A stretch of DNA of 64,000 bases from Halobacteriales archaeon (GTDB lineage Archaea > Halobacteriota > Halobacteria > Halobacteriales > SKNY01), in the NCBI GenBank assembly GCA_007118975.1, contig SKQO01000003.1, forward strand, positions 12,509-76,508, read 5' to 3'. Below the pieces are notes generated by a model that was not told the origin of the DNA, searched no databases, and saw only the letters and a list, made by a program, of their open reading frames with translations. Below, one piece after another: positions 1 through 64,000 of this stretch. The translations under genes were made by a program, and so were the position numbers. Within the stretch, counting starts at the first letter, position 1, and each line of letters begins with the position of its first letter.

Positions 1-599
1 CGGCCGGTTCGTATCCGGAACTCGCGGAGCCGAACCGCGCCTACCCGGAAAAAACGTTTGCCACTGATTTCGCGGCCGCCCCTGTGGCGGCTGCGGCCCG
101 CTTCCGTTCGCTGCGAAGCCTCGGCGCAGCCCAGTCGCCGTTCGACGCGTGGGTCACGCTTCAGGGCCTCGAAACGTTGCCATTGCGCATGGAACGCCAC
201 TGCGAGAATGCAGCCATCGTCGCCGAGTATCTGGCCGACCACCCGGAAGTGGGCTGGGTGAATTACCCCGGACTTGGGGGCCACAACACCCACGAGAACG
301 CCAGGCAGTACCTCGATGGCGGGTATGGTGGTATGATATCATTCGGCCTCGCCGACGGGTTCGAACCGGGCAAACGGCTCTGCGAGGAGACCGAGGTGTT
401 CAGCTTCTTGGCCAATGTTGGCGACGCGAAGTCGCTGATCATCCATCCGGCGAGTACGACACACGGGCAACTCTCCGCGGAAGAGCAACGCGAAAGCGGC
501 GTTTCCCGCGATCTCATCCGACTTTCGATCGGTATCGAGGATCCGGCCGACCTCCTGGCTGATCTGGATCGGGCGATCGACCGTGCGGTCGACGGCTGA
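1..599 (+). CDS. metY: O-acetylhomoserine aminocarboxypropyltransferase (sulfhydrylase), 5'-truncated by window edge
   Basis: Frame open from position 3; C-terminal Cys/Met PLP-enzyme motifs [42 protein letters not shown]; directly upstream of metX. Confidence 0.9.
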
Positions 600-690
600 T
601 GGTCGTGTCGAATTTTGCCGTCAGGCCGGAACATTAGGTCACGGGACTCCCACGCTCAGTTGCGCACCGGCCCGAGAGCCGGAAGAACCC

Positions 691-1893
691 ATGACGCTTG
701 AGACGGTCGACGTATCGGATTTCGAGTTCGCCTGTGGGGAGACCCTGTCCACCCTGCGGCTTGCCTACGACACCTACGGCGAGTTCGACGGTGACAATGC
801 CGTCCTCGTCTGTCATGCCTTGACTGGCAGCTCCCACGTGACGGGACGCGAACGCTCCGATACGAGCGGGCAGGCGGCAGGCTGGTGGGACGCCGTCGTC
901 GGACCCGGGAAGGCGATCGACACCAACGAATACTTCGTCGTCTGCGTCAACGTCCCCGGATCCTGCTACGGCTCGAGCGGTCCGGCAAGCATCGACCCCG
1001 AGACGGGAGCGCCCTACGGGACCGATTTCCCGCCGGTTACCGTCGGGGACTGGACGCGCGCCCAACGACGCGTCCTCGACCAACTCGGAGTGGGCCGGGT
1101 TCACGGCGTTATCGGGGGATCGGTCGGCGGCATGAACGTCCTCGACTGGGGTGCCCGCTACCCTGACGATGTCCACCGTCTCATCCCGGTTGCCACCGCG
1201 GCACGGCTCGACGCCCAGAGCCTGGCGCTCGATGCGGTGGCCCGACGAGCAATCACGATGGACCCGCACTGGAACAGCGGAGACTACTACGGGGACGATC
1301 GGCCTATCCCCCGACACGGCCTCGGGTTGGCTCGCCAGCTCGGCCACATCATGTACCTCTCGAAGCCGTCGATGGGGGCGAAGTTCGGTCGTCGGAGTGC
1401 GGGACGAGACGCGTATCGCGACACCTATCCCGCCGATCCGGCGGCCGATTTTTTCCCTTACCGCGAAGTCGAGTCCTACCTGGACTACCAGGCCGAGAAG
1501 TTCATGGACCGCTTCGACGCGAACAGTTACCTCTATCTCACCCGCGCGATGGACAACTACGATTTAGCAGCCGGCTATGAATCGGATGCGGATGCCCTGG
1601 CGGCCTTCGAGGGCGAAGCGCTCATCCTGAGCTTCACCGGCGACTGGCACTTCACGGTCTGTCAGTCCGAGGAGGTGGCTGGGGCGTTTCGGAAGGCGGG
1701 CGTCGGCGTCGCCCACCACGTCATCGAATCCAACCACGGCCACGACGCATTCCTCGTCGAACCCGACAAGGTCGGCCCACCGGTGGCGGACTTTCTGGCC
1801 GAGGGACTGGACGGTCGCTCGGTCACTGATACGTACGGCGAGACGGAAACCGTCGGGCCGCCACCTGCAAACGCTCGGATCGGCTCCGAATAG
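691..1893 (+). CDS. metX: Homoserine O-acetyltransferase
   Basis: CHALTG, GGSVGGM nucleophile elbow, HGHDAFL catalytic His; ATG at 691 chosen over the longer ORF start. Confidence 0.93.
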
Positions 1894-1919
1894 CGACCCC
1901 TGGCGTGTGGAATGCGTCC

Positions 1920-2564
1920 TCACCCGTCGACGAGCGCACCGTGTTCTTCGAGGACGGCTGCCAGTTCCGGCATCGAGTGGACAATCACGTCACACTCGTC
2001 GGCAACTGTGGGGGTAGGGTCGTACCCTACGCCCACGCCTGCGAGCCGCAGCATGGGAATATCGTTGGCTCCGTCGCCTACGGCGACTGCACGATCGAGC
2101 GGAATCCGGGATTCGGTGGCGACGCGGCGGAGCGCGTTTGCTTTGTCTCCATCAACGAGGCGTCCCTCGACGCGTCCGGTCAACACCCCATCAGCCTGGA
2201 TAAGCCGGTTGGCGACGATCTCGTCGACGCTCACGCCGGCAGCCGAGAGCGCGGCTTCGACCCCGCGTTCAAAACCGCCGGTAAGAATTGCTGTTGTCGT
2301 GTCACTGCCGTTCAAGCGGGAGAGAAGCTCCGCCGCACCCGGCTGTAACCGGACGCTTGTGAGAATTTCCTCCGCCGCCGCGACGGGCATTCCTTCCAGG
2401 AGTCCCACGCGCCGACGCAGGCTTTCCGCATACGGAAGCTCCCCGGCCATTGCCCGTTCAGTGATCGACCCGATTTCCTCGGCCACCCCGTGCCGCTCGC
2501 CCAGGTCGTCGATCATCTCGTCTGCGGACAACGTCCCATCGAAGTCGAACGCCACGAGGCGCAT
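1920..2564 (-). CDS. serB: Phosphoserine phosphatase (HAD family)
   Basis: MRLVAFDFDGTL (DxDGT), TGGF, GDGAND motifs; divergent from serA. Confidence 0.92.
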   Translation of the reverse strand: MRLVAFDFDGTLSADEMIDDLGERHGVAEEIGSITERAMAGELPYAESLRRRVGLLEGMPVAAAEEILTSVRLQPGAAELLSRLNGSDTTTAILTGGFERGVEAALSAAGVSVDEIVANRLIQADGVLTGRVEGRLVDGDKANALRRVATESRIPLDRAVAVGDGANDIPMLRLAGVGVGYDPTPTVADECDVIVHSMPELAAVLEEHGALVDG

Positions 2565-2646
2565 GATCGGCACTTTGAGGTGGAACGGCTTGAACCCTCC
2601 CGCTTGGGTCCGAATCGTTAACTCCCGGCACTTGAAAGAGGGAACC

Positions 2647-4224
2647 ATGATCGTTCTCGTCGCGGACCCAATCGAGGAACCCGGGCTGGAATTGCTCCGG
2701 GATGCAGGCCATGACGTCACCGAATTGTACGATGCAGACTCGGCGGAGCTCCGGGAAACAGTGGCTGGTGCACACGCGTTGATCGTCCGCTCCGGGACGA
2801 CGGTCGACGCCGGCCTGCTCGACGCCGCGGACGACCTCGTGATCGTGGGGCGAGCTGGGATCGGGACGGACAACATCGACGAGGAGGCGGCGACCGAACG
2901 GGGAATCATTGTTGCGAACGCCCCCGGTGGGAACGTGCGCGCAGCAGCGGAGCATACGATTGCGATGACGTTCGCGGTCGCACGATCGATCCCACAGGCA
3001 CACATCCGGCTTCGCGAGGGCGAGTGGGCGAAAACCGCCTTCCAGGGAACCGAACTCAACGACCGGACGCTGGGTATCGTCGGGGTCGGACGCGTAGGCA
3101 TGGACGTCGCTCGAAAGCTAAACCGGTTGGGCATGGACCTGGTTGCCTACGACCCGTACATTCCCGTGGAGCGAGCCGAACAGCTCGGCGCGGAGCTGGT
3201 AGATCTCGACACCTGTCTGCAACGGGCGGACTTTCTGAGCGTCCATACACCTCTCACCCCCGAGACGGAAGGAATGATCGGGGAAGAGGAACTCGGCCTC
3301 CTGGGTGACGGGTACCTCATCAACTGCGCTCGCGGGGGCATTGTGGACGAGGACGCACTCGCTCGGGCAGTTACGGCGGGGAAACTCCGTGGGGCGGCGA
3401 TCGACGTCTTCGCCGAAGAGCCATTACCGGCGGACAGCCCCCTGCTCGAAGTCGACGACATCGTGGTAACGCCACACCTCGGGGCGAAAACGGAAACGGC
3501 CCAGCGGGCGGTGGCGACGGAGATCGCAACACAGGTGAACGCGGCACTCGCGGGCGAGCCTGTTACGACCGCACTGAATGCCCCGTCGGTCGATCCTGAT
3601 GCCTCCCCGGAACTGCTAGCATACATGGAACTCGCCGAAACTGCGGGACGGGTCGCCGCCCAGCTCCTCGAGACGCGAATGGATCGCGTCGAGGTACATG
3701 CGAGTGGCGGCATCGGGGAAGAGGATGGTGGCCTGCTGACGGCGTATGCCCTGATGGGCGCCTGCCAGGCGTTCGAGTGGCGAACGACGCCCGTGAATGC
3801 GCGCCGGGTTGCCGAGGAACGGGGAATCGAGGTGTACCAGCGGACCGAGTCACGGACGCGGGATTTCAGTGATCTCGTCCGAGTGGTCGCCAGCAGCGAC
3901 GGAGGCTCGATCGCCGTCGAGGGAACCCTCTTCGAAGGCGAGGAGCCGCGTCTCGTTCGTATCGATGGGTATCGGGTGGACGCGATTCCCCACGGCCACA
4001 TGCTGGTGGTCCGCAACCGAGACGCGCCGGGGGTCATCGGCTACATCGGCACGGCACTGGGCGAACGCGAGATCAATATCGCGGGAATGTTCAACTCGCG
4101 GGAGACCCAAGGTGGGGAAGCGTTGACAGTATATAATCTCGATGAGGCGGTACCGGCCGATCTACTCGCTGAACTGGTCGATGACGGGCGGATCTTCGAT
4201 GCCAGGTACATCACCCTGAACTGA
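2647..4224 (+). CDS. serA: D-3-phosphoglycerate dehydrogenase with C-terminal ACT domain
   Basis: RAGIGTDNID, GIVGVGRVG, INCARGG, TPHLGA, ACT domain NRDAPGVIG; ATG at 2647. Confidence 0.95.
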   Translation: MIVLVADPIEEPGLELLRDAGHDVTELYDADSAELRETVAGAHALIVRSGTTVDAGLLDAADDLVIVGRAGIGTDNIDEEAATERGIIVANAPGGNVRAAAEHTIAMTFAVARSIPQAHIRLREGEWAKTAFQGTELNDRTLGIVGVGRVGMDVARKLNRLGMDLVAYDPYIPVERAEQLGAELVDLDTCLQRADFLSVHTPLTPETEGMIGEEELGLLGDGYLINCARGGIVDEDALARAVTAGKLRGAAIDVFAEEPLPADSPLLEVDDIVVTPHLGAKTETAQRAVATEIATQVNAALAGEPVTTALNAPSVDPDASPELLAYMELAETAGRVAAQLLETRMDRVEVHASGGIGEEDGGLLTAYALMGACQAFEWRTTPVNARRVAEERGIEVYQRTESRTRDFSDLVRVVASSDGGSIAVEGTLFEGEEPRLVRIDGYRVDAIPHGHMLVVRNRDAPGVIGYIGTALGEREINIAGMFNSRETQGGEALTVYNLDEAVPADLLAELVDDGRIFDARYITLN

Positions 4225-4243
4225 GCAAGCCGGTATCCCCGGG

Positions 4244-4257
4244 GAGAAACATTTAAG
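4244..4257 (+). promoter_or_regulatory. BRE/TATA promoter (GAGAAACATTTAAG) with no convincing downstream CDS
   Basis: Matches haloarchaeal BRE + TTTAA consensus; predicted start about 4281-4283. Confidence 0.6.
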
Positions 4258-4282
4258 CCATCGCAGTGGTTTGTTTTCGAAC

Positions 4283-4735
4283 GTTGGGGCAGGGACCAAC
4301 CTGCCATTAACGGGGCCAAGACGAGTAGAAACCCATCGAAGACCGATCATAGCATCAGAATGTGTTGCGATTAAGACACTGCCTGATTCAACTTGTGTTG
4401 CGGTTAAGACACCGCCTGATTCAGAATGTGTTGCGATTAAGACACTGCCTGATGTATTCGGTTGACTCACAGGGTATGCGAAAGAACGGCCCCGAAGTTA
4501 CCTGCTGAGCGCCTGCTGTCTTGAACCTGATTCCTGAAGAAACAAGCTCGTCGTAGGCGCATGCCGAACTGTTGTTTGCGAGTTTCGTGACCCGGCACGT
4601 CGCGCTGGTTCGACAGGGGCGAACAGCCTGAAGTTAGTGATGCGTTCTCGAGACTGTGCCATCTCCAGGGAGTGATGTCCCGCACAGCGAATGTACCGGA
4701 TATCCGGGCTGAAAAACACCCGTAGCCCCCGGCCG
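4283..4735 (+). ncRNA. Candidate large structured non-coding RNA (~450 nt)
   Basis: Upstream promoter; 5'/3' end pairing (4283-4289 with 4727-4733); many nested stems; A-rich loops on + strand; no credible ORF. Confidence 0.5.
4355..4453. repeat. 3 x 33-bp tandem repeat TCAGAATGTGTTGCGATTAAGACACTGCCTGAT
   Basis: Units 4355-4387 and 4421-4453 identical; 4388-4420 differs at 5 positions; each unit has dyad symmetry (GTGT..ACAC, TCAG..CTGA). Confidence 0.97.
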
Positions 4736-4753
4736 ACACGACAACAATCGCCG

Positions 4754-6466
4754 TTAGTCCATATCCGGCTCGAAATACTCCAACCGGGACTCGGGGAACG
4801 CGTGGAATTTGATGCTCCGCTCGGTCACCTCATCGAAGAGTTCCTCGGCGTCCGCTTCAGTCCATGACTCCCATTCCGCATCGAGCAAGTGCTCGTATAC
4901 GACGATCACAACCGGTTCGTCCGGCTCGTAGTCCGGATTCTGGTCCTCGACCGTTTCCTCGGCGTATACTACCCAATCGTCGATGGGGATGTCTCGTGCA
5001 TGGATGACGACGGCCGGATCGGCCTCGGGATCCTCGCGGTCGAGCACGTAATCGCCGGCATTGAACCGCTCTCTCAGCGGCGTGAGCAGCTGAGCTGCGT
5101 AGGCGATGTCGTCTTGGGCCGGCGCGAATCGTTTGGAATCCTCCGCATCGAGTGCGTCCTCCAGTCTGGCCAGCGCCCGCTGCAGACGCTGGAATGATCG
5201 ATTGGTGACGATCGGTTCGATGACCTCGGCGAAGGCAACCACCTCGTCGTAGATGAGGTCGTACAGTTGCCCGTGCACGTCCCCGGTGAGGTGCTCTCGG
5301 AACTGCCCGTTCTCGCGCAACCTTCGATCTTCGGCCGCCTCGGCGTCACTGTCTGCCCGTAACCTGGCATCGACCGCCTCACGCGCGAGCGATGCTACAG
5401 CCATCGCTTCCTCCTCATGGGCGCCGAGTCGTTCGGGAATCTCCCTAAACACCCGGTCGGTTTCCATGAAGGAGCGTTCCTTGGCGTGTCGACGAGCGGT
5501 GGTCACCTGCTCCTCGAGGACATCGGTCCGTGCAGCCACTTCCTCCTCGATATACGATGCCACCGACAGATCGACCGTTCGCTCTTCACGCGTCAGGGCG
5601 ACACTGCCGTCTCCGGATACGAAGTCAACCGTCGGTTCGGAATGGCGGTCATCGACCGCGAAGACCGAGACGCCATCGTCGGCCTCCTCGACACCCAGCG
5701 TTACCTGATGGGGGTTCTCGAAATCCGCGGTGTGGCGGGCGGTTGCCGCGTATAGCATGTCGTTCGTGTACACCCGATCGCCGGGGTCCTCCCGGCGCCA
5801 GCCATCCTCCCGAAACTGATACACCCCGAGGAACACCGCATTGCCCGCTTGGCCCGCCGCTCGATCATCAGCTCCCTCGAATTCATGGGCGATCGTCGCG
5901 AGCGCAGCGTCCGTGTCCGCTGTTACGTCATCACGCCGTGGAAACTCGACGGGTGGGATGGGTTTGTTCGGATCCTCATCCCCCGTCGGCGAGGCGACGC
6001 GAACGTCAAAGTCTTCGAGTACCCGATTGTACTCGCAATCCTCCTCGCAGGCGTCCTCCGAGCCGGCAACGGGGACCGTTTCGAGGACGCACTCGTCGTA
6101 TTCGAGATACAACCAGAGTTCGTCATCGATTGTCTCCTCCGTGGAGACCGGGACGTTGTAATCGTCTTCCGGTACCACGATCGGTCGTCCGCAGCGATCG
6201 ATCGCATACCCGGCGTCGATTGTGACCTCGAAGTCCGCATCCGAATCGACTGCGGGCGAGATTTGGGCCTCGAGACCTTCCACGACCCCGTGACCGCTCA
6301 CGTGTCGTGCGTTCCGCGTGTATAGCCCCCGATAGTACCGTTGTTCGTCCTGCATGTCTCGCGCCGACAGCAACTTTCCGTGGAAGTACCGGTTCCGTTG
6401 GGATTGCCGTAGGCTGCAGTTATCGATCGATTCCGCGTGTCCTGTCGTGTCTTCGTTATCCACCAT
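4754..6466 (-). CDS. CIS fibre/baseplate-attached protein with C-terminal haloarchaeal-type accessory domain
   Basis: N-terminal RNRYFHGKLLSARDMQDEQRY...GYAIDRCGRPIVV typical of the last gene of eCIS baseplate modules; NPHQVT motif; helical middle. Confidence 0.7.
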   Translation of the reverse strand: MVDNEDTTGHAESIDNCSLRQSQRNRYFHGKLLSARDMQDEQRYYRGLYTRNARHVSGHGVVEGLEAQISPAVDSDADFEVTIDAGYAIDRCGRPIVVPEDDYNVPVSTEETIDDELWLYLEYDECVLETVPVAGSEDACEEDCEYNRVLEDFDVRVASPTGDEDPNKPIPPVEFPRRDDVTADTDAALATIAHEFEGADDRAAGQAGNAVFLGVYQFREDGWRREDPGDRVYTNDMLYAATARHTADFENPHQVTLGVEEADDGVSVFAVDDRHSEPTVDFVSGDGSVALTREERTVDLSVASYIEEEVAARTDVLEEQVTTARRHAKERSFMETDRVFREIPERLGAHEEEAMAVASLAREAVDARLRADSDAEAAEDRRLRENGQFREHLTGDVHGQLYDLIYDEVVAFAEVIEPIVTNRSFQRLQRALARLEDALDAEDSKRFAPAQDDIAYAAQLLTPLRERFNAGDYVLDREDPEADPAVVIHARDIPIDDWVVYAEETVEDQNPDYEPDEPVVIVVYEHLLDAEWESWTEADAEELFDEVTERSIKFHAFPESRLEYFEPDMD

Positions 6467-6489
6467 TCAATGATCGCCTCCCGTCGAAC

Positions 6490-9132
6490 TCACGATAGCC
6501 GTGCCTCCTCGTCGAGCCGCGCGTGTACGCCCAGGTTGGCATCCGGTTCACGCGAACCGAGGACGCTTTCCTGGCCGAGCGTTGCCTCCTCGAGCACCAA
6601 CTCGCGGGATAGCAAGACGGTGTTTACCCCGAGATAGGTGTGAAATCCCCGACCCCCTTCCTCGCCCGGGAGCACGGTCCGTTGCCGGAGCGCCACAGCG
6701 CGTCCGCTTGCGTGGGCGGGTCGCTGAAACCTGACGATCCGGCCGATGGCGCGGAACTGTTCTTCCGGGAGATCCGGATGACAGAGCACGAGGAATCCCA
6801 TTGGACAACTGATCAGTCGCTCGAACAGCTCGGCATGAGCATCCGCGTCGATGGCATCCAGCTCGCGGCGTTCGACGATCCAGACGAGCGACTCAGAACT
6901 CGTGTCTGACAGTTCCTTGTGTCGTTCGATCGCCTCCGTCCGTGCGGTCGGCGTGAGGTGGCCGCGTTCCACCAACCGGTCCAGCTGGTGGTGCTCACGC
7001 GCGAGTGCCGGATTCCAGTCGGGGCGGTCGACATCGACCGTCTCGAGATACAACTGGATCATCTCCTCAAGGCCTTCCCGCGTCCCGCGCTTTCGGTACA
7101 GCGCCGGCGCCTGTTCGATCAACGATCGGGTTGCCTCGGTCGGCCACGCCTCGTCAACTTCCACACCGAGGAACTCGCCGAGCCACGCGAGGTGGGGCAT
7201 ATCTCCGGGGATGCCCTGGGGATCCAGGATCGTCGAAATGTCCGCGATTTCGTGATCGACGTCGGTTAGTATCCGCTCGAACAGCGCCAAAAAGCGTTCG
7301 AGGAACGCGCTCGTTTCCTCGTCCTCGCGGTACACCGCTGGAAGTTCCGATAGATACGACTCCCGTGGGTAGCTGGCATCAACCGACTGGACCGTCGGTA
7401 CTGCATCTTCTGTCCCCACTAAATCGAGTTGAACCCACAGGTATCGGCCGTTCGCGTCGAGTAACACGTCGCGTGGATCCGCCGCCGAGAGCGTCGTCCA
7501 GTCCTCGCCGGTTCCGAACGTCGCCCGTACAGGATCGGACGCGAGGATCCCCTCCGCCTCATCCTGCCAATCTGCGGCGCGAGCGGGCGTAATCGTCCGG
7601 ATCCCCCGCGTCACGAGCGACGCGATCAGACCGACATCGAGGCCCGCTAACTCCTGCGGGGACGTGATGCCACCCGCCGCCAACCGTGCTTTTCTGATCG
7701 GTCCGATCCCCGTGATCGCCTGCAAATCTCCCTCGTCCATGGACGCCGCCTCCTCCCGCCAGGTCTCGACGCGCGAGCGGGCGACACCGACCTCCTCGAC
7801 GCTCAAGATCGTCGCGATCGTCTCGGGTGACAACTCGAGGAAGTCGACCAGATCTTCGACACCCGCCTGCCTCAATCGCCGGGCCTTGCGAGGACCGATC
7901 CCGTCGACAGCTCGCAACTCACCCCGATCCGTGGCCTCGATTTGTACGTCCCGCGGTTGTGTGTTGGTCGCACGGTAGTGAACCTGCACTTGCGTATCGG
8001 CAGGAACGGTTGTTTCGAGGGTCAAGCGATGCCACTGCAGGTCATCCATGCCCGCGTCGAAGGCAGTTCTGACGACGCCGTGCACCTCTCCGGTTGTCGG
8101 ATCCGCCCGGTAGGAGCGTGATGCATCGACCCGAAACAACGAGCCATCGGCATTGACGACGAATACCTGACGGTTGTCACCGGTACCGACCGAGACCATG
8201 CGATTGCAACCTGCCCGGAAGCGGGCCTGTACATCAAAGCCCACACGTTCGGGGCGATACGAAAGCAATCGTCGCTCGCCGTCGTGGGTCGGGTCGACCC
8301 CCACGAGTAACTCGCCGGGAGCGCCGGTTGCCAGGCACCCGGGCACGAAAGACGAGTCCGTCTCCAGTGATCGGAGGGCCCTGGGTGGCACCCAGATGCT
8401 TTCGGTCGCCGGGACGGGCGGGCGGGCAAGCGCACGGCCATCGATCCGTCGAACCACGTACTCGGTCGTCTCGTCGGAATCGGGTTGCAGCCGTGGTTCG
8501 AGGACGTACAGATCGCCAGCATCGTCGAAATCCGCGTCGATCGGGTCGGTAAGACCGATGACGATCGTTCGGAACCTGGCATCCCGGGTTACCCGCGCGA
8601 GCGTTCCCCGACCGTGGTGGGGCCCAGCATCGAGCAAGAACACCTCGTCACCGTCACGCACGAAGCCGACTGGTTTGTGAATGCCACGCTCCTTGACCCA
8701 CCGGAGCTGGCCGAGCTCTCGCGAGTAGGCACGGACCGTCCCTGTGTCGACCGTTGCCACGTAGAGCGTATCGGCAGTCATGGCGATCGCCACCACCTCC
8801 CCGTCAGTCAAGTCGACGGCACCGAGCGGCGAAAGGTGGCCCTCGCCGGGTACCTGTCGATACACGCGGCCGTTCACATCAAGGAGATAGCGTGTCCCAC
8901 ACGGTTCGATGTCCACATCGACGATCTCGAGGGAGGAGGCGGGTTCGACGACCTTCTGGGGTCGACGGACCGTCGCGTCGATCAACAGATCGGTTTTGTC
9001 CCGATACGATCGAGCGCTTGTGGTCGAGACCCGGATACCCGTCTCCGCTTCCTCGTCGAGGACGTCCACGTTCCGTCCATCCCAGTCCGTCCACGATTGC
9101 GGCGTGTGGGTTCCACGTGCGGCGAAATCCAT
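6490..9132 (-). CDS. CIS baseplate wedge/phage tail-I-like protein with N-terminal beta-propeller-like region and two HhH modules
   Basis: YLSELPAVYRED..FLERFLALFE..LAWLG..LYRKRGTREGL (P2 gpI-like); two GIGP HhH motifs. Confidence 0.8.
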   Translation of the reverse strand: MDFAARGTHTPQSWTDWDGRNVDVLDEEAETGIRVSTTSARSYRDKTDLLIDATVRRPQKVVEPASSLEIVDVDIEPCGTRYLLDVNGRVYRQVPGEGHLSPLGAVDLTDGEVVAIAMTADTLYVATVDTGTVRAYSRELGQLRWVKERGIHKPVGFVRDGDEVFLLDAGPHHGRGTLARVTRDARFRTIVIGLTDPIDADFDDAGDLYVLEPRLQPDSDETTEYVVRRIDGRALARPPVPATESIWVPPRALRSLETDSSFVPGCLATGAPGELLVGVDPTHDGERRLLSYRPERVGFDVQARFRAGCNRMVSVGTGDNRQVFVVNADGSLFRVDASRSYRADPTTGEVHGVVRTAFDAGMDDLQWHRLTLETTVPADTQVQVHYRATNTQPRDVQIEATDRGELRAVDGIGPRKARRLRQAGVEDLVDFLELSPETIATILSVEEVGVARSRVETWREEAASMDEGDLQAITGIGPIRKARLAAGGITSPQELAGLDVGLIASLVTRGIRTITPARAADWQDEAEGILASDPVRATFGTGEDWTTLSAADPRDVLLDANGRYLWVQLDLVGTEDAVPTVQSVDASYPRESYLSELPAVYREDEETSAFLERFLALFERILTDVDHEIADISTILDPQGIPGDMPHLAWLGEFLGVEVDEAWPTEATRSLIEQAPALYRKRGTREGLEEMIQLYLETVDVDRPDWNPALAREHHQLDRLVERGHLTPTARTEAIERHKELSDTSSESLVWIVERRELDAIDADAHAELFERLISCPMGFLVLCHPDLPEEQFRAIGRIVRFQRPAHASGRAVALRQRTVLPGEEGGRGFHTYLGVNTVLLSRELVLEEATLGQESVLGSREPDANLGVHARLDEEARLS

Positions 9133-11139
9133 TCAGAACCCCCTCCCACACCGTTGGCCTTGATCTTCGATTCGCACGGTTACCGATCCCGGGAAGGGGA
9201 GTGCGGTCGGGTCACCGGCCAGCACCGCACCGTTCCCAACCGACACGTCGATGACGTCTTCGACGCCGTCGAGCCCTTCGAGGAGCGCGAAAAGCTCGGA
9301 ACGGTGGACCGGACGCTCGAACGGCCATCCCGCTCCAGTTGTGCCGGCAAGCGGGTCAAGAAACGCCACGACGGCCTCCCGAATGGTTTCCTCGACGCGA
9401 TCGGATGATCGGCCGTCCTCGAGTGTAATCGCCGTCGTGACCGACACCTCGACGTACCGGGGCGCCTCGACGCGTACTCGGTCTGTGATGAGTGTGTGTT
9501 CGCGGAGATGGGCTGCCACGGCCGCCCGAAAGCCCTCAGTGGGAATCGACCGGCGGCGGTGTGGGGGCGCCTCCGGGACCACGACGACAGTAACAGGCGG
9601 TACCGCACACGAATCACCCGTCGTTTCCACGAACGCGTGTGCGCGCTGAACATCGACTGCGGGTGTGTGCAACGCGAGTTCGCGGAAATCAGCAGGTGTG
9701 ACTGCTCGGGTGGGCCGATCCGTCCGATCGCGGGCCCGGGCGATCGCGTCCGCCAGCGGTTCCGCCTCTTCGCCGCCGGACGGGGATTCGACGACCCGCC
9801 CACCGCGTACCGCATCGGCAGCGGGGAATTGCCACGTCGCCTCCCCGTCGAGGTTACCCGCTTTCCCGCCACCGTACGTCACACAATCAGCGATCACTTC
9901 GGCGCCGACTGGTGGGATTGTGCCCCGTCGACCGTCGCCGAACGTGACTGTCGCTGCACTCCGGTCCAACACGCAATGGGGATCGTCGGGCGAGGACGCG
10001 CTGAAATCATCGACGACCTCCCAACGGGTGTCTCCCACGGTAACGTGGGCCGCCACGACCGGCCCCACGGGAAACACGAATTGCTGGTTCGCTTCCCCCG
10101 TGGTGTGGTGGGGACCAACATCGGCGGGGAGCGCCTCATCATCCGTGCGTCGTTCGAGCGGGACGTCGGTCGCTTGCCATTCGTGTTTCACGGGCACCAG
10201 ATTCGTGCCGATACGCTCGAACAGTGGAGGATGCTCGAGCCGGGTCGGGCCGCTCGATCGCCCGTCACCCTCCGCTACAAGACGGCCACGAATCCAGTAG
10301 CGATCAATATCCACACCGAGAATGCGCGCCGCCTCGTGTTCGTCCTGCCAGTCCGTCGGCACTGCGAGTGTCAGCTGGCCACTCCGGTACAGATGGGTTG
10401 TCCCGTCGCGTTCGATCTCGATCGGTTTCCATACGTCATCGTCGTGCCAGGCGTCTGGTCGGGTACAATGTTCCCACTGCAACTGGAGGGACGGCTCGAA
10501 CGCCATCTCGTCATCCCGCTCCAGCGCGGCCGCGAGCGAGTCGCCCTCCCGGTGGAAGGCCAGCGTGAGCCGGTCGGATGCGGCGAAGGGGTCTCGATCG
10601 AACCCGAGATAGAGAACGTTACCCTCCCTGCCATCACGGCCCAGCCCCGGAAAGTGTCGGTCGCCACGGTCGTTGTCCGCGGTGTGATCAGTGCGACCCC
10701 GATCGGTCTCGGTAATCACGCGATCAACCGACGCTGGGGCGAGGCGGGTCCCGGCGGAAACCTCGAACGAGACGCGCGACCCATCCGGTCGCGTGGCCGC
10801 TACTGGGGTCTTCGGGGAGAGAAGCCACGAGGTATCCTCGAGCTCGGATGCGTCGACGGCGGCGGTCACCGCAACCTCCAGCACGCCGGTCGCCCGTTGC
10901 GGCGGCCGTGGTCGAATTCCGACCAAGTCGAGGTATTTCCGCCGGTGTTCATCCGTTACCTGATCGAGTTGATATCCATAGGTTTCGACGAGCCAGGCCA
11001 GCAGCTCGATGATCGTGATACCCGGATCGTGTTCGTTGTGATCGGTCCAGGCGGGCGCGAGCACCGGAAGCCGTTTGAGGGCGTCCTCTCGCAGCTCCTC
11101 GAACGTCACATCGTCCAGATCGGGAGCGTCGAGCGCCAC
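9133..11139 (-). CDS. Baseplate J/gp47-like assembly protein (Afp11/12 class)
   Basis: PDLDD..WTDHNEHDPGITIIELLAWL, FGDGRRGTIPP, RAVTPADF, GWPFER. Confidence 0.9.
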   Translation of the reverse strand: MALDAPDLDDVTFEELREDALKRLPVLAPAWTDHNEHDPGITIIELLAWLVETYGYQLDQVTDEHRRKYLDLVGIRPRPPQRATGVLEVAVTAAVDASELEDTSWLLSPKTPVAATRPDGSRVSFEVSAGTRLAPASVDRVITETDRGRTDHTADNDRGDRHFPGLGRDGREGNVLYLGFDRDPFAASDRLTLAFHREGDSLAAALERDDEMAFEPSLQLQWEHCTRPDAWHDDDVWKPIEIERDGTTHLYRSGQLTLAVPTDWQDEHEAARILGVDIDRYWIRGRLVAEGDGRSSGPTRLEHPPLFERIGTNLVPVKHEWQATDVPLERRTDDEALPADVGPHHTTGEANQQFVFPVGPVVAAHVTVGDTRWEVVDDFSASSPDDPHCVLDRSAATVTFGDGRRGTIPPVGAEVIADCVTYGGGKAGNLDGEATWQFPAADAVRGGRVVESPSGGEEAEPLADAIARARDRTDRPTRAVTPADFRELALHTPAVDVQRAHAFVETTGDSCAVPPVTVVVVPEAPPHRRRSIPTEGFRAAVAAHLREHTLITDRVRVEAPRYVEVSVTTAITLEDGRSSDRVEETIREAVVAFLDPLAGTTGAGWPFERPVHRSELFALLEGLDGVEDVIDVSVGNGAVLAGDPTALPFPGSVTVRIEDQGQRCGRGF

Positions 11140-11142
11140 GGT

Positions 11143-14142
11143 TCACCGCCCCCCGCGAAACGGTTCGACGACGAGTTCATGTTGTCCATTACGAGTGAGG
11201 AGATCCGGTGCACCCTCGGGGGGCGCTTCCCCTTGCACGACAGTGATATCTTCCCCGCCCACTCGGTAGCGGAGGCGAAGCGTCCGAACGTGGTCCACGC
11301 CAGCCGTGGCCTCGACGATCGCGAAGAGATCCGAGACGGAGGGGAGTTCGCCGAACGCCCATCCGTCGCCCTCGGCCCCGGTGACGGGATGGAGATACGA
11401 GGTAAGTCGATCCTCGATTCGAGCCTCGACCGTCCCGAGCCCCTCATCCGGCTCGGCCACGATTGTTGCGTCGGTCCCGACCGCAACGTAACTCGGCCCT
11501 CGCACGACGAGCCGACCTTCACCAATGATCGGCGCCGGTGATCGCGTACGCACCTCGCGCTCGACGGTGTCCCGCAAGGCCGGTGATGGAACCGGTGCGG
11601 GCCGGCGATCCGCCGGGACGACAACCAGCGTCACCCAGCCTGGCGCTCGTTCACCCGCTTCGTTCAGCCCCGGAATACACGTGACCGCCGCCAGGTGGCG
11701 GGACGCATCCAGGGCAATCCGTTCAAAATCCGCCGCAGTTACGGCCCGGTCGCGGTCGCGGATCGTCCCAGGTGCCCGATCGAGGACGTCACCTGTCGTT
11801 TCGCCCGCAGCGCCACCACCGCCGGCGACCGGATTAATAACGTCCTCCACCAGCGCAATCCCGCTCACGAGTTCGTCGATCTCACCTGACGCAACGTTGC
11901 CGGCCTCGCCACCGCCAGTCCGGTAGGTGGCCCGGATGTTGTCCGATCCGTGCGGTGGAATCCGGCCCGCGCGATCGTCGCCAAAGCGCACCGTTCCTTC
12001 GATCGGATCGAGGACGTAATGGCGATCGTCCTCGCCAGACGCGAGGAAGTCCCCGACCTGTTTCCAGCGGACCCATACTGCAGTGATCTCGCCGTCGGCA
12101 TCCGTTTCGATCGAAACCCGCTCCGGGTCAGTGGTTTCGAGCCGATGCCGAGCACTGGCCGTGAGCGATTGGGACTCGTCGATCCACACCTCGCTGTCGA
12201 GAACGGGTGGTTCGGCAACCGACAGCGTCGTATTCGGCGAGCCGTCGCTTGAACCGAGTGTCTCGTCCTCGATTACCGTCACATTCGCGACTTCGCCGAC
12301 GTTCGGGTGGAGACCCGAAATGGTCGGTGGGTCCGTCGTTTCCTCGACTGCCCCACCCGGTGTTGTCAACCGTTCGCGGCAGGCGGAAAGTCCGGTCGTC
12401 GCTTCGATCGCGCTGTCGTTTGCGGACACCGTTGCTCCGAACGCATCACCACGAACTCGCATGCGAAGCCAGTGGCGCTCTCGACCGAATCGTCGTTGCG
12501 GAGCCGATGGGGTCGGGAAATGGAGCGAGACGATCCCGGATTCGGTGGCACCGACACTTTCGTCGGTTCCGGGAGCGTGCTGCCAACCGTGCTCGACGCG
12601 ATATTCCCACCGGGTTCGTGGCGTGAATTCCGGGGCGTATCGCAGATCCGCGGCATCGACGTAGAGCTGGATCGGTCCACCGGCGAGGGTCCCCTCGAAA
12701 CCGAGATACATGGTCTGTGCGTCGTCGGGGAGCCGCCGGAACGGTCGAAACGGCACGTCTTCGCGCTCGAACACCAGGTTGTTCTCGGTCAGTAGGTGGG
12801 CTGGCGCGTCGTCCCACGCTTCCGGGTAGGTATAGGAGACCCGAAGGGAATCGATCGTGGGGGGATCCCCCACGACTTTCCGTTCCGGCTCTTCTACGCC
12901 GACGTGTCTGACTTCCACGAACTCACCGGCGATGAGTCGACCCCGAATCCAGGCCCCGTCTTGGCCGGCGACTGCCGTCATTTCGAGATCCTCCGGAACC
13001 TGAAACTGGAGCGACCGGGGGAAATCCTCCTCACAATGCATGTCCGCCTCCGGATCGAGCCCCCGCCAGGCGTTACCGTCGAAATATTCCCAGGAGAAGC
13101 CGACCTCGTCGACCCCCTTTTGATCGAGCGTCTGGGCCTCCACCCCCTCGAAACGGATCGTTACCTCGGCACCTCGTTTGGTGATTGCCTCGTCGGAGCG
13201 GAGATAAAACGTATCTCGCTGTCGGGGCATGGTTCCGAACGGATAGATCGGGCCGTCACCTGTCGACTGGGGTACGTCGTTTGCGTACATCCCGTCGACC
13301 GGGGCATCGTTCTTCGGTCGCCCGAACCTGAGGCTGTCGAGTTCGATATCGAACGCTGTAGACGCGAACTCCTCCATCCTCGCACGAACCCAGTAGGTTT
13401 CGATCCCGTTTCGATCGGTTTCGGTAAGTTCCTCGTCACAGCCGAGACTGAACGTGAAGGGCTGGCGGCCCGGATCCTCGCGGGTCAGCTCGTGCCAGCC
13501 TTCACCGTCCGGACCGGATTCTCCGTGAAACTCCCAGACCAACCGTCCGAGCGCCGCTGGATCGTCCGCTTCGACCTCCAGTTGGATCGTCGCCGGCCCC
13601 GAGACATCCAGGCGTTCCGGATGGCCCACGTAGAGCGCGTGACGCTGTCGATTCTCGCCGGAAAAGAGGGTGCTCGAGGCCGCCCCGTCGACGACCTCAT
13701 CGTGTCTCGTGATCCGATCGTCCGCCGGATCGACACAGTACACCTCCCGTAACCTGGCGGGCGTCGCCTCGAACGCATCGCCTCGACCGAGCCGGAAATC
13801 GAGCTCCTCGTCGTTAGGTTCCGCCGAAAGGGTCGTCCCGGGCGGGATCGGGACATTTCGATTCGCATCCGCTGCAACCTCGAATGCGACCGGGACCGTG
13901 GCGGCCTGGGGTGGACGACGCCCGAATCCGAGGGTTTCGAAGAAGGCGACCCGGTGTTTTTCGGGTAACTGATCGACCCGTTCCAGGAGATCGTCCGCCA
14001 TCGCTGCGAACAGCTCGACGACGGCCGCCCCCGGGCCACCGCTCTCGGGTTCCCATCGATCGGTGTACGTCGCGGCATTAGCCTCGATAGCCGCTCGGAC
14101 CGCGGCCCGGTCGCGACCGTCGAGTGTCGGTGGCTCGCTCAT
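11143..14142 (-). CDS. Large baseplate J/gp47-like assembly protein
   Basis: MSEPPTLDGR start at 14142; FGDDRAGRIPP, YRTGGG, RAVTAADFE, GWAFG. Confidence 0.9.
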   Translation of the reverse strand: MSEPPTLDGRDRAAVRAAIEANAATYTDRWEPESGGPGAAVVELFAAMADDLLERVDQLPEKHRVAFFETLGFGRRPPQAATVPVAFEVAADANRNVPIPPGTTLSAEPNDEELDFRLGRGDAFEATPARLREVYCVDPADDRITRHDEVVDGAASSTLFSGENRQRHALYVGHPERLDVSGPATIQLEVEADDPAALGRLVWEFHGESGPDGEGWHELTREDPGRQPFTFSLGCDEELTETDRNGIETYWVRARMEEFASTAFDIELDSLRFGRPKNDAPVDGMYANDVPQSTGDGPIYPFGTMPRQRDTFYLRSDEAITKRGAEVTIRFEGVEAQTLDQKGVDEVGFSWEYFDGNAWRGLDPEADMHCEEDFPRSLQFQVPEDLEMTAVAGQDGAWIRGRLIAGEFVEVRHVGVEEPERKVVGDPPTIDSLRVSYTYPEAWDDAPAHLLTENNLVFEREDVPFRPFRRLPDDAQTMYLGFEGTLAGGPIQLYVDAADLRYAPEFTPRTRWEYRVEHGWQHAPGTDESVGATESGIVSLHFPTPSAPQRRFGRERHWLRMRVRGDAFGATVSANDSAIEATTGLSACRERLTTPGGAVEETTDPPTISGLHPNVGEVANVTVIEDETLGSSDGSPNTTLSVAEPPVLDSEVWIDESQSLTASARHRLETTDPERVSIETDADGEITAVWVRWKQVGDFLASGEDDRHYVLDPIEGTVRFGDDRAGRIPPHGSDNIRATYRTGGGEAGNVASGEIDELVSGIALVEDVINPVAGGGGAAGETTGDVLDRAPGTIRDRDRAVTAADFERIALDASRHLAAVTCIPGLNEAGERAPGWVTLVVVPADRRPAPVPSPALRDTVEREVRTRSPAPIIGEGRLVVRGPSYVAVGTDATIVAEPDEGLGTVEARIEDRLTSYLHPVTGAEGDGWAFGELPSVSDLFAIVEATAGVDHVRTLRLRYRVGGEDITVVQGEAPPEGAPDLLTRNGQHELVVEPFRGGR

Positions 14143-14143
14143 G

Positions 14144-14530
14144 TCAGGCCCCCGTGAGATAAAACGGATACACGAGGTTCCGTTCGGTGTTACTGGCTCG
14201 TATCCGGTAGTCGATCTCGACGGTAAGTTCGCCACGGCTCCGGTCTGTGATGGTAGCAGCGACGTCGAGCACCTCGATTCGAGGCTCCCACTGGATTAGC
14301 GCGTCCTCGACATCATCCTCGAGCAGGGTGATGCGGGTCGTGTCCAGTGCGGCGAAGGCGTAATCGTGGATTCCACAGCCGAACGAGGGGCGCATCACAC
14401 GCTCGCCAGGGGCGGTCGACAGGATCAGTCGGATTGCCTGCTCGATGTCGGTCTCGCCGTCGGCAACGGCGATCGCGCCGTCTGGCGTGTCAATGGGGAA
14501 GGCCCAGCCGCTCCCGAGGAACTCGCTCAT
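14144..14530 (-). CDS. GPW/gp25 baseplate (sheath initiator) protein
   Basis: FLGSGWAFP, PGERVMRPSFGC, WEPRI. Confidence 0.93.
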   Translation of the reverse strand: MSEFLGSGWAFPIDTPDGAIAVADGETDIEQAIRLILSTAPGERVMRPSFGCGIHDYAFAALDTTRITLLEDDVEDALIQWEPRIEVLDVAATITDRSRGELTVEIDYRIRASNTERNLVYPFYLTGA

Positions 14531-14814
14531 TCGATGATCACCGACGTGGCGCCACCGACGATGGTGTTCGGCGGTCCGCTTTCCGCGATGGCGTCCCCGA
14601 GCCTGGCGGCCGGCATCCCGTTGATAAGCACCGACGTACTCCCGCCCTGGACGACACCGCCGACGTGGGTGACCGGAGAACTCACGGGACAGGCGTGATA
14701 GTCAGAGATGGCTCGCCACGCCGGCAGTCCCTCGATGAGGACGTCGGGACTGCCCGGACCGGAGAGGGGCGTTCCATGGGCGGTCGGATCAGTCGCTCGT
14801 GCTGCTGGTGGCAT
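14527..14814 (-). CDS. PAAR spike-tip protein
   Basis: MPPAAR..., PAWR, PAARLGD repeats; no C-terminal extension. Confidence 0.95.
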   Translation of the reverse strand: MPPAARATDPTAHGTPLSGPGSPDVLIEGLPAWRAISDYHACPVSSPVTHVGGVVQGGSTSVLINGMPAARLGDAIAESGPPNTIVGGATSVIIE

Positions 14815-14816
14815 GG

Positions 14817-15452
14817 TTAGTTGAGAGTGATGAGCGCCCCGTCGAGCGTGAGGACGCCGCCGGCCTCGATATCGAGGTTGCCGGTGGTGCTAATCTGGAT
14901 ACTTGGTGCCTCGATGCTGATGCTCGCATCGCTCGAAATCGACAGTTCCCTTGCAGCGCCGTCGAATTCGATTCGATTTCCTCCGGTATCCTCGACGGTC
15001 ACCGTCTCGCCATCGTCATCAAGCTCGATCGTGTGTCCGGCAGCCGTTTCGAGCGTGACTCCTTCCTCGCCGCTTCCGTCTGCGAACGTCAGTTCATGGC
15101 CACTGCGCGATCGTATTTGTCTGATATCGTTGTCCGGGTCGGGGGCGTCCGTTGGTGGTTCGTCGTCGCCGTTCCAGAGGGAACCCACGACGTACGGGTA
15201 GTCGATGTCACCGTTCTCGAATGCGACGAGCACCTCGTCGCCGACTTCGGGGACAAAATACGTCCCTCGATCTGGACCTGCCATGGGGACTGCAATTCTG
15301 GTCCAGTCGCTTTCCCCGGCGGTCTCGAGCCAAGGATACCGCAGGGTAACCCGGCCGCGCTGCTGGGGATCGTCGTTCTCGGCAACGATCGCCACGGCGA
15401 CACCCTGAATCGATCCCGTTCCGCTGGTCGTTGAATCTCGTGAATAACTCAT
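14817..15452 (-). CDS. Spike protein (gpV/gp5 OB-fold plus beta-helix)
   Basis: DDPQQRGRV, W.R..PMAG..G.YFVPEVGDEVLVAF..GD...PYVVGSLW. Confidence 0.92.
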   Translation of the reverse strand: MSYSRDSTTSGTGSIQGVAVAIVAENDDPQQRGRVTLRYPWLETAGESDWTRIAVPMAGPDRGTYFVPEVGDEVLVAFENGDIDYPYVVGSLWNGDDEPPTDAPDPDNDIRQIRSRSGHELTFADGSGEEGVTLETAAGHTIELDDDGETVTVEDTGGNRIEFDGAARELSISSDASISIEAPSIQISTTGNLDIEAGGVLTLDGALITLN

Positions 15453-16504
15453 CTCTCAACCTCCGTCGCAAGTCGAACGTCGAACGACGTCCGGTAGCCG
15501 CTCGTGTCGATCGTGTGCACCACGTCGGTGATGTAGTAGCGGCCAGAAAACCGCTCGCCGAGCCCCCGTAGTGAAACCGTCTGGTCGACGTCGAGCTCGG
15601 GGATGCCAATCGTCTCGGCGGAACCTTCGAAGGAGGCATCCTCCCGCTCGGTGAGGAGCCGGTCGGCGAGCCGGTCGGCCTCCTTTTGCGAGGTAACCGG
15701 CCGCTTGACCGTCCGGACGCGGTCGCCGTCCTCGTCGCCCGCAGTCCCCACGATCTCGGCTTTTTGCTCGGGATCCCAGTGGTGCACCTTGACGCCGTCG
15801 AGGGTTCGGGCGTCGGTGAACGTGGGCGAGAAGGACTCCAGGCTTTCTCCATACGTCAGTGTCAAGGATGAAGGGGCGTCGACTGCTGGTGGGCCGAATC
15901 TGAGCTCATCCGCTCGAACGTACACCTGGTAGGGGCGGCCACCGGCGGTATTTCGCTCGGCCAGCTCCACGAGGTAGTCGGCGTCCGATTCCTCGTTGTT
16001 GTATGTGACCCGGCGGCGTTCGTCCTCACCGACTGGGGTGACAGCGGCATCCAGGCCGTATGCGGCCGCGATCTCTGCAGCGATCTCGTCGTCGGTACTG
16101 TCTTCCCACCGTTCCTGCACGACACGCTTGGTCATATCGTGGTACGTGCCATAGCCACTCACCGAAATCGTCGGGGCGCCCGACGCCGGGAAGGAAGTGC
16201 CGAGCTCGCGCACGGAGCCGATGAACATCGTGGGGAGATCTTCCGGTGTTCCGTATCCCATCGCGATCTCCACGTGAACCCCGACGGGGACGTCATTCCA
16301 GTCGAAATCCAGGAACTCGCTCGCTTCGTGGTCGAACCGGGTAGCGAACGTCAGGTCGAAGTGGTCCGCGCCGTCCATCGTCGCGTCCACCGTGACGTCG
16401 CTGACGATCCCGTCCGTCTCCTCGAAGGTGGTACCACCGATCTCGACGACGAACCGAGGCACTGAGAAATCGTGGCCGAGGCCCGACAGTGCTTGTAACG
16501 TCAT
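15449..16504 (-). CDS. Baseplate hub (phage late control D / gp27-like)
   Basis: Adjacent to spike gene; ESDADYLVELAERN, FSGRYYITDVVHTI. Confidence 0.88.
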   Translation of the reverse strand: MTLQALSGLGHDFSVPRFVVEIGGTTFEETDGIVSDVTVDATMDGADHFDLTFATRFDHEASEFLDFDWNDVPVGVHVEIAMGYGTPEDLPTMFIGSVRELGTSFPASGAPTISVSGYGTYHDMTKRVVQERWEDSTDDEIAAEIAAAYGLDAAVTPVGEDERRRVTYNNEESDADYLVELAERNTAGGRPYQVYVRADELRFGPPAVDAPSSLTLTYGESLESFSPTFTDARTLDGVKVHHWDPEQKAEIVGTAGDEDGDRVRTVKRPVTSQKEADRLADRLLTEREDASFEGSAETIGIPELDVDQTVSLRGLGERFSGRYYITDVVHTIDTSGYRTSFDVRLATEVER

Positions 16505-17169
16505 CGTCGCTCCAGGGCAGGAATTCTCAATTCGGTGCCCCGTTCTAGCTCCCGTGGATTGACGATCTCGTTCGCGCGGGCAATCACGCGCCAGGCACCG
16601 GGCTTCCCGTATTCATCATTCGCGATCCCCCAGAGTGTATCACCCTCGGCGACCCGATGCACAGTGGTCGTGTCCGGGGAGTGGCGGGGTTCCTCCGCCA
16701 GTTGTTGGGCCGGCGGGGTGTACTCTCTGAACGTAACGTCCATGCGGGCCCGTACTGGCGTCCCGTCCGCCCGGAACATGGTGAAAGTCGTGTTGGCACT
16801 TTCGATCACGGATTGAAACGAGAGCTTCCCCCAGGCGAATTTCACTAACGGTGGCGCGTGTCGTTCGCCGTCGACGAGCAACAACGTGTTTACCTTATTG
16901 GTGAGCTTCCGGACGTCGTCCGGCTCCCCCTCCCGGTCTTCGTAGACATCAAAGAACAGCTCGACCGAGAGCGTCTCGGCATCACCGCTGACGAACTGCT
17001 GGAACGGTGCATCCAGACCGGGGACCTCCTGTTCGGCGTAGGTGACGCTTTTGTCGACGCTGATTTCCTCGGGGTTGAACTGGACGGCGATTTCGTCCTC
17101 CCCGGGATCGAGATCTTCATCGAGAATCTTGATCCGCGCGTCGTCGTACTCGCGGTCGGTGGCGCTCAT
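16501..17169 (-). CDS. CIS tube-initiator protein with C-terminal LysM domain (Afp7-like)
   Basis: QFNPEEI..LFFD..W..F..G.PVRA..V.F.E; LysM HRVAEGDTLWGIA..W..IA.AN. Confidence 0.9.
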   Translation of the reverse strand: MSATDREYDDARIKILDEDLDPGEDEIAVQFNPEEISVDKSVTYAEQEVPGLDAPFQQFVSGDAETLSVELFFDVYEDREGEPDDVRKLTNKVNTLLLVDGERHAPPLVKFAWGKLSFQSVIESANTTFTMFRADGTPVRARMDVTFREYTPPAQQLAEEPRHSPDTTTVHRVAEGDTLWGIANDEYGKPGAWRVIARANEIVNPRELERGTELRIPALERR

Positions 17170-18626
17170 CGTCCGCGACGCTCCCGTTCGATTCGCTCCC
17201 GTCGATCGAGTTTGCGGGTGAGCTGGTCTGCAAGGCGGTCGAGATCGATGCGGTCGGTCAGGTCGGTGGTCTCCTGTTGTCGCGCTGGCTGACGATCGGG
17301 GCGCGGTTCGGTATTCGTCTGGTCCGGTTCCGAATCGGAGTCACTCGGGCGGCTCTCGGTAGTTCGATGGAGTGACATAGGAGGACCTGACGTCGGTGAC
17401 CCGGGTTCAACGGAGGGACTCGAGGATCGCTCGGATCGAGTGCCGCTCGCCAGCTGGCCACTAGCAGTCACGGTTGTCCTCGACACGGTCAGCTCCCCTC
17501 CTGCTTGGGAAGCCGGCGGAAGATCGGCTGGTGAAGCATCAGATCGAGGGGCGGGAGTACTGGAACCCGCGAGGGAGTCGCCACCAGCGGCCTCGCCGCT
17601 CGAGAAGAGGTTTGTCACGCTCAGATCCGGCGGTGCAGAACCTGGAGGAGTGGATTCCCGCTCTGTGATCCCGTGGTGGCTCGACGGGTCTGGAGCATCC
17701 ACTGGGTCCGTGCTTGAAGAAGCACGTTCCAGGAGGCCTGGTTGGACCGCTTGTGTCTGCTCGTCGGCCGGTGTGGTTGCCGGGGATGGTGTGACGGTGG
17801 TCCGAGCCGGGGCGTGCGCACCACGACCTTGATTTCTCACCGCAGTCTCCCGCGATAGCGATCGAGCACCGGCCGTCCCCGAATCACCCTGGTCGAAGTC
17901 ACCTCCAGTTCCCTCTCGATCAGGCCAGGCTCCGCCGGTCGCGGTGCGGTGAAAACCTGCGCCCTCGGTGATCGAGTTCGACCGTACATTGTCAAAGGGT
18001 CTGAACATCGCTCGATTCTCGAGAAACGTCCGTTGGGTTTGTTGGCCCTCGGGGGGAGAAACCCTCACTGTCGCTCCGGATGGAGTATTGCCCGATCCCG
18101 GTGGGCGACTGGTCGGACGAGATCGGTCCCGGTCCTCTCCGGTCTCCCTGTGGTAGTCCGCTGCCGAAGTGGAGTGACTGGCTGGACTGATGCGGTCCGG
18201 ATTCTCGTCCCTTCGCTCGTGGTAGGGGCGCGTGACCGGCGTGAGGTGAATGGCTGATTCGACCGGGGGGTCGTTCTGCTCGCGGCGGAGGAGGTGTTTG
18301 ACGCGGAGCTCCGAGTCATCAACTGCCTCGGATGAATCGCCGATTTCCGTGGTCGGATCCGGTGGCGACGGGGGATCGCCGCCAGACCGCTGGAGAGCAG
18401 TCGGTGCTGTCCGAAAGAACGGGGAAAAGGTCAGAAGGGGCAGTGTCGACCACTGCCCGGCGACGACACTGGGATCAAGAACACGCGGGAACGATCGGAG
18501 GAGTCCCACGAAATCACCGACCGGTCGTGACACTACTCCCCGCGAGATTGCAAGATCGTTGGTCCCTCGATCCCTTGCTCCAGGGATCTGGCCCCCACTG
18601 GCGTCCTCCCCTCCGCAACGCGTCAT
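17166..18626 (-). CDS. Ser/Pro/Thr/Gly-rich low-complexity CIS protein, candidate tape measure
   Basis: Long low-complexity body; C-terminal helix LDRLADQLTRKLDRRERIERERRGR; stop overlaps LysM gene start; start codon uncertain. Confidence 0.6.
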   Translation of the reverse strand: MTRCGGEDASGGQIPGARDRGTNDLAISRGVVSRPVGDFVGLLRSFPRVLDPSVVAGQWSTLPLLTFSPFFRTAPTALQRSGGDPPSPPDPTTEIGDSSEAVDDSELRVKHLLRREQNDPPVESAIHLTPVTRPYHERRDENPDRISPASHSTSAADYHRETGEDRDRSRPTSRPPGSGNTPSGATVRVSPPEGQQTQRTFLENRAMFRPFDNVRSNSITEGAGFHRTATGGAWPDREGTGGDFDQGDSGTAGARSLSRETAVRNQGRGAHAPARTTVTPSPATTPADEQTQAVQPGLLERASSSTDPVDAPDPSSHHGITERESTPPGSAPPDLSVTNLFSSGEAAGGDSLAGSSTPAPRSDASPADLPPASQAGGELTVSRTTVTASGQLASGTRSERSSSPSVEPGSPTSGPPMSLHRTTESRPSDSDSEPDQTNTEPRPDRQPARQQETTDLTDRIDLDRLADQLTRKLDRRERIERERRGR

Positions 18627-18667
18627 TTATTTGCAACCATTGATCTTTGCTATGGCCATACACCATG

Positions 18668-18681
18668 CCCTTATAATTGTT
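18668..18681 (-). promoter_or_regulatory. Promoter for baseplate arm (AACAATTATAAGGG on minus strand)
   Basis: TATA-like box in AT-rich divergent intergenic region; 12/14 identical to the motif upstream of the sheath gene. Confidence 0.55.
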
Positions 18682-18938
18682 GTGTGAACGAAATTCCGGG
18701 AGCGAATAACGACCAAAATAACAAGAAGAGATCATATTGAACGAGGGGGAAGACATCGAGAACCGGAAGCCATCGCGATATTCAAAAACACAACACTCAA
18801 ATCCCCGGAATAGAGCCGCCTCAAACCCGAATAAGCATCAAATGAGCCACATTTGTATCGTTGTCATGCGACTTCTCCATCGCGGAAAGAGCAGAATCAT
18901 TAACCGACCACTGGATCGACCTGTAATAATTAAAAGTA

Positions 18939-21716
18939 ATGACTGACGGCCATCGCCGAACTTCTCGAGATAAAGAAGCGGGCGCCAGGCATGACGGCGT
19001 CAGCCGAACGACCCAGTCCGCTACCGGTCGCTCCCTGAAAGCGCAACTGCAGCGGGGACTCGGGAACCAGGCGGTGCGGGAACTCGACCTTCAAGAGGCG
19101 GGCTCGCCCGTGGTTAGTCACCCATCTGATCGGTCCGAACAGGAGGCAGCCCGTATCGCAACGGAGCTGTCGAGCAGACCTGACGCTTCCACTGGGAGCG
19201 CCCACCATTCAACATTCGATACCGATGAACGGAGCACACCTCCGGGGTCGACGGAGGGACCGTCGCTGCCGGCGGATCTCACCCGAGCTGTCGAGGGACG
19301 GTTCAACGACGACCTCTCCGACGTACGAATTCATACCGATTCGTCGGCGAACGACGTCGCGGAATCGATCGATGCCGAAGCATTCACCGTCGGCAATCAC
19401 ATCGGATTTGCATCGGGGGCATTTCGCCCGGATTCACGGACGGGACGGAGAGTGCTGTCCCACGAACTCGCCCACGTGCTCCAGCACCGGGGCCACGCCG
19501 GAATGAAAACACCAACCGGTATGGTCCACCGGCAAGCACGCGGCACCTCGCGTGAGACAACCGAAAACCCGCGGCCGACAGCGGAAGCCGCCGAAGAGCG
19601 TCCCTCGCCAGCACCACAGCCAGTTTCGGGCGTCTGGATCGGCAATGAAAACGATTTCACCACGCATCGGATCTACGAACTCCACGAGCCCCACGGATAC
19701 CAAGTAGACCTCCCGGAGCGACGCATCTCGATTACCGTCGAGACCGAGAGAGTCCCCTGGGTCGCGCTCGAGGAACAGATAGCGGAGATGTGGGGATATA
19801 CAATCGTGCGGGGGCCGATCCAGCTCGCGGAGTTTCATCTGTCGAACGAGCAGGTACAGGTCGAGACCGCACATTCGATTCTCGACCTGGAAACCGGCGC
19901 CTTGGTGGCCGACGTCCGCGCCTGGGCCCTCGAGGATCGATATCCCGAGTTCGAGCGGTTCAGCGAACGATATCTCATTCCAGCAACGAGCGCGGATACG
20001 GGTGTCCCCAGTGGTTCTTACCGCAACATCGGCGAGCTCGAAGAACGGCTGTCCCTGCGGTACGCGCTCGTGCGGACTGATACTCCGACTCTCGAGGGAG
20101 AAGTCTTCGATCGGTCCGTTGCGCTCGAATCGACCGACTACGCTGGCCTGGACGCGCACGGGAATCGATATGAGGTATGGCAGAACGGCGATGGATCCTA
20201 CCTCATCTACCAGTTTTCGGACGACCTACCGGGCGAGCATCTCCAGTCACATGTCCGCGGCTCGATCCCGGCCCTTGCGAGTGCCGTTTCGGAAAGCGGA
20301 CTGCAAGTGGTCAAGCAGAACCCGGTGGGACAGCCGACCGCCATGTATGTGAGAGGTGGGGAAGTCGCACACGAAGTTCGCGAGGTCGATGGTGGGCTGG
20401 AAGTCGATCTCTCCGAGGAAGGGCATGACACCATCCGCACCGGAGCGCCCGACATCGACGCCCTCGGCTTCAGCCTCCCGGACGGGTATCTAGTCCATGA
20501 CATCGTGAGTGGCAGGTACAGTCGATCGAAATACGGGGGATTGGCCGGAACACTTGGGCCGGACCGATTCGAAGAATCGGAGGCGCCGGCCCTCGAAGCG
20601 GTCGAGGTCGTCACTCACACCGGCGACAGCGAGGAAAAATCCGCCGTCGAGGCGACAGACATCCGCGAACAATGGCTCCACGCGATCGAGACCGCGGAAT
20701 CGGTGCTCGACAACACGTGGGAACAGTACTCCAACTACCGCACACAGTATAATGATTCGCGGGTTATGGCGACCACCGCGGGGGTCGTCGAGTTCTTCAG
20801 CCGTGCATCGTTCGACCCGACCGAGTACTACCAGGCGAGGACGCACTTCAACAACGCACGATCCGCCATCGTCACGCATCCGATCAACGTCGAAGAGGCA
20901 GCGCATGAACTCCACGCGGGCGAGAGCATGATTGCCGACGTCCAGCGCGAATACGCCGAGTTCATGCAGCAAAATATCGATACCGGTGAAGCGATAGTCG
21001 ACCACCTGGAAGACATCGAAGATGCCTCACAGTCGGTTATCGAAACGATCGCCAAGGCCAAGTACGGTACGTACGGCGGGATCGTCATCGGGGCCGTTTA
21101 CCAACACATGGGGCAGGATGCCGCCCGCCAGTTAACGGAAGGGCATCTGGCGAATCTCGATAACGAGCAGCGGCAAACTGCGTGGGCGGAGGTCGACTGG
21201 AGTGAGAATGTAGGGGGCGTCGTCCGAACGAGCATCCAGGGGATTCTGACGGACCTGATCAACAGTGGGATCGGAACCGGGATCGATCGGTTCGACGGTG
21301 CCGATGAGAGCACATTGGCCACGGTCGTCGAAGAGTACCTCAAAAACCTCACCGGAGAGATTGCAAGCGAGGCGGCCGAGGCGGTCGAGGGTATCGATCC
21401 CCGATCCGAGGGGTTTGAAACGTTCCTCGCGGCCCTGATCGATGGTGCAATCGCTGGGCTTGCTGAGGCTGCATCGCTCGATACCTTCGTCGATACGTTT
21501 TTCGACGTCGTGAGCGAGGAACTCGATAAACCCGGGTGGGTCACCTACGAGCGGATGGGCTGGGGAGAAGAAGTGCAGTTCGGGTCGGCCGATGACCTCA
21601 AACTCGATGACGATATTGAGCTCGACGGCGAGATTATCGAGCTGATTTCGACGCTGGAGGACCTGTTCGGGACCGTGATCGACGACGCCATCGAGAAGAT
21701 CGAAGAGCGCCGCTGA
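18939..21716 (+). CDS. DUF4157 (eCIS core) domain protein with long unknown C-terminus; candidate cargo/effector
   Basis: LQRGLGNQAV; DLSDVRIHTD..AEAFTVGNHI..LSHELAHVLQ (HExxH); inverted inside the CIS cluster. Confidence 0.85.
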   Translation: MTDGHRRTSRDKEAGARHDGVSRTTQSATGRSLKAQLQRGLGNQAVRELDLQEAGSPVVSHPSDRSEQEAARIATELSSRPDASTGSAHHSTFDTDERSTPPGSTEGPSLPADLTRAVEGRFNDDLSDVRIHTDSSANDVAESIDAEAFTVGNHIGFASGAFRPDSRTGRRVLSHELAHVLQHRGHAGMKTPTGMVHRQARGTSRETTENPRPTAEAAEERPSPAPQPVSGVWIGNENDFTTHRIYELHEPHGYQVDLPERRISITVETERVPWVALEEQIAEMWGYTIVRGPIQLAEFHLSNEQVQVETAHSILDLETGALVADVRAWALEDRYPEFERFSERYLIPATSADTGVPSGSYRNIGELEERLSLRYALVRTDTPTLEGEVFDRSVALESTDYAGLDAHGNRYEVWQNGDGSYLIYQFSDDLPGEHLQSHVRGSIPALASAVSESGLQVVKQNPVGQPTAMYVRGGEVAHEVREVDGGLEVDLSEEGHDTIRTGAPDIDALGFSLPDGYLVHDIVSGRYSRSKYGGLAGTLGPDRFEESEAPALEAVEVVTHTGDSEEKSAVEATDIREQWLHAIETAESVLDNTWEQYSNYRTQYNDSRVMATTAGVVEFFSRASFDPTEYYQARTHFNNARSAIVTHPINVEEAAHELHAGESMIADVQREYAEFMQQNIDTGEAIVDHLEDIEDASQSVIETIAKAKYGTYGGIVIGAVYQHMGQDAARQLTEGHLANLDNEQRQTAWAEVDWSENVGGVVRTSIQGILTDLINSGIGTGIDRFDGADESTLATVVEEYLKNLTGEIASEAAEAVEGIDPRSEGFETFLAALIDGAIAGLAEAASLDTFVDTFFDVVSEELDKPGWVTYERMGWGEEVQFGSADDLKLDDDIELDGEIIELISTLEDLFGTVIDDAIEKIEERR

Positions 21717-21750
21717 CGGGAGTGCATCGTCGGGATGCATCCTCGTAGCC

Positions 21751-23946
21751 TCACTCGAAGGCGGTTCGATACTCGCCAAACGTCTCGAAATCGTGGAGCT
21801 TCCCGATCTTTTGAAACTCGCGGCGCAAGGCCCTGACCAGATGGTCCATCGTTACAGTGCCTGTATCGGCCCCCATCAACGAGGCCGTCAGGGCGACGTT
21901 CTTGATCGACCCCCCGGCCAGTTCGAAGGTGGCGAGATACTCGTAGTCTAGCTCCGCAACTGGTGTATCCGCCGGAAAGATTCCCTTCCAGATCTCCCGT
22001 CGTGCGGTCTCGTCGGGCATCGGGAAATCGACGGTCGCATTGATCCGTCGCTTGAACGCGTCGTCGATGTTGTCCTGGAGGTTCGTCGCCATGATGACGC
22101 ACCCGTCGTGGTCTTCCATCCGCTGGAGCAGGTAATCCACCTCGACGTTGGCGTACCGGTCCCGTGAATCGCCGATGTCGGTTCGTTCACCGAAGAGGGC
22201 GTCCGCCTCGTCGAAAAACAGAATGGCATTGCTGTGCTCGGCCTGGTCGAACACTCGTCCGAGGTTCTTCTCCGTTTCCCCGATGTACTTGCTGAGGATC
22301 GAGGATAGATCGAGTTTGTAAAGCGAAAGACCCACGTCGGCGGCGATTACCTCAGCTGCCATCGTCTTCCCCGTTCCAGGCGGACCAGTGAACAGGAGAT
22401 TGATGCCATTCCCCAGACTGAACTTCTCTTCGAACCCCCATTGCTCGTAGACCGTCCCCCGGTGTCTGATCCCAGCGGCGACTTCCTGCAAATGCGCCAG
22501 CGTGTCCGGCGGTAGCACGATGTCGTTCCAGTCGTACGCCGGCTCGAGCCGTTGTGCGCACCGATCCAGTGCTGATTCACTATGCATCCGACACGCTTGT
22601 TCAAAATCGGCCCTCGAGGGTGCGCCCTCGGCGATTGTCGCTGCCGTTGCAACGGCGTCCTCGATCTCGCCGCGTGTGAGGCGAAACAGTCCCGCCAGCG
22701 TCTCGAGATCAATACTGTCAGGCACCCCGCCGATATCCTTCCAGATCGCTCGTCGTTGTTCGTAGCCGGGGCGCTCGAAAGGAATTCGAGTAAGGCGATG
22801 GCGATCCAAGATCGATTGCTGTGTGGCGGACATGAGTACGTCACCGGAGACGAACACGTGACACGGGATCTCGGCGAGTTCCGAAACTACATCCTCGAAC
22901 GAGGGAACCTGCCGATCCACTCGTGTTTCGTGCTCGACCTCAGCCTGTTCGTCTCGTTCCTGTGCTTCGAGCGCCGATACCCCGTAGAGATGGAGTGGCG
23001 CACCACGGAGCCGTGCATCTCGGGCGAGTGCACCCACCTTCGTTTCGACCGGCTCATCGAGAAGTTCGTCCGCATCTATTCGGTAGAGCGGCACGTCCAC
23101 GCGGCCGGCGACCGCCTCGATTGCGAGGCAGGCTCTGCGCACGTCCGGGCCCGTACAGGCTACAAATTCGAAGCGGTCGGGCGAACGTGGTGGCTTGTTT
23201 GTCCCAGCGAGCTGGTTTGAAATCGAGCGAAGCTGTGATCGGTGAGTCCCGATCCCTGCAACGTCGTCGAGATCGGTTGTTGGGCGCACGAAAGTACCTT
23301 CGGTCTCCAGCTCCCCTGTTGCATCGTCACCCTCCAACAAATACGAAACGACGGCTGAGGGGATTCGAGCCTCGCGCCCGGGACGGGTGGACCCACCTTC
23401 GAGACGAACCAGTAGTTCTCTCCGAAGGGTGCCGCGTGGTGCAAACAATCCCGTGAGCGAGAGCGGATCGGTCGTTCCCGCCGCCAGCACCCGTCGGAGC
23501 AGTTCCTCGGTGGGTCGTACCCGCGTGATGTCATCGCGGAGGTACCCGAAAATCTTCTCGTACTTTCGGTCGAGGTCGGGTAGCAACGCCAGCAGGAACG
23601 CGTCTCGTTCGAGGGGCGTTAATCCAAACTCGTCGGCGACCCTGACGAGACGGAGATCGACACCCTCGGCAGCACTCTTCCGTTCTTTTCGTCGCACGTG
23701 ATCGGTCAAGCGATCGAGTTCCGGCGAACGCGTGGCCGACCCGGACGAGCGTTCGGTTTCGGGGTCAAGTAGTCGAGCCACTTCTTCGTCGGAAACAAAA
23801 TAGCCGCCCATCCCCTGTTCACGATCGACACCGTCGCTCCAGCAATCCTCGACGTGGCGACGGAGCAACAGCTCGGCCCGGCCACACTCCGCTCGCAGGT
23901 GTTCCAGATTGCTCTCGTATGCTTCTACCGCCTGTTCGCGTGCCAT
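21751..23946 (-). CDS. CIS AAA+ ATPase (Afp15/Pvc15-like)
   Basis: Walker A GPPGTGKT, SKYIGETEKNL, Walker B LFFDEAD, DRYANVE. Confidence 0.93.
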   Translation of the reverse strand: MAREQAVEAYESNLEHLRAECGRAELLLRRHVEDCWSDGVDREQGMGGYFVSDEEVARLLDPETERSSGSATRSPELDRLTDHVRRKERKSAAEGVDLRLVRVADEFGLTPLERDAFLLALLPDLDRKYEKIFGYLRDDITRVRPTEELLRRVLAAGTTDPLSLTGLFAPRGTLRRELLVRLEGGSTRPGREARIPSAVVSYLLEGDDATGELETEGTFVRPTTDLDDVAGIGTHRSQLRSISNQLAGTNKPPRSPDRFEFVACTGPDVRRACLAIEAVAGRVDVPLYRIDADELLDEPVETKVGALARDARLRGAPLHLYGVSALEAQERDEQAEVEHETRVDRQVPSFEDVVSELAEIPCHVFVSGDVLMSATQQSILDRHRLTRIPFERPGYEQRRAIWKDIGGVPDSIDLETLAGLFRLTRGEIEDAVATAATIAEGAPSRADFEQACRMHSESALDRCAQRLEPAYDWNDIVLPPDTLAHLQEVAAGIRHRGTVYEQWGFEEKFSLGNGINLLFTGPPGTGKTMAAEVIAADVGLSLYKLDLSSILSKYIGETEKNLGRVFDQAEHSNAILFFDEADALFGERTDIGDSRDRYANVEVDYLLQRMEDHDGCVIMATNLQDNIDDAFKRRINATVDFPMPDETARREIWKGIFPADTPVAELDYEYLATFELAGGSIKNVALTASLMGADTGTVTMDHLVRALRREFQKIGKLHDFETFGEYRTAFE

Positions 23947-24390
23947 TTATCCGACTCCGAACGCCCGGAGGCCCTCGTGTGCAATCTCGAGGGTTTCGAT
24001 CGCGACGTCGCTCCCCTCCGCGGAGAGGTCGGGACCCTCCCAGCGCACGGGATATCCGTTCTGGAACTCCCACCCTCGCACCTCGACGCCGGATTGATCG
24101 AGCAGAATGATACGGCCAGTTCGTCGCTGTGCGGGTCCATGAAGCGACTCGGCGACCCACGTCCACAGCTCGTGTGAATTCGTGAGTCCTTTCTGAAACG
24201 TGAGGTTTGGAAAGGTAATTCGCGTCGGCAGCGAGTGGGTGTAGTGGTTGCGCCCGCCCTCCTTGTACTCCTCGGTCTCGACCTCCATCTCGAGACCCTG
24301 TACATCAGAGAAGCCCGCAACGAGCAACGAGTCGAGTTCGACGTGAAACCGGAAATCGAGATACGGGTCGATCCGCTCGCCGGTCGTCAT
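23947..24390 (-). CDS. Tail tube protein (T4 gp19-like), second copy
   Basis: DPYLDFRFHVE..GFS..YKEGG..W.F...P..W.GP.L.A....AIE.LE..HEG. Confidence 0.93.
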   Translation of the reverse strand: MTTGERIDPYLDFRFHVELDSLLVAGFSDVQGLEMEVETEEYKEGGRNHYTHSLPTRITFPNLTFQKGLTNSHELWTWVAESLHGPAQRRTGRIILLDQSGVEVRGWEFQNGYPVRWEGPDLSAEGSDVAIETLEIAHEGLRAFGVG

Positions 24391-24406
24391 TGGTCGAACA
24401 ACCCAC

Positions 24407-24574
24407 TCATGGCTCCGATTCCTCGTTCATCCGTTCGTTGATGGCGCTTATCTCCTCGCACCACCGGCGACGTTCCCAGTGGGGCATCTCGAGAATCGTC
24501 TCGTGCTCCCAGCCGAAGTGGTAGGCCACGAAGGCGACCTCCTCGAACAGTTGGTCGACTGGATAGCCCGTCAT
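24407..24574 (-). CDS. DUF6760-like small CIS protein (55 aa; not in ORF track)
   Basis: Manual translation MTGYPVDQLFEEVAFVAYHFGWEHETILEMPHWERRRWCEEISAINERMNEESEP; ATGA overlap with upstream chaperone stop. Confidence 0.85.
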   Translation of the reverse strand: MTGYPVDQLFEEVAFVAYHFGWEHETILEMPHWERRRWCEEISAINERMNEESEP

Positions 24575-24972
24575 TCCGCCTCCGCGTTTCCCGCGACCAC
24601 CTCGTCCTGACCGTGTACCTCGACTGTGAAGGACTCACCACAGTCCGGACAGGTTGTCTCGATTGCGTCCGCCCCTTGGGTGTTGATGCGCTCATACAGC
24701 CCCTGCAAGTATTCCAGATCGGAGACGAACAGGTTCTCGATGACGTGCGGTGTCACATTGTCGAGTGTGCCGAGGCGCGTCACGACTCGTGCGAGCAGGA
24801 TGACTGTCAGATAGGAACCGTTCGACTGTACCCGTGGATCTTTCAGAGGCTTGATCTCGTCTGCCGCCGTCGCGAGCCGCATCACCCCCTCCCGATGGAG
24901 ATTCCCCTCGTCGTCCGCGTATCCCTGCGGCAGAGTGAACTCGAATTCCGTTTGGAGGACGCCTCCACTCAT
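24571..24972 (-). CDS. Tail assembly chaperone-like CIS protein with C-terminal CxxC
   Basis: EFEFTLPQGY..HREGVMRLATAADE..DLEYLQGLYERIN..CPDCG; follows tube gene. Confidence 0.8.
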   Translation of the reverse strand: MSGGVLQTEFEFTLPQGYADDEGNLHREGVMRLATAADEIKPLKDPRVQSNGSYLTVILLARVVTRLGTLDNVTPHVIENLFVSDLEYLQGLYERINTQGADAIETTCPDCGESFTVEVHGQDEVVAGNAEAE

Positions 24973-25001
24973 GTGGATTCAACCGTCTCGGGCATCGGCG
25001 A

Positions 25002-25442
25002 TCACTCCACCCGGGCCATCCCTTCGTGTTCGATCTCCATGCTCTCGATCGCGACCTCTGCACCTTCGGCGTCGAGGTCCGGCGCGTCGTAGCTCGACGG
25101 CCACGCCTTCCGGAACTCCCAGCGGGCGCCCGGGTTACCTTCCTCGTCGAGGACGATCACCGCGATATCCTGACGAGCGTCGTCGACATTGCCTCGTTCG
25201 ACCTGTTCGCGCCACTCCCAGAGCTCGATGGAATCGTCGGTGACGCCAGACTCGAGCGACAGCGTGCCGAAGTCGTTGAGCCCCCAGAGCTTGCGCATGG
25301 TAGGCCGATCGTTTCCTTCGCGATACTCCACGGGATCCGTCGAGTTCTCCGGCAAGGTACAGCTGCTGAAGCCGGCCTTGACGAGGTCGTCAAACTCGAG
25401 CAGGAATCGCGTATTCCGGTAGGGTCCGTGTCTGTCTGCCAT
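25002..25442 (-). CDS. Major tail tube protein (T4 gp19-like)
   Basis: PYRNTRFLLE..AGFS..EYREG..W.F.KAWP..EHEG; directly after sheath. Confidence 0.94.
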   Translation of the reverse strand: MADRHGPYRNTRFLLEFDDLVKAGFSSCTLPENSTDPVEYREGNDRPTMRKLWGLNDFGTLSLESGVTDDSIELWEWREQVERGNVDDARQDIAVIVLDEEGNPGARWEFRKAWPSSYDAPDLDAEGAEVAIESMEIEHEGMARVE

Positions 25443-25454
25443 GATTTTGCTCCG

Positions 25455-27743
25455 TTAGTCCGCACTCCCCGTCCACTGGGAAATTCTGAAGATGACGAAT
25501 TCGGCCGGTCGAACCGGCGCCACGCCGATCTCACAGATCAGCCGTCCGTTCTCGATGTCGCTCTGGGTCATCGTGCTCCGGTCGCATTTCACGAAGAACG
25601 CCTCGTCCGGGGAGGTCCCCATGAGGGCACCGTCCTCCCAGACGTCCGTGAGGAAGTTTTTAATCGTTTGGCGCACTCTCGCCCAGAGTTGCTCGTTGTT
25701 CGGTTCGAACACCACCCACTGGGTTCCTTCCTCGATCGAGCCGCGGAGGAACAGGAACAGGCGGCGGACGTTGACGTACCGCCAGTTCGGATTGCTGGAG
25801 GCGGTCCTGGCACCCCATACCCGAATTCCCCGACCACGGAAGGCACGGAGGCAGTTCACTCCACGGGGGTTGAGGACCTCCTGTTCGCCCTTGGTGATCG
25901 TCCGTTGTAATCCCTCGATGCCACGAATGACCTCGTTGGCGGGCGCCTTGTGGACGCCGTGATTGGCGTCGCTCCGAGCAAAGATCCCGGCAATGTGGCC
26001 TCCGGGCGGCATCTCCTCGACCATGCCCGTGATCGGATCGATGACCTCGACCCACGGATAGTAGAACGCGCCCATGTCGGTGTCCTCGGGGGGTCTCAGG
26101 TCACCGACGGGGCCGGGGTTTGCCTCCGCCTGGAGGATCGCGAACCGATCGTCCATCGCGTGACAGTGCTCGATCAGCGGATCGGTCACGTCGTGTTCGT
26201 GTTCGTCGGGAATGCAGACGATGGCGAGTTCGTCGAGTTTTTCGAAGCCCGCGAACCCGGTTCGGTCCTCGGGGGGCAGTGTTGCGTCCCCCTCGTAATC
26301 ACCTCGCTCGATCTCGTTGTCTTCGCCGCCGTCGAGCCAGATCGGACCGGCGGCCGGATCGGGACGGCCTTTGCCGGTCTTTTCCAGATCGACCAGAACG
26401 GAGACGTTGTTCACTTGCTGGACGTAGAAGTTGCTCGAGGACTCGTGGGGGGAGAGGTCGTCGAAGACCTCTTCGACGTCGGGCGATGCGACCTCGTCGT
26501 TGTCGGGGTCGGCGTCTCCGGCTTTTGCGTCCGCATAATCATCAGCATCGCGCCAGTATCGAATCTTCAGTTTGAACAGTTCGTTGCGACCGGGCTCGTA
26601 CATCGAGGCGTCCTCGATCACGATCGCGACGTGATCGCCCCACTCGCCCGGGCCAACGGCGTCGACGTCCACTGCCTCGTCGGTCCACCCGCTCAGCTCG
26701 ATGACAATCGGAGCATTGTCGCCGTCGTGGTCGAGAAGGAGGGTCGCTTCCCGTCCTCCAATCGAGTGATTCGGCGAGAACGTCACCCCAACGGTGGTCT
26801 CGGGTTCCACGTCGCCATTCGGGCCAGGTGTATCATCGTCATCATCCTCCTGGCCGAGCGTTATCGTCCCGTCGTCATCGAGATCGTACTGCTGGTGATC
26901 CGGGCCGATAATGATGGAGTCCTCCAGGTTTAGTTCGATGTCCTCGCCGCCTTCGTGCTGGACCACCAGGTCAAGCGTCGCCTCGCCGTCGTCCTCGTCT
27001 GGATCGACCATGCCGAAGTCAAGCCTATCTTTGTCGACGGAGAGAACGTCCGCGTCGGACTCGTCGGCGTTTTCCCCCGTCAGGGTGACAGCAACCGGTT
27101 CGACGTCGCCACCCGGATCAATCACCAATCGCGCCCAGTGTCGCCAGGTGTCGCTCTCGGGCTCGAAGGTAACGTCGAGTTGCTTCCCATCCTCCCCTGG
27201 TTCGATGACTTGTGTCTCGCCATCCCCGGTGTCGTCCTCCCACGCGTACGAAAAACCGGTATCCTCCATCGTGGACTCGACGGTTACATCGTCGTCCAGG
27301 ACAACTTCGATCGGATCGTCGTCAGTATCTCCCGTATGCTTCAAAACGACTGGCTCGGTCGAGTCTTCGTCCCCATCGACGGACCCGAACGCAAGCTCGA
27401 TTCGATCGGCCGTCAGTACCGTCGGGAGCCGATCGTCAAACGGCGTTCCGAGCGGAATCCCCGCACTCGCGGATCGATCTTCCTCAGCCGTGATACGACC
27501 GAGGAAACACCGGCTTCCGCCGTTGGCGAAAAAGCCCTCCACCGCACTGGCCAGGTAGCTATCCGGGAGGTGTTCACCAAAGGTTCGTTCGTAATCGGCA
27601 AAGCTGGTCAGGAGCCGCGGATCCGTCGGCCCACGCTCCGTGGGACCGAGAAATCCCGCCGTACTGGTGCTGACCCCTTCCAGTGGGGCCGCACCACGTT
27701 CCTCCTCTTCGACGTAAACGCCAGGAGCAAGATACTCAGCCAT
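25455..27743 (-). CDS. Contractile tail sheath protein with two inserted Ig-like domains
   Basis: MAEYLAPGVYVEE, FFANGG, GVHKAPAN, VWGART, YVNVRRL, FEPN, PAEFVIFRI. Confidence 0.96.
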   Translation of the reverse strand: MAEYLAPGVYVEEEERGAAPLEGVSTSTAGFLGPTERGPTDPRLLTSFADYERTFGEHLPDSYLASAVEGFFANGGSRCFLGRITAEEDRSASAGIPLGTPFDDRLPTVLTADRIELAFGSVDGDEDSTEPVVLKHTGDTDDDPIEVVLDDDVTVESTMEDTGFSYAWEDDTGDGETQVIEPGEDGKQLDVTFEPESDTWRHWARLVIDPGGDVEPVAVTLTGENADESDADVLSVDKDRLDFGMVDPDEDDGEATLDLVVQHEGGEDIELNLEDSIIIGPDHQQYDLDDDGTITLGQEDDDDDTPGPNGDVEPETTVGVTFSPNHSIGGREATLLLDHDGDNAPIVIELSGWTDEAVDVDAVGPGEWGDHVAIVIEDASMYEPGRNELFKLKIRYWRDADDYADAKAGDADPDNDEVASPDVEEVFDDLSPHESSSNFYVQQVNNVSVLVDLEKTGKGRPDPAAGPIWLDGGEDNEIERGDYEGDATLPPEDRTGFAGFEKLDELAIVCIPDEHEHDVTDPLIEHCHAMDDRFAILQAEANPGPVGDLRPPEDTDMGAFYYPWVEVIDPITGMVEEMPPGGHIAGIFARSDANHGVHKAPANEVIRGIEGLQRTITKGEQEVLNPRGVNCLRAFRGRGIRVWGARTASSNPNWRYVNVRRLFLFLRGSIEEGTQWVVFEPNNEQLWARVRQTIKNFLTDVWEDGALMGTSPDEAFFVKCDRSTMTQSDIENGRLICEIGVAPVRPAEFVIFRISQWTGSAD

Positions 27744-27808
27744 GGTCAACTCCAACGCCTGACCCGCCCTGTTCGTGCTTGACGGACATGGGTAATCACC
27801 ATATCCAA

Positions 27809-27822
27809 CCCTTATGAATGTT
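27809..27822 (-). promoter_or_regulatory. Promoter for sheath/tube arm (AACATTCATAAGGG on minus strand)
   Basis: TATA-like box about 70 bp upstream of sheath ATG; near-identical to 18668-18681. Confidence 0.5.
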
Positions 27823-27918
27823 ACCCTATTGATGGATCAGAACGCAAACTAATGAGAACAATGGCCGGCCGACATGGTGAAAGCGACCCCTTCTCTTCGG
27901 AGATCAACGGGAGGCGCT

Positions 27919-28623
27919 TCACGACGAATTCGGTTCGAGAACGATGTCGGCAACGATAGTCTGGCCTTCCTTAATCACCACCGTGTATGCCGCCTCGAGG
28001 TCCGTGTTAGGTTTGCTTGCGAGGATCGTCGGGTCCGCACTCCCGATTGTCACGAACATGTCCTCGTCCGTGGAAGCGTTGTCGTTCGGCGGTCCGTTTC
28101 CCGGAGTGTCAGACGAGGAGTCACCGCGGTCATCGAGATATGGTTCGACGTTTACGAACGGAAGGACGAATTCGCCGTCGGGACTGCTCCGGGTCTCAGC
28201 GACGACCTCATCGTCGTCGAGGACTTCGAGCACGACATCCCCAATTCGGGGAGTTTCCTCCCCCTCCGCCACGCGAGTACTGCCGCGAACCAGGGTGCTG
28301 TGACTTGGAAATCGGTAAGCCGGTGCAGGTAGTAGTTCGATGTCCGACACCATTTCCTCGGTGTCATCTTCCTCGAGATCGACGACGTCGCACTCGCACG
28401 TCTCCGGCAAGTACGGGCCGTTCGGCTCCACGGCCACCGTGACCGCTGTGATCTCATCCGGTAAGTCCGTGACCACGTAGTAGCCACTCCTCGTTCGGAC
28501 GATACCCTCCGGACGGTCCACAAGTTCAATCGAGAACCCACCAGTTGGTGGGCGGCCGGTCACCGAATCGGTTACTTCGATCACGAGGGCGAGTTTCAGG
28601 CGATCGACCTCCCACTGCACCAT
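27919..28623 (-). CDS. CIS-associated protein with carboxypeptidase-regulatory-like beta-sandwich domains
   Basis: D..TG.P, L.P.P.Y.FP...T.VRG, T..DG.F motifs; coupled to Pvc16-like gene. Confidence 0.65.
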   Translation of the reverse strand: MVQWEVDRLKLALVIEVTDSVTGRPPTGGFSIELVDRPEGIVRTRSGYYVVTDLPDEITAVTVAVEPNGPYLPETCECDVVDLEEDDTEEMVSDIELLPAPAYRFPSHSTLVRGSTRVAEGEETPRIGDVVLEVLDDDEVVAETRSSPDGEFVLPFVNVEPYLDDRGDSSSDTPGNGPPNDNASTDEDMFVTIGSADPTILASKPNTDLEAAYTVVIKEGQTIVADIVLEPNSS

Positions 28624-29204
28624 TATCGATCACTCCGGCCGTGACTAAACGTCGCTTCTGTCACTCGTTCAATCGGTGTCTCACGTTCGGATTCGATCAG
28701 CACTGGCGTCACGGCACAGGTTACCGACGGGAGATACGGCGTCTCCTGGAACGTGTTCCAGACATCGAGGATTTCCCCCATCGATCGGTTCTCCAGTGCA
28801 ATGTGGAGTCTATCATCGCCACCGAGATCCCCCTTGAGAGCTGACCCGCTGATGATCCGGTTGTCCCAGATAATCCGCATCGCCTCACCGAGTTCCTTGT
28901 GGTAGTCGAGCCTGGATGGCGCTTGTTCGTGGGCCTCATCCTGTGGCGAAGGGTGGGCAGTCACAAGGTAGGACAACTCGAGGGCGAGCGGATCACCGGC
29001 TGCGACATCATCTTCGACCGGTTGCGGTTCGTTCGAGAGATGGATGTTCCGTTCGACATCGTAGAGAAACAACGAGAGCCCTGCCTGGCTCGGGTCGAAG
29101 TCAGCTGGAGAAGCAAGTGCCACGGTGACCCCCGAGGAAACTTCCGCGCGGAGCAGGCTGACGAGCGTTTCACCGACATCTGCGATGGCGTCCGAACCCG
29201 CCAC
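28623..29204 (-). CDS. Pvc16/DUF4255 family cap (tail terminator)
   Basis: AIADVGETL..LSLFLYDV..N..L.L.YLVTA..W.....Y.PSV...V.PV; GTG at 29204 preceded by GGAGG. Confidence 0.87.
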   Translation of the reverse strand: MAGSDAIADVGETLVSLLRAEVSSGVTVALASPADFDPSQAGLSLFLYDVERNIHLSNEPQPVEDDVAAGDPLALELSYLVTAHPSPQDEAHEQAPSRLDYHKELGEAMRIIWDNRIISGSALKGDLGGDDRLHIALENRSMGEILDVWNTFQETPYLPSVTCAVTPVLIESERETPIERVTEATFSHGRSDR

Positions 29205-29643
29205 CTCAGCGACCTCCAGGAGAACAGCGTTTCGTATGTGAGGGGCGGCACATGACGCTGGTACCATGATTCGCTATGGGTAAAATACCTTTCCACCGGT
29301 AATGGCTAGTGTGTTGCACCCTCCGATTAGATTCAGTAACGACAGTGATGGCACAGGGCGAGTGATGGAAAGCCAGAGTCGATATCGAAACGTTTCGGCG
29401 AAGTGTATCATCCGCGAGCGGGATACACTCTCACGCCCGGCGACGGTACACTGGCCCGGAACTCGTCTAGAATGTCATCCTGAACGGGATCACGCTCGAT
29501 TCAACGTATGCCGACCTGCCGAGGGCACGCGGCCCAGGTGTCCGCCAACTGCCACCGCTTGAGCAATCCCAGCCGAATGAACCCGTGCCAAGAAATGGCT
29601 CCGACGGAGAAGCCTTTGACGCTTCCGGGCCCACAAGCGACAC

Positions 29644-31014
29644 TCACTGTTCCCGAGCATAGTCGGTGTTGATTCGGTTCGCGATGTTCCTTCCGACCGG
29701 GATTGCATCCTCCACCGAGAAACGGAAGTGGCTACCGAACCGGATCCGACTCTCGCAAGATTCCTCGAACGCGTCCCCAACGCCGGCAAATGACATCGTC
29801 CGTTCTGACGTTCCGAAGGACGTAATCTCGAACGGGAGTTTCACGGAACCGAATGTGTCGACCAGGAGTTCACTCGCGACGGCTCCAAAACACGCCAATC
29901 CCGACGGGTATTCCGGGCTAATACCGGTGTGAAGCGGCTCCCAATGTCGATCCGAGACGGTTTCGGGATTCCCGTCAGCGTCCCCGTGATGAATCGCCGG
30001 CTTGGGTCGCCAGAACCCGTAATTGTATTTTGCCTTCCATACACAGATACCCGCATCGGCCATCCCAACCCCGAGCCGCGCCAACAAGCGCGCTATCTCG
30101 AGCATCGGGAGATCCCGCTTCTCGGTCACGATCATGGCGATTTGCATCCAGCGACCCGCAGGAGTGATCGCGCCCCTTCCGCCTGACCACAGGCCGGCGA
30201 TTACTTCATCTTCCGCACGGACATCCCCCGAATAATCGTACGCATACACCTCGTGCCACGCCTCTGCGTAGTCGTTGCTCTCGAGAGCGGGTGGGCGGCC
30301 GAACTCGGTGCCGTTTGGCGTGTCGATCACCCACGTATCGACGGTCGCGTAGTGGGCTGATGCCCACACCCCGTCGCGTGCCAGGCCGCGCCAGCACCCC
30401 GGGTTGTGCTTCGGGTCATTGCACGCACGATAGGGTGGGATTTCCGGGTCGTCATGGCCATCGTCGGCGCGAGCCGTCAGTACCTCGTTGGCGACGGACT
30501 CCCCGAACCGCTTACCTGCAGGGATATCACGGTCGTATGCCGTTGCAAATTCGAGTGTCGCAGCCAGCCGCGTATCGAAGATGTCGGTGCTGACGGGAAA
30601 CAGCTCGGACAGTACAGTGTGGGCAGCTGCCCCGACGGCAGCCAGCCGGGAGGTATCCGGGGAGGGTTTCTCGTGTGGCGCATGGAAATGTTCGAAATGT
30701 CGTTCCCCCCGCGCTGCAGCGATCGCATTGAGCGTATCGAACAGCGTGACGTTGAGACAGGCGGCCTGGCGGGCAACGGCGACGGCTGGTTGTGGCCATT
30801 GACGGATCACGTCCAACCAGATCCGATTCCACTCCACGACAAACGCCGGCCGCGTAGCCTCGATCCCTCCTGCTTCGAGAACGCTCGTACAGCCTGCCAT
30901 CCCGGCAGTCGCGCTCGCAGCCGAAGTCGCCAGGAGTTCCCGTCGCGTGAATGACTCACGCCAGGACGGTGGGCTCCATTGATCACGCTCCCCACACGAG
31001 ATCCGAAAGGTCAT
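29644..31014 (-). CDS. Vanadium-dependent haloperoxidase/PAP2-like protein, predicted Tat lipoprotein
   Basis: TRRELL twin-Arg plus MAGC lipobox; KYNYGFWRP, EYPSG, SRIRFGSHF motifs; start uncertain. Confidence 0.8.
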   Translation of the reverse strand: MTFRISCGERDQWSPPSWRESFTRRELLATSAASATAGMAGCTSVLEAGGIEATRPAFVVEWNRIWLDVIRQWPQPAVAVARQAACLNVTLFDTLNAIAAARGERHFEHFHAPHEKPSPDTSRLAAVGAAAHTVLSELFPVSTDIFDTRLAATLEFATAYDRDIPAGKRFGESVANEVLTARADDGHDDPEIPPYRACNDPKHNPGCWRGLARDGVWASAHYATVDTWVIDTPNGTEFGRPPALESNDYAEAWHEVYAYDYSGDVRAEDEVIAGLWSGGRGAITPAGRWMQIAMIVTEKRDLPMLEIARLLARLGVGMADAGICVWKAKYNYGFWRPKPAIHHGDADGNPETVSDRHWEPLHTGISPEYPSGLACFGAVASELLVDTFGSVKLPFEITSFGTSERTMSFAGVGDAFEESCESRIRFGSHFRFSVEDAIPVGRNIANRINTDYAREQ

Positions 31015-31492
31015 CCGGGGCTGGGACTTCGTAGCGGTCCGGCAAGATAGAGTGTGTCGTTTGCGCTCCTTCTCGAAGCATTCCTGCACCGGCGAGTAGG
31101 GGGCAGAAAGCCCGTGGCCCGGTGTAACTTAGTGATCGCTACCCGGGGACACTGCAGATTCGTTTCCGATCCACTGTCGACACAACAGTCCTGTTACCCA
31201 CGCCCGGGTGCTCGCGTTCTTGAACGTCCGAGATGGTAGCCCACGGCCTCTTGGGGCCGCCAAAAATGAGCGGAGGAACAACCGCATCCGGGCAACTGAA
31301 CGATAACAAAGCTATCGGCCACATCCATGACTGTATTGGCAGTCGATAAATTCGATTGGCAGCGCCCGAGATCTCCTACCATCACGCACGCATGGGTGTC
31401 TTGAGGACACGACACCTCTCAGTACCAAAACATTCCCGTTCGGCAACCAGTTGCTATCACTGACTATCTCTGTCCTGGGATCACGAACCAGA

Positions 31493-32752
31493 CTACTCTG
31501 CGAGTAGCTCGAGGACATCAGCCGTCGTTGCGCTGACTGGCTCGGGGTCGACCCCCGCTGCCGCGGCCGCATCCGGGTCTTTCAGTAGATGGCCAGTGGT
31601 GAGACAGACTACCCGCTCGGACGCGTCAACGACGCCCTGCTCACGAAGTGCGCGCAAGCCGGCGAGCGAGGCCGCACTCGCCGGTTCGACCCCGATGCCT
31701 CGTTCGGCCAGCGATCGCTGGGCATCGGTTATCTCCTCGTCTTCGACGGCGATGGCGGTGCCGCCGGTCTCGCGAATGGCGGGGATCGCTTTGGGGGCGT
31801 TTACCGGATTCCCGATCCGGATCGCCGTGGCGATCGTCTCCACCTCGTTCCAGCGCGTGATCGAATCCGCTCCATCCTCGATCGCTTCGACCAGGGGGGC
31901 GGCGCCTGCAGCCTGCACGCCTGTTAGTTTCGGGACATCGTCCGGTCCGATCGCGCCGGCGGCGACAAGTTCGCGAAAGGCTTTGTGGAGCGCGCTGGTG
32001 TTGCCCGCATTCCCGACCGGCAACACGACTCGATCGGGAATGGCGCCGTATCGTTCCCGGAAGGCCTCGAGCATCTCCAAGCCGATGGTCTTCTGCCCCT
32101 CGAGTCGGTACGGGTTGAGCGAGTTCAGCAAATAGACTTCCCCCCGTTCGGCCAGCTCGGAGACCAGATCCAGGCAGGTGTCGAAGTTGCCGTCGACTTC
32201 GAGGATACGGGCACCGTGGAGGGCGGCCTGGGCAAGCTTCCCGGCAGCGACTTTGCCCGCCGGCAACAGCACGAGTACCGGCATCCCGTCTCTCGCACCG
32301 TAGGCGGCGAGCGCTGCGCTCGTGTTGCCCGTGGACGCGCACGCGAGTCGTTCGACCCCGAGGCGACGGGCAACCGCCACCCCTACGGTCATCCCGCGAT
32401 CCTTGAAACTCCCCGTCGGATTCATCCCCTCGTGCTTGACGGCCAGCGTCGAGACGCCGACTTCACGCGCCAGTTCGGGGGCGTGGTACAGTGGCGTGTC
32501 CCCCTCCTGGATCGAGACACCGTCATCCACGGGGAGGGCGTCCCGGTATCGCCACACGCCGCGACCGTCGAACGCCGACCAGCCCGGGAGTTCGGCGTAG
32601 CGAACTTCGAGAAGGCCCTGGCAGGACGGGCACCGGTAGACGATATCGGCAAAGGGCGCCACCTCCTCGCTGCACTCGATACAGTGAAGCCAGACGCCGT
32701 CAGCCGCGACGTCGGGTGACGGCTGTCCGGTTTCGATCTCGAGATGTGCCAT
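31493..32752 (-). CDS. thrC: Threonine synthase
   Basis: NPTGSFKDRG, CASTGNTS, PVGNAGN, EPASA; N-terminal Zn ribbon. Confidence 0.95.
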   Translation of the reverse strand: MAHLEIETGQPSPDVAADGVWLHCIECSEEVAPFADIVYRCPSCQGLLEVRYAELPGWSAFDGRGVWRYRDALPVDDGVSIQEGDTPLYHAPELAREVGVSTLAVKHEGMNPTGSFKDRGMTVGVAVARRLGVERLACASTGNTSAALAAYGARDGMPVLVLLPAGKVAAGKLAQAALHGARILEVDGNFDTCLDLVSELAERGEVYLLNSLNPYRLEGQKTIGLEMLEAFRERYGAIPDRVVLPVGNAGNTSALHKAFRELVAAGAIGPDDVPKLTGVQAAGAAPLVEAIEDGADSITRWNEVETIATAIRIGNPVNAPKAIPAIRETGGTAIAVEDEEITDAQRSLAERGIGVEPASAASLAGLRALREQGVVDASERVVCLTTGHLLKDPDAAAAAGVDPEPVSATTADVLELLAE

Positions 32753-32832
32753 ACCGGCCCAACAGGCGGGTTCCCCAAAACCACGCCGGTCGACGCCTGC
32801 TACGTCGAAAGGACGCTACGCCACTGGACCGA

Positions 32833-33774
32833 TCAGTCGAGGGACTCGTACCGTGTCTGGTAATACACCGAAAATAAAATGAGGGCCACCGCAATCGCGA
32901 GCGCTACCACCAGATATCGCAGGCCCAGCACCCCTTCGAAGATCACCATGAACCCCAGAAGGGCCGCTAGGATGGGAATCGTGACGTCGTTGAGCTTGCG
33001 CAGAAAGAACGCTCGGGAATCACGGTAGACGATGAGAGGATGGCAGGGTTCATCTTCCGGAACGCCCGCCTTCATGCGTTGCTCTCTGTCCAGGTATATC
33101 GGCGGAATATCGACGGAGGTGCCGGCGATCGCCGGGATATCGAGCCGGTGTTGACAATCCGGATAGCGGTCGGGGTTTTCCGCCAGTTGGGTTTCTTTCC
33201 TCGCGGCCGTTCCCGCCCGCACGGGTAGCGCTTTGACCGTGGTTCGATCCCGGGCCGACTGGAGGAATGCCCGATCTCCCGGTTCGATGCCGAGGACATC
33301 GAATGTTTCCTCGGGGAGTCGACAGGTCTTGAAGCCGATGTCCGGGTGGACGGCATACCGGACTCTGCAGACAATCGGCCGAAATCGGAAGATCCGGTCG
33401 AACAGCCGACGGTGTGCTGGCTTTTTGTCGGGTTGGCGCAAGCGGAGCGCGACCTCGTTGCGGTCGGGGTCGCCCACCGGGACGCCCAGTGCATGCCGCA
33501 GATCGAACCCGATCCCAACCTCGTCACTCTGGAGGTGCTTGCCCGCATCGATCTTGCCGAATACGGCCGGTCGAGAGCCGCGATGTGGGTTTTCCACCAG
33601 TACGTACTTGCCGGTCGTCAGCGAGTCGTGCTCACGGAGAACGGCGGGTGCCAGCTGGACGTTGAACGCTTTGTCCCAGGTCCAATCCCTGGTCTCGCGG
33701 ACACGGAATCGGCCGATCTCATCAGGGGCCGCCGTGGGTGCCTGCCCGGTCTCCTGTCCTACTACCGTCGACAT
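32833..33774 (-). CDS. Hypothetical membrane protein, possible double-psi-barrel-like domains plus two C-terminal TM helices
   Basis: LGIEPGD and DLRHALGV motifs resemble CDC48-N; hydrophobic C-terminus. Confidence 0.55.
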   Translation of the reverse strand: MSTVVGQETGQAPTAAPDEIGRFRVRETRDWTWDKAFNVQLAPAVLREHDSLTTGKYVLVENPHRGSRPAVFGKIDAGKHLQSDEVGIGFDLRHALGVPVGDPDRNEVALRLRQPDKKPAHRRLFDRIFRFRPIVCRVRYAVHPDIGFKTCRLPEETFDVLGIEPGDRAFLQSARDRTTVKALPVRAGTAARKETQLAENPDRYPDCQHRLDIPAIAGTSVDIPPIYLDREQRMKAGVPEDEPCHPLIVYRDSRAFFLRKLNDVTIPILAALLGFMVIFEGVLGLRYLVVALAIAVALILFSVYYQTRYESLD

Positions 33775-33890
33775 GTCGCTTCGTGAGAGTGATCGAACCG
33801 TCGATGTAATAGGTTGCGGTTCGCCCGCGAACCGCTGTTCCGTCGGCTCCGCCCGGGGGACTTTTGAGACGAGCGGTGAATGCGATCGGT

Positions 33891-34748
33891 ATGCGCTATT
33901 ACCGCGTTGACGATCGTGTGCTCGCCAGTTCCCCTGACGGGACGTGGGACCTGACAGCAGGGTCACCACATATCGAGGATTTCGCTTCACTCGGCAAAGC
34001 CGCTGCAATTGCGGACCTCACGATCGATGAGGTTGCCAGACGACGATGTACCGACGACAACCGGATCGAAACCGAGAATCCACCCGTCGGAGCAGCGGCG
34101 CCACTCGTGCCGGCCGAAGTGTGGGCTGCCGGCGTCACGTACCGGGTCAGTGAATCGGCCAGGGAGGCAGAGAGCACGATGCCCGACATGTATCGGGACG
34201 TGTACGATGCGGATCGCCCGGAGATCTTCTTCAAAGCGACGCCCTCTCGCACCGTCGGCCCCGGCGAACCGGTCGGGATCCGTGCTGACTCGGCCTGGGA
34301 CGTGCCGGAGCCGGAGCTCGGACTGGTGTTCATCGGCGAGAAGATCGTCGGCTACACCATCGGAAACGACATGAGCAGTCGCGAAATCGAGGGAGCGAAC
34401 CCGCTTTACCTTCCCCAGGCCAAAATCTACGATCGATGCTGCGCGATCGGGCCGTGTGTGGCCTCGACCGAAACCGTCGAGGATCCACTGGATCTCGAGC
34501 TCTCGATGGAGATCGAACGGGACGGCGCGGTGGTGTTCGACGACAGCACCTCAACCGGTGAACTCGTCCGCGACCCGACGGAACTCGCCGAGTACTACAC
34601 CCGACACAACGTCGTCCAGACCGGCTCTGTGTTACTTACTGGCACTGGACTCGTTCCCCCCGACGATTTCACGCTCGAGGCCGGTGACGAGGTCAGTATC
34701 ACCGTCGAGGAGATCGGGACGCTGCGAAACGTGGTCAGCGTCGTCTGA
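33891..34748 (+). CDS. Fumarylacetoacetate hydrolase family protein, likely 2-keto-3-deoxypentonate dehydratase
   Basis: EVWAAGVTY, RPEIFFKA, VPEPEL, GNDMSSREIEGANPLYLPQAK, LLTGTG. Confidence 0.85.
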   Translation: MRYYRVDDRVLASSPDGTWDLTAGSPHIEDFASLGKAAAIADLTIDEVARRRCTDDNRIETENPPVGAAAPLVPAEVWAAGVTYRVSESAREAESTMPDMYRDVYDADRPEIFFKATPSRTVGPGEPVGIRADSAWDVPEPELGLVFIGEKIVGYTIGNDMSSREIEGANPLYLPQAKIYDRCCAIGPCVASTETVEDPLDLELSMEIERDGAVVFDDSTSTGELVRDPTELAEYYTRHNVVQTGSVLLTGTGLVPPDDFTLEAGDEVSITVEEIGTLRNVVSVV

Positions 34749-34955
34749 TCCGGCCATCATTACGGCAGGGTCACGTCCCGAGCGAGCAGTAAAAGCCCGT
34801 CGTTCGACTGTCTCTCGGTTCTCGAGCACTCGGGCGTGATTGCCCAGCGAGCCGATTGTGCGTTGTCACGGAACCTCTCCGAGGGAGCAAACCAGCTGTG
34901 GGTCGACACCGCACATCATGACAGATTTATTTAATATGCGTCCGACTACCATGTC

Positions 34956-35661
34956 ATGACAGCCGACCCGTTCGTTCGGGCGATCCGGGATCACTATCTC
35001 GACACCCGCGAGGAGCCGCTGATCGATCGCGACGGAGCTGACACGCGAGAACACGCGATCGAGGAGTGGTATTTCGGCCCCCATACCGAGGGCGCCTGGC
35101 GCGACCGGTGGATGCGCGGTCCATTGATTGATCTCGGTGCCGGGGTCGGGCGGGATGCCCTCTACAATCAGGATCGCTTCGAGACCGTCGCCGTCGATGA
35201 GAGCCAGCACCTGATCGAAGTCATGCGCGACCGCGGCGTAGGGCGGGCGGTCCACGCCGACATGTTCTCGCTCTTGGAGCGGTTCGACAGGGATCGATTC
35301 CGATCGGCGCACGCGATCGGGACACAAGTCGGTCTGGCGGCCTCGCGGGCGGGGATACGATCATTCCTGGCCGAGCTTGCCGCCGCCACCACGTCCGATG
35401 CGACGGCAGTCCTCGACAACTACGATCCGGTACGAGCGGCGGCGGAGAACGTGTTTGCGTTTCGACGAGCCCACGCCAGGATTCGGTTACCGCGTCTATC
35501 ACGAGGAGTACGCCGGTGAGGTCGGCTCGACGCTCCTGTTCAGAATCTTCAGCGTCGAATGCCTCCGGGAACTGACGATCGGGACGCCATGGAACGTCCT
35601 CGCCGTCAAGGAACACGGTGTCCAGTGGCGGGCCGTGCTCGGAAAGAACCCGGAGGGATAG
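34956..35661 (+). pseudogene. Class I SAM methyltransferase with frameshift near 35460
   Basis: LIDLGAGVGRDA in 34956..35519; protein-like C-terminus (DEPTPGFGYRVYHEEY..LLFRIFS) continues in another frame to 35661. Confidence 0.7.
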
Positions 35662-35843
35662 GACCTTGGCATATATCCGGGACTCACCGGTGTGTAGCCG
35701 TCTGTTGGCCCCCAGCACGACAGTTACGACAGTGAACAGCAGTTGTGTTACATTCTCTCTGTTGCTCGGAAGACCTGCGGACTGGCACAAATCGACAGCG
35801 GTTCGTGTGCTGATGGGGAAGCTGGCTACAGGGGATTCACGAG

Positions 35844-36338
35844 ATGGCAACGCTACCGCAGCTACTCGAGGACGCGGACGTGGAATGGCTCCGCTATCCC
35901 GCCGCCCTCCTGGCGATAGGCGTTGCACTGATCCACCTCATGCACCCGACACTCGGCGGCCCACGGCTGATTCTGCACGTTCAGGTCGGTACCATCTTCG
36001 ATCCACGCCCCCTTCTCTTTACGCTCGCGGGTTTCCTGATCATGTTCGGCATCGTGCTTGCATCACAGGGCGTACTCGAACGAGCCATCTATGCCGGTGG
36101 GGTCGTACTCATGCTGGCCCTCATCCTTGGGTACGGTGCCTGGCACACGATCCTCGACCACGGGGCGTTCTGGCCGCATATTCACGGGCACGGTCACACG
36201 GAGGTCGGGGGACTCGAACTGATCTGGCTTCACCTCCGCGAGGATGGGATCGCAATGGTGAGCAAGCTCTTCGAAGTGGGCTTGCTCGGAGTGCTGGTGG
36301 TGCTTTACCTCGGTACCTCGACCGATGAAGACCAGTAA
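35844..36338 (+). CDS. Multi-pass membrane protein with His-rich loop
   Basis: About four hydrophobic segments; WPHIHGHGH. Confidence 0.75.
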   Translation: MATLPQLLEDADVEWLRYPAALLAIGVALIHLMHPTLGGPRLILHVQVGTIFDPRPLLFTLAGFLIMFGIVLASQGVLERAIYAGGVVLMLALILGYGAWHTILDHGAFWPHIHGHGHTEVGGLELIWLHLREDGIAMVSKLFEVGLLGVLVVLYLGTSTDEDQ

Positions 36339-36356
36339 CCGGCGTTCGCGGCCCAA

Positions 36357-37007
36357 TCAACCGGTTTCGATGACAACCCGAACGTCATCGCCTCCACCCG
36401 CTGCCGCGTCATTCACCGGGCCGACACCGTCTAATACATGCGTTTCGGGATCGACCGACTCGCCATTGACGGTGATTTCGACCGTCGTTTCGCTGTCACT
36501 GTCCTTGTATGTCTCCCCATCGAACGAAATCGGCTCGCCTGTTTCGTCCACTTCAATCCCGAGGGTACCGAGCGCGTAGGCGAGGGTTACGTCATCGCCA
36601 TGGACGTGCCAGACGTGTTCGCCGTATCGCTGCTGCTCGTTTCCGTGAAAATGGAAGAGCTGATCGTTCATCACGAATCGATCGTCACCTGAGAGATCCA
36701 GCGGCTCGCCGTCGATTTCGACCGCCATGGTTCCGTGGTAATGAACCGATGGATTGTAGGAGGGTTCGGCGGCGACACTGCCATTGCCCGAGAACAGCGC
36801 GATCCAGGCCGCGCCGGCGAGGATCCCGATTGCAAGCACGACCGTGCCGAGATGCCAGATTGTCAGCCCACCATCGTCGGATTGGTCCAGCTGATCGACC
36901 CGCCGACGGTCGATCGGGCCGAGTTCCGCAGCATGCTCGCCTGCCAGGTGTGCCAGGTGGGCGTCCTCGTCTTCGAACGACTCCCCGCAGTAGTTACACT
37001 CGACCAT
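36357..37007 (-). CDS. C2H2-type Zn-finger, single-TM membrane protein
   Basis: CNYC...HLAGEH, TM helix, external HYH/FHFH/WHVH motifs. Confidence 0.78.
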   Translation of the reverse strand: MVECNYCGESFEDEDAHLAHLAGEHAAELGPIDRRRVDQLDQSDDGGLTIWHLGTVVLAIGILAGAAWIALFSGNGSVAAEPSYNPSVHYHGTMAVEIDGEPLDLSGDDRFVMNDQLFHFHGNEQQRYGEHVWHVHGDDVTLAYALGTLGIEVDETGEPISFDGETYKDSDSETTVEITVNGESVDPETHVLDGVGPVNDAAAGGGDDVRVVIETG

Positions 37008-37108
37008 CCGGTGATACAGCAGCTACGAGCGGTCCGCACAAAGCTCTTCGGCGGTAGTGGGGAGGTACAGCGTGCGAGTTGTGCAAATAGTCCGTCATCC
37101 TAGCCAGA

Positions 37109-37918
37109 TCACGCCGTAATTGCAACCGTTTGGAGATACTGGTTCTCCACGATTGCAGTTCCGTCCGTCGCGCGATTGTATCGGTCCATGATCGTACGGA
37201 GATCCGCCAAGAGGTTCTCCTGTGCCTCCGGATCGATGAGCTCGATCGCACGAATCGTCGGTCCGAAGTAGGTACTGAACACCGTCACGGCATGGTCGAT
37301 CGACCGATAGTATTGGCGTGCCGTCCGTCGATCGCTCTGCATTGACCGAGTGCCATGTCCGAGGAGGACATCGAGGCCCTCTTCGGTCCCCCAACGGAGC
37401 GGTGACTCGACGCCTGGTGGCGGTGGCACGTATCGAGCATGGGTCGCAAACCAGTCGCCGCTCCACCCGGTCGGAATTGGTCCAGCCAGGCCGATCTTGC
37501 CACCGGGGTTGCACACCCGAAGCAACTCGCGTGCGGCCTGTTCCTGATCGGGCGCGAACTGGACGCCATACACCGAGAGCACGACGTCGAAGCTATCGTC
37601 GGGAAACGGCATGTCCTGTACGTCACCGACCCGGAAGTCGATGGCCTGTCCGTTGGCCTGGGCACGCGCCTCGGCTCGCTCGATCAATGTGGTCACGTAG
37701 TCGATGCCCGTCACCTCACAGTACCGACGCTCCGCGACGAGGGCTGCTGTTCCACTTCCACAGGCGACGTCGAGTACCTGCTGGCCGGGATGTGGGTCGA
37801 CCGCTTCGCAAAGCGCCTCCGCCATTCCCACGTTTTGCCGTGCGATTTCGTTGAAATCCCCAGTCGTCCAGGTTTCCTGTTGGTTTCTCGTGATGCCGGC
37901 GTAGTCGGTGTTGGTCAT
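37109..37918 (-). CDS. Class I SAM-dependent methyltransferase (UbiE-like)
   Basis: VLDVACGSG, MPFPDDSFDVV, LRVCNPGG; ATG at 37918. Confidence 0.88.
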   Translation of the reverse strand: MTNTDYAGITRNQQETWTTGDFNEIARQNVGMAEALCEAVDPHPGQQVLDVACGSGTAALVAERRYCEVTGIDYVTTLIERAEARAQANGQAIDFRVGDVQDMPFPDDSFDVVLSVYGVQFAPDQEQAARELLRVCNPGGKIGLAGPIPTGWSGDWFATHARYVPPPPGVESPLRWGTEEGLDVLLGHGTRSMQSDRRTARQYYRSIDHAVTVFSTYFGPTIRAIELIDPEAQENLLADLRTIMDRYNRATDGTAIVENQYLQTVAITA

Positions 37919-38199
37919 GTTCTTTGACGGCCTCTCACGAGCGGTGTTTTTCGTCGGTAGTTGATGGATACGGTCGGCCCAGTCATCCGCCCTCGCTTTC
38001 GTCGGCCGCTCGAGAAGACGTGCAGAAGGTACGGTACCAAACACCATAACACCGTTGGAGGGACCAATTGACTGTTGCGAGGTCACTGGATGTCGGCGAT
38101 GGGTACAATCTGCGCACGACGCCACACGTGTCTCTGAGACCCCGGTTAGAACGTCAAGGGATCAACCAGCCACGAAGCGAAGCCGCAGCGTACGATTCA

Positions 38200-39470
38200 A
38201 ACGCCTGCCGTGAACGAGAGACCATCGATACCCTGCGCCTCGTCGTCCTCGTTGCCGGAGTCATTGACAGTCCCACGGCCCACCTGGGGGACGAACCCCT
38301 CGCTGAAGCCTATCTCATCGCCCGGCTGAAGCACGGCATCAGAATGTACCGCTGGGGCTCGGTGATCCCGAGGTGACACCGGGCCTCCCTCCGGCCGGGG
38401 ACTTCGTCGAGCCTGTCGAGGCCGACCGCGACGAGATCGACCACCTGCGACAGCAGGTCGAGGACCCGTATGGCGAGCTCGTCGAGAAGGGAATCCGGCG
38501 CTGTTGCTCACCTGTCGGTACTCGGCAAATCGACCACCGCGGTGAAAGCCCCAGGGGGCGGCTAAGCACGTACCTGACCCAGCGGAAGGAGTTCATGCAA
38601 CAGGCGGCGGAGACGGCCGACGAGGTCGGCGTCAGCTGGTGCTACCTGCCGGTCTTGTCGAACCACGCGATCGAACCCGTGGCAATGGAGAAGGCTACCG
38701 ATACACTCGGGAGCGAGACAAGCCCCTTGCGGAACCGGTGGGGGTTGGTCGGCCAGGTGGGTGATGACTTCCGGATCCCGACCGAGGAGGAGGTCCACCT
38801 CGATTGACCCAGCTATCTCGCCGCCAACGGCGAGTTTAGCGATGTCTGGGCGCTGGCGGTCCACGTGGCCTGCTCACGGCGACATACGGGGTCAACCTGC
38901 GGGTTCGTTTCCGATTTATCACGTAAGTGGCAGTTGCGATGTCCGGCCTCAGCCTCCTTCTTCCAGGTGTATCTGTCTGCAAATTGAGATAGCTTCGGGT
39001 TGGATAGGCTGTGAGTGATAGCCAGTGTGCCGGGACCCTTGTGGGGTTGAGGCTGCCCGCAGACATCCCTGATCGCCTCCTCGAGAGCCTCGACCGAGGC
39101 CCAGCTCGTCCATCGCCTTATGGAGCTTGACGATCGCGGCGTCTACATCGTCGGGCAGGTCTGTCGTTTGTGCCTGGCTGAGCGCCGCGTTCGTCTACTG
39201 CTGGAAATTCACCATCGCCTACTCCCAGAGGTCGCGCAGGTAACGCCTGCGGCCGTTTTCTCCGTCGCCGTAGTCGATCGGGTCCGGGCGCCCGGGTGGG
39301 GGGTGACTCGGCCCTCGAGCTGGTCGAACGGCTCTCAGGACCCCTTGCCGACTCCGGTCGGCGACGTCGTCGCGTGTTGGTGGATCCATGCGTATCGCTG
39401 GTCGTCTGAGCGGCACGAACGGCAATATCGGCGCTTGCCCGGCCGGTGCGGAGAATCAGCCGGTCATGAA
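38200..39470. pseudogene. Decayed coding remnants, unidentified
   Basis: Acidic protein-like fragments broken by stops/frameshifts on + (38200-38807) and - (39060-39430) strands. Confidence 0.35.
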
Positions 39471-39539
39471 CCGACCGTCGTTGGGTATGCCTTACGGGCC
39501 AAGTAGTATAATCCCCCTGTCAGTTCCAGCTTTCGCGGC

Positions 39540-40886
39540 CTATCCCGCGTGATTTCCCTGCAGGACGGCACTCGAGTCAGCCTCGATCCCATCCGTCGCG
39601 TGGTTTCCCCCCACGAGCGTCTCGCTTCCGTCCCGTACAACGATTGCAGGGGCGTCCGACCCAGCCACTTCGGCCACCAGATTGTCGGTGATCATTCCCC
39701 GATTGCAGCCAACAGCACGAATTGCCGGACCCTGGCAGCCAACCAGCGTCGCGTCGGCCACCTTGTAGGTATCACACTGCTCCAGGTCGACCCCGGCATT
39801 CCCCCCGGTGGCGTCGTTGACGTGAATACCGTTCACGGAGATCTCGCTGGAATCGCGGATCACGATACCGTCGCTGCTGTCTGGCGGGCCATAATCCGGA
39901 TTCCGATCGAGCAGGTTCGGGCCGATCACCACATTCGAACTCTCCTCGACCAGGACGTGGTGGTCGAAGCCCTTCCAGAGCGTATTCCCCTGGATGACCA
40001 CTCCTCGGCCGTACTCGACGTGAACGTTATGTCGAACATCGCTCATCGCGTTGTTGGCGACGACAAAGTGACCCACTTTTCTCGAATCGGCCGGACCGTG
40101 ACCCGACAGTCGGACGTTCGCGGAATCTGCCGCATCACTTGCATGCTGGAGCGTGCAGCCGACGATCGCTCCCTCCCGGAGGGAACCACGCGACATGTCG
40201 ATCTGCAGGTTTGCCGTCGGGGGTGCCCCCGGGGCCATGTTCGATTCGATGTCGCAGGCGGCAACCTGCAGATTACGCACGGCACCGTCCACCGCAACAA
40301 TACCGCCACCGTCGTTATAGCTGACGTGACAGCCGTGAACGTTGATCTGATGCAGATCGACCTCGTCGAGATATAGTCCCTTTCCGCGGTTATCGTACAG
40401 ATGGCAGTCGGCCACCGTGACGTTTCGATTCCGATCGGCCAGCCTGATCGCGTGCCGGGTCTCTCGCACGAGCAAACGACTGAGGGTACACTGCATCGTT
40501 TTCGTGATCTTAAGGCCGTCAGCCGCGGCATGACACCCCACGATCTCGAGACCGTCGATGATGGGAAATCGCTCGCTCGACCAGACACTCGACGTGACGG
40601 TATCCGGGCTGGCCGTGCCACTGTGGGTCCCCCGAACAATGACTGCCGGGCCCGACCCGACCATCTCGATCGTCGGGGTGCCCGTTCCGACGAGCGAGAC
40701 GGGACCCGTGCCTTCCAGCTCCACCACGAGGGGTTCGGTCACTCGGTATCGGCCTCCCGGGAGTTCAACAGTCCCGGGACCGTCGTCGATCGCGGCCTGG
40801 ATCGATGTCGTGTCGTCAGTGCTTCCGTCTCCCGCGGCCCCGTACTCCCGGACGGTACGTCCCGGCTGTGCCCGCTCCCTGGTCAT
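39540..40886 (-). CDS. Right-handed parallel beta-helix protein (pectate lyase 3-like)
   Basis: VREYGAAGDGSTDDTTSIQAAID..LPGGRY; repeated Asn-ladder coils. Confidence 0.85.
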   Translation of the reverse strand: MTRERAQPGRTVREYGAAGDGSTDDTTSIQAAIDDGPGTVELPGGRYRVTEPLVVELEGTGPVSLVGTGTPTIEMVGSGPAVIVRGTHSGTASPDTVTSSVWSSERFPIIDGLEIVGCHAAADGLKITKTMQCTLSRLLVRETRHAIRLADRNRNVTVADCHLYDNRGKGLYLDEVDLHQINVHGCHVSYNDGGGIVAVDGAVRNLQVAACDIESNMAPGAPPTANLQIDMSRGSLREGAIVGCTLQHASDAADSANVRLSGHGPADSRKVGHFVVANNAMSDVRHNVHVEYGRGVVIQGNTLWKGFDHHVLVEESSNVVIGPNLLDRNPDYGPPDSSDGIVIRDSSEISVNGIHVNDATGGNAGVDLEQCDTYKVADATLVGCQGPAIRAVGCNRGMITDNLVAEVAGSDAPAIVVRDGSETLVGGNHATDGIEADSSAVLQGNHAG

Positions 40887-40973
40887 CGGTGCCGGTTGCC
40901 CGAGACGCCTCTTAGCTGTCGGGGTGTCTCGCGGAACCTCGTCTTTACCGTCCGTCTACCCGTACGGGAGGCT

Positions 40974-41654
40974 ATGACATGGGATCCGGATCGGGTTCGG
41001 GCGGTGACGCTCGATTCGTTCAGTACCGTGGTGGATATCGACTCGACAGCGCCCGCCGTTGCTGATCTCGTCTCGGATCCAGTGGCATTCGCGAGACGGT
41101 GGCACCGATTAGCTGCCACCTATGGCATGCGCGGTAACCTCATCGGCACCTATGCCACCTATTTCGAGCTTCACGTGGACGCACTCGAGGCACTGCTCGC
41201 GAGAGAGGGAATCCAACCGGATCGCACTGAGCTCCGGGAACGCACGGAGATATACTACGACATGGACGTTTTTGCCGACGTCGAACCCGCGCTTGACCGG
41301 TTGCGCGAACAGGGGTATCTGCTCGGTATCGTATCGAACGGTGATCCCGCGATGCTTTCGGCAATGGTCGAAACAGCAGAACTCGAGCCATTCCTCGATG
41401 CGGTCGTCAGCGCCGACGAGATTCGACAGCACAAACCGGCCAGAGCACTCTACGAGCACGCAGCCGATCGACTTGGTGTCGAAACCAAGTCAGTGGCGCA
41501 CGTGAGCAACGGATACGCCGACGTACAGGGTGCCATGCACGCGGGGATGCAGGGTGTCTGGCTCGACCGGGAGGGGAATCCACCGGATCCGTTCGGGCCG
41601 ACACCTGACCTTCGACTGGAATCGTTGGTAGATTTGCTCCGACCGACCGAATAG
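40974..41654 (+). CDS. Haloacid dehalogenase type II (HAD family)
   Basis: TLDSFSTVVD, SNGD, KPA..Y, HVSN..DVQGA. Confidence 0.85.
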   Translation: MTWDPDRVRAVTLDSFSTVVDIDSTAPAVADLVSDPVAFARRWHRLAATYGMRGNLIGTYATYFELHVDALEALLAREGIQPDRTELRERTEIYYDMDVFADVEPALDRLREQGYLLGIVSNGDPAMLSAMVETAELEPFLDAVVSADEIRQHKPARALYEHAADRLGVETKSVAHVSNGYADVQGAMHAGMQGVWLDREGNPPDPFGPTPDLRLESLVDLLRPTE

Positions 41655-41891
41655 GCCGGATACCAATCATCAAAAACGCATCGAGGATCCGGTGATCTGG
41701 CACTCCCGGGCCGTCACGAACGGGATCTCCGTTGCAGCCCGTCGCCCGGCCAGGATTGATCACTGACTGGGAGCCACCCGCGTTCCACGCCGTGAGAGAT
41801 ACAACTAACTCCGGGTGTGACCATCGTGTCACAGATCCCACGACTATGCTTTCCAGACGCCTTTTCTATGTACTCTGTGGACCTGCGGCCG

Positions 41892-42983
41892 ATGGGGTTC
41901 TCGGTTGCCTTTCGCGATCACGCCCCGATTGAGCTCTCCTGGAGCGAGGCGACCGGGGCCGCCGGTGACTCGGTTACGGTGCTACCGATCGTTGTTGCCG
42001 TCGCGGTCCTCACGGAGCTGTCGCTCGCGCTGATGTTGCTCTGGTTTGGCGTCTTTCAGCTGGTCTGGGGGTTGTACTTCGGTGCGCCAATCTCGGTCGA
42101 GCCGATGAAGGCACTCGCGGCACTCATTCTTGCCGGAACGATCTCGACGGGCGAGTTCCTCATCGCAGGCCTGTTACTCGGGGGGATCCTGTTACTGATC
42201 GGGAGGACTGGGACCATTCGGCGCGTACAACATCTCCTCGGGCGGCCCGTCGTTCGGGGGATTCAGCTCGGCGTCGCGCTGGTCCTGCTCGATACCGGGT
42301 TTCGAATCGGCCTCGGCGATCCGGTATTGGCGACGGTCGCCGTGTTGATTGCGGTCCCGATCATTCTCCGGGGGAACGTGGACGCCAGCGCGATGGCGGT
42401 CCTGCTCGTCGGGGGACTGATTGCGCTATCCTACGCCGGATTCCCGAGTCCTTCGGTCCCATCGGTCGACGGCATGTTGTTGTTCGACACGGGGGACGTG
42501 ACACTCCCCGCGATGGAGGCCACCCTCGCCCAGCTAGCGATGACGCTCGGCAACGCCTGTCTCGCCGCGTCAGTCCTCATGAGCGATTATTTCGAGAAGG
42601 ACGTTTCGCCGGACCAGCTCGCCTCGAGCATGGGCGCGATGAACCTTGTGGCTGTGCCGTTCGGCGCGTTCCCCATGTGCCACGGGAGCGGGGGCATCGC
42701 CGGAAAATACGCGTTCGGTGCCCGGACCGCAGGATCGAACATTATCCTCGGGGTCGGTTATATCGCACTCGCGTTGTTTGCGGTCGCGCTGGTTGCCGCC
42801 TACCCCGTCGCGATGCTCGGGGTCATCCTCGTATTGATCGCCGCCCAGCTCGGAGTCACGAGCCTCAGGCGTGCGCACGATTACTGGCTCGTTGTTCCGA
42901 TCGGGCTCATCGGCGTCTTTGTCAATCTGGGTGTGGCGCTGGTCATCGGGGTGCTCGTGTATGCGCTCCTGCGGCGTGGTTGA
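41892..42983 (+). CDS. Putative molybdate/sulfate transporter (MOT1 family)
   Basis: EATGAAGD, P.SVEPMKA, PMCHGSGG.AG.Y.FGART. Confidence 0.85.
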   Translation: MGFSVAFRDHAPIELSWSEATGAAGDSVTVLPIVVAVAVLTELSLALMLLWFGVFQLVWGLYFGAPISVEPMKALAALILAGTISTGEFLIAGLLLGGILLLIGRTGTIRRVQHLLGRPVVRGIQLGVALVLLDTGFRIGLGDPVLATVAVLIAVPIILRGNVDASAMAVLLVGGLIALSYAGFPSPSVPSVDGMLLFDTGDVTLPAMEATLAQLAMTLGNACLAASVLMSDYFEKDVSPDQLASSMGAMNLVAVPFGAFPMCHGSGGIAGKYAFGARTAGSNIILGVGYIALALFAVALVAAYPVAMLGVILVLIAAQLGVTSLRRAHDYWLVVPIGLIGVFVNLGVALVIGVLVYALLRRG

Positions 42984-43316
42984 GTGGTGTTGTGTTCCTC
43001 GAACGGAGTCTGCAGAACTCGGCTATTCTGGTGAGGCAGGTATGATGGGTGGAGACGTGAGGCTGGGGATTGATGGTGAGCCATTGCCGGATCCGGACGA
43101 CCCGGCCTTCGAACCGAAGAGAGACAGGGACGAGTAGGGCGATCGACCTGCTTCGTTCCGCCTCGAGGCCAGGGGGAATAGGCAAAAGTCAGGTTCCGAG
43201 GGGGACGCAATTGTATCGTCGGCTGACGAACGGTGGTTAGCCCAACAATCTCTTTGAGGCTGTTGCCATACTTCTATCACAGACGAGTACTTCGTTGTCG
43301 AGATGCGGACGACCAT

Positions 43317-44465
43317 ATGGAGCGAACTGAAGCCCAGGCGTTGAACCGGTTGACCGAACGTGTCGAAACCACGCTTGAGCAGGTCGATGGCACGTTTCCC
43401 TATTACGCGAATCCTGACAACGGAGAATGGGTCACGACGGACGACGGAAACTGGTGTGGCGGACATTGGGTCGGAATGTTGGGGCTTGCGTACGCCCAGA
43501 CGGAGAACTCCCGGTTCGCCGAGGCCGCAGAGCAGTGCGTAGCCAAGGTTCGTGAACACATACCGAGCCAGTGCATGTTTGCGGGGATGAACTACCACTA
43601 CATTGGATTCAAGGCGTTCGACATCACCGGGGACGACGATCTTCGATCACTGGGGATCGAGGGGGCAGATATGATGGTTGAATATTTCAACGAAAAGGCC
43701 AGACAAATCCCGCTGGGAACACTGGAGATCGACTCGCCAGCTCCCGAATTTCGCGGTCCTGAGTCCGGAACCGGGCCATCAGGAGACGTCCTCGGGGCGG
43801 TAGATGCTATCTACACCTCACTCCCGATACTCTGGCGAGCTGCCAGAGAGACGGGTAAGTCCACGTACCGCGACGTGGCGATTGCCCACGCGGATCGACA
43901 CCTCGAGTGGTATATCCGCCCCGACGGGCGGACATGGCACCACGCTCGGTTCGATCCCCAGACGGGCGAGCTCCTGACCCAGTACAACGAGCTTGCTTAC
44001 AGTGACGAGACGTGTTGGGCACGGGGCCAGGGGTGGTGTATCGCCGGATTGGCTCGGGCGTATGTAGCAACCGAAGCCGATCGATATTTGTCGGCGCTGG
44101 AGACGGTCGTCGACTATTATCGGTCAAACACACCAGCAGACGGCATCCCGCACTGGGATTTCGAACACCCCGAAAAACCGGACGTAAACCGCGATACGAG
44201 TGCCGCAGCACTCGCGGCCGATGGATTGACGAGATTGCCGTCGAACAGTGTTACCCGCGATCTCGCGGAATACGGGGAGCACATCCTCCACCACCTGGTC
44301 AGCGATTATCTCACCCCACTCGGGGAGGACGATGACCGACCCCCGGGAATGGTGCTCCAAGGGTGTTACAATGGCCCGTCCGGCTTCGCGGATCGGCACG
44401 AACTCGTCTGGACGGATTATTATGTCATGAGGACGCTGTCACGACGAGCAAGAACAAACAACTAG
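43317..44465 (+). CDS. Glycoside hydrolase family 88 (unsaturated glucuronyl hydrolase-like)
   Basis: WCGGHWVG, WARGQGW, PHWDF, DTSAAA, WTDYY. Confidence 0.88.
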   Translation: MERTEAQALNRLTERVETTLEQVDGTFPYYANPDNGEWVTTDDGNWCGGHWVGMLGLAYAQTENSRFAEAAEQCVAKVREHIPSQCMFAGMNYHYIGFKAFDITGDDDLRSLGIEGADMMVEYFNEKARQIPLGTLEIDSPAPEFRGPESGTGPSGDVLGAVDAIYTSLPILWRAARETGKSTYRDVAIAHADRHLEWYIRPDGRTWHHARFDPQTGELLTQYNELAYSDETCWARGQGWCIAGLARAYVATEADRYLSALETVVDYYRSNTPADGIPHWDFEHPEKPDVNRDTSAAALAADGLTRLPSNSVTRDLAEYGEHILHHLVSDYLTPLGEDDDRPPGMVLQGCYNGPSGFADRHELVWTDYYVMRTLSRRARTNN

Positions 44466-44548
44466 AAGCCCCGCTTGCCGATGCCCCGGGAAAACGGGGA
44501 CTGCAAGGAAAGCGGATACCTTTTGCCCTTGCACTTGTCCGAGGCGGC

Positions 44549-45664
44549 ATGGTTGCCGAGAACACGAACACCACGACCGATTTCGAGGACCTACCGATGC
44601 GGTTCGGGTTTGGGACGTTCATGGATCCCCATCCGGAGCGCTTGCGCTTTATCAAGCAAGTCGGAGTCGATGACATCCTCTTAAACCTCTGGGGAGCGGT
44701 CGAAGCGGGATATCCCAACCTCCCGCTACAGGGGACGTGTGAATGGTCGTTCGAGAACCTTGTCCAGCTCCGGAATCAGATCGAAGATGCCGGCTTGCGG
44801 CTCAACGCCATCGAGAACCTCCCGTACGAGTTTTACGATGAGGTCATGCTCGGTGGTGAGCAGCAGGAAGCGCAGCTTGAACACGTCCAGAACACGGTGA
44901 GGAACCTTGGCCGCGCCGGCATCCCGTGGCTCGGCTACAATTGGATGCCGAACGGTGTCTGGCGATCCTCGACGACCCGGCGAATTCGCGGCGGGGCAGA
45001 ATCGAGCGCTGTCGATATGGGAGAGCTTGGAAAAGCTCCGAACACGCACGGACGTTCGTTTTCCGAGGACGAACTCTGGGAAAATTACGAACGGTTCCTG
45101 GACGCGGTGTTACCCGTTGCGGAAGAAGAAGGCGTAACCCTCTGTCTCCACCCCGATGACCCGCCCGTAGAGCGACTCGGCGGCATCCCACGGTTGTTCC
45201 GGAATCGCGAAAATATCGAACGGGCAATGGACATGTATCCGAGCGACAACCACGGGTTGCAGCTGTGCCTCGGAAACTGGTCGGCGATGGGCGAGGACAT
45301 CGTCGAGGTTGTGGAACATTTCGGCGAACGGGGCGATACCGAGTACGTACACTTCCAGACGATTTCGGGCCCCCTCCCGCGGTTTCACGAGGTGTTCGTC
45401 GACCAACCGGGCCATTACGACCCGTACGAAGTGTTGGGAGCATTGGACCGAACCGGATTTTCCGGATTGATAATTCCCGGTCACGTGCCGAAACTGGCCG
45501 GGGACGAACAGTATCTCCGCCACGACGATCGATCTTCCCTGGATCTGCAGTCGGGTGGCTGGAAGGAACGCGGACGCGGATTCACGATCGGGTATCTTCG
45601 CGGATTACTCCGCGCCTATCGGCACGAGCACGAAGGGGGTGGAGAAGCGAGACAAGGTCAGTAA
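44549..45664 (+). CDS. uxuA: Mannonate dehydratase
   Basis: YNWMP, FLDAVLPVAEE, LHPDDPP, F.E.F.D; second possible ATG downstream. Confidence 0.85.
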   Translation: MVAENTNTTTDFEDLPMRFGFGTFMDPHPERLRFIKQVGVDDILLNLWGAVEAGYPNLPLQGTCEWSFENLVQLRNQIEDAGLRLNAIENLPYEFYDEVMLGGEQQEAQLEHVQNTVRNLGRAGIPWLGYNWMPNGVWRSSTTRRIRGGAESSAVDMGELGKAPNTHGRSFSEDELWENYERFLDAVLPVAEEEGVTLCLHPDDPPVERLGGIPRLFRNRENIERAMDMYPSDNHGLQLCLGNWSAMGEDIVEVVEHFGERGDTEYVHFQTISGPLPRFHEVFVDQPGHYDPYEVLGALDRTGFSGLIIPGHVPKLAGDEQYLRHDDRSSLDLQSGGWKERGRGFTIGYLRGLLRAYRHEHEGGGEARQGQ

Positions 45665-45923
45665 GCCCGGACATCGCTGGGCCAGCAGTGCCGTACACAC
45701 CTCCAGCCCGCGTATCCGTGAAATTCTGTCAGTGGTGTGTCCGGTTGACGTCCAAGCCTGTCCATATATGTCGTTTGGGTGACATCCTGACGATCGTTCG
45801 AGCCTATCGAACCACACCCCCCACCAGGTCGATCCGGACAATCATGTGGGTGTGAAGCGGTCGTGAGCGACAAGCAGTGAAGTCCCTGGGCTTAAAGTGG
45901 CCTTTTCGCTGTGGGCGGGGCTG

Positions 45924-46892
45924 TCACAACAAATCGTCGACTTCGACGACCTCTCCGGATTCCATCGATCGCATCACCGCTTCGGTGACCGCAAGCGACC
46001 TGATCGCGTCGTCGTAGGTCGATCGCAAACCGTCGGCAGACCCAGTTTCCACCGCTTCGATGAAGGCGTCGAGCTCGCGAGCGTACGGATCGATGTCGAA
46101 GGTTTCATCGATCGGATCTCCATCGACGGTCCCGGAGATCCGGCGCTGGGTGACGGTCACCGTCCCCCGATCGGCGATGATGTCAACACCGTTGCCGCCG
46201 TCATCAGTCGCACACGATGATGAAACGTGGCTGACGACCTCGTTTTCGTGGCGCATCGTCGCGCTGGAGACGTCCGGGAAATCGACCATGTCGACCAAGC
46301 GATTCCCGCCAGCCGCGTAGACGGTCTCGATATCCCCGCCGAGGTGGCGGACCGTATCGAAAATGTGAACCGCCTGTTCGATCGGTTGACCGCCGGAACG
46401 GTCGACGTGACGCCACCAGTGGTCCATCCCGCCCGGGACACCACCCCACCAGTGACCGTCGAGGTAGCCGATCGTCGCGTCCTCGAACAGCGACGCTGCG
46501 CGTTCCACACCGCCCGAGTATCGCCAGTTGTGGCCGACCGCAGCCATGATTCCCGCCGCCTCGATCGTCGCCAGGATGTCACGGGCGGTCGCCGTTTCGA
46601 TGGCAAGCGGCTTCTCTACGAACAGATGCACGCCGTGTTCGGCCGCAGTCCGCTCGGCCTCGCCGTGTGCAAACGGCGGAATACACACGAACGCGGCGTC
46701 GAGGTCGAACTCCCCGAACATCGTTTCGACCTCGGAGAAGGCGGTGGCTCCCATCCGTTCGGCTGCGGATGCCGCGGTCTCCGAGTCGACGTCACAGACC
46801 GCATCTACGGATGCGTCTTCCCGATCCTCGAGGTTGTCAAGGTGCGTCTGTGCAATGTTGCCCGCGCCGACGAAACCGATCGAGACGGTCAT
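45924..46892 (-). CDS. Gfo/Idh/MocA oxidoreductase
   Basis: IGFVGAGNIA, VEKP, EQAVHIFD. Confidence 0.9.
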   Translation of the reverse strand: MTVSIGFVGAGNIAQTHLDNLEDREDASVDAVCDVDSETAASAAERMGATAFSEVETMFGEFDLDAAFVCIPPFAHGEAERTAAEHGVHLFVEKPLAIETATARDILATIEAAGIMAAVGHNWRYSGGVERAASLFEDATIGYLDGHWWGGVPGGMDHWWRHVDRSGGQPIEQAVHIFDTVRHLGGDIETVYAAGGNRLVDMVDFPDVSSATMRHENEVVSHVSSSCATDDGGNGVDIIADRGTVTVTQRRISGTVDGDPIDETFDIDPYARELDAFIEAVETGSADGLRSTYDDAIRSLAVTEAVMRSMESGEVVEVDDLL

Positions 46893-46910
46893 CAGGCGAC
46901 GGGTTCGTAA

Positions 46911-47813
46911 TCAGCCCTCAAGGTCGTTCCGGCCGTCGGTGATGAACATCGGTTGCAACCACGCCCGGGCACCCCCCGGCCCGAAGCACTCGACCCGAAC
47001 GTACGTGTGTTCGGAGCGGTGGACGAGCTGTCGCGGAAGATGGAAGGTGGCACTCGAGCCCTGCACTGTTTGCTGCCGGAGGCCGTGATCGGAAACGAGG
47101 TCGATCCGATCGGCGTTCTCCGTTTCGACACGCACCCGACCGCCGTCGACTGCGACATCAGTGATTGAGACACCGGTAGACGCGTAGAACCGACCGGCGC
47201 GGATGGCAGCCAGAATCGCCGCCCGGGAACAGTCGGCGGCGCGGACCGATATCCACCCCTGCGCGACGTCCCAGGCGGCGTGCGAGTCGTCGGTGGCGAA
47301 TCCCCAGATCCGGCGACCCGACGAGAGTAACTGATCCCATCGGTCCGTCGCAACCGCCAGTCCCGGGTGGCGTTCGATCACTCCGTTGAACACCTCCATC
47401 CCCTGGTAGCCCTCGAGGTCGGCCATGACGTCCTGCGGCCAGTGGGCGAACGACGACTGCCAGTTGGGATGGGCCAAGACGGCGATCCCGTTCGCGTCGA
47501 CGATGTCGTCTATAGCGGCCTGCCGGTCCTCGTGCGGTTCGATTGCCGAGGCCGCGTCCAGATGAAGAAGGTGCGGGCCGTTGGCACTCACCTCGACCGC
47601 TGGAATCATGGTCAGCGACGGTTCAGGGGAAAGACCATCCGGATCGGTGAACACGTCGTGGTCGGACAGCGCCAGGAAATCGTAGCCACGAGCGGCATAG
47701 TCCGCACAGACATCGCCTGGATCCCGCCGTCCGTCACTTTCGGTCGTGTGCGTGTGAAGGTTGCCGCGGAACCACTCCCCGGGAGCGTCGTACGGGTGAT
47801 CGAGTACCGGCAT
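46911..47813 (-). CDS. PHP-domain (CehA/McbA-like) metallohydrolase
   Basis: GNLHTHTTESDG, SDHD, AHP, DDSH. Confidence 0.85.
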   Translation of the reverse strand: MPVLDHPYDAPGEWFRGNLHTHTTESDGRRDPGDVCADYAARGYDFLALSDHDVFTDPDGLSPEPSLTMIPAVEVSANGPHLLHLDAASAIEPHEDRQAAIDDIVDANGIAVLAHPNWQSSFAHWPQDVMADLEGYQGMEVFNGVIERHPGLAVATDRWDQLLSSGRRIWGFATDDSHAAWDVAQGWISVRAADCSRAAILAAIRAGRFYASTGVSITDVAVDGGRVRVETENADRIDLVSDHGLRQQTVQGSSATFHLPRQLVHRSEHTYVRVECFGPGGARAWLQPMFITDGRNDLEG

Positions 47814-47849
47814 GCCTCGACTGGCTCCAGCGAGGCGCTTAAGCCCTTC

Positions 47850-48935
47850 TCACCTGTCTTCAACCGGCACGGACGATTCCTCTCTCGCGGCCTCGTGAGT
47901 GGCCTCGATCGTGCGCATATCGACGAGTGCATCGCGACCGCTCGGTTCGACCGGCTCGTCGCGGAGCACACGGTTCGCAAAGTAATCGAAGAGCTCGCGC
48001 ATCTCCGCCTCCACATCGATCGAGTCCGTATCGAAGGATGCGTGTCTGTCACCCCGCCGAATCGTGACGTCGACGTCTCCGTGGTGTGCCGGCGAGAGTT
48101 CCAGGGTCCCCTCGGTACCAGTGATCCGAAGGATGCTATCGGCGTGCGCGTCCTGACTCGTCGTGCCGACGACCAGCACATCATCCTCGAGGGTCAGCAT
48201 GTACGCCGCCCACTGATCCGGAACGTCCTCGAACGCCGGATCCACGGATCGCATGTCGGCCGAGGCGCGTATCGGGTCTCGATCGAGCAGGAATCGCGTC
48301 GTGTAAACCGTATAGATACCCAGGTCCATCACGGAGGTTCCATACCCCGAGCGGTCGGCGTCGAGCCGCCACTGGTTCTCGTCGGGGATCATCTCCAGCA
48401 GGGGCTGTGAATTGTTGCCATAAACCATCCGTGGCTCACCAATGACGCCGTCGCGAAGTGCCGCCCGCGCCCGTCGGACCGCCGGGTCGAAGTGCATGCG
48501 GTAGGCCGGCATGAACGGAACGCCCGCTTCCTCGCAGGTCGCTACCATTGCGGCGGCTTGCTCGGTGCGCGCCGCGATCGGCTTCTCGCAGAGGATCGCC
48601 TTTTCCAGCGATGCGGCTGTTTCCGCATACGGCCGGTGCAGGGCGTTCGGCGTGCCGATGTATACCGCATCGTACTCATCGGATGCAACGCCCGCGTGGT
48701 ACTCGTCGTAGGAGATGCCCGTGCCGATACCGTGCTCGTCGGCGATCCTCGCTGCTTTCTCGGAGGAACTGCTCACGAGCACCGTCGTCGTCGCGTACTC
48801 CCCGTCGGCAATCGCCGGAATCGCCACGTCGACGGACCACCAGCCGAGCCCGATCAGGGCGTACCGGACTGTTCCCGACGCCGGTCGCTCCCAGTCGCGG
48901 TCCTCCATCCGATCTAACAGCGTCGTGACGCTCAT
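47850..48935 (-). CDS. Gfo/Idh/MocA sugar dehydrogenase, D-xylose 1-dehydrogenase-like
   Basis: RDWE..VRYALIGLGWW, CEKP, WRLD..SG..MDLGIY. Confidence 0.82.
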   Translation of the reverse strand: MSVTTLLDRMEDRDWERPASGTVRYALIGLGWWSVDVAIPAIADGEYATTTVLVSSSSEKAARIADEHGIGTGISYDEYHAGVASDEYDAVYIGTPNALHRPYAETAASLEKAILCEKPIAARTEQAAAMVATCEEAGVPFMPAYRMHFDPAVRRARAALRDGVIGEPRMVYGNNSQPLLEMIPDENQWRLDADRSGYGTSVMDLGIYTVYTTRFLLDRDPIRASADMRSVDPAFEDVPDQWAAYMLTLEDDVLVVGTTSQDAHADSILRITGTEGTLELSPAHHGDVDVTIRRGDRHASFDTDSIDVEAEMRELFDYFANRVLRDEPVEPSGRDALVDMRTIEATHEAAREESSVPVEDR

Positions 48936-49018
48936 TGGGGAGCACCACTCCGGCGCGTGCCATAGCCGTTCGGGCGGCAACCGGATCCAAACGGGCCCAC
49001 GACCGCCCTGTCCGGCCG

Positions 49019-49939
49019 CTAGGACTCCGCGTCGAGGAGAAAGAGCAGCAGGCCGTTCTGGGCGTGCATGCGGTTTTCGGCCTGTTGCCAGACGACCGAC
49101 CGGGAGCTTTCGACGACGTCGTCGGTGATCTCCTCGCCACGATGGGCGGGGAGACAGTGCATTACGGACGCGGCCGGAGCGTGCGAGAGCAGGTCCTCGT
49201 CGAGTTGATATCCGTCGAACGCCCCAAGCTTCTCGGCGCGCTCGTCCTCCTGGCCCATGCTGACCCAGACGTCCGTGTAGACGGCGTCCGCATCCGTTAC
49301 TGCCGCAACTGGGTCGGCAGTGGTGGAGACGCTCCCCTCGTACTCGGCCGCCCGATCCAGCACATCCGACCCCACGCCGTAAGCCGGCGGTGTCGCCACC
49401 GTAAGATCCATCCCGACCATGGCACTGCCGACGGCGAACGACCGGGCCACGTTATTGCCGTCGCCCACCCACGCCGCGGTCACGTTCCGGAAGTCACCGT
49501 ACGTGTCCTGGATCGTCAGCAGATCCGCGAGTGTCTGGCACGGGTGCGCGAGATCGGTCAGCCCGTTGATGACGGGCACCGTGGCGTAGGCTGCCAGCTC
49601 AGCGATGTCCTCGTGATCGAACACGCGGGCCATGACCGCGTCCACGTATCGGGACAGTGCCCGGGAGGTGTCTTTCAGCGGTTCACCACGGCCGAGCTGG
49701 GTGTCATCCGGTCCCAGGAACACGGCGTGGCCGCCCAGGTTCGTCATCCCCGCCTCGAAGGACACCCGGGTGCGGGTGCTCGGTTTCTCAAAAAGCATCC
49801 CGAGGGTCCGTCGCTCGAGCGGCCCCGGGGTTTCGGATGGCCGCTCGGTGGCTCGTTCTTCCCGCGCGATCGAGAGAACCGTCCGCAGTTCCTCCGGCGT
49901 GAGATCGTCGATATCGAGGAAGTGGCGGGCGTCAGTCAT
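49019..49939 (-). CDS. argF: Ornithine carbamoyltransferase
   Basis: FEKPSTRT, HPCQ, SMG, HCLPAHRG. Confidence 0.96.
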   Translation of the reverse strand: MTDARHFLDIDDLTPEELRTVLSIAREERATERPSETPGPLERRTLGMLFEKPSTRTRVSFEAGMTNLGGHAVFLGPDDTQLGRGEPLKDTSRALSRYVDAVMARVFDHEDIAELAAYATVPVINGLTDLAHPCQTLADLLTIQDTYGDFRNVTAAWVGDGNNVARSFAVGSAMVGMDLTVATPPAYGVGSDVLDRAAEYEGSVSTTADPVAAVTDADAVYTDVWVSMGQEDERAEKLGAFDGYQLDEDLLSHAPAASVMHCLPAHRGEEITDDVVESSRSVVWQQAENRMHAQNGLLLFLLDAES

Positions 49940-51008
49940 CACGATCCGCCTCCAGCAGCCGCTCGGTGGCCGTCTCGAGGACCGCGATCGACCGATCGAA
50001 CGCCGTCAGATCCAGATGTTCGTCCGGTGCGTGGTCCATGCCTGAGTCCCCCGGCCCATAGGTGACGATCGGCACGTCCCAGGCGGCGGCGAAGACGTTC
50101 ATGTCGCTCGTTCCCGTCTTCCGTAACAACCGGGGGTCGCCCCCCGCCTGGCGGATCGCCCCCCGGAAGGCCCGGGCGACCGGCGTGCGCGGGCTCGCCA
50201 TCACCGGCGGGACCTCATCCCACCACGTGACGGTCCCCTCCTGCAACTCGCCATCCGCGAGCTCCTTGACGGCCTCGACAGTCATATCCGGCGGCACGCG
50301 CAGCTGGACATCCAACGTCGCTTCCACGGAGAGCCCATCCTCTGCCGGTCCCCCCGTGAAGCCGACCGGTTTAGTCGTCACCTGCTCGAACACGGAATCC
50401 CACTGGTCGGCCTCGAACACCGACTCGACACGGGACCACCAGCCCATCGCGTGCTCGATTGCGTTCTCCGTCGGCCGGGAGGAGTGCCCGGACTCGCTCG
50501 TCGAAACGTAGGCGCCGCCGAGCAGGCCGCGGTAGCCCAGGGTGATACTGTCCCACCCGCTCGGTTCGCCGTTCACGATTGCATCCGGTCGTTCGCGCCG
50601 GTCGACGAGGTGGTGTGCACCGCTCGAATCGACCTCCTCGCCGATGACGCCGGCAAAACTCGCACCGGTCGTCACGGCTGCCACGGCCATCGCAGCGAGC
50701 GAGCCTTTCGCATCCACGCTACCGCGACCCCATAGCTGGTCGTCCTCGACGCGTACCGGGATGTCCCCGGGAACGGTGTCGATGTGAGACGTGAGCAGCA
50801 CGCCATCGTCGCCGGGGGCGCGCACGTTTCCGATGTCGTCGATCCACGCGTCGCGACCGTACGCTTCGAAGAATGACGCGAGATACGACGCACATTCCGC
50901 CTCTTCCCCCGAGGGCGAGGGGATCGAGACAAGCTCGATGAGGAACTCGCGGGCATCTGCCGGATCGACACTCACCGGTTGTTCTTGGAGCTGGTCAGCG
51001 TCTGTCAT
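49932..51008 (-). CDS. lysK: [LysW]-lysine/ornithine hydrolase
   Basis: SHIDTVPG, GRGSVDAK, GEE, GTSDMN, DHAPDEH; arg operon context. Confidence 0.9.
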   Translation of the reverse strand: MTDADQLQEQPVSVDPADAREFLIELVSIPSPSGEEAECASYLASFFEAYGRDAWIDDIGNVRAPGDDGVLLTSHIDTVPGDIPVRVEDDQLWGRGSVDAKGSLAAMAVAAVTTGASFAGVIGEEVDSSGAHHLVDRRERPDAIVNGEPSGWDSITLGYRGLLGGAYVSTSESGHSSRPTENAIEHAMGWWSRVESVFEADQWDSVFEQVTTKPVGFTGGPAEDGLSVEATLDVQLRVPPDMTVEAVKELADGELQEGTVTWWDEVPPVMASPRTPVARAFRGAIRQAGGDPRLLRKTGTSDMNVFAAAWDVPIVTYGPGDSGMDHAPDEHLDLTAFDRSIAVLETATERLLEADRDD

Positions 51009-52144
51009 TGGGTCGCCTCCGCGGCCAGCACGTCACTGACTCCTTCGAGAAGGCGGTCGACGTGGTCGTCTGTGACCATCAACGGTGGCAACAGCCTGAG
51101 CACCGAGCGGCCGGCCGGAAGCGCGAGGATCTGCTGTTCGAGCGCGAGGTCCCGGAGTACTCGGTTGGACCCCCGCTTCACCTCGATGCCGACCATGAGC
51201 CCCCGGCCCCGGACGTCCCGGACGTCCAGCTCCGCCTCGGCGAGACCCGACTGGAGCCGTTCGCCCATCCGGGCGGCGTTCTCGGCCAGCCCCTGGTCCT
51301 CGATGGTCGAAAGGGTCGCCGTCGCCGCTGCAGCGACGAGGGGATTGCCACTGAAGGTCGAGCCGTGGGACGCTGCTCCTTCCGCAATCCAGTCGCGACA
51401 CAGGGTTGCACCGATCGGCAGGCCGCTCGCGAGCCCTTTGGCGACCGTGAGCACGTCCGGGACGACGTCAGCCGCTTCACACGCCCACATCGTGCCGGTC
51501 CGTCCAAGACCGGTCTGAATCTCGTCGAACACGAGTGCGGCGTCGGCGTCCGTCGTGACCTCCCGCGCCGTGCGCAAGTACTCCGCATCCGCCGCGTGCA
51601 CGCCGCCCTCGCCCTGAATCGGTTCGAGGATCACGGCCGCTGTCGTACCGTCGACGGCTGCGGCGAGCTCTTCTTCGTCCCCGTACGGAACGAAGGTGAC
51701 GTCTTCGAGCAGCGGTTCGTACGCTTTTTTGTATTGGTTCCGCCAGGTCGTCGAAAGCGTCCCCATCGTGCGGCCGTGAAATCCGCGGGTCGCTGCGACG
51801 AAGGTGGTTCGATCGGTTGCGCTTCGGGCGAACTTCAACGCCGCTTCGTTTGCCTCGGTACCGGAGTTGCACAACCACACCCGTTCGCAATCGCCGGGGG
51901 CAACTGCCGTCAGGGCGTCGAACAATTCCGTGCGGGGAGCCGTCGGATACGACGCCTGTACGTAGAGCAACCGCTCGGCCTGTTCCTGGATGGCCTCAAC
52001 TACCGACGGCGGACAGTGTCCCGCCGGCGTGCAGGCGTAACTTGCGCCCGCATCCATATACGCCGTTCCGTCGGTATCGTACAGGTACGCTCCCTCGCCA
52101 GTCTCGATCTCGATCGGTTTTTCCGAAAAGACGAATCCGCTCAT
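51005..52144 (-). CDS. argD: [LysW]-aminoadipate/glutamate semialdehyde aminotransferase
   Basis: NSGTEANE, FHGRT, DEIQTG, AKG, HGSTF. Confidence 0.92.
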   Translation of the reverse strand: MSGFVFSEKPIEIETGEGAYLYDTDGTAYMDAGASYACTPAGHCPPSVVEAIQEQAERLLYVQASYPTAPRTELFDALTAVAPGDCERVWLCNSGTEANEAALKFARSATDRTTFVAATRGFHGRTMGTLSTTWRNQYKKAYEPLLEDVTFVPYGDEEELAAAVDGTTAAVILEPIQGEGGVHAADAEYLRTAREVTTDADAALVFDEIQTGLGRTGTMWACEAADVVPDVLTVAKGLASGLPIGATLCRDWIAEGAASHGSTFSGNPLVAAAATATLSTIEDQGLAENAARMGERLQSGLAEAELDVRDVRGRGLMVGIEVKRGSNRVLRDLALEQQILALPAGRSVLRLLPPLMVTDDHVDRLLEGVSDVLAAEATQ

Positions 52145-52971
52145 GCTGTCTCCTCCAGTGCACCGCGTTCGAACACCGTCCCGTCACCGTCGGCCGCCCT
52201 CGTGACGGGTTGTTCGACGTTCGCGTCCGCGATGGTGACCGTCGACGCCCCGCGTTCGAGCGCCTCGACGGCCGCCATCACCTTCCGTGTCATGAACCCC
52301 TCTGCCGCGTCTTCGACCGCCGCAAGCTCACGCGGGGACGTGACGGCATCGATCCGCGTCGCCGGATCGTCGGGATCGGCGTACACCCCGGCAACGTCGG
52401 TGAGCAACAGCAAATCAGCCGCCAGGGCGCCTGCCACGGCAGCTGCGGACCGATCCGCGTCCGCATTGACCGCGACGCCGTCGTCCGCGAGCATGGGAAT
52501 CGATACGACGGGTGTGTAGCCTTCGCCCACCAACAATCCTAGCAACTCCTCGTTTACCGCCTCGATCCGGCCGGCGTGATCCCCGCGTTTGATCTTTTTC
52601 TTGCCGTCTTCGAGCACCCGTACCGCGGATTTCCGCGGCCCCGTGAGGAGGCCGCCGTCGACCCCGGAAAGACCGATGGCGTCGACGCCCACATTTTTGA
52701 GTGCGACGGTAAGGTCGACGTTTACGTTCCCGGCCATTGCCATCGAGACGATCTCCATCGTTCGCTCGTCGGTGAACCGACCAGTGACGCCGCTCGGATT
52801 GGTCACGTACGTCGGCTCCTCGCCCAGATCGGCCAACAGCTGGTCGACAGCCGTCGATCCCCCGTGCACCACGACCAGTTCCTCGCCATCGTCGACGCGG
52901 GTGGCAATGTCGGCGATCGCTCCGGCGGGATCGACCGCCCTGGCGCCGCCGATTTTCACCACTGTCGTCAT
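52141..52971 (-). CDS. argB: [LysW]-glutamate/aminoadipate kinase
   Basis: MTTVVKIGG, VHGG, NADAD. Confidence 0.92.
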   Translation of the reverse strand: MTTVVKIGGARAVDPAGAIADIATRVDDGEELVVVHGGSTAVDQLLADLGEEPTYVTNPSGVTGRFTDERTMEIVSMAMAGNVNVDLTVALKNVGVDAIGLSGVDGGLLTGPRKSAVRVLEDGKKKIKRGDHAGRIEAVNEELLGLLVGEGYTPVVSIPMLADDGVAVNADADRSAAAVAGALAADLLLLTDVAGVYADPDDPATRIDAVTSPRELAAVEDAAEGFMTRKVMAAVEALERGASTVTIADANVEQPVTRAADGDGTVFERGALEETA

Positions 52972-52972
52972 C

Positions 52973-54016
52973 TCACGGCGCCCCCACCGGGTGCATCCCC
53001 GGGAACTCGAGGCCGGCAGTCTCCTCGAGGCCGAGCGCGATGTTCGTCGCATGGACGGCCTGCCCTGCCGCACCCTTCATCATGTTATCGAGCGCCGAAA
53101 ACACGACCAGCCGCCGATTGCTCGGGTCGACCTCGAAGCCGACGTCACACCGGTTCGTCCCCGCCAGCACCTTCGGCTCGGGGTAGCGATACACGCCCCG
53201 GCCGCCCGCAGCAAGCCCCATGAACGGTTCGTCCTCGTAGACGTCTCGGTAGGCCGACCAGAGCTCCTTCGTCCGGACGGGCTGGCCAGGAAACACGTGA
53301 CAGGTTGCCGCCGCGCCGCGAATCATGTCGACGGCATGAGCGGTGAACGCGACCGACAGGTCGAGCGTCTGTTCGATCTCGGCGACGTGCCGGTGGCCGG
53401 TCGGCGCGTACGGGCGGACGATGCCCGAGCGTTCCGGATGGGAAGACGCGGCGCCGCCGCCCGCCCCACCTTCGGAGGAGCCGACTTTCACGTCGACGAC
53501 GACGTTCTCTACGTTATCGAGTAGCCCGCTCTCGACGAGCGGGTACAGGCCGAGGATGGTGACCGTCGCGTTGCAACCACCGCTGGCGATCAACTCCGCA
53601 CCGGGTAATTCTTCCCGATACAGTTCGGGCAGCGCATACTGTGCCCGGTCCAGATACGCCGGGGAATCGTGGCCATCGTACCATTCCTCGTACTGGTCGA
53701 CGGTTTCGAGGCGGAAATCCGCACTGAGATCGACGACCGTGTCCGCTGCGTCGAAGAACGCGTCGATCTGACCCATCGACACCCCGTGTGGCGTGGCCGC
53801 AAACAGGAGGTCTGCGGATGCGAGATCCGACGGATCTTGAAACCGCAACTCGCTGTCCCGAAGGTTGGGATGAACCGAGCCGATGGTCCGGTTTTCGTAC
53901 TGGCGACTGGTGGCCTGGACCACCTCGATATGCGGGTGTTCGGACAGGATACGGAGCAGCTCGCCGCCGGTAAAGCCGGATCCGCCGACCACGACCGCTG
54001 TCAGTTCGTCGCTCAT
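52973..54016 (-). CDS. argC: [LysW]-glutamyl-phosphate reductase
   Basis: GGSGFTGGEL, DLSADFR, GGCNAT, DNMMKGAAGQA. Confidence 0.94.
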   Translation of the reverse strand: MSDELTAVVVGGSGFTGGELLRILSEHPHIEVVQATSRQYENRTIGSVHPNLRDSELRFQDPSDLASADLLFAATPHGVSMGQIDAFFDAADTVVDLSADFRLETVDQYEEWYDGHDSPAYLDRAQYALPELYREELPGAELIASGGCNATVTILGLYPLVESGLLDNVENVVVDVKVGSSEGGAGGGAASSHPERSGIVRPYAPTGHRHVAEIEQTLDLSVAFTAHAVDMIRGAAATCHVFPGQPVRTKELWSAYRDVYEDEPFMGLAAGGRGVYRYPEPKVLAGTNRCDVGFEVDPSNRRLVVFSALDNMMKGAAGQAVHATNIALGLEETAGLEFPGMHPVGAP

Positions 54017-54888
54017 TTCGCCTCCGCGCCGATCGTCCGGTCTTCCGCGACGACGGTTTCGAGCCAGTCCACGACTGCGGCCGGCACGTCGACGTCGGTC
54101 GTGTCGTCGAGCGCCTTGAACTCGACCGTGTGGTTCACTTCGTGGACGGTGTAATCGTCGCCGGTTTCCATCAGGTCGATTCCGAGCAGGCCACCGCCGA
54201 CGGCCTCGCTGGCCGTCGCCACGAGTTCGCGAGCGCGATCGTCCGGCTCGAACGGTGCGGTCGTCGCCCCTTTGGCAGCGTTCGTCAACCAGTGATCCGA
54301 AGAGCGCACCATCGCGGCGATCGGTTCGCCGTCGGCCGCGACAACGCGGATGTCACGTCCGGGTTTCTCCACGAACTCCTGAATGTAGAACACCTTGTGC
54401 TCGTAGTGACCGAGCGTGGCCTTGTGCTCGAGGATCGCCTCGGCCGCGGTTCGCGTGTCGATCTTGGCCATCAAGCGACCCCACGAGCCGATGACGGGCT
54501 TGATCACACAGGGGTATCCGAAGGATTCGATACTCTCCAGGGCGGCCTCTTTGGTGAACGCCACCTCGGTCTTCGGCGTCGGGACGCCCGCCTCGGCCAG
54601 CGCCAGGCTGTTTTTGACCTTGTCCGCACACGTCTCCGCGGTAACCGGGCCGTTGACGACAGGAAGATCGTAGGCCGCACAGAACTTCGTCACGTACAGG
54701 CTCCGACTCGTCGAGATACACCGGTCGAAGAGAAGATCGAGTCCGACGAACGGCTCCGGTGGGTCGTGAATCCCGAACCGCTCCTTCCGCACGTCGATCT
54801 TGTGAACGTCGTGATCCCGGTCGCGGAGTTCGGACAGCAGGAGCTTCTCGTCCCGGCGAATCCGGGAGTACAGCAGGCCGATCTCCAC
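54013..54888 (-). CDS. lysX: LysW-glutamate/aminoadipate ligase (ATP-grasp, LysX/ArgX)
   Basis: YSRIRRDEK, KPVIGSWGR, HEVNHTVEF; GTG start at 54888. Confidence 0.92.
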   Translation of the reverse strand: MEIGLLYSRIRRDEKLLLSELRDRDHDVHKIDVRKERFGIHDPPEPFVGLDLLFDRCISTSRSLYVTKFCAAYDLPVVNGPVTAETCADKVKNSLALAEAGVPTPKTEVAFTKEAALESIESFGYPCVIKPVIGSWGRLMAKIDTRTAAEAILEHKATLGHYEHKVFYIQEFVEKPGRDIRVVAADGEPIAAMVRSSDHWLTNAAKGATTAPFEPDDRARELVATASEAVGGGLLGIDLMETGDDYTVHEVNHTVEFKALDDTTDVDVPAAVVDWLETVVAEDRTIGAEAK

Positions 54889-54890
54889 GG

Positions 54891-55061
54891 CTATTCTCCC
54901 CAGTCCTCTTCGAGCTCGGGTGCTTGCTCGAGAACCGGCGGGGAGACGTCCACAACTTCCAGCTCGGCGCCACACGTCATGCAATCGAGGATCTCCCCGA
55001 TCTCCAGGTCGTCGTGCAGGGAAACCTCCGCCCCGCACTCGATGCAGTCTGCCGTCGACAT
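54891..55061 (-). CDS. lysW: Amino-group carrier protein LysW
   Basis: CxxC..CxxC Zn ribbon and C-terminal EEDWGE. Confidence 0.96.
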   Translation of the reverse strand: MSTADCIECGAEVSLHDDLEIGEILDCMTCGAELEVVDVSPPVLEQAPELEEDWGE

Positions 55062-55087
55062 AGTTGGAATCGTCTCTGCGCCCCGAT

Positions 55088-55195
55088 GGCATAAAACCTT
55101 CGAAGATATCACGTAATAGATAGAATGAAAAGACGGTCTAAACGCTAACAAGACGGCATATTCCGCACAACTCCGTTCCTAATATCACGTATCAG
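55088..55195 (-). promoter_or_regulatory. lysW operon promoter with two ATATCACGTA direct repeats
   Basis: TTTTAT box (minus strand, 55091-55096) about 30 bp above lysW ATG; repeats at 55106-55115 and 55182-55191. Confidence 0.55.
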
Positions 55196-55227
55196 ATAAA
55201 TATTGATGCCCCGGACGGGGCCGTCGT

Positions 55228-56703
55228 TCAGCCATATCGATCCACCTCCTCGCGGCGCGCCGCCGCGGCGGCCGCCAGCGTCTCCCGTCGGTCGGTGAGT
55301 TGTTCGGTATCCGTGGTGAGATCGGCCTCGACGCGATCGAGCGCCGCCGCAACCGCCATGGGCGCCGGGCCGCCGAACGAGTCCCGGGTGGCAACGCTCT
55401 CGATTGGATCGAGCACCGCCGCCAGCTCGGCAGCCTCCACGTACGGCGACACGCCGTCCGGTCCGAGTACCTCGCGCGCCGTCGACTCGACTGCCTCGAT
55501 CACGGCTTTCGTGTCTGGATCGTCGGACAGGTCGGTGGCTGCAGTCGCGACGATCTCGTGGGCAGTCCGGAAGGGGACGCCCGCCTGGGCGAGCAGGTCG
55601 GCGACACCTGTCGCAGTCGTAAATCCCACTCCTGCTGCAACTGCGAGCGCAGCCTCGTCCCAACTGGCGGTTGTCAGCGCCCCAGTCGCCACCGCCGTTG
55701 CCTCCGTGACGGGTTCGAGTCCCGCCCAGGCATGCGGGCTGGCTTGCTGGAGGTCGCGATTGTATGCCCGGGGGAGTCCTTTCAGGGTCGTCACCAACCC
55801 GTTCAACCCGGCCGTCGCATCGCCCGCGGTCGCCCGCGTCAGTTCGAGGCTGTCCGGATTGATCTTCTGGGGCATAATCGACGAGGTAGACGCGTAATCG
55901 TCAGCCAGCTCGACGTACCCGCGGTTGGCGTAGTGGATGACGTCCGCCGCCAGACTCGACAGGGTAAGCGACAGGGCGGTCACGGCAGCGCTCACCTCCA
56001 CGAGGAAATCCCGGCTCGAAACCGCATCGGTGGCGTTCTCGAGCACACCGTCGAAACCGAGCAAGGCCGCCGTCCGATCGCGGTCGACCTCGTAGGGCGT
56101 TCCGGCGAAGGCAGCTGCGCCGAGCGGCGACCGGTTCAGCCGATCGAACGCCTCGAACAGCCGCTCGGTGTCACGGGCCAGGGCACTCTCGTAGGACAGG
56201 GCCCAGTGGCCGAGCGTCGTCGGCTGTGCCGGCTGGAGGTGGGTGTATCCGGGCATGACCGTGTCGGCGTGCTCGTGCGCCAGTTCCGCGAGCGCGGTGC
56301 GACACGCGATCGACGTCTCGAGGAGCTCGAGGACGTCCTCGCGGAGGCGGTAACGGAGGCAGGTTGCGATCTCGTCGTTCCTGCTGCGGGCCGTGTGCAT
56401 CTTCCCGCCGACGGCTCCGACCTCCTCGATCACCGCCGTCTCGATGGCTTCGTGAACGTCCTCGGCATCCGGGAGCGCGTCGAAACCGGCCGACTCAACT
56501 GTATCGAGGGCCGCCAAAATTTGCCCAGCCTCCACGTCCTCGATGACATCGCATTCGGTCAGCATCACCACGTGCGCCCGGTCGACGGCGAGGTCGGCCG
56601 CAAAGATGCGACGATCGAACGACATCGACGAAAGGAACGAACGGGCGGGGCCACCGCTGAACCGATCCCGCCGAATCACCGATTCCGAACGCTCCGCTGT
56701 CAT
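55228..56703 (-). CDS. argH: Argininosuccinate lyase
   Basis: HTARSRND, PGYTHLQ, SSIMPQKINPD, YNRDLQ. Confidence 0.96.
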   Translation of the reverse strand: MTAERSESVIRRDRFSGGPARSFLSSMSFDRRIFAADLAVDRAHVVMLTECDVIEDVEAGQILAALDTVESAGFDALPDAEDVHEAIETAVIEEVGAVGGKMHTARSRNDEIATCLRYRLREDVLELLETSIACRTALAELAHEHADTVMPGYTHLQPAQPTTLGHWALSYESALARDTERLFEAFDRLNRSPLGAAAFAGTPYEVDRDRTAALLGFDGVLENATDAVSSRDFLVEVSAAVTALSLTLSSLAADVIHYANRGYVELADDYASTSSIMPQKINPDSLELTRATAGDATAGLNGLVTTLKGLPRAYNRDLQQASPHAWAGLEPVTEATAVATGALTTASWDEAALAVAAGVGFTTATGVADLLAQAGVPFRTAHEIVATAATDLSDDPDTKAVIEAVESTAREVLGPDGVSPYVEAAELAAVLDPIESVATRDSFGGPAPMAVAAALDRVEADLTTDTEQLTDRRETLAAAAAARREEVDRYG

Positions 56704-56709
56704 CCTCTG

Positions 56710-57939
56710 TCACTCCTCGTCGGTCGAAATGGACGGTACCCTGCCGCGGACCCGATCGGCCACTTCGTTGGCCAGCCGATCCTGCAGGCCGTGGTATTTC
56801 GCGACGCCAGTGGCGTCGGCCTGTTCGATTCCGGCAACCGATTCCGTATTGAACGAGGCCATCTCTTCGGAGTAGACCGCGTATTCGCTGTCGCGGGCGA
56901 CGGCACGACAGGTACCGCCTTCCAGCCGAACGGTCGCCGATCCACTCACGACGGACTGTGTCTCGTCGATGAACCCTTCGAGTGCCCGGACGACCGGGGC
57001 GAACACGAGCCCTTCGTAGGCCTTCTCCGCCCACTCTTGCTCGATACCGCGCTTCACCCGACGTTCCTCCTTGGTGAGCACGAGGTCCTCCAGCGCCTGG
57101 TGTGCGGCGAGCAAGACACTGGCTGCAGGATGCTCGTAGTTCTCGCGGACCTTCAGCCCGAGCATGCGGTCCTCCATCACGTCGGTCCGGCCGACGCCGT
57201 ACTGTCCGGCGTACTCGTTCAGGTACTCGATGAGCTCGACGGGGGGCAACTCCTCGCCATCGACGGCCACGGGGCGACCCGCCTCGAACGTCACCTCGAC
57301 GGTCGTTGTGCCGTCTGGTTCGGCCGTCCACTCGTAGATCTCCTCGGGCGGAATGTAACTCGGCTCTTCGAGTTCGCCACCCTCGACGGCGCGGCTCCAG
57401 AGGTTCTGATCGATCGACCAGACGCCCTCGTTACCTCCCTCAACCGGGAGGTCACGTTCCGCCGCGTACTCCATCTCCCATTCCCTTGTGAGCCCGAGTT
57501 CGCGCACGGGGGCGATCACGTCCAGGTCCGAGCCACGCCAGACCGCTTCGAACCGGAGCTGGTCGTTCCCCTTCCCCGTGCAGCCGTGTGCGACGGCGGC
57601 ACAGCCCTGTTCCTCGGCGACCTCGAGGATCGCGGCGGCGATGACCGGTCGTGCTAGGGCAGTCCCCAGCGGATAGCCCTGGTAGGTGGCGTTGGCCTTG
57701 ACGGCCCGGTAACAGAGTGTCGCGAACGCCTCGGTGGCGTCGACGACGTGGTGTTCGAGGTCGAGCGCCTCGGCGGTGCGTCGCGCTTCATCGAATTCCG
57801 CTTCCGGCTGCCCCACGTCGACGGTGACGCCGATGACGCGGTCGTAGCCGTATTCTTCCTCCAAGAGCGGAACGCAAACGGTGGTGTCGAGGCCTCCGGA
57901 GAAGGCTAGTGCAACGGTCGATTCGTCGGATGCTGTCAT
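56710..57939 (-). CDS. argG: Argininosuccinate synthase
   Basis: LAFSGGLDT, HGCTGKGNDQLRFE. Confidence 0.96.
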   Translation of the reverse strand: MTASDESTVALAFSGGLDTTVCVPLLEEEYGYDRVIGVTVDVGQPEAEFDEARRTAEALDLEHHVVDATEAFATLCYRAVKANATYQGYPLGTALARPVIAAAILEVAEEQGCAAVAHGCTGKGNDQLRFEAVWRGSDLDVIAPVRELGLTREWEMEYAAERDLPVEGGNEGVWSIDQNLWSRAVEGGELEEPSYIPPEEIYEWTAEPDGTTTVEVTFEAGRPVAVDGEELPPVELIEYLNEYAGQYGVGRTDVMEDRMLGLKVRENYEHPAASVLLAAHQALEDLVLTKEERRVKRGIEQEWAEKAYEGLVFAPVVRALEGFIDETQSVVSGSATVRLEGGTCRAVARDSEYAVYSEEMASFNTESVAGIEQADATGVAKYHGLQDRLANEVADRVRGRVPSISTDEE

Positions 57940-58026
57940 TGGTGATGGATATCGTTGAGTTGGGACGTCGTCGCGAATCGCTCGCGACGAGAAGCGGGCA
58001 CGGATGGTGGGTAATGAAAGGTGGGC

Positions 58027-58098
58027 CTAGCGGGGGGCCCGTCGCGGTCGAACGACTTGGCGCGGAAAAACCAGCGTCGTGGGAGCCCGAGTCGACAT
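58027..58098 (-). CDS. Putative Arg-rich leader peptide (23 aa) upstream of argG
   Basis: MSTRAPTTLVFPRQVVRPRRAPR*; TTTAATA box about 30 bp upstream; hairpin at 57968-57990. Confidence 0.55.
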   Translation of the reverse strand: MSTRAPTTLVFPRQVVRPRRAPR

Positions 58099-58194
58099 CG
58101 TACCCGGAATTATCCGAGGATGCGTATTAAACGCTTACGAAGCGATCAACGCCAAACCGACGGGTTCATCGATCGCGCGCCCTGTCTTTGGTGC

Positions 58195-58707
58195 GTGTTC
58201 AGCCTGAACGTGCCGGTCCCACCCGCGATCTCACGGGAGCTCGAGAGCCGGCGACCGCTGCTCGCCGGGGCGGCGAACGTTCGGGATCGACGAACGCTCG
58301 TGGTCAAACGACTACCGGCCTCTGACTGGGACGAGTTCGTGGCGGTCGAACGCGAGGTCAGGCGGGCGTTGGCGGACTGGCCACGATTCGGTGTCGCGAC
58401 GGCTGGGCTCGGCTGCTTCCGATCACCGCCCGCCGGTAGTGCCCCGGTCGTTTATCTCGCGATCGAAAGCCCCGGACTCCAGCGGCTTCACGAACACCTC
58501 GTGGACATCCTTGAGATGGTACCCGGCATCGAAGGGCCGGACTACGTACCGCACATCACGCTCGCCCGGGGGGATGGTGCGTTGACGGTACTCGAGCAAC
58601 TGCGGGAGATCGGCATCGCCGACCACGAGTGGGAGGTCGACAGGCTCACGTTCTGGAACTCTCGCCGACAGGCCTCGATCGGGGACCTCCACCTCCAGGA
58701 TCCCTAG
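58195..58707 (+). CDS. 2'-5' RNA ligase / 2H phosphoesterase family protein
   Basis: FSLNVPVP start, YVPHITLARG. Confidence 0.8.
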   Translation: MFSLNVPVPPAISRELESRRPLLAGAANVRDRRTLVVKRLPASDWDEFVAVEREVRRALADWPRFGVATAGLGCFRSPPAGSAPVVYLAIESPGLQRLHEHLVDILEMVPGIEGPDYVPHITLARGDGALTVLEQLREIGIADHEWEVDRLTFWNSRRQASIGDLHLQDP

Positions 58708-60881
58708 TCGGGGCGCTCGGGCGACGGCGGCCCGCCCTCGTATGCGTCGTGGTCGGTGTAAAAGTTGAGCATCGAAAACCGCAACCGGTCGGACTCGACG
58801 TCGATAAGTTCGGCTCGTTCCTCGGGGGGAAACGTCTCGCGGACGCTGTATTTCCCCATCTCCTGGGTTGCGGCGGCAGTGTAGCGCTTGTCGAGGAGCA
58901 CCCGGACACCGATATCCTCGGGCGAGCGCAGTACCCGACCCAGCGCCTGGCGCGTTTTCCGGATCGTCGGGATTTCCACCGCGTACCGCCAACCAGCGGT
59001 CGGGTCGCCGTCCCCGTATTCAATTGCGTACGCGTCCCGAACCGCCTGGGTCCGATCGTCCAGATACGGGTAGGGCACGCCCACGACGACGACCGTTTGG
59101 GCATCGTCGCCATCAAAGCTCACACCCTCTGTCAGTGTCCCCCAGATAGAGGTAAACAGGGCCGCGTGATCGTCGGCTGTGAACTCCTGGCGGAGCCCCT
59201 CCGCCCGGGTTGCCGGTTCGTCCAGGTATCGCGTTGCCTCGAGATGGCCGAGCCGATCGTGGTATCTGGCAGCCTCGGCGTAGCTCGGAAAGTACACGAG
59301 GGTGTTGCCGGGCGTCATCCGGATGGCGTCGCCGAGCACGGCCGCTACCTCCGCCTGGACCTGCGGATCCCCGCGATCCCGGGAGAACAGTGCCGGGGAG
59401 TCGACCGCGAACGTCCGTCGATGATCGGCTGGAAACGTCAGTCCGTACGCCAGCTCGACCGGGTCCTCGAGGCCCAGCGCGTCCTGGACCACCGAGAAGG
59501 GGCGCAACGTTGCACTCATCAGGACGCTTGCGGCAACCTGTCCGAACAACTCGCCCGCAATGTCGCGGGGCACACACGCGAAGAGCTCGGCGCGCCCGTA
59601 AATCTCGTCGGTTCGATCGTCGCGACGGATCGAAAGGACCGGGAGGAACCGGTGGTCGTCCGCCGCGTCGATCCATCCCTGGAGAAACCACGCGACCTGG
59701 AGCACCTGGGACTCCCGGCGGACGTCGGTTTCGCCGCGTCGATAAGCGTCCTCGTACGTTGCCTCCAGGTCGCCCCCGAGTGCCAGCGCCGCCTCCACGA
59801 CGTCTTCGAGATCGTCGACATCGGCTTCTCGGAGCCCCCTGGTGAGCTCGTCGGGGCCGTCGCGCTCGTCGATGTTCAGATCGATCCAATCCTCACCGAC
59901 GGTCTCCGTCCGATCGAGCCGCGACAGGTATACGTCGCGCATCGTTTCGAGAAACGGCACGAACAGGGCTTCGGCCCGCGCCACCCGGTGATCCGACACC
60001 TCCTCGAGTTCGCCGAGGGCGGCCTCGAGCGTTCCCTCGGTGAGCGTTCGCGTTGCGTGCTCCCGAGCGGCATCTTCGATGTTGTGTGCCTCGTCGAAGA
60101 TGGTGATGATCTCGTCGGCGTCCCGTCCAAGCCACCGGAAAAACTGTGTCCGGATCATCGGATCCAGCAGGTGGTAATAGTTACAGACCACGAGGTCGAC
60201 AGCGTCCAGCCCGTCCTTGAGCAGCTCGTAGCCACAGAAACCGTTGCCGTCGGCATACTCGTAGATCTCGTCCGGACGGCGGACGTCGGCGTGCAGCCAG
60301 CGGTAGAACTCGTCGACGTCGCCCGTGAGGTTTCGGTAGAAGTGCTCGCAGGTGGGGCGGTCCGCGAGGTCCTCGCGCTCCTGGTCGAGTTCCTCGAGCT
60401 CGTTGGCCACGATGGCCCGGGCGCCTGTCGCCTCGTCATTTCCTGCCTGGGCCTCGGCCAACAGCTCCTGTTCTCGCCCTTCGAGCTCTCGGATCTCGCC
60501 TTCGACCTCGACGAGATCGCGGGTGTTGTCCCGGAGCACCTGGCATTCATCGTAGCCCACGTCGATGTGACACATCGAGGCCTTTCCGCGGAAGACGGCC
60601 GCCCGGAGCGGGGTCGTCTCGGCGATCGCGCGGGCTTCCTCGACGAACTGTCGCATCTGCTGGTGGACGTTGGTGGTGATGACCACCGTTTTGTCCTGCG
60701 AGCGCGCGGTGGCGAGGGCCGGAGCGAGTGCAGACAGTGTTTTTCCCGTGCCACAGGCGCCCTCGAAAAGGACGTCCTGGTTGCGGGAGAACGCCGTCGC
60801 GATACGCTCGATGGCTTCCCGCTGGTTCTCGTAGGGCTCCGAGTAGGGGAAAAAGCGCATTTCGTCGTCGGTCGTCGCCAC
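58704..60881 (-). CDS. Rad3/XPD-family ATP-dependent DNA helicase
   Basis: EGACGTGKT, Fe-S Cys residues, DEAH, SATL, QALGRVLR. Confidence 0.92.
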   Translation of the reverse strand: MATTDDEMRFFPYSEPYENQREAIERIATAFSRNQDVLFEGACGTGKTLSALAPALATARSQDKTVVITTNVHQQMRQFVEEARAIAETTPLRAAVFRGKASMCHIDVGYDECQVLRDNTRDLVEVEGEIRELEGREQELLAEAQAGNDEATGARAIVANELEELDQEREDLADRPTCEHFYRNLTGDVDEFYRWLHADVRRPDEIYEYADGNGFCGYELLKDGLDAVDLVVCNYYHLLDPMIRTQFFRWLGRDADEIITIFDEAHNIEDAAREHATRTLTEGTLEAALGELEEVSDHRVARAEALFVPFLETMRDVYLSRLDRTETVGEDWIDLNIDERDGPDELTRGLREADVDDLEDVVEAALALGGDLEATYEDAYRRGETDVRRESQVLQVAWFLQGWIDAADDHRFLPVLSIRRDDRTDEIYGRAELFACVPRDIAGELFGQVAASVLMSATLRPFSVVQDALGLEDPVELAYGLTFPADHRRTFAVDSPALFSRDRGDPQVQAEVAAVLGDAIRMTPGNTLVYFPSYAEAARYHDRLGHLEATRYLDEPATRAEGLRQEFTADDHAALFTSIWGTLTEGVSFDGDDAQTVVVVGVPYPYLDDRTQAVRDAYAIEYGDGDPTAGWRYAVEIPTIRKTRQALGRVLRSPEDIGVRVLLDKRYTAAATQEMGKYSVRETFPPEERAELIDVESDRLRFSMLNFYTDHDAYEGGPPSPERPD

Positions 60882-61019
60882 AGTGGTGGCTAGAGGCGAC
60901 CCCGGCGGGGTAAAACCATGGGTTGAGCGGAGTGGAAGTGATCGAAACCGAAAGCATGTATCGGTGTCGAACGTCGAGACACCAATGGCAGACCCAATCC
61001 CGAGGAGCGGTGCGCGGCC

Positions 61020-61529
61020 ATGATCGTCGTGCTCTCCGATACGCACGGCAAGACGGGGCCGAGACTCGAAGGACGGACCGCGGACGCCGTCGAGGAAGCG
61101 GACGTCCTCATCCACGCCGGTGATTTCATCCGCGAACCCGTTCTCGACGCCTTCGAGGAGCTCGCGCCGGCGTTTTACGGCGTGTACGGCAACGTCGACG
61201 ACGATGCAATCCGGGCGCGACTCCCCAGGTCGCGGACGGTGGAGGTGGAACCGTTCCGGCTCGCCGTGATCCACACCGTGGACGGCGGAGACACGGAGCT
61301 ATCGATCTTCGGGAAGGACCTCGAGGCCGACATCGTCATCCACGGTCACAGCCACCGCCCGCGCTATGACTGGACGGGTGAGATCGGGCTGTTGAACCCC
61401 GGGAGCCACGCGCAACCACGGGGAAATCGACCCGCCCATGCCGAACTCGAGATCGTCGATCGTCGGCTCTCGGGACGAATCGTCCAACCGGATGGTACGG
61501 TCATTCAACGATTCGAGCAGAACGATTGA
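61020..61529 (+). CDS. YfcE-family metallophosphoesterase
   Basis: SDTH, HAGD, GNVD, GHSH, NPGS. Confidence 0.92.
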   Translation: MIVVLSDTHGKTGPRLEGRTADAVEEADVLIHAGDFIREPVLDAFEELAPAFYGVYGNVDDDAIRARLPRSRTVEVEPFRLAVIHTVDGGDTELSIFGKDLEADIVIHGHSHRPRYDWTGEIGLLNPGSHAQPRGNRPAHAELEIVDRRLSGRIVQPDGTVIQRFEQND

Positions 61530-61612
61530 GTGGCATCACCATCGACGATTCTCACCTAACTGGAAGGAGAACCTTCCGCAACAACCGGACGATTGGGACA
61601 CCGGTCCGCTGT

Positions 61613-63232
61613 TCAACCGAAATCGAAGTTCTCCCGTCGGAGGATAATCAGCATCGTCATCCCAGAGATGATGACAAGGAGCAGGGCCGGAATCGCGGCA
61701 TACCGATAGGCCAGTGCTTCATGTGCCTGCCAAACTTTGATCACGAGGGTTTCCATCCCGATCGGTCGAAGCATCAGCGTCATCGGCAGTTCCTTCATCG
61801 TCGTCAGAAAAACGAGGACGGCCCCGGCCACCATCCCTGGTGCGATCAGGGGTAACGTTACTCGCTGAAACGTTTCGAACCGGCCGGCATTGAGGGACCG
61901 AGCCGCTTCGATGGTCTCCTCATCGACCTGTAACACCGAAGCACGGACGGTCCCGACCGCTTGCGGGAGAAAGCGGATCACGTACCCGAAGACGAGCAAC
62001 CATACCCCAGTTCGGTACAGCGAGGGGACCGTTCGCAGCCCGAGAAAGACCAGGGCCAGCCCAATAACGACACCCGGCACGGCAAACCCAATATACGTCG
62101 CTCGTTCGATGACCCGGGACATGAGGGAATTCGTTCGACCCGAGTAGTATGCAACCGGCAGCGCGATTGCGCATGCCATCAGTGCAGCCAAAAGCGCGAG
62201 TATCACCGAATTTACCGCAAATTCCGGATGAAATTCCAGCGCTGGAATTCGGTCACCTTCGCTCCGGTGCACCCAGCTGAGGAATATCGCGACCGGGACG
62301 ACTAGCGTGACGATACCGATCGTCGAGATGAACCCCATGGCCGGCCATTTCCAGTACCCCAGTCGGATCGTAGATCCCTGGCTTCCCCCGCCACTCGTGT
62401 TTTCGTCACGACCGATTCCAGCCTCGATCACGAGAATAACCGCGACGATCGCAACCAACTGCAGTGCGAGTAATGCAGCGTATTCGACGGCAAATCCGCT
62501 AAATTCCCCATAGATCCGACTCGTGAATACCCGGGCTTGCATGAAGGCTGGCGTGCCGAAATCGGAGATTGCATAGAGGGCCGTGAGCAATGCCCCAGCC
62601 GCGATCCCTGGCCTGATAATCGGTAACGTGACGCGCCGGAACGCGTTGAACGGACCGTGATTGAGGCTGTGAGCGGCGTCGACGAGGGTGCTATCCATCG
62701 AAATGAGGGCTGCTCTGGTCGTCAAAAACACGTACGGGTACGTGTACAAGGTGATGATGAAGATTGCCCCGGATACCCCGTGAATCCTGGGAAGCGTCAT
62801 CCCGAATACCGAATCGATCTCGCCACCCGACCCGAACATCGAGACGAACGCGATCGCACCGATGTAACTCGGGATGACCAACGGCAGCGCGGCCACGATT
62901 GTCCAGAACCGTGGGTATGGGAGATCCGTTCGGGTCGTCAACATGGCGAGCGGCACCCCGAGAATGATCGAGAGTACCGTAACCGATAGCATCAGTACCA
63001 GACTGTTGATGGTGATCCAGGCGGTCTGGGAGGAAAACATCAGGTCGTAGGCCCGGGAGGGCTCTACCGTCCAGGCCTGCCAGACGAGCCAATACATCGG
63101 CGAGACGATGAGAACCGCGAGCACCGTGCTGAGCAACGCAAGCACCACCAACCATGGATCCACCTCCCGGAGGCGATGCTTGACGGTCGTGGAGTGGCGT
63201 GAGGCGTCCGCAGTATGGAACTCCTGCTTCAT
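61613..63232 (-). CDS. Fe(III) ABC transporter permease (FbpB-like)
   Basis: Duplicated permease domains, EAA motifs, DFGTP, MKELP. Confidence 0.9.
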   Translation of the reverse strand: MKQEFHTADASRHSTTVKHRLREVDPWLVVLALLSTVLAVLIVSPMYWLVWQAWTVEPSRAYDLMFSSQTAWITINSLVLMLSVTVLSIILGVPLAMLTTRTDLPYPRFWTIVAALPLVIPSYIGAIAFVSMFGSGGEIDSVFGMTLPRIHGVSGAIFIITLYTYPYVFLTTRAALISMDSTLVDAAHSLNHGPFNAFRRVTLPIIRPGIAAGALLTALYAISDFGTPAFMQARVFTSRIYGEFSGFAVEYAALLALQLVAIVAVILVIEAGIGRDENTSGGGSQGSTIRLGYWKWPAMGFISTIGIVTLVVPVAIFLSWVHRSEGDRIPALEFHPEFAVNSVILALLAALMACAIALPVAYYSGRTNSLMSRVIERATYIGFAVPGVVIGLALVFLGLRTVPSLYRTGVWLLVFGYVIRFLPQAVGTVRASVLQVDEETIEAARSLNAGRFETFQRVTLPLIAPGMVAGAVLVFLTTMKELPMTLMLRPIGMETLVIKVWQAHEALAYRYAAIPALLLVIISGMTMLIILRRENFDFG

Positions 63233-63349
63233 TTACTGGTCGTTTTTCTCAGTTGGAGCTTCCGCTCGATGCGATTGAATGGGTCGATCCCGCGCCACCA
63301 GACGCCACGTGTTTGACATTGCCGTAGTAGGGTATGCTGTCGCGACGAT

Positions 63350-64000
63350 CTACACCGGGAGCATTTCCTCGTCTTCGAGGAGTTCCCGCGCCTCTTGGAG
63401 CTCCATGTCAAATCCAGAGAGGTCAAAATCCGGGGAGTTGAGTTCGTCAGGACCAGGTAGTGGGCCGACGTAATCGACCCCTTCGACGACCGGGAATTCC
63501 CCGTTGTCGTCCATCATGAACTCCTGTCCTTCGATCGCGAGAAGGTGACGGACGAACTCGGCGACGAGTTCCGGATCCTCGACGGAATTCGTCACGGCGA
63601 CCCCGGCGACGCTGAACAGAGCACCTGCGTCGCCTTCGGTAAACGTCACGCGAATCGGCGAATCCGGGTCTTCGTTGACGAGCCGGGCGGCGTAGTAACT
63701 GTTGCCGAGTGCAATGATCGGATCGTCGTCGCCACCACGTTCGACGGCTGCGGCTTGATCGCTGCCGCCGGTAAACAGCTGCGGGTCCTGATCCATGAAA
63801 TCACGGACCCACTGACGGGTTGCCTCCTCGCCCTCGAACTCGACCATCGCCTGGATGAACCCCCGGAAGGTGCCGGAGTTCGGGCGGGTAGACATGATGC
63901 CCTCGAAGCGCTCATCGGTCGCGTACGACTGGATGTCCGTCGGAAGCTCGTCCCAGCTGTCAAACGGTGTCTCGTCGAGTCGGTCTTCGTTGTACTGGAT
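63350..64000 (-). CDS. Fe(III) ABC transporter substrate-binding protein, 5'-truncated
   Basis: GNSYY motif, EFP..; frame continues past the window edge, upstream of permease. Confidence 0.8.
   Translation of the reverse strand: MQYNEDRLDETPFDSWDELPTDIQSYATDERFEGIMSTRPNSGTFRGFIQAMVEFEGEEATRQWVRDFMDQDPQLFTGGSDQAAAVERGGDDDPIIALGNSYYAARLVNEDPDSPIRVTFTEGDAGALFSVAGVAVTNSVEDPELVAEFVRHLLAIEGQEFMMDDNGEFPVVEGVDYVGPLPGPDELNSPDFDLSGFDMELQEARELLEDEEMLPV

Follow-up and report, generated by a model that had tools for sequence, protein, structure and literature searches.

A putative tRNA-Val-derived transcription unit with a tandem-repeat hairpin between serA and a contractile-injection-system island in a salt-loving archaeon

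The window analyzed here is a 64,000-nt stretch of contig SKQO01000003.1 (positions 12,509 to 76,508) from an uncultured, salt-loving archaeon of the order Halobacteriales, whose genome assembly (GCA_007118975.1) is 78% complete. A gap of 529 nt (4225-4753) in this window separates two convergent genes: on the plus strand serA, a serine-synthesis gene with 2-Hacid_dh, PGDH_inter, and ACT domains that ends at 4224, and on the minus strand a 570-aa gene without a Pfam family (4754-6466), the last of a contractile-injection-system (CIS) cluster with baseplate J, gp25, spike, tube, sheath, AAA ATPase, and Pvc16_N genes. In G001 and G002, two of the three genus relatives, serA directly adjoins a PLP-dependent gene of the threonine-synthase type, the two genes running toward each other without a gap. 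The window orthologue of the PLP-dependent gene (thrC) lies at 31493-32752, so the ~27 kb separating it from serA (4225-31492) is extra relative to those relatives, and the repeat-containing element described below lies at the left boundary of this inserted CIS island. The element is not a genomic-island att scar in the usual sense: no significant att-like repeat is common to the left gap and the right end of the island (29268-31492; best E 0.88), and a Pfam scan of 20 window ORFs (583-34008) found no integrase domain among them.

Judged by its reading frames, the gap contains no credible coding sequence, as the initial annotation had held for the region behind its proposed promoter. The ORFs of the gap have GC3 values of 0.35-0.60 and CAI values of 0.39-0.51, against 0.72-0.73 and 0.69-0.70 for serA and the CIS genes, and none of its nine reading frames has a Pfam or PADLOC match above cut-off; a search of the same frames for protein remnants gave three sub-threshold Pfam matches (E 0.0064-0.21) and none in PADLOC. 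What the gap does contain is a promoter-like site. A 16-nt matrix learnt upstream of the genome's own 32 tRNA genes (consensus AAACGAAACGTTTAAT) gives 10.8 bits to 4242-4257 on the plus strand (GGGAGAAACATTTAAG), the top-scoring site on either strand of the gap, with the 32 tRNA sites themselves spanning 0.2 to 15.3 bits. The BRE/TATA sequence GAAACATTTAAG of the initial annotation (TATA 4252-4257) is present at 4246-4257 and resembles the promoters of this genome's tRNA genes. Across the genome, 648 of 6,859,774 positions score at least as high, which corresponds to a chance expectation of ~0.1 in 2 x 529 nt, and a score of this size alone would turn up by chance in about one gap in ten. With the usual (modal) promoter offset, 42 nt, the 5' end would fall near 4284, next to the start of ~4283 originally proposed. 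Between serA and this predicted start lies a T-rich tract, TTTGTTTT, at 4270-4277; U-tracts terminate archaeal transcripts.

Downstream of the predicted start, positions 4311-4494 of the plus strand form an imperfect hairpin of 184 nt, here called the rod, and the core of the rod is a 33-nt tandem repeat present in 3.0 copies (4355-4453; TRF and repeat search). Copies 1 and 3 are identical and copy 2 matches them at 28 of 33 positions, with five differences, giving the arrangement A-B-A. Each unit is quasi-palindromic (UCAG..GUGUU-8 nt-GACAC..CUGA, with a GUGUU/GACAC stem and an 8-nt loop), a symmetry that makes the array fold back on itself; within the folded rod, the repeat modules pair with one another. 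Unit positions 16 and 26 change together from A/U to G/C, a joint change that by inspection, and in three units only, would fit a small pseudoknot. The initial annotation had overlooked the repeats. The 33-nt period leaves no room for spacers, and a CRISPR-like array was rejected.

The fold signal is concentrated in the rod. The segment 4308-4497 reaches -65.9 kcal/mol on the plus strand (z -5.01, 0 of 200 dinucleotide shuffles as good) and folds almost as well on the minus strand (z -4.57, again 0 of 200). The array by itself folds to -37.1 kcal/mol (z -3.1) on the plus strand versus -29.9 (z -2.3) on the minus strand, and mirroring the plus-strand structure onto the minus strand costs 11 kcal/mol; the plus strand is thereby mildly favored. 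A single structured RNA of ~450 nt, closed by a terminal helix reaching 4727-4733, had been proposed for this region. The eight helix arms on which that proposal was built exist at the positions given there, seven as perfect Watson-Crick pairings and the terminal one (4283-4289/4727-4733) with the help of two U.G pairs, but the shuffle comparison does not extend their support to the whole: the 451-nt stretch folds only weakly better than its shuffles, and alike on both strands (z -2.27 plus, -2.59 minus). Its 5' part (4283-4354, plus strand; z -2.07, 6 of 200 shuffles as good) pairs locally in the minimum-energy fold. On the plus strand, its 3' part (4454-4733) is less stable than its shuffles (z +1.50, 192 of 200 at least as good), and on the minus strand it is neutral (z -0.22, 75 of 200), so that the 3' 60% (280 nt) of the proposed RNA is without structural support. 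By comparison, the 229 nt from 4283 to 4511 reach -80.2 kcal/mol (z -3.93, 0 of 200). The AGUA and GAA sequences that had been likened to a loop-E motif both fall within a 13 x 12-nt internal loop, and we give them no weight.

Weak matches of the gap against its own genome led to a second locus, on contig C144, that places these features in a different light. There, the order is GTTGGGGCAG, 3 nt, a tRNA-Val(CAC) gene (74 nt, c[10167,10240]), 5 nt, and CTGCCATTAACGGGGC-GGGA-GCCCCGAAGTTACGTGCCGAGCG: the leader and trailer of the tRNA form a helix that extends the acceptor stem, and a small GC hairpin then follows. This leader-trailer pairing is the strongest of the 32 tRNA loci in the genome (-19.9 kcal/mol, the next best being -15.8). 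Three blocks of the window are collinear with the C144 unit and together identical at 47 of 49 positions: 4283-4292 (10/10) corresponds to the leader, 4301-4316 (16/16) to the trailer and hairpin stem, and 4489-4511 (21/23, against C144 10139-10117) to the stretch after the hairpin, which is likely the 3' limit of the unit. Neither the trailer block nor the post-hairpin block has any further occurrence in the genome. Upstream of the leader the two loci are unrelated, and after 4511 the similarity stops sharply. The promoter motif starts 41 nt before the first block in the window and 39 nt before it at the tRNA-Val gene, and at both loci similarity starts within a few bases of the predicted transcript start.

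Block order, promoter spacing, and the leader-trailer helix are thus kept, and the two units differ in what the helices enclose. Where C144 has 3 + 74 + 5 nt, the window has an 8-nt loop, so that the former leader and trailer form an 11-bp mini-hairpin at the 5' end (4283-4311, plus strand); and where the tail hairpin of C144, closed by the CGGGGC/GCCCCG stem common to both loci, has its 4-nt GGGA loop, the window has ~170 nt with the three repeats. ARAGORN finds no tRNA gene in the whole window, and a blastn-short comparison of the gap with the tRNA-Val locus returns the three flank blocks and one unrelated 8-nt word (4593-4600), with nothing in the array. A search of 25 relatives with the tRNA-Val locus matched tRNA bodies only, mostly of tRNA-Ile, and none of the flanks. 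Rfam likewise gave no match at E up to 10 in 3000-6500 and none at gathering score in the whole window, in line with the earlier remark that signatures of RNase P RNA, SRP RNA, and tRNA are missing. By its sequence, then, the element is a tRNA-less paralogue of the genome's tRNA-Val(CAC) transcription unit and not a member of a large-RNA class. This paralogy accounts for a promoter with no coding sequence behind it and for the hairpin at the predicted start, and because both the homology and the fold signal end by ~4511, the unit is best drawn from 4283 to ~4511 rather than to 4733. The remainder of the gap up to the stop of the 570-aa gene (4512-4753) is a spacer with no detectable feature, its fold being no better than shuffles (4454-4733) and none of its frames having a family match above cut-off. 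A switch between GCAGG (4289) and three CCTGC partners had also been suggested; these sequences are present, the partners at 4300, 4501, and 4512, but the one at 4501 reads CGTGC in the sole paralogue.

The sequence is present in one DNA run and one metatranscriptome of the same sample. Over 3200-6199, the RNA run has a single perfect-match contig, 96 nt long and without mismatches, which covers exactly the repeat cycle (B-A-B-A junctions) at a depth of 340; the DNA run has an identical 96-nt contig at a depth of 6.75, with flanking contigs at 7.3 and 8.5. Since the RNA run comprises 958 million letters and the DNA run 3,164 million, a 3.3-fold difference, carried-over DNA is an unlikely source of this depth. 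The RNA run has no contigs on 4200-4354 or 4454-6199, which is not evidence that the flanks are absent from the RNA, because the DNA run too has a hole, at 4281-4357. Contigs of this kind report the repeats only, and the strand and both ends of the RNA cannot be read from them; these, like any function, we infer. Because the 96-nt contig runs across unit junctions, some of the molecules at least have not been cut down to one unit. A non-coding transcription unit that has escaped annotation, driven from an archaeal promoter of its own and beginning near 4283, is likely at this locus, and the repeat-hairpin unit is probably expressed at a high level. Of the initial proposal, the unannotated non-coding RNA behind a promoter of its own fits these data, and the single ~450-nt molecule does not, the fold signal lying in 4311-4494.

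The reading that best explains the locus, to which we give a probability of roughly 0.55, is that of a tRNA-Val-derived unit with a repeat rod, producing an RNA of ~230 nt. A plus-strand transcript would start near 4283 from the tRNA-type BRE/TATA at 4242-4257; the former leader and trailer would pair directly into the small hairpin at 4283-4311; the former tail hairpin would have been expanded by a palindromic insert of ~170 nt, with the three 33-nt repeats as its core, into the rod at 4311-4494; and the unit would end near 4511, giving about 230 nt in place of 450. A strong promoter and a very stable hairpin could let such an RNA accumulate, which would fit the high depth of the repeats in the RNA library. 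If the RNA is real and functional, the promoter and processing flanks of a tRNA have been re-used for a new, abundant archaeal small RNA. That the RNA is instead a functionless by-product of a self-expanding palindromic tRNA tail is a substantial possibility, although we would not put it at even odds; we regard it as about on a par with the antisense activity considered below.

The element is real, unannotated, and lineage-specific. Array and rod occur at a single locus in their own genome (DNA search, pattern search, and blastn, in the 78%-complete assembly), and no relative was found by DNA similarity of the gap in 60 related genomes, by repeat pattern, allowing 3 mismatches at most, in 400 further genomes of the order, or by repeat pattern in genome, metagenome, and viral contigs; searches of plasmids and phages were empty as well. 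These absences are weak evidence, since sampling of the genus is thin, at three genomes whose SerA is about 65% identical. The initial reading also gave the RNA a functional link with the neighboring CIS, for instance in a regulatory or cargo role. Relatives of the 570-aa gene occur in 64 of the 400 other genomes of the order (no close relatives of the protein turned up in metagenome contigs), compared with none for the repeat, and none of 37 loci near homologues of this last CIS gene resembles the gap (29 searched by blastn, best E 0.2, and 8 longer downstream stretches searched by nhmmer and TRF). At most of the examined loci, the next gene follows closely on the relative of the 570-aa gene. 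The association of the element with the CIS is positional alone. A CIS-tied RNA spanning 4283-4733 and closed by a terminal helix would account for the helices found, for a plausible promoter, and for the position at the edge of the island, but against the unsupported 3' region, the local pairing of the 5' end, the end of tRNA-Val homology at 4511, and the empty CIS loci, we consider it highly improbable. The first reading is corrected accordingly: the promoter and the "terminal" hairpin appear to be inherited from a tRNA-Val unit, and half of the proposed molecule is unsupported.

Several other readings share parts of this evidence. The array could be a DNA-level feature that is transcribed incidentally, either a self-expanding palindromic tail of a duplicated tRNA unit, which grew through template switching or slippage, or a solitary mobile hairpin: the fold quality of the rod is about the same on the two strands, the identity of copies 1 and 3 would fit a recent duplication, and the insert lies exactly inside a pre-existing hairpin loop. 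Its occurrence at one locus only is ill-suited to a mobile element, the rod ends (CATTAA versus AAGTTA) show no target-site duplication, and the complementarity to serA described below is unexpected for a neutral repeat, which leaves this reading doubtful while still deserving real weight. The position between two convergent 3' ends and the strong hairpin on both strands would also fit a hairpin in which the serA and CIS transcripts both end, a bidirectional terminator or 3'-end structure that is left over as a stable fragment when they decay; yet the promoter-like site lies directly upstream, the tRNA-Val block begins at the predicted start, and the T-rich tract already follows serA before the element, so we give this explanation next to no credence. 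Since the minus strand supports a nearly equivalent rod fold, the RNA may instead be a 3' piece of the CIS-operon transcript. A small repeat-peptide gene is as hard to sustain as the terminator reading. The 33-nt period equals 11 codons and the GAA to ACT difference between units is exactly one codon of the first of two candidate frames (4271-4465, plus strand, with SECVAIKTLPD three times; the other, 4362-4508, plus strand, has a basic LRLRHCLIQ repeat), but the two ORFs have GC3 values of 0.35 and 0.57 and CAI values of 0.39 and 0.40, versus 0.72-0.73 and 0.69-0.70 in real genes, they have no homologue and no Pfam match above cut-off, and the sole start of 4271-4465, a TTG at 4271, is upstream of the predicted transcript start.

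In architecture, the element comes closest to ToxI, the RNA of type III toxin-antitoxin systems, and unit-length modules cut from the array, or its three hairpins left intact, could in principle bind and hold a protein encoded elsewhere, as a ToxI-like antitoxin or a sponge RNA. According to PMC3401426, ToxI consists of 5.5 repeats of 36 nt after a promoter; in a type III locus, the short tandem repeats precede a short palindromic terminator and a toxin gene (ToxN, CptN, or TenpN), all on one strand; each repeat is a toxin-binding pseudoknot and the RNA is cut to unit length; and one putative archaeal locus is reported, cptIN of Methanococcus vannielii. With the ToxIN, CptIN, and TenpIN arrays as described there, the element shares a layout in which a few tandem units of ~33-36 nt stand behind a promoter, as well as an abundant RNA, its repeats being deep in the RNA library, and the joint change at unit positions 16 and 26 would fit a small pseudoknot in its three units. 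It differs in having no terminator and toxin gene, and in that its units pair together into one long hairpin. No toxin gene lies downstream on the same strand, 4454-4753 being without a coding-like ORF or family match; the one toxin family searched, Pfam ToxN_toxin (PF13958), is unmatched in the genome at its 78% completeness; the RNA contig runs through the joints between units; and there is no known partner protein. The element is not a member of the type III systems, and a ToxI-like or sponge function is very unlikely.

To return to the tRNA-Val-derived unit with its repeat rod, one lead to a possible role is a site in the coding region of serA (3504-3539, plus strand) that is complementary to each repeat over 17 + 9 bp, including 4 G.U pairs. 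In a scan of the window for RNA duplexes with one unit, this candidate target stood out from the rest; it gives 26 bp at -40.1 kcal/mol with unit B and -35.2 kcal/mol with unit A. Among the non-self sites in 171,114 windows of 80 nt from both strands of the genome, it ranks third for unit B, after two unrelated sites at -43.0 and -41.3, and its pairing energy is not an outlier genome-wide. By the sum 2A+B, which reflects the composition of the array, the serA site ranks first of 21,460 retained windows (-110.5, followed by -109.0 and -107.5), a statistic that was picked after the hit was known and for which unit A was evaluated solely in windows already chosen by means of unit B. When the units are permuted, with the same permutation for A and B, 0 of 177 permutations reach the observed value within 1.5 kb on each side (mean -81.8, sd 6.5), and in our reading of the duplexes all five differences between A and B keep or improve the pairing. 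Similarity of the array to serA in a DNA alignment is not significant (48 of 300 shuffles reach it).

The complementarity could arise without function if an inverted, templated copy of serA sequence was made during expansion of the hairpin. Alternatively, the repeat modules may act antisense on the 3504-3539 site of the serA mRNA, with pairing possibly seeded by the apical loop in unit B; the duplex predictions make this conceivable, and we propose it only tentatively, as our guess at an activity and an unlikely but pursuable lead. The fuller scenario, in which a tRNA unit would have turned into a three-module antisense-RNA gene that tunes the neighboring core gene serA, strikes us as somewhat more doubtful still. 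Were the antisense reading true, a host serine-synthesis transcript would be tuned by an RNA from the border of a CIS island that had arrived by horizontal transfer, and if the RNA is real and functional, serA is a directly testable target. If read-through from serA occurs, the array would become a 3'-UTR that pairs with its own coding region.

Parallels for individual features of the element exist elsewhere. The distal repeats of the E. coli tyrT operon, or RtT RNA (Rfam RF00391), are tandem repeats of unclear function, transcribed in the tail of a tRNA transcription unit; the element shares that arrangement, but its repeats do not copy the 3' end of a tRNA, the tRNA itself is absent, and Rfam is unmatched. 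MITE and PATE-type elements are mobile hairpins, and like them the element is a gene-less sequence of ~180 nt that folds into a long imperfect hairpin; it differs in being single-copy and in having a tandem array as its interior. The rod has inverted arms, but their outer stem pre-exists in the tRNA-Val paralogue and the flanks are not a duplication, and a multi-copy MITE was rejected, given one locus in the genome. Among archaeal small RNAs, sRNA132 of Haloferax volcanii (PMC6560208) is an intergenic, independently transcribed non-coding RNA of a haloarchaeon that may act on mRNA, in which the element would resemble it; the element differs in being a tandem-repeat hairpin, derived from a tRNA unit and without relatives in the collections searched. 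A limited full-text literature search for tandem-repeat small RNAs in archaea gave nothing relevant and is too thin to claim novelty. One further match to the array within the genome, an exact 16-nt match between the 5' half of unit A and C5:971-986 (E 0.046-0.11, genome), does not extend and is probably due to chance; it sits in another gap, ahead of a T-tract.

Positions 4225-31492 of the window, which comprise the entire contractile injection system (CIS) cluster and the gaps on its two sides (529 nt and about 400 nt), are inserted between serA and a PLP-dependent threonine-synthase-type gene that is convergent with it. In two relatives from the same genus (G001 and G002), the stops of this gene pair lie directly against each other. 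Neither an integrase domain nor flanking direct repeats were found for the insertion.

The last gene of the cluster (4754-6466, minus strand) looks like a fusion. The counterparts of residues ~1-280 of its product are the last genes in about 30 CIS loci of haloarchaea; residues ~465-568 have matches at about three dozen places in other genomes, within open frames mostly of 120-500 amino acids. Pfam holds no family for either part. A baseplate protein (Tail_P2_I, 880 amino acids; 6490-9132, minus strand) carries a helix-hairpin-helix domain (HHH_5), a nucleic-acid-binding-type module that is unusual for a baseplate component; a DUF4332 match in the same protein is sub-threshold (19.9 bits against a cut-off of 23.2). 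The only plus-strand gene within the cluster (18939-21716) encodes a 925-amino-acid protein whose N-terminal region contains an eCIS core domain (PF13699); this protein is a candidate payload or effector by its appearance.

Elsewhere in the genome, the tRNA-Val(CAC) unit (contig C144, 10117-10253, minus strand; 6118-6254 of the stretch L049) has an unusual precursor design. Its acceptor stem is lengthened by a 10-bp leader-trailer helix, and at none of the other loci in a set of 32 tRNA loci do leader and trailer pair as strongly; this helix is followed by a GC hairpin. There is no T-tract directly 3' of the tRNA, and about 800 nt of non-coding DNA lie downstream.

Repeat unit A is the first and third copy of the 33-nt tandem repeats in the serA-CIS gap (4355-4453). 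Its 5' half has a 16-nt exact match on another contig of this genome (C5, 971-986, minus strand; E 0.046-0.11 against the genome), in another non-coding gap, where a small hairpin and then a T5 tract come shortly after it. This match is possibly due to chance, since the similarity does not extend beyond the 16 nt.

In the metagenome of the sample that also yielded the RNA run, the contig over serA stops at 4280, close to where the sequence resembling the tRNA-Val unit (4283-4292, 4301-4316 and 4489-4511) begins, and no contig was placed at 4281-4357. The break at 4280/4281 may reflect strain variation at the junction, or only contig filtering.

What the first reader, a model, noticed from the sequence alone, without database searches (positions are those of the whole stretch)
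4754..29204. Complete archaeal contractile injection system with no visible membrane anchor, lysis or immunity genes
Seen: the full Afp/PVC-type structural set, with no capsid, terminase or integrase. Established: such loci encode eCIS or T6SS-like nanomachines, and haloarchaeal examples exist but few are characterised. Seen: no obviously multi-TM anchor, holin or small immunity ORF lies inside the cluster. Inference: either a free cytoplasmic/released particle or one using unlinked or novel anchors. The variable parts (Ig-decorated sheath, HhH wedge, fibre tip, DUF4157 cargo) suggest a distinct subtype.
Basis: partly seen in the sequence, partly recalled or inferred. Interest (0 to 1): 0.8.

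Follow-up and report, generated by a model that had tools for sequence, protein, structure and literature searches.

The report
Anchor-less haloarchaeal contractile injection system
This is a complete phage-tail-like injection machine without a virus head in a salt-loving archaeon; it belongs to a published but unstudied branch that lacks the membrane anchor of its relatives and probably builds a much shorter, free particle.

Summary
Window 4754-29267 carries 19 tightly packed genes for a full contractile injection system (CIS), with no head, packaging or integrase genes.

It is not a new kind. Zachs et al. 2024 (PMC11566945) split haloarchaeal CIS into two groups. One has a conserved 6-TM anchor and was shown to act like a T6SS. 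The other has no anchor and was not studied. This cluster belongs to the second group:
- No homologue of the anchor was found in its 78%-complete genome.
- Its Cis11a lies outside the anchor-bearing clade.

Findings I did not see in the papers read:
- A low-complexity protein upstream of cis7 (17166-18626) has a conserved C-terminal motif and fits a tape measure. Its frame is 438-639 aa in 10 of 10 anchor-less genomes and 1063-2388 aa in 35 of 35 informative anchor-bearing ones.
- The anchor-less group also has an extra 234-aa protein, HhH inserts in Cis12, variable Cis13 tips and larger cargo proteins.
- One of four unlinked DUF4157 cargo proteins ends in an intact M15 peptidoglycan peptidase.

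Best reading (about 0.45): a short, unanchored, probably released particle. A T6SS-like machine with another anchor and a cytoplasmic machine remain open.

The parts
4754..6466 (-). Cis13 (570 aa), peripheral baseplate or fibre protein. It has a conserved N-terminal ~460 aa and a unique acidic tip of ~110 aa.
   Evidence: NCBIfam CIS13_fam E 1.1e-71, 242 bits, below the equivalog cut-off of 370. Residues 1-460 align to the Cis13 proteins of both groups, and the tip does not. The tip (residues 466-562) hits phrog_2118 at E 6.6e-7. No Pfam or PDB lead was found.
6490..9132 (-). Cis12 (880 aa), baseplate wedge protein with an inserted helix-hairpin-helix module
   Evidence: Tail_P2_I E 1e-9. HHH_5 E 5.1e-11 at residues 405-462. 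CIS12_fam E 1e-127, below the cut-off. PDB 9gtp_E E 3.8e-7. HHH_5 is also present in 4 of 9 other anchor-less Cis12 proteins and in 0 of 6 anchor-bearing ones.
9133..11139 (-). Cis11b (668 aa), Baseplate_J-like
   Evidence: PF04865 E 3.6e-13. TIGR02243 E 3.7e-88.
11143..14142 (-). Cis11a (999 aa from the internal ATG; the longest frame runs to 14235), Baseplate_J-like cage protein
   Evidence: PF04865 E 2.3e-14. TIGR02243 E 4.1e-65. The nearest relative has 51% identity.
14144..14530 (-). Cis9, gp25-like wedge protein
   Evidence: GPW_gp25 E 5.5e-27.
14527..14814 (-). Cis10, PAAR spike tip
   Evidence: PAAR_motif E 6e-16.
14817..15452 (-). Cis8b, the gpV/gp5-like OB half of a split VgrG spike
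   Evidence: Phage_base_V E 5.1e-29. VgrG_rel positions 367-541.
15449..16504 (-). Cis8a (351 aa), the gp27/gpD-like hub half of the split VgrG
   Evidence: VgrG_rel positions 5-243, E 2.6e-24. phrog_52 'tail protein' E 1.2e-31 and a baseplate hub phrog.
16501..17169 (-). Cis7, tube initiator with a C-terminal LysM domain
   Evidence: CIS_tube E 6.1e-37 and LysM E 1.5e-6.
17166..18626 (-). Candidate tape measure protein (486 aa). It is low-complexity and has a conserved C-terminal helix motif.
   Evidence: STPGA residues make up 50% of the protein. Its C-terminal motif is shared by the gene upstream of cis7 in all 16 loci examined. A profile of that motif hits once in each of the 46 Cis11a-positive genomes of 401 and in none of the others. 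No Pfam, NCBIfam, PHROG or PDB match was found.
18939..21716 (+). Cargo or effector protein (925 aa). It has an N-terminal DUF4157/eCIS_core domain with an HExxH motif and a near-orphan C-terminal region of 726 aa.
   Evidence: PF13699 E 9.8e-27 at residues 110-186. The motif HELAH is visible in the translation. The C-terminal part has only one relative (E 8.6e-30) among 1.84 billion representatives. The word-indexed search found none besides itself. PDB and the Atlas gave nothing.
21751..23946 (-). Cis15, AAA+ ATPase with an N-terminal winged-helix domain
   Evidence: WHD E 2.6e-31 and AAA E 2.3e-29.
23947..24390 (-). Cis5, tube adaptor
   Evidence: Phage_T4_gp19 E 9.8e-42. CIS5_fam E 1.1e-38, below the cut-off.
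24407..24574 (-). DUF6760 protein (55 aa)
   Evidence: PF20546 E 4.9e-27. The frame has gene-like composition.
24571..24972 (-). Tail assembly chaperone-like protein (133 aa) with a C-terminal zinc-ribbon-like CxxC
   Evidence: phrog_508 'tail assembly chaperone' E 5.4e-8. It is 63-80% identical across the other anchor-less loci.
25002..25442 (-). Cis1, inner tube protein
   Evidence: Phage_T4_gp19 E 8.5e-38. CIS1_fam E 5.5e-29, below the cut-off.
25455..27755 (-). Cis2, sheath (766 aa; the likely start is the ATG four codons in). It carries a ~255-aa acidic insert that is probably two Ig-like domains.
   Evidence: Phage_sheath_1 and Phage_sheath_1C. PDB 9ezm_A E 6.8e-168 and 8bky_A E 6.6e-111, with no counterpart for residues ~100-358. 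The insert gives a weak Cep192_D4 hit, E 2.9e-5.
27919..28623 (-). 234-aa protein with two CarboxypepD_reg-like beta-sandwich regions, specific to the anchor-less group and placed next to the cap gene
   Evidence: PF13620 E 3.3e-4, below the cut-off. Homologues are found in 8 of 9 other anchor-less loci and in none of 6 anchor-bearing loci. Only 18 proteins of this family were found among 5.8 billion clusters.
28623..29267 (-). Cis16, tail terminator or cap
   Evidence: Pvc16_N E 1.9e-34.

Best explanation
The locus encodes a complete contractile injection system of the anchor-less haloarchaeal lineage (the second, 'orange' Cis11a group of Zachs et al. 2024).

Shown:
- All parts of a sheath-tube-baseplate-spike-cap machine are present and intact.
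- An AAA+ ATPase, a chaperone-like pair and one DUF4157 cargo gene are present.
- Four more DUF4157 cargo genes lie elsewhere in the genome.
- No relative of the 6-TM anchor of the T6SS-like group is found.

Inferred:
- The low-complexity protein upstream of cis7 is the tape measure.
- Its frame is about 3.4 times shorter than in the anchored group (median 473 against 1598 aa), so the particle should be about a third as long.
- The particle assembles free in the cytoplasm and is not docked to the producer's membrane.
- It most likely acts as a released, tailocin-like particle.
- Its peripheral baseplate proteins (Cis12 with HhH, Cis13 with a variable tip) would bind the target or the matrix.
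- Contraction would drive the PAAR-tipped spike and the DUF4157 cargo into the target.
- One cargo is a peptidoglycan peptidase, so some targets may be bacteria.

My odds: membership of the anchor-less lineage about 0.9; tape measure assignment about 0.7; released, extracellular mode about 0.45.
For: Gene set.

Lineage:
- Cis11a is found in 46 of 401 class genomes.
- The 6-TM family (profile A2) is found in 36 of 401 genomes, all among those 46. In 34 of the 36 it lies 6-17 kb from Cis11a.
- The window's genome is one of the 10 Cis11a-positive genomes without it.
- A local hmmsearch without filters over 22,427 frames gave a best E of 0.05. As a control, the same profile found 5 of 6 anchor-bearing loci and 0 of 10 anchor-less ones.
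- In the tree (51 rows), all 25 anchor-bearing rows included form one clade (SH-aLRT 91). All 10 anchor-less rows lie outside it. The window pairs with G312 (support 99).
- All 10 anchor-less loci share one contiguous gene order, with minor rearrangements in G035 and G313. No conserved flanking gene or conserved multi-TM gene was seen.

Tape measure:
- The position, composition and C-terminal motif hold in all 16 loci examined.
- The motif profile hits exactly the 46 CIS genomes, once each.
- Frames are 438-639 aa in 10 of 10 anchor-less genomes and 1063-2388 aa in 35 of 36 anchor-bearing ones. The 36th is cut by a contig end.
- A chaperone-like gene lies nearby.
- Precedent: the uniform 420-nm Aureispira T6SS is ascribed to cis14 (passages).

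Extracellular reading:
- Cis13 has non-alignable C-terminal extensions in 8 of 10 anchor-less loci, against a uniform 413-419 aa in the 4 anchor-bearing Cis13 proteins seen.
- One anchor-less Cis13 (L031/L115) ends in 2 PASTA domains plus HhH (E 1e-23 and 1e-18).
- Three related sheaths carry strong Ig-like inserts.
- An own-genome cargo protein has Peptidase_M15_4 (E 1.5e-12, above the cut-off) with its zinc-ligand motifs intact.
Against: - No lysis or release gene is present, and no archaeal extracellular CIS has been shown.
- There is no particle, localisation or expression evidence for this locus.
- The genome is only 78% complete, so an unlinked anchor cannot be excluded.
- The TM scan is crude.
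- The anchored group is a single clade, so the anchor/tape-measure-length correlation may rest on very few independent events.
- In bacterial and Methanosarcina relatives the same protein ranges from 305 to 1933 aa, with modes unknown. Length alone therefore does not give the mode, and the ancestral state is unclear.
- PASTA was seen in one of 10 anchor-less loci only.
- A peptidoglycan-directed domain was seen in one of 21 cargo proteins of anchor-less genomes.
- HhH domains are typical of cytoplasmic DNA-binding proteins.
- After the haloarchaeal sheath, the closest solved sheaths are those of the cytoplasmic Streptomyces CIS.
- The tape measure assignment has no structural or family support.
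Confidence: 0.45

Rival explanations
1. It is a T6SS-like machine that fires from the producer's membrane, as in H. borinquense. It would be held there by a different, unlinked or intrinsic anchor, for example through Cis11a, Cis12 or Cis13 themselves.
For: - It has the same component set as the T6SS-like group, including two Cis11 proteins, Cis12, Cis13, PAAR and DUF4157 cargo.
- The paper could not resolve what contacts the membrane and names Cis11/12/13 as candidates.
- Peptidoglycan-degrading cargo is also usual for bacterial T6SS (established knowledge).
- 22% of the genome is unseen.
Against: - No multi-TM protein lies in the cluster.
- No conserved membrane gene lies next to any of the 10 anchor-less loci.
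- The anchor family is absent from all 10, nine of which are 97-99% complete.
- Cis12 and Cis13 carry soluble binding modules (HhH, PASTA), not hydrophobic ones.
Confidence: 0.3
2. It is a cytoplasmic CIS of the Streptomyces type. Particles float free and fire inside the producer under stress, causing regulated death or lysis of the producer.
For: - No anchor and no release genes are present.
- The sheath is close to the S. coelicolor sheath (8bky_A, E 6.6e-111).
- The Zachs paper reports that haloarchaeal Cis11 groups nearest to Gram-positive Bacillota.
- An HhH module would find a ligand (DNA) in the cytoplasm.
Against: - Streptomyces clusters lack tail-fibre genes and depend on the membrane protein CisA (passages). 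This cluster has a Cis13 with a variable tip.
- It has PAAR and five DUF4157 cargo genes, one aimed at peptidoglycan. The producer presumably lacks peptidoglycan (haloarchaea as a rule have none; recalled).
- A CisA homologue was not tested.
Confidence: 0.15
3. It is a decaying or silent remnant (a prophage tail module or a dead CIS) with no present function.
For: No RNA evidence is available. The source is a metagenome-assembled genome.
Against: - All 19 frames are intact, tightly coupled and of host-like composition.
- The layout is conserved in 9 other genomes of different families.
- No head or packaging genes are present in the window, the contig or the genome.
- No flanking direct repeats are present.
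Confidence: 0.05

Closest known systems
Haloarchaeal T6SS-like CIS of Halogeometricum borinquense and Haloferax elongans (Zachs et al. 2024, PMC11566945; sheath PDB 9ezm)
   Same: It has the same set of cis genes, including the split Cis8a/b, two Cis11 proteins, Cis12, Cis13, Cis15, Cis16 and DUF4157 cargo with orphan copies elsewhere in the genome. The sheath matches 9ezm_A at E 6.8e-168.
   Different: - No Hbor_38620-type 6-TM gene is found.
- Cis11a lies outside that clade.
- The cluster is contiguous, not split.
- The candidate tape measure is 486 aa, against 1063-2388 aa.
- It has an extra 234-aa protein, HhH in Cis12, a longer Cis13 and larger cargo proteins (median 726 against 423 aa).
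- There is no downstream partner gene for the in-cluster cargo.
- The NCBIfam CIS1/5/12/13 models match only below their cut-offs.
The anchor-less ('orange') haloarchaeal CIS group of the same paper (12 of 41 clusters; uncharacterised)
   Same: It is a haloarchaeal Cis11a outside the anchored clade and has no anchor homologue. This is where the window's cluster belongs.
   Different: It is a divergent member. The nearest relative among 401 genomes is 51% identical in Cis11a. Whether this organism was in the paper's Fig. 5A could not be checked: figures and supplements are not held.
Extracellular CIS: Afp, PVC, AlgoCIS
   Same: It has the Pvc16_N cap, an AAA+ ATPase, gp19-type tubes, a DUF4157 cargo tag, a fibre-position gene, and is capsid-less. 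The AlgoCIS sheath is 92 nm long (passage), the size class predicted here.
   Different: Cis13 is not an Afp13-type fibre family. There is one sheath gene. There is no lysis cassette. The host is archaeal. Release has not been shown.
Cytoplasmic CIS of Streptomyces coelicolor (PDB 8bky, 9gtp; CisA paper PMC12237407)
   Same: The sheath is the next closest (E 6.6e-111). The Cis12 core matches 9gtp_E. Its particles are free-floating.
   Different: Streptomyces has no fibre gene and needs CisA. The authors state that a tape measure gene is absent (passages). This cluster has a Cis13 and a candidate tape measure.
Thylakoid-anchored tCIS of Anabaena (PDB 7b5h)
   Same: It is a related class II CIS. 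The sheath matches 7b5h_AO at E 2.5e-45.
   Different: tCIS is anchored by extensions of its baseplate components (passage). That these extensions are transmembrane is recalled. No hydrophobic segment was found in Cis11a/b, Cis12 or Cis13 here.

Membership tests
Haloarchaeal T6SS-like CIS (anchored group, Zachs 2024) | Full cis1-cis16 structural gene set | tested here: met
Haloarchaeal T6SS-like CIS (anchored group, Zachs 2024) | Conserved 6-TM membrane protein (Hbor_38620 type) associated with the cluster | tested here: not met
   The profile of 5 members gives 0 hits in the own genome (local best E 0.05). No multi-TM protein lies in the cluster. The genome is 78% complete.
Haloarchaeal T6SS-like CIS (anchored group, Zachs 2024) | Cis11a inside the anchored clade | tested here: not met
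   In the tree of 51 rows, the window lies outside the clade that holds all 25 anchor-bearing rows included (SH-aLRT 91). This was a quick search without bootstrap.
Haloarchaeal T6SS-like CIS (anchored group, Zachs 2024) | Extended particles bound to the cytoplasmic membrane; contact-dependent killing | not testable with these tools
   This needs cryo-tomography and killing assays.
Anchor-less haloarchaeal CIS group (Zachs 2024) | Haloarchaeal CIS cluster without an Hbor_38620 homologue, with Cis11a outside the anchored clade | tested here: met
   The layout is shared with 9 other such genomes.
Extracellular CIS (Afp/PVC/AlgoCIS type) | Sheath, tube, baseplate, spike, Afp16-type cap and Afp15-type ATPase, with no capsid genes | tested here: met
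Extracellular CIS (Afp/PVC/AlgoCIS type) | Tape measure protein that sets particle length | tested here: inconclusive
   There is a candidate by position, composition, conserved C-terminal motif and perfect co-occurrence with CIS. It has no family or structure match.
Extracellular CIS (Afp/PVC/AlgoCIS type) | Target-binding tail fibres | tested here: inconclusive
   Cis13 has a unique tip here. A PASTA+HhH tip occurs in one relative. No known fibre family matches.
Extracellular CIS (Afp/PVC/AlgoCIS type) | Release from the producer and action from outside | not testable with these tools
   No lysis gene was seen. This needs particle preparations.
Cytoplasmic CIS of Streptomyces type | No fibre gene; CisA membrane adaptor encoded at the fibre position | tested here: not met
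   A Cis13 homologue occupies the fibre position. No membrane protein lies there. A direct search for CisA was not run.
Thylakoid-type tCIS | Transmembrane extension on baseplate proteins | tested here: not met
   No hydrophobic segment at or above the cut-off was found in Cis11a/b, Cis12 or Cis13 (a crude scan).
Contractile-tailed provirus | Capsid, portal, terminase, integrase | tested here: not met
   There are 0 hits for PF05065, PF03237, PF04860 and PF03354 in the genome. The flanks and the whole 76.5-kb contig are housekeeping genes. The genome is 78% complete. Divergent archaeal capsid families may be missed.

The most novel reading that the evidence does not exclude
The anchor-less haloarchaeal group, this locus included, would be the first extracellular (tailocin-like) contractile injection system of archaea. 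It would be a short particle whose length is set by a so far unrecognised low-complexity tape measure. Its baseplate periphery would carry exchangeable nucleic-acid- and peptidoglycan-binding modules. At least part of its cargo would be aimed at bacteria, which would explain why no immunity gene is needed.
Probability: 0.25. Interest if true: 0.8.

Novelty: new member of a known kind. Interest (0 to 1): 0.5.

Why it matters
Two questions are stated as open in print:
- What does the anchor-less haloarchaeal CIS group do? (Zachs 2024)
- Do archaeal CIS ever target bacteria? (PMC12352652: this 'remains to be tested')

The locus itself is from an uncultured organism. The comparison built around it still gives concrete, cheap tests in cultured relatives. 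The named records in the anchor-less part of the tree are:
- Halopenitus sp. H-Gu1
- Haloarcula mannanilytica MD-130
- Halobium salinum YJ-8-S
- Halogeometricum pallidum JCM 14848

What the comparison provides:
- a predicted three- to four-fold difference in sheath length, tied to one gene
- a candidate tape measure for systems in which two papers report none
- a DUF4157-M15 fusion that links a CIS cargo tag to a bacterial cell-wall enzyme in an archaeon

Tried and rejected
- a scan of genome contigs with a single Cis11a sequence found no relative. Searches replaced it.
- no RNA holder was listed. A metatranscriptome contig set from the same sample gave only ~30-letter matches. This says nothing about expression. 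Two DNA metagenome runs hold the locus in pieces with 0-3 differences, but they may be the source sample.
- Cargo C-terminal region: nothing from PDB, the Atlas (its own model has pLDDT 0.42) or the word-indexed search. The exhaustive search found one relative.
- Cis13: PDB and the Atlas gave only unnamed clusters. The tip alone matched designed pentatricopeptide proteins with no matched stretch, which I take as a composition artefact. The phrog_2118 hit remains an unexplained lead.
- The tape measure candidate and the 234-aa protein have no PDB match.
- Structure prediction of the 234-aa protein: the job was interrupted. New jobs were not accepted. No fold was obtained, so no fold search was run.
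- Complex prediction (tape measure C-terminus with Cis8a and Cis7) was not available.
- Idea that peptidoglycan-directed cargo marks the whole anchor-less group: rejected. Only 1 of 21 cargo proteins of anchor-less genomes has such a domain. The others show a nuclease, a PT-HINT/Ntox33 toxin, DUF6310 or nothing. 0 of 22 in five anchored genomes have one.
- Idea that outgroups give the polarity of tape measure length: rejected. Both short and long forms occur among bacteria and Methanosarcina.
- Flanking att-like repeats: none.
- Neighbouring genes as hidden parts: not conserved next to other clusters. This covers the Tat-lipoprotein-like ORF 29644-31089 and the ORF 32833-34008 with two hydrophobic segments.
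- The sigma-70 and terminator scan of the 312-nt gap does not apply to archaeal promoters.
- Earlier-findings look-ups by place and by words gave nothing on this genome.

Full report
**What is there**

The window is G000:C33:12509-76508 of a 175-contig, 3.43-Mb, 60% G+C draft genome rated 78% complete. Its proteins are strongly acidic. The genome falls in the haloarchaeal class sampled by the genome search.

Between 4754 and 29267 lie 19 genes. Eighteen are on the - strand and one on the + strand, with overlaps or gaps of a few bases. The only larger gaps are 312 nt (18627-18938) and 163 nt (27756-27918).

Pfam, NCBIfam and PHROGs name them as follows:
- Cis16 cap
- a 234-aa protein with weak CarboxypepD_reg-like hits
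- sheath
- tube
- a tail assembly chaperone-like protein of 133 aa
- DUF6760
- tube adaptor
- AAA+ ATPase
- a DUF4157/eCIS_core protein of 925 aa (+ strand)
- a 486-aa low-complexity protein
- LysM tube initiator
- a VgrG split into a hub half and an OB half
- PAAR
- gp25
- two Baseplate_J proteins
- a Tail_P2_I protein with an HhH insert
- Cis13

Two frames in the ORF list (24387-24695 and 24692-25063) are basic and spurious. The real genes there are 24407-24574 and 24571-24972.

**The negative claims**

- A hydropathy scan found no multi-TM protein in the cluster. The method is crude.
- The two gaps hold no credible small gene.
- The flanks are housekeeping genes. They include serA, a PALP enzyme, a LysX/ArgX-type cluster, photolyase and LigA.
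- There is no tRNA gene in the window.
- There are no bracketing direct repeats.
- Capsid, portal and two terminase families give 0 hits in the whole assembly, and the sheath family gives only the hit in this cluster. The assembly is incomplete, so this is 'not found', not 'absent'.

**It is a published kind**

Zachs et al. 2024 (PMC11566945; Results and Discussion read) showed the following:
- H. borinquense and H. elongans use such clusters as membrane-bound, contact-dependent, T6SS-like weapons with DUF4157 toxin-immunity pairs.
- 41 of 350 haloarchaeal genomes have a cluster.
- Cis11a splits them into 29 clusters with a 6-TM membrane protein (Hbor_38620 type) and 12 without.
- They suggest the latter have 'a different mode of action'.
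- They found no tape measure (cis14) homologue.

**Placing the window**

Cis11a of the window finds relatives in 46 of 401 class genomes. The best has 51% identity.

In six loci with a split layout I found a mutually homologous ~370-aa 6-TM protein in five (30-42% identity). Its profile hits 36 of 401 genomes. All 36 are among the 46, and in 34 the hit lies 6-17 kb from Cis11a.

Ten Cis11a-positive genomes lack it, including the window's. A filter-free local search of 22,427 frames gave a best E of 0.05. The control found the protein in 5 of 6 anchored loci and in 0 of 10 others.

A tree of 51 Cis11a C-terminal regions was built:
- It held 35 handles, 7 named haloarchaeal loci and 9 bacterial or Methanosarcina outgroups.
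- It was a quick LG+G4 search with SH-aLRT only.
- Only 25 of the 36 anchored genomes were in it, because one search returned 30 loci.
- All 25 anchored rows fall in one clade (support 91). All 10 anchor-less rows lie outside it as a basal grade.
- The window is sister to G312 (support 99).

All ten anchor-less loci share the window's contiguous gene order. In G035 the cap block sits at the other end, and in G313 cis13 is inverted. No gene outside cis16..cis13 is conserved among them.

The NCBIfam CIS1, CIS5, CIS12 and CIS13 models match the window's proteins well below their equivalog cut-offs. This agrees with a position outside the characterised group.

**What distinguishes the anchor-less group**

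(a) Candidate tape measure.
- In all 16 loci examined, the gene directly upstream of cis7 is low-complexity (40-55% S, T, P, G, A). It ends in a shared motif of about 28 residues.
- A profile of that end hits once in each of the 46 CIS genomes and in none of the other 355.
- The open frames are 438-639 aa (median 473) in the 10 anchor-less genomes.
- They are 1063-2388 aa (median 1598) in 35 anchored ones. The 36th frame (G326) is cut by the end of its contig.
- Several features fit a tape measure, but no family or structure supports it. These are the position before the tube initiator, a chaperone-like gene nearby, the extended composition and the conserved C-terminus.
- The same end is found by the profile in 6 of 14 bacterial or Methanosarcina loci at E <= 0.01. 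Lengths there are 305-1933 aa.

(b) A 234-aa protein next to the cap gene occurs in 8 of 9 other anchor-less loci and in 0 of 6 anchored loci. The family is tiny: 18 proteins were found, and all the named ones are haloarchaeal.

(c) HHH_5 is inserted in Cis12 in the window and in 4 of 9 other anchor-less loci. It is in 0 of 6 anchored loci.

(d) Cis13 is 413-419 aa in the four anchored examples seen. In the anchor-less loci it is 423-952 aa. Eight of ten have C-terminal extensions that do not align with each other. In one of them (also in the named locus L031, Halopenitus sp. H-Gu1) the extension is two PASTA domains plus HhH.

(e) Sheaths of the anchor-less group are 508-1011 aa. Three have strong Ig-like (ASH/HYDIN/Cep192) inserts. 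The window's 255-aa insert gives only weak hits of that kind.

(f) DUF4157 proteins are larger in anchor-less genomes. The median is 726 aa over 21 proteins, against 423 aa over 22 proteins from five anchored genomes. Start codons are uncertain.

**Cargo and immunity**

The genome has five DUF4157 proteins: one in the cluster and four on other contigs.

The in-cluster protein carries the HExxH motif of the domain. Its 726-aa remainder has a single relative among 1.84 billion representatives. It converges on the ATPase gene, so there is no room for a downstream partner.

The orphan on contig C5 ends in Peptidase_M15_4 (E 1.5e-12, above the cut-off). Both zinc-ligand motifs are present around an acidic insert. 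As far as I recall, haloarchaea as a rule have no peptidoglycan, so such a cargo would need no immunity protein and points to bacterial targets. This is inference.

This is the only peptidoglycan-directed domain I saw among 21 cargo proteins of anchor-less genomes, so it is not a trait of the group.

**Mechanism**

Shown:
- an intact machine with all parts
- no relative of the known anchor
- a short version of the length-correlated protein
- soluble binding modules on the two peripheral baseplate proteins

Inferred:
- Particles assemble free on the hub, with their length set by the 486-aa protein.
- If length scales with that protein, they are about a third as long as in the anchored group.
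- The H. borinquense contracted sheath is 220 nm. The AlgoCIS sheath is 92 nm.
- The particles are not docked to the producer's membrane.
- I favour release and action from outside (about 0.45).

Reasons for favouring release:
- Variable fibre tips, a PASTA tip in a relative, Ig-like sheath decoration and a cell-wall enzyme cargo all make most sense outside the producer.

Against release:
- There are no release genes, no data on particles or expression, and no precedent in archaea.
- The anchored group is a single clade.
- Tape measure length varies among bacterial relatives.

A T6SS-like mode with another anchor (0.3) and a Streptomyces-like cytoplasmic mode (0.15) stay open.

**Verdict**

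In the papers I searched and read I did not find the candidate tape measure, its strict length split, or the DUF4157-M15 fusion. Supplements and figures were not available, and these features may be annotated there.

Noticed in passing
L056:3229-5070 (Streptomyces geranii); also L053, L055, L071, L038, L047, L060: In bacteria and Methanosarcina the ORF directly upstream of cis7 is low-complexity and ends in the same type of motif. The haloarchaeal profile finds it in 6 of 14 loci at E <= 0.01. The Streptomyces one (613 aa) resembles it only by eye. The CisA paper says the S. coelicolor cluster has no tape measure gene although its particles are uniform in length. This protein may be the overlooked one.
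   Followed up: partly
own genome, contig C5:1084-2760 (locus L141:454-2130, - strand): An orphan 558-aa DUF4157 cargo protein ends in an intact M15 (VanY-like) peptidoglycan peptidase domain, split by an acidic insert of about 150 aa. Another orphan on C79 has DUF5995 and a weak OmpA-like hit.
   Followed up: partly
L031:16549-19404 (Halopenitus sp. H-Gu1) and L115:4028-6886: Cis13 of an anchor-less cluster ends in two PASTA domains and an HhH module. Cis12 of the same cluster also carries HhH.
   Followed up: partly
window 4754-5110 (Cis13 residues 466-562): The unique tip of Cis13 matches positions 16-113 of phrog_2118, a phage family labelled HNH endonuclease (E 6.6e-7). It may be a nucleic-acid-binding module, which would fit the HhH theme. 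No fold could be obtained.
   Followed up: partly
window 4355-4453: Three tandem copies of a 33-nt unit (100, 85 and 100% identity) lie in the gap between serA and cis13.
   Followed up: no
window 29644-31089: A 481-aa ORF with a twin-arginine, lipobox-like N-terminus and no Pfam family lies directly beside the cap gene. It is not conserved next to other clusters.
   Followed up: partly
G198:C1:872228-873523 and G126:C60:98458-99132: In two anchored-group genomes the anchor gene looks broken or displaced. In G198 it is in two pieces, 740 kb from the cluster. In G126 it is a partial match with an in-frame TGA. These may be natural anchor-loss variants.
   Followed up: no
G136:C2:174018-205210 (loci L152, L153): An array of 12 DUF4157 matches (11 ORFs) in 31 kb lies next to an anchored-group cluster.
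   Followed up: no
window 39540-40886: A 448-aa right-handed beta-helix/NosD-like protein lies among housekeeping genes.
   Followed up: no

Follow-up and report, generated by a model that had tools for sequence, protein, structure and literature searches.

A probable phage-type -1 frameshift joining a tail-assembly-chaperone-like protein to DUF6760 in a haloarchaeal contractile injection system

The tail assembly chaperones of phages lambda (gpG/gpGT), P2 (gpE/E+E') and Mu (gp41/gp42) are produced by -1 frameshifting, and a conserved -1 frameshift in phage tail assembly chaperone genes was reportedly described by Xu, Hendrix and Duda in 2004. The slip site in lambda is G_GGA_AAG; the sequence G_GGA_AAC, discussed here for an archaeal locus, differs from it in the last base.

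Among cellular systems, the 'archaeal type VI secretion system' of Halogeometricum borinquense, encoded on plasmid pHBOR03, has been described (Zachs et al. 2024, PMC11566945), and the main text of that work states that homologues of the plug, the tape measure and the crown were not found in it. The words 'frameshift' and 'chaperone' do not occur in this main text. The genes of pHBOR03 form the same neighbourhood as in the locus analysed here, in the order sheath, tube, a 'hypothetical protein' (the chaperone), DUF6760, tube, DUF4255, AAA ATPase and DUF4157. The H. borinquense chaperone is 66% identical to the one studied here, and its gene carries G_GGA_AAT in phase, 16 nt before TGA.

The present locus is located in a stretch of 64,000 nucleotides of contig SKQO01000003.1, from a Halobacteriales archaeon (GCA_007118975.1), hereafter referred to as the window. 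Its relevant features, with coordinates counted within the window, are as follows.

24571..24972, minus strand: tail-assembly-chaperone-like gene, 133-aa ORF; its 0-frame product would be the 'G'-like short form
24592-24586, minus strand: slippery heptamer G_GGA_AAC, the proposed -1 slip site, in X_XXY_YYZ phase with the chaperone frame
24407..24586, minus strand: -1 frame segment after the proposed slip, 59 codons and a stop, coding for a linker of 4 residues followed by DUF6760 in full
24407..24574, minus strand: DUF6760 ORF (PF20546), 55 aa if started at its own ATG, a possible separate product
24571..24574, minus strand: ATGA overlap of chaperone stop and DUF6760 start, read from the sequence
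24579..24583, minus strand: GGAGG, 4 nt upstream of the DUF6760 ATG, read from the sequence
25002..25442, minus strand: tube gene (gp19-like) immediately upstream of the pair, PF06841 with E 8.5e-38, phrog_4542 tail tube
23947..24390, minus strand: second tube-like gene immediately downstream of the pair, PF06841 with E 9.8e-42, phrog_4542
25455..27755, minus strand: sheath gene, Phage_sheath_1 and Phage_sheath_1C
28623-29267: Pvc16_N cap protein gene
21751-23946: AAA ATPase gene
18939-21716: eCIS_core/DUF4157 protein gene, on the strand opposite to the cluster
16501-17169: LysM tube initiator gene
15449-16504: VgrG-related spike gene

Judged by their profile matches, the genes around the pair are those of a contractile injection system. 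The T6SS-like core of the H. borinquense type is represented in the window by sheath, tube, LysM, VgrG-like, DUF4255/Pvc16, AAA ATPase and DUF4157 genes, an assignment made on gene content and similar order. The pair directly follows a tube gene and is itself followed by the second tube gene and the AAA ATPase; profile matches to the genes of the window revealed no recognisable tape measure.

The 55-aa ORF belongs to DUF6760 (PF20546), with an E-value of 4.9e-27 and 94.3 bits against a gathering cut-off of 27. The 133-aa protein matched phrog_508, 'tail assembly chaperone', at E 5.4e-8, with no hit to any Pfam family (E <= 0.01) or NCBIfam family. Among 33 relatives of the chaperone, sub-threshold matches were obtained to Gp41_Mu (PF23746) for eight and to Phage_TAC_7 (PF10109) for two, the best hits to these Pfam TAC families (E 0.015 and 0.049) falling short of the cut-offs, and four of the 33 matched T4_baseplate of Pfam. 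Some sources name relatives of the chaperone 'phage tail assembly protein' or 'phage FluMu protein gp41'. Conservation at the protein level is clear for both ORFs.

The 133-aa ORF ends, on the minus strand, with GCG GGA AAC GCG GAG GCG GAA TGA. The heptamer GGGAAAC is positioned 19 nt ahead of the stop and is the sole XXXYYYZ sequence, in any phase, within the 402-nt chaperone ORF. The original prediction had described it as a correctly phased X_XXY_YYZ site from which the -1 frame runs open into the 55-aa ORF, and both statements were confirmed: the heptamer lies in phase inside the zone open in both frames, and the -1 frame is open from 24634, i.e. 20 codons upstream of the DUF6760 ATG. Since this ATG overlaps the chaperone TGA (ATGA), the DUF6760 ORF overlaps the chaperone ORF in the -1 frame. 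A slip would join residues 1-129 of the chaperone to 59 residues read in the -1 frame, giving a predicted chaperone-DUF6760 fusion of 188 aa. It should be mentioned that the DUF6760 ORF of the window does have an initiation signal of its own, an ATG with GGAGG, the latter possibly being a Shine-Dalgarno-like signal for independent or coupled initiation. The junction was read identically in a DNA contig of a public run, which is not independent evidence because that run was probably derived from the source sample. The sample's single RNA run contains almost nothing of the window.

We consider it highly probable that the 133-aa gene is a recoded tail assembly chaperone of a haloarchaeal contractile injection system, yielding a 188-aa fusion through a -1 slip; that ribosomes do slip at this place appears to us, on the sequence evidence, very likely. 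We infer the occurrence of the slip, its efficiency and the binding partners of each moiety as follows. Most ribosomes would terminate at TGA and release the 133-aa protein, while a fraction would slip back by one base on G_GGA_AAC, with the Gly and Asn tRNAs re-pairing on GGG and AAA. The slipped ribosomes would then read four linker codons and continue into DUF6760, and the resulting 188-aa fusion would correspond to gpGT of lambda or E+E' of P2. If the lambda scheme applies, a tape-measure-like or hub protein in extended form would be held by the chaperone moiety and docked to tube or hub subunits by the DUF6760 moiety as assembly proceeds, both moieties being absent from the finished particle. 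Free DUF6760 may in addition be made in the window from its own ATG.

It is the comparison with related loci that tips the balance towards this reading. PF20546 was matched in 45 out of 401 genomes of the class, spread over 25 of its 91 genera, and all 45 loci were used. A chaperone gene was located directly upstream of DUF6760 in every one of them, and in 44 of the 45 DUF6760 is in the -1 frame and GGGAAAY occurs in phase in the zone open in both frames, as GGGAAAT (23 loci) or GGGAAAC (21 loci). The check proposed in the original prediction, whether orthologous genes share the heptamer near their 3' ends, thereby gave a positive answer. The distance from the heptamer to the stop is 16 nt in 34 loci and otherwise 7, 10, 19, 34, 49, 109 or 139 nt; the tails bearing it vary, the total length of the chaperone ranging from 130 to 267 aa, and the shift zone may be as short as 25 nt. 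The 30 nt on the 5' side of the heptamer are different in all 44 loci and unalignable (mean pairwise identity 0.43), with an information content upstream mostly below 1 bit, whereas every one of the six G/A positions carries 2 bits.

The frequency of the motif points in the same direction. There are 58 occurrences of GGGAAAY in 289,824 nt (both strands of the 45 loci), and 44 of them are at the junction and in phase, against 0.098 expected. Other in-phase XXXYYYZ sequences form a background of 17 per 7551 codons in the 45 homologous ORFs, and the chance of meeting one heptamer in a 20-codon zone is ~0.05 (about 5-10%), because of which the heptamer of the window, taken alone, is weak evidence. 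Furthermore, the Gly codon of the heptamer is GGA in 44/44 loci, whereas in the rest of these ORFs 14% of glycines are encoded by GGA, and the codon preceding the heptamer's GGA ends in G in 44/44, versus a background of 37%; this fixation of GGA and of the preceding G argues for a constraint on the nucleotides and not on the Gly-Asn dipeptide. On these counts the slip site is conserved among homologues beyond coding needs. DUF6760 has no ATG, GTG or TTG before its core in 12 of 43 haloarchaeal loci and no ATG in 26 of the 43, the motif search for the core having missed two loci (L002 and L003). The single exception to the heptamer rule, locus L039, has the chaperone most identical to that of the window among the sampled relatives (80%); here the heptamer is absent, and a stop and 9 nt of spacer separate the chaperone from DUF6760, which stays in frame with it and has an ATG of its own preceded by the Shine-Dalgarno-like GAGGTGGAG.

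Outside the haloarchaeal loci, a broad set was formed from the best 80 of at least 590 confirmed relatives of the chaperone, with one genome per species scanned; it comprised Aminicenantes, Acidobacteriota, Nitrospirota, Chloroflexota, Cyanobacteriota, Paenibacillus, Proteobacteria, Methanothrix, Methanosarcina and others. Of these best 80 of at least 590, 79 have the core of DUF6760 in -1, the copy in the remaining locus (L064) being degraded; 27 of the 79 offer no ATG, GTG or TTG and 51 no ATG, and the shift windows, 29 of which are of 40 nt or less, go down to 10 nt. An in-phase G_GGG_Gnn was present inside the shift window in 68 of the 79 loci from the best 80 of at least 590, the occurrences in these 68 loci being GGGGGAA (36), GGGGGGA (13), GGGGGGG (13), GGGGGAG (8) and three singletons; 44 of the 72 in-phase G-run sites tallied there (GGGGGAA and GGGGGAG) are non-textbook for X_XXY_YYZ. 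Slipping on GGGGGAA or GGGGGAG would presumably proceed by the P-site glycine tRNA alone, or with a second-position G-U pair tolerated. Another canonical heptamer was found in seven of the 79 (GGGAAAY in three haloarchaeal loci, T_TTT_TTG in two Paenibacillus, A_AAT_TTT in one and C_CCT_TTC in one), and in four of the 79 shift windows no evident slip site was seen, both counts again applying to the best 80 of at least 590. The slip sequence is thus replaced while its place and frame are kept, which is the behaviour of a real recoding site. Plasmids of Streptomyces clavuligerus and Nostoc likewise carry an in-phase CTG GGG GAA with DUF6760 in -1, and RefSeq gives the Nostoc DUF6760 an ATA start.

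Three natural in-frame fusions of chaperone and DUF6760 were identified (P0235, P0271 and P0260), P0271 coming from Candidatus Uabimicrobium, on a contig of 9.3 Mb. Homologues of 164-211 aa, considered as further fusions, were rejected as N-terminal miscalls, long acidic tails or tandem duplication. It should also be noted that the 45 and 80 loci include mutual relatives and the counts therefore overstate the number of independent events; what argues for long-term maintenance is that the flanks are unalignable and that the loci come from 25 genera and from many phyla.

Counterparts were also present among the 23 viral-contig loci examined. In the more distant of these, a DUF6760-like domain stands in -1 behind an in-phase T_TTT_TTC or A_AAT_TTT, clear in L131-L135 and weak in L138 and L148 (13 bits). 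The myophage contigs L132 and L133 carry, in order, sheath, tube, chaperone (phrog_508 / phrog_150), a DUF6760-like ORF (phrog_10636) and tape measure, an arrangement that, by gene order, is the canonical G/GT slot. Out of 144 DUF6760 representatives, 61 matched phrog_10636 and 27 matched phrog_1756, 'tail protein'. In Streptomyces phage BRock the chaperone and DUF6760 modules are separate, non-overlapping genes, so fusion is not obligatory everywhere. Searches of GenBank phages by tblastn with the window chaperone and with P0329 gave no match.

Taken together, these data support the view that contractile injection systems have retained the lambda G/GT type of tail-assembly-chaperone frameshift and that DUF6760 is its 'T' part. 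The two broader claims of the original prediction stand accordingly on different observations: recoding of the G/GT type in an archaeal injection system finds support in the 44/45 loci with heptamer and -1 frame, in the fixed synonymous sites and in the 12/43 start-less loci, and the role of DUF6760 as the 'T' moiety in the myophage pair between tube and tape measure, the phrog_508 match and the in-frame fusions.

An explanation by translational coupling only has to be weighed against this: after termination at TGA, translation would start anew at the ATG that overlaps it, no products other than the 133-aa and 55-aa proteins would arise, and the heptamer would be incidental. The window itself lends it some substance: given the ATGA overlap and the GGAGG 4 nt upstream of the ATG, coupled reinitiation could supply DUF6760 without slipping. 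An ATG precedes the DUF6760 core in 17/43 haloarchaeal loci (with GGAGG 5 nt before it in L032), L039 and phage BRock carry the modules as separate genes, and for H. borinquense and Nostoc the two ORFs are listed by RefSeq as separate CDS. Coupling nevertheless leaves unexplained the 44/45 in-phase GGGAAAY amid unalignable flanks, the fixed synonymous positions, the loci with no start codon (12/43 haloarchaeal; 27/79 others from the best 80 of at least 590) and the position of DUF6760 in -1, never in +1, in 123 of 125 loci (the best 80 of at least 590 included). We therefore regard coupling as the sole source of DUF6760 as improbable.

Still less probable is that GGGAAAY serves some other need, such as a C-terminal Gly-Asn or an RNA-level signal, with DUF6760 being translated from non-standard starts. 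The 0-frame Gly-Asn is indeed kept in 44 loci and RefSeq has assigned the ATA start to the Nostoc DUF6760, but a protein motif would account neither for the constant use of the rare GGA nor for the fixed third base one codon earlier, bacteria, Paenibacillus and phages have different slippery sequences and residues in the same place, and no Rfam match was found at this junction. An artefact, i.e. a sequencing or assembly indel that split one gene, or a decaying pseudogene pair, might be suspected from the state of the window genome (175 contigs, 78% completeness); it is hardly credible, as the same split occurs in 44 other haloarchaeal genomes, several of them single-contig, and in complete plasmids, as no indel variants were seen in the DNA contigs over the junction and as both ORFs are clearly conserved at the protein level. 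Slipping on the heptamer remains our preferred reading.

A stimulatory signal was also looked for. No downstream stimulatory RNA structure conserved across the family was found: the 70-nt downstream folds had a mean z of -1.25 (window -1.37, 16 of 200 shuffles folding as well), RNAalifold returned -2.44 kcal/mol with no covariation, and Rfam gave no match at the junction. One genus has a hairpin in which a single change looks compensatory; base pairs counted over the whole family did not bear this hairpin out, the column register of that count being off by 2-3. In most loci a 0-frame stop lies within three codons downstream. A GAGGAGG-like consensus was observed at -14 to -8, upstream of the heptamer; as a candidate anti-SD stimulator it was set aside, since it is confounded with the Glu/Asp codons of the acidic tail.

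DUF6760 was furthermore compared with small proteins of known tails. T4 gp26 and gp51 are said to have been proposed by Vladimirov, Gautam and Davidson in 2022 as tail assembly chaperones of T4-like phages. In a language-model search from which PF20546 was left out, DUF6760 was nearest to Gp51_C clusters (score 0.91, 24 of 30 hits), about 30% of whose members carry Gp51_C. The hhalign comparison of the DUF6760 profile with T4 gp51 was not significant (probability 0.07%), and of the chaperone profile only the CPxCG segment aligned, with the C-terminal end of gp26 at 54% and with gp51 at 10%. When 32 members of DUF6760 were scanned against Pfam with E-values up to 10 allowed, PF20546 and noise were all that appeared, in a copy of the database from which Gp51_C may be absent. 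Because the profile alignment is not significant, and because T4 gp26 and gp51, unlike the window pair, are made from separate genes, homology of DUF6760 to gp51 is given here as a lead only.

The spike plug of contractile injection systems (Cis6/Afp6/Pvc6/Alg6) was another candidate identity; it is described as a small helical protein of ~55 aa, encoded near tube genes and needed for assembly (PMC8894136, PMC12546770), in which DUF6760 would resemble it. The DUF6760 profile matched no chain of the Protein Data Bank at E up to 10, in a copy that may not include Cis6/Pvc6, and a PDB sequence search gave no meaningful match for either protein or either profile. Lacking a sequence link to any PDB chain, the identification of DUF6760 with Cis6/Pvc6 is unsupported.

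In the literature, subscription journals lying outside the coverage, we found neither a description of such a frameshift in contractile injection systems nor a paper on DUF6760. The predicted event belongs to a known class, that of tail-assembly-chaperone frameshifts, encountered here in a cellular archaeal injection system and, to judge from the homologous loci, general to a large lineage. DUF6760 would hence gain a role as the frameshifted 'T' extension of a tail assembly chaperone, and the reading predicts an unannotated 188-aa protein here and equivalents in hundreds of injection-system loci, among them systems under study in H. borinquense, Streptomyces and cyanobacteria. Recoding of the phage kind would have outlasted the conversion of phage tails into cellular machines in bacteria as well as in archaea, and the locus would provide a conserved example, easy to test, of programmed -1 frameshifting in a cellular gene of an archaeon. 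The interchangeable slip sites (GGGAAAY, GGGGGAA, TTTTTTG, AAATTTT) constitute a natural series for working out the rules of slippage in high-salt and high-GC organisms. For annotation, start-less DUF6760 ORFs are missed or given odd starts (ATA in Nostoc), and studies listing 'missing' assembly components should reckon with the fusion.

A wider joint reading, which we put forward tentatively and with considerable doubt, is that all contractile injection systems of this lineage depend on the slip-made fusion as their missing length or initiation factor, and that G_GGG_GAA represents an unrecognised class of slip site. The lineage spans haloarchaeal T6SS-like, Streptomyces cytoplasmic, cyanobacterial, acidobacterial and methanogen systems; on this reading, systems described as having no tape measure would owe their missing assembly factor to the fusion. 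The G_GGG_GAA class, which most bacteria and methanogens would use and which permits clean re-pairing by the P-site glycine tRNA only, would be widespread, and the haloarchaeal site would join a very small number of conserved recoding events known from cellular genes of archaea.

In comparison with the tail assembly chaperones of lambda, P2 and Mu, the pair of the window differs in being part of a cellular, non-viral archaeal gene cluster, in having a second tube gene and an AAA ATPase, not a tape measure, as its next genes, in the ATG that its DUF6760 also possesses, and in a chaperone that stays under the cut-off of every Pfam TAC family. The sequence link to the phage chaperones, through phrog_508 and, below threshold, Gp41_Mu and Phage_TAC_7, is weak but specific. 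What is shared with those phages is the arrangement: two overlapping ORFs placed directly after the tube gene, the second in -1 and often start-less, an in-phase heptamer a few codons before the first stop, and phage relatives of the pair that sit directly before the tape measure.

Among the relatives sampled, the locus whose chaperone has the highest identity to that of the window (L039, G312:C1) has lost the heptamer at the junction, around locus position 1480-1500. There, DUF6760 lies in the chaperone's own frame, after a stop codon and a 9-nt spacer, and begins with its own ATG preceded by a Shine-Dalgarno-like stretch. L039 is a natural uncoupled variant.

At the same junction, a different slip sequence was observed in L096, L101 (Paenibacillus), L108, L113 and the viral contigs L131-L135, namely T_TTT_TTG, A_AAT_TTT, C_CCT_TTC or T_TTT_TTC, and the choice among these replacements roughly tracks genome composition. 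It should be added that L075, from a metagenome-assembled genome of an uncultured archaeon labelled as Halobacteria, carries ATG GGG GAA TAG, of the type seen in bacteria and methanogens, in place of GGGAAAY. The G_GGG_Gnn type of junction was also found in five short (4.6-9.9 kb) IMG/VR contigs labelled 'viral' (L126-L130) with chaperones 51-56% identical; these appear to be pieces of injection systems and not phages.

A strong hairpin, with z as low as -4.7, is situated approx. 12 nt 3' of the heptamer in eight loci of a single genus (L015, L016, L019-L023 and L026), its stem being made by Arg-Leu-Tyr-Glu-Pro codons; in L022, one pair of synonymous changes is apparently compensatory. The same hairpin was sought across the family and was not family-wide.

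Haloarchaeal DUF6760 ORFs are mostly of 70-94 aa (e.g. L004-L027) with a variable spacer, and the long forms share a conserved C-terminal motif of Gly followed by Ile/Val-Val/Leu-Leu-Gln/Arg-Asn, while DUF6760 of the window's clade comprises ca. 47-56 aa and is devoid of this motif. Among the chaperone homologues, the domain is tandemly duplicated inside one protein in P0003 (211 aa), and the longer homologues from Gallionella (P0272 and P0273, 244 aa) may resemble this arrangement.

Two further genes of the cluster were considered:

17166-18626, minus strand: 486-aa ORF directly upstream of the LysM tube initiator gene
18939-21716, plus strand: gene within the cluster, on the opposite strand, for a protein of 925 aa that carries an eCIS_core (DUF4157) domain

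The 486-aa ORF is low-complexity in appearance, Ser, Pro, Thr, Gly and Asp being abundant, and its short C-terminus is charged and appears helical; it returned no family match in Pfam, NCBIfam or PHROG. From its position, it could be a tape-measure-like client of the chaperone, or else a cargo.

As for the DUF4157 protein, the study on the Halogeometricum borinquense injection system reports that this system secretes DUF4157 proteins, a subset of which is toxic to Haloferax (PMC11566945). The two clusters differ in the interval between the tube and chaperone genes, which in H. borinquense harbours an annotated 50-aa ORF, HBOR_RS20125 (L150, 4845-4997), whereas in the window it consists of a 29-nt gap only.
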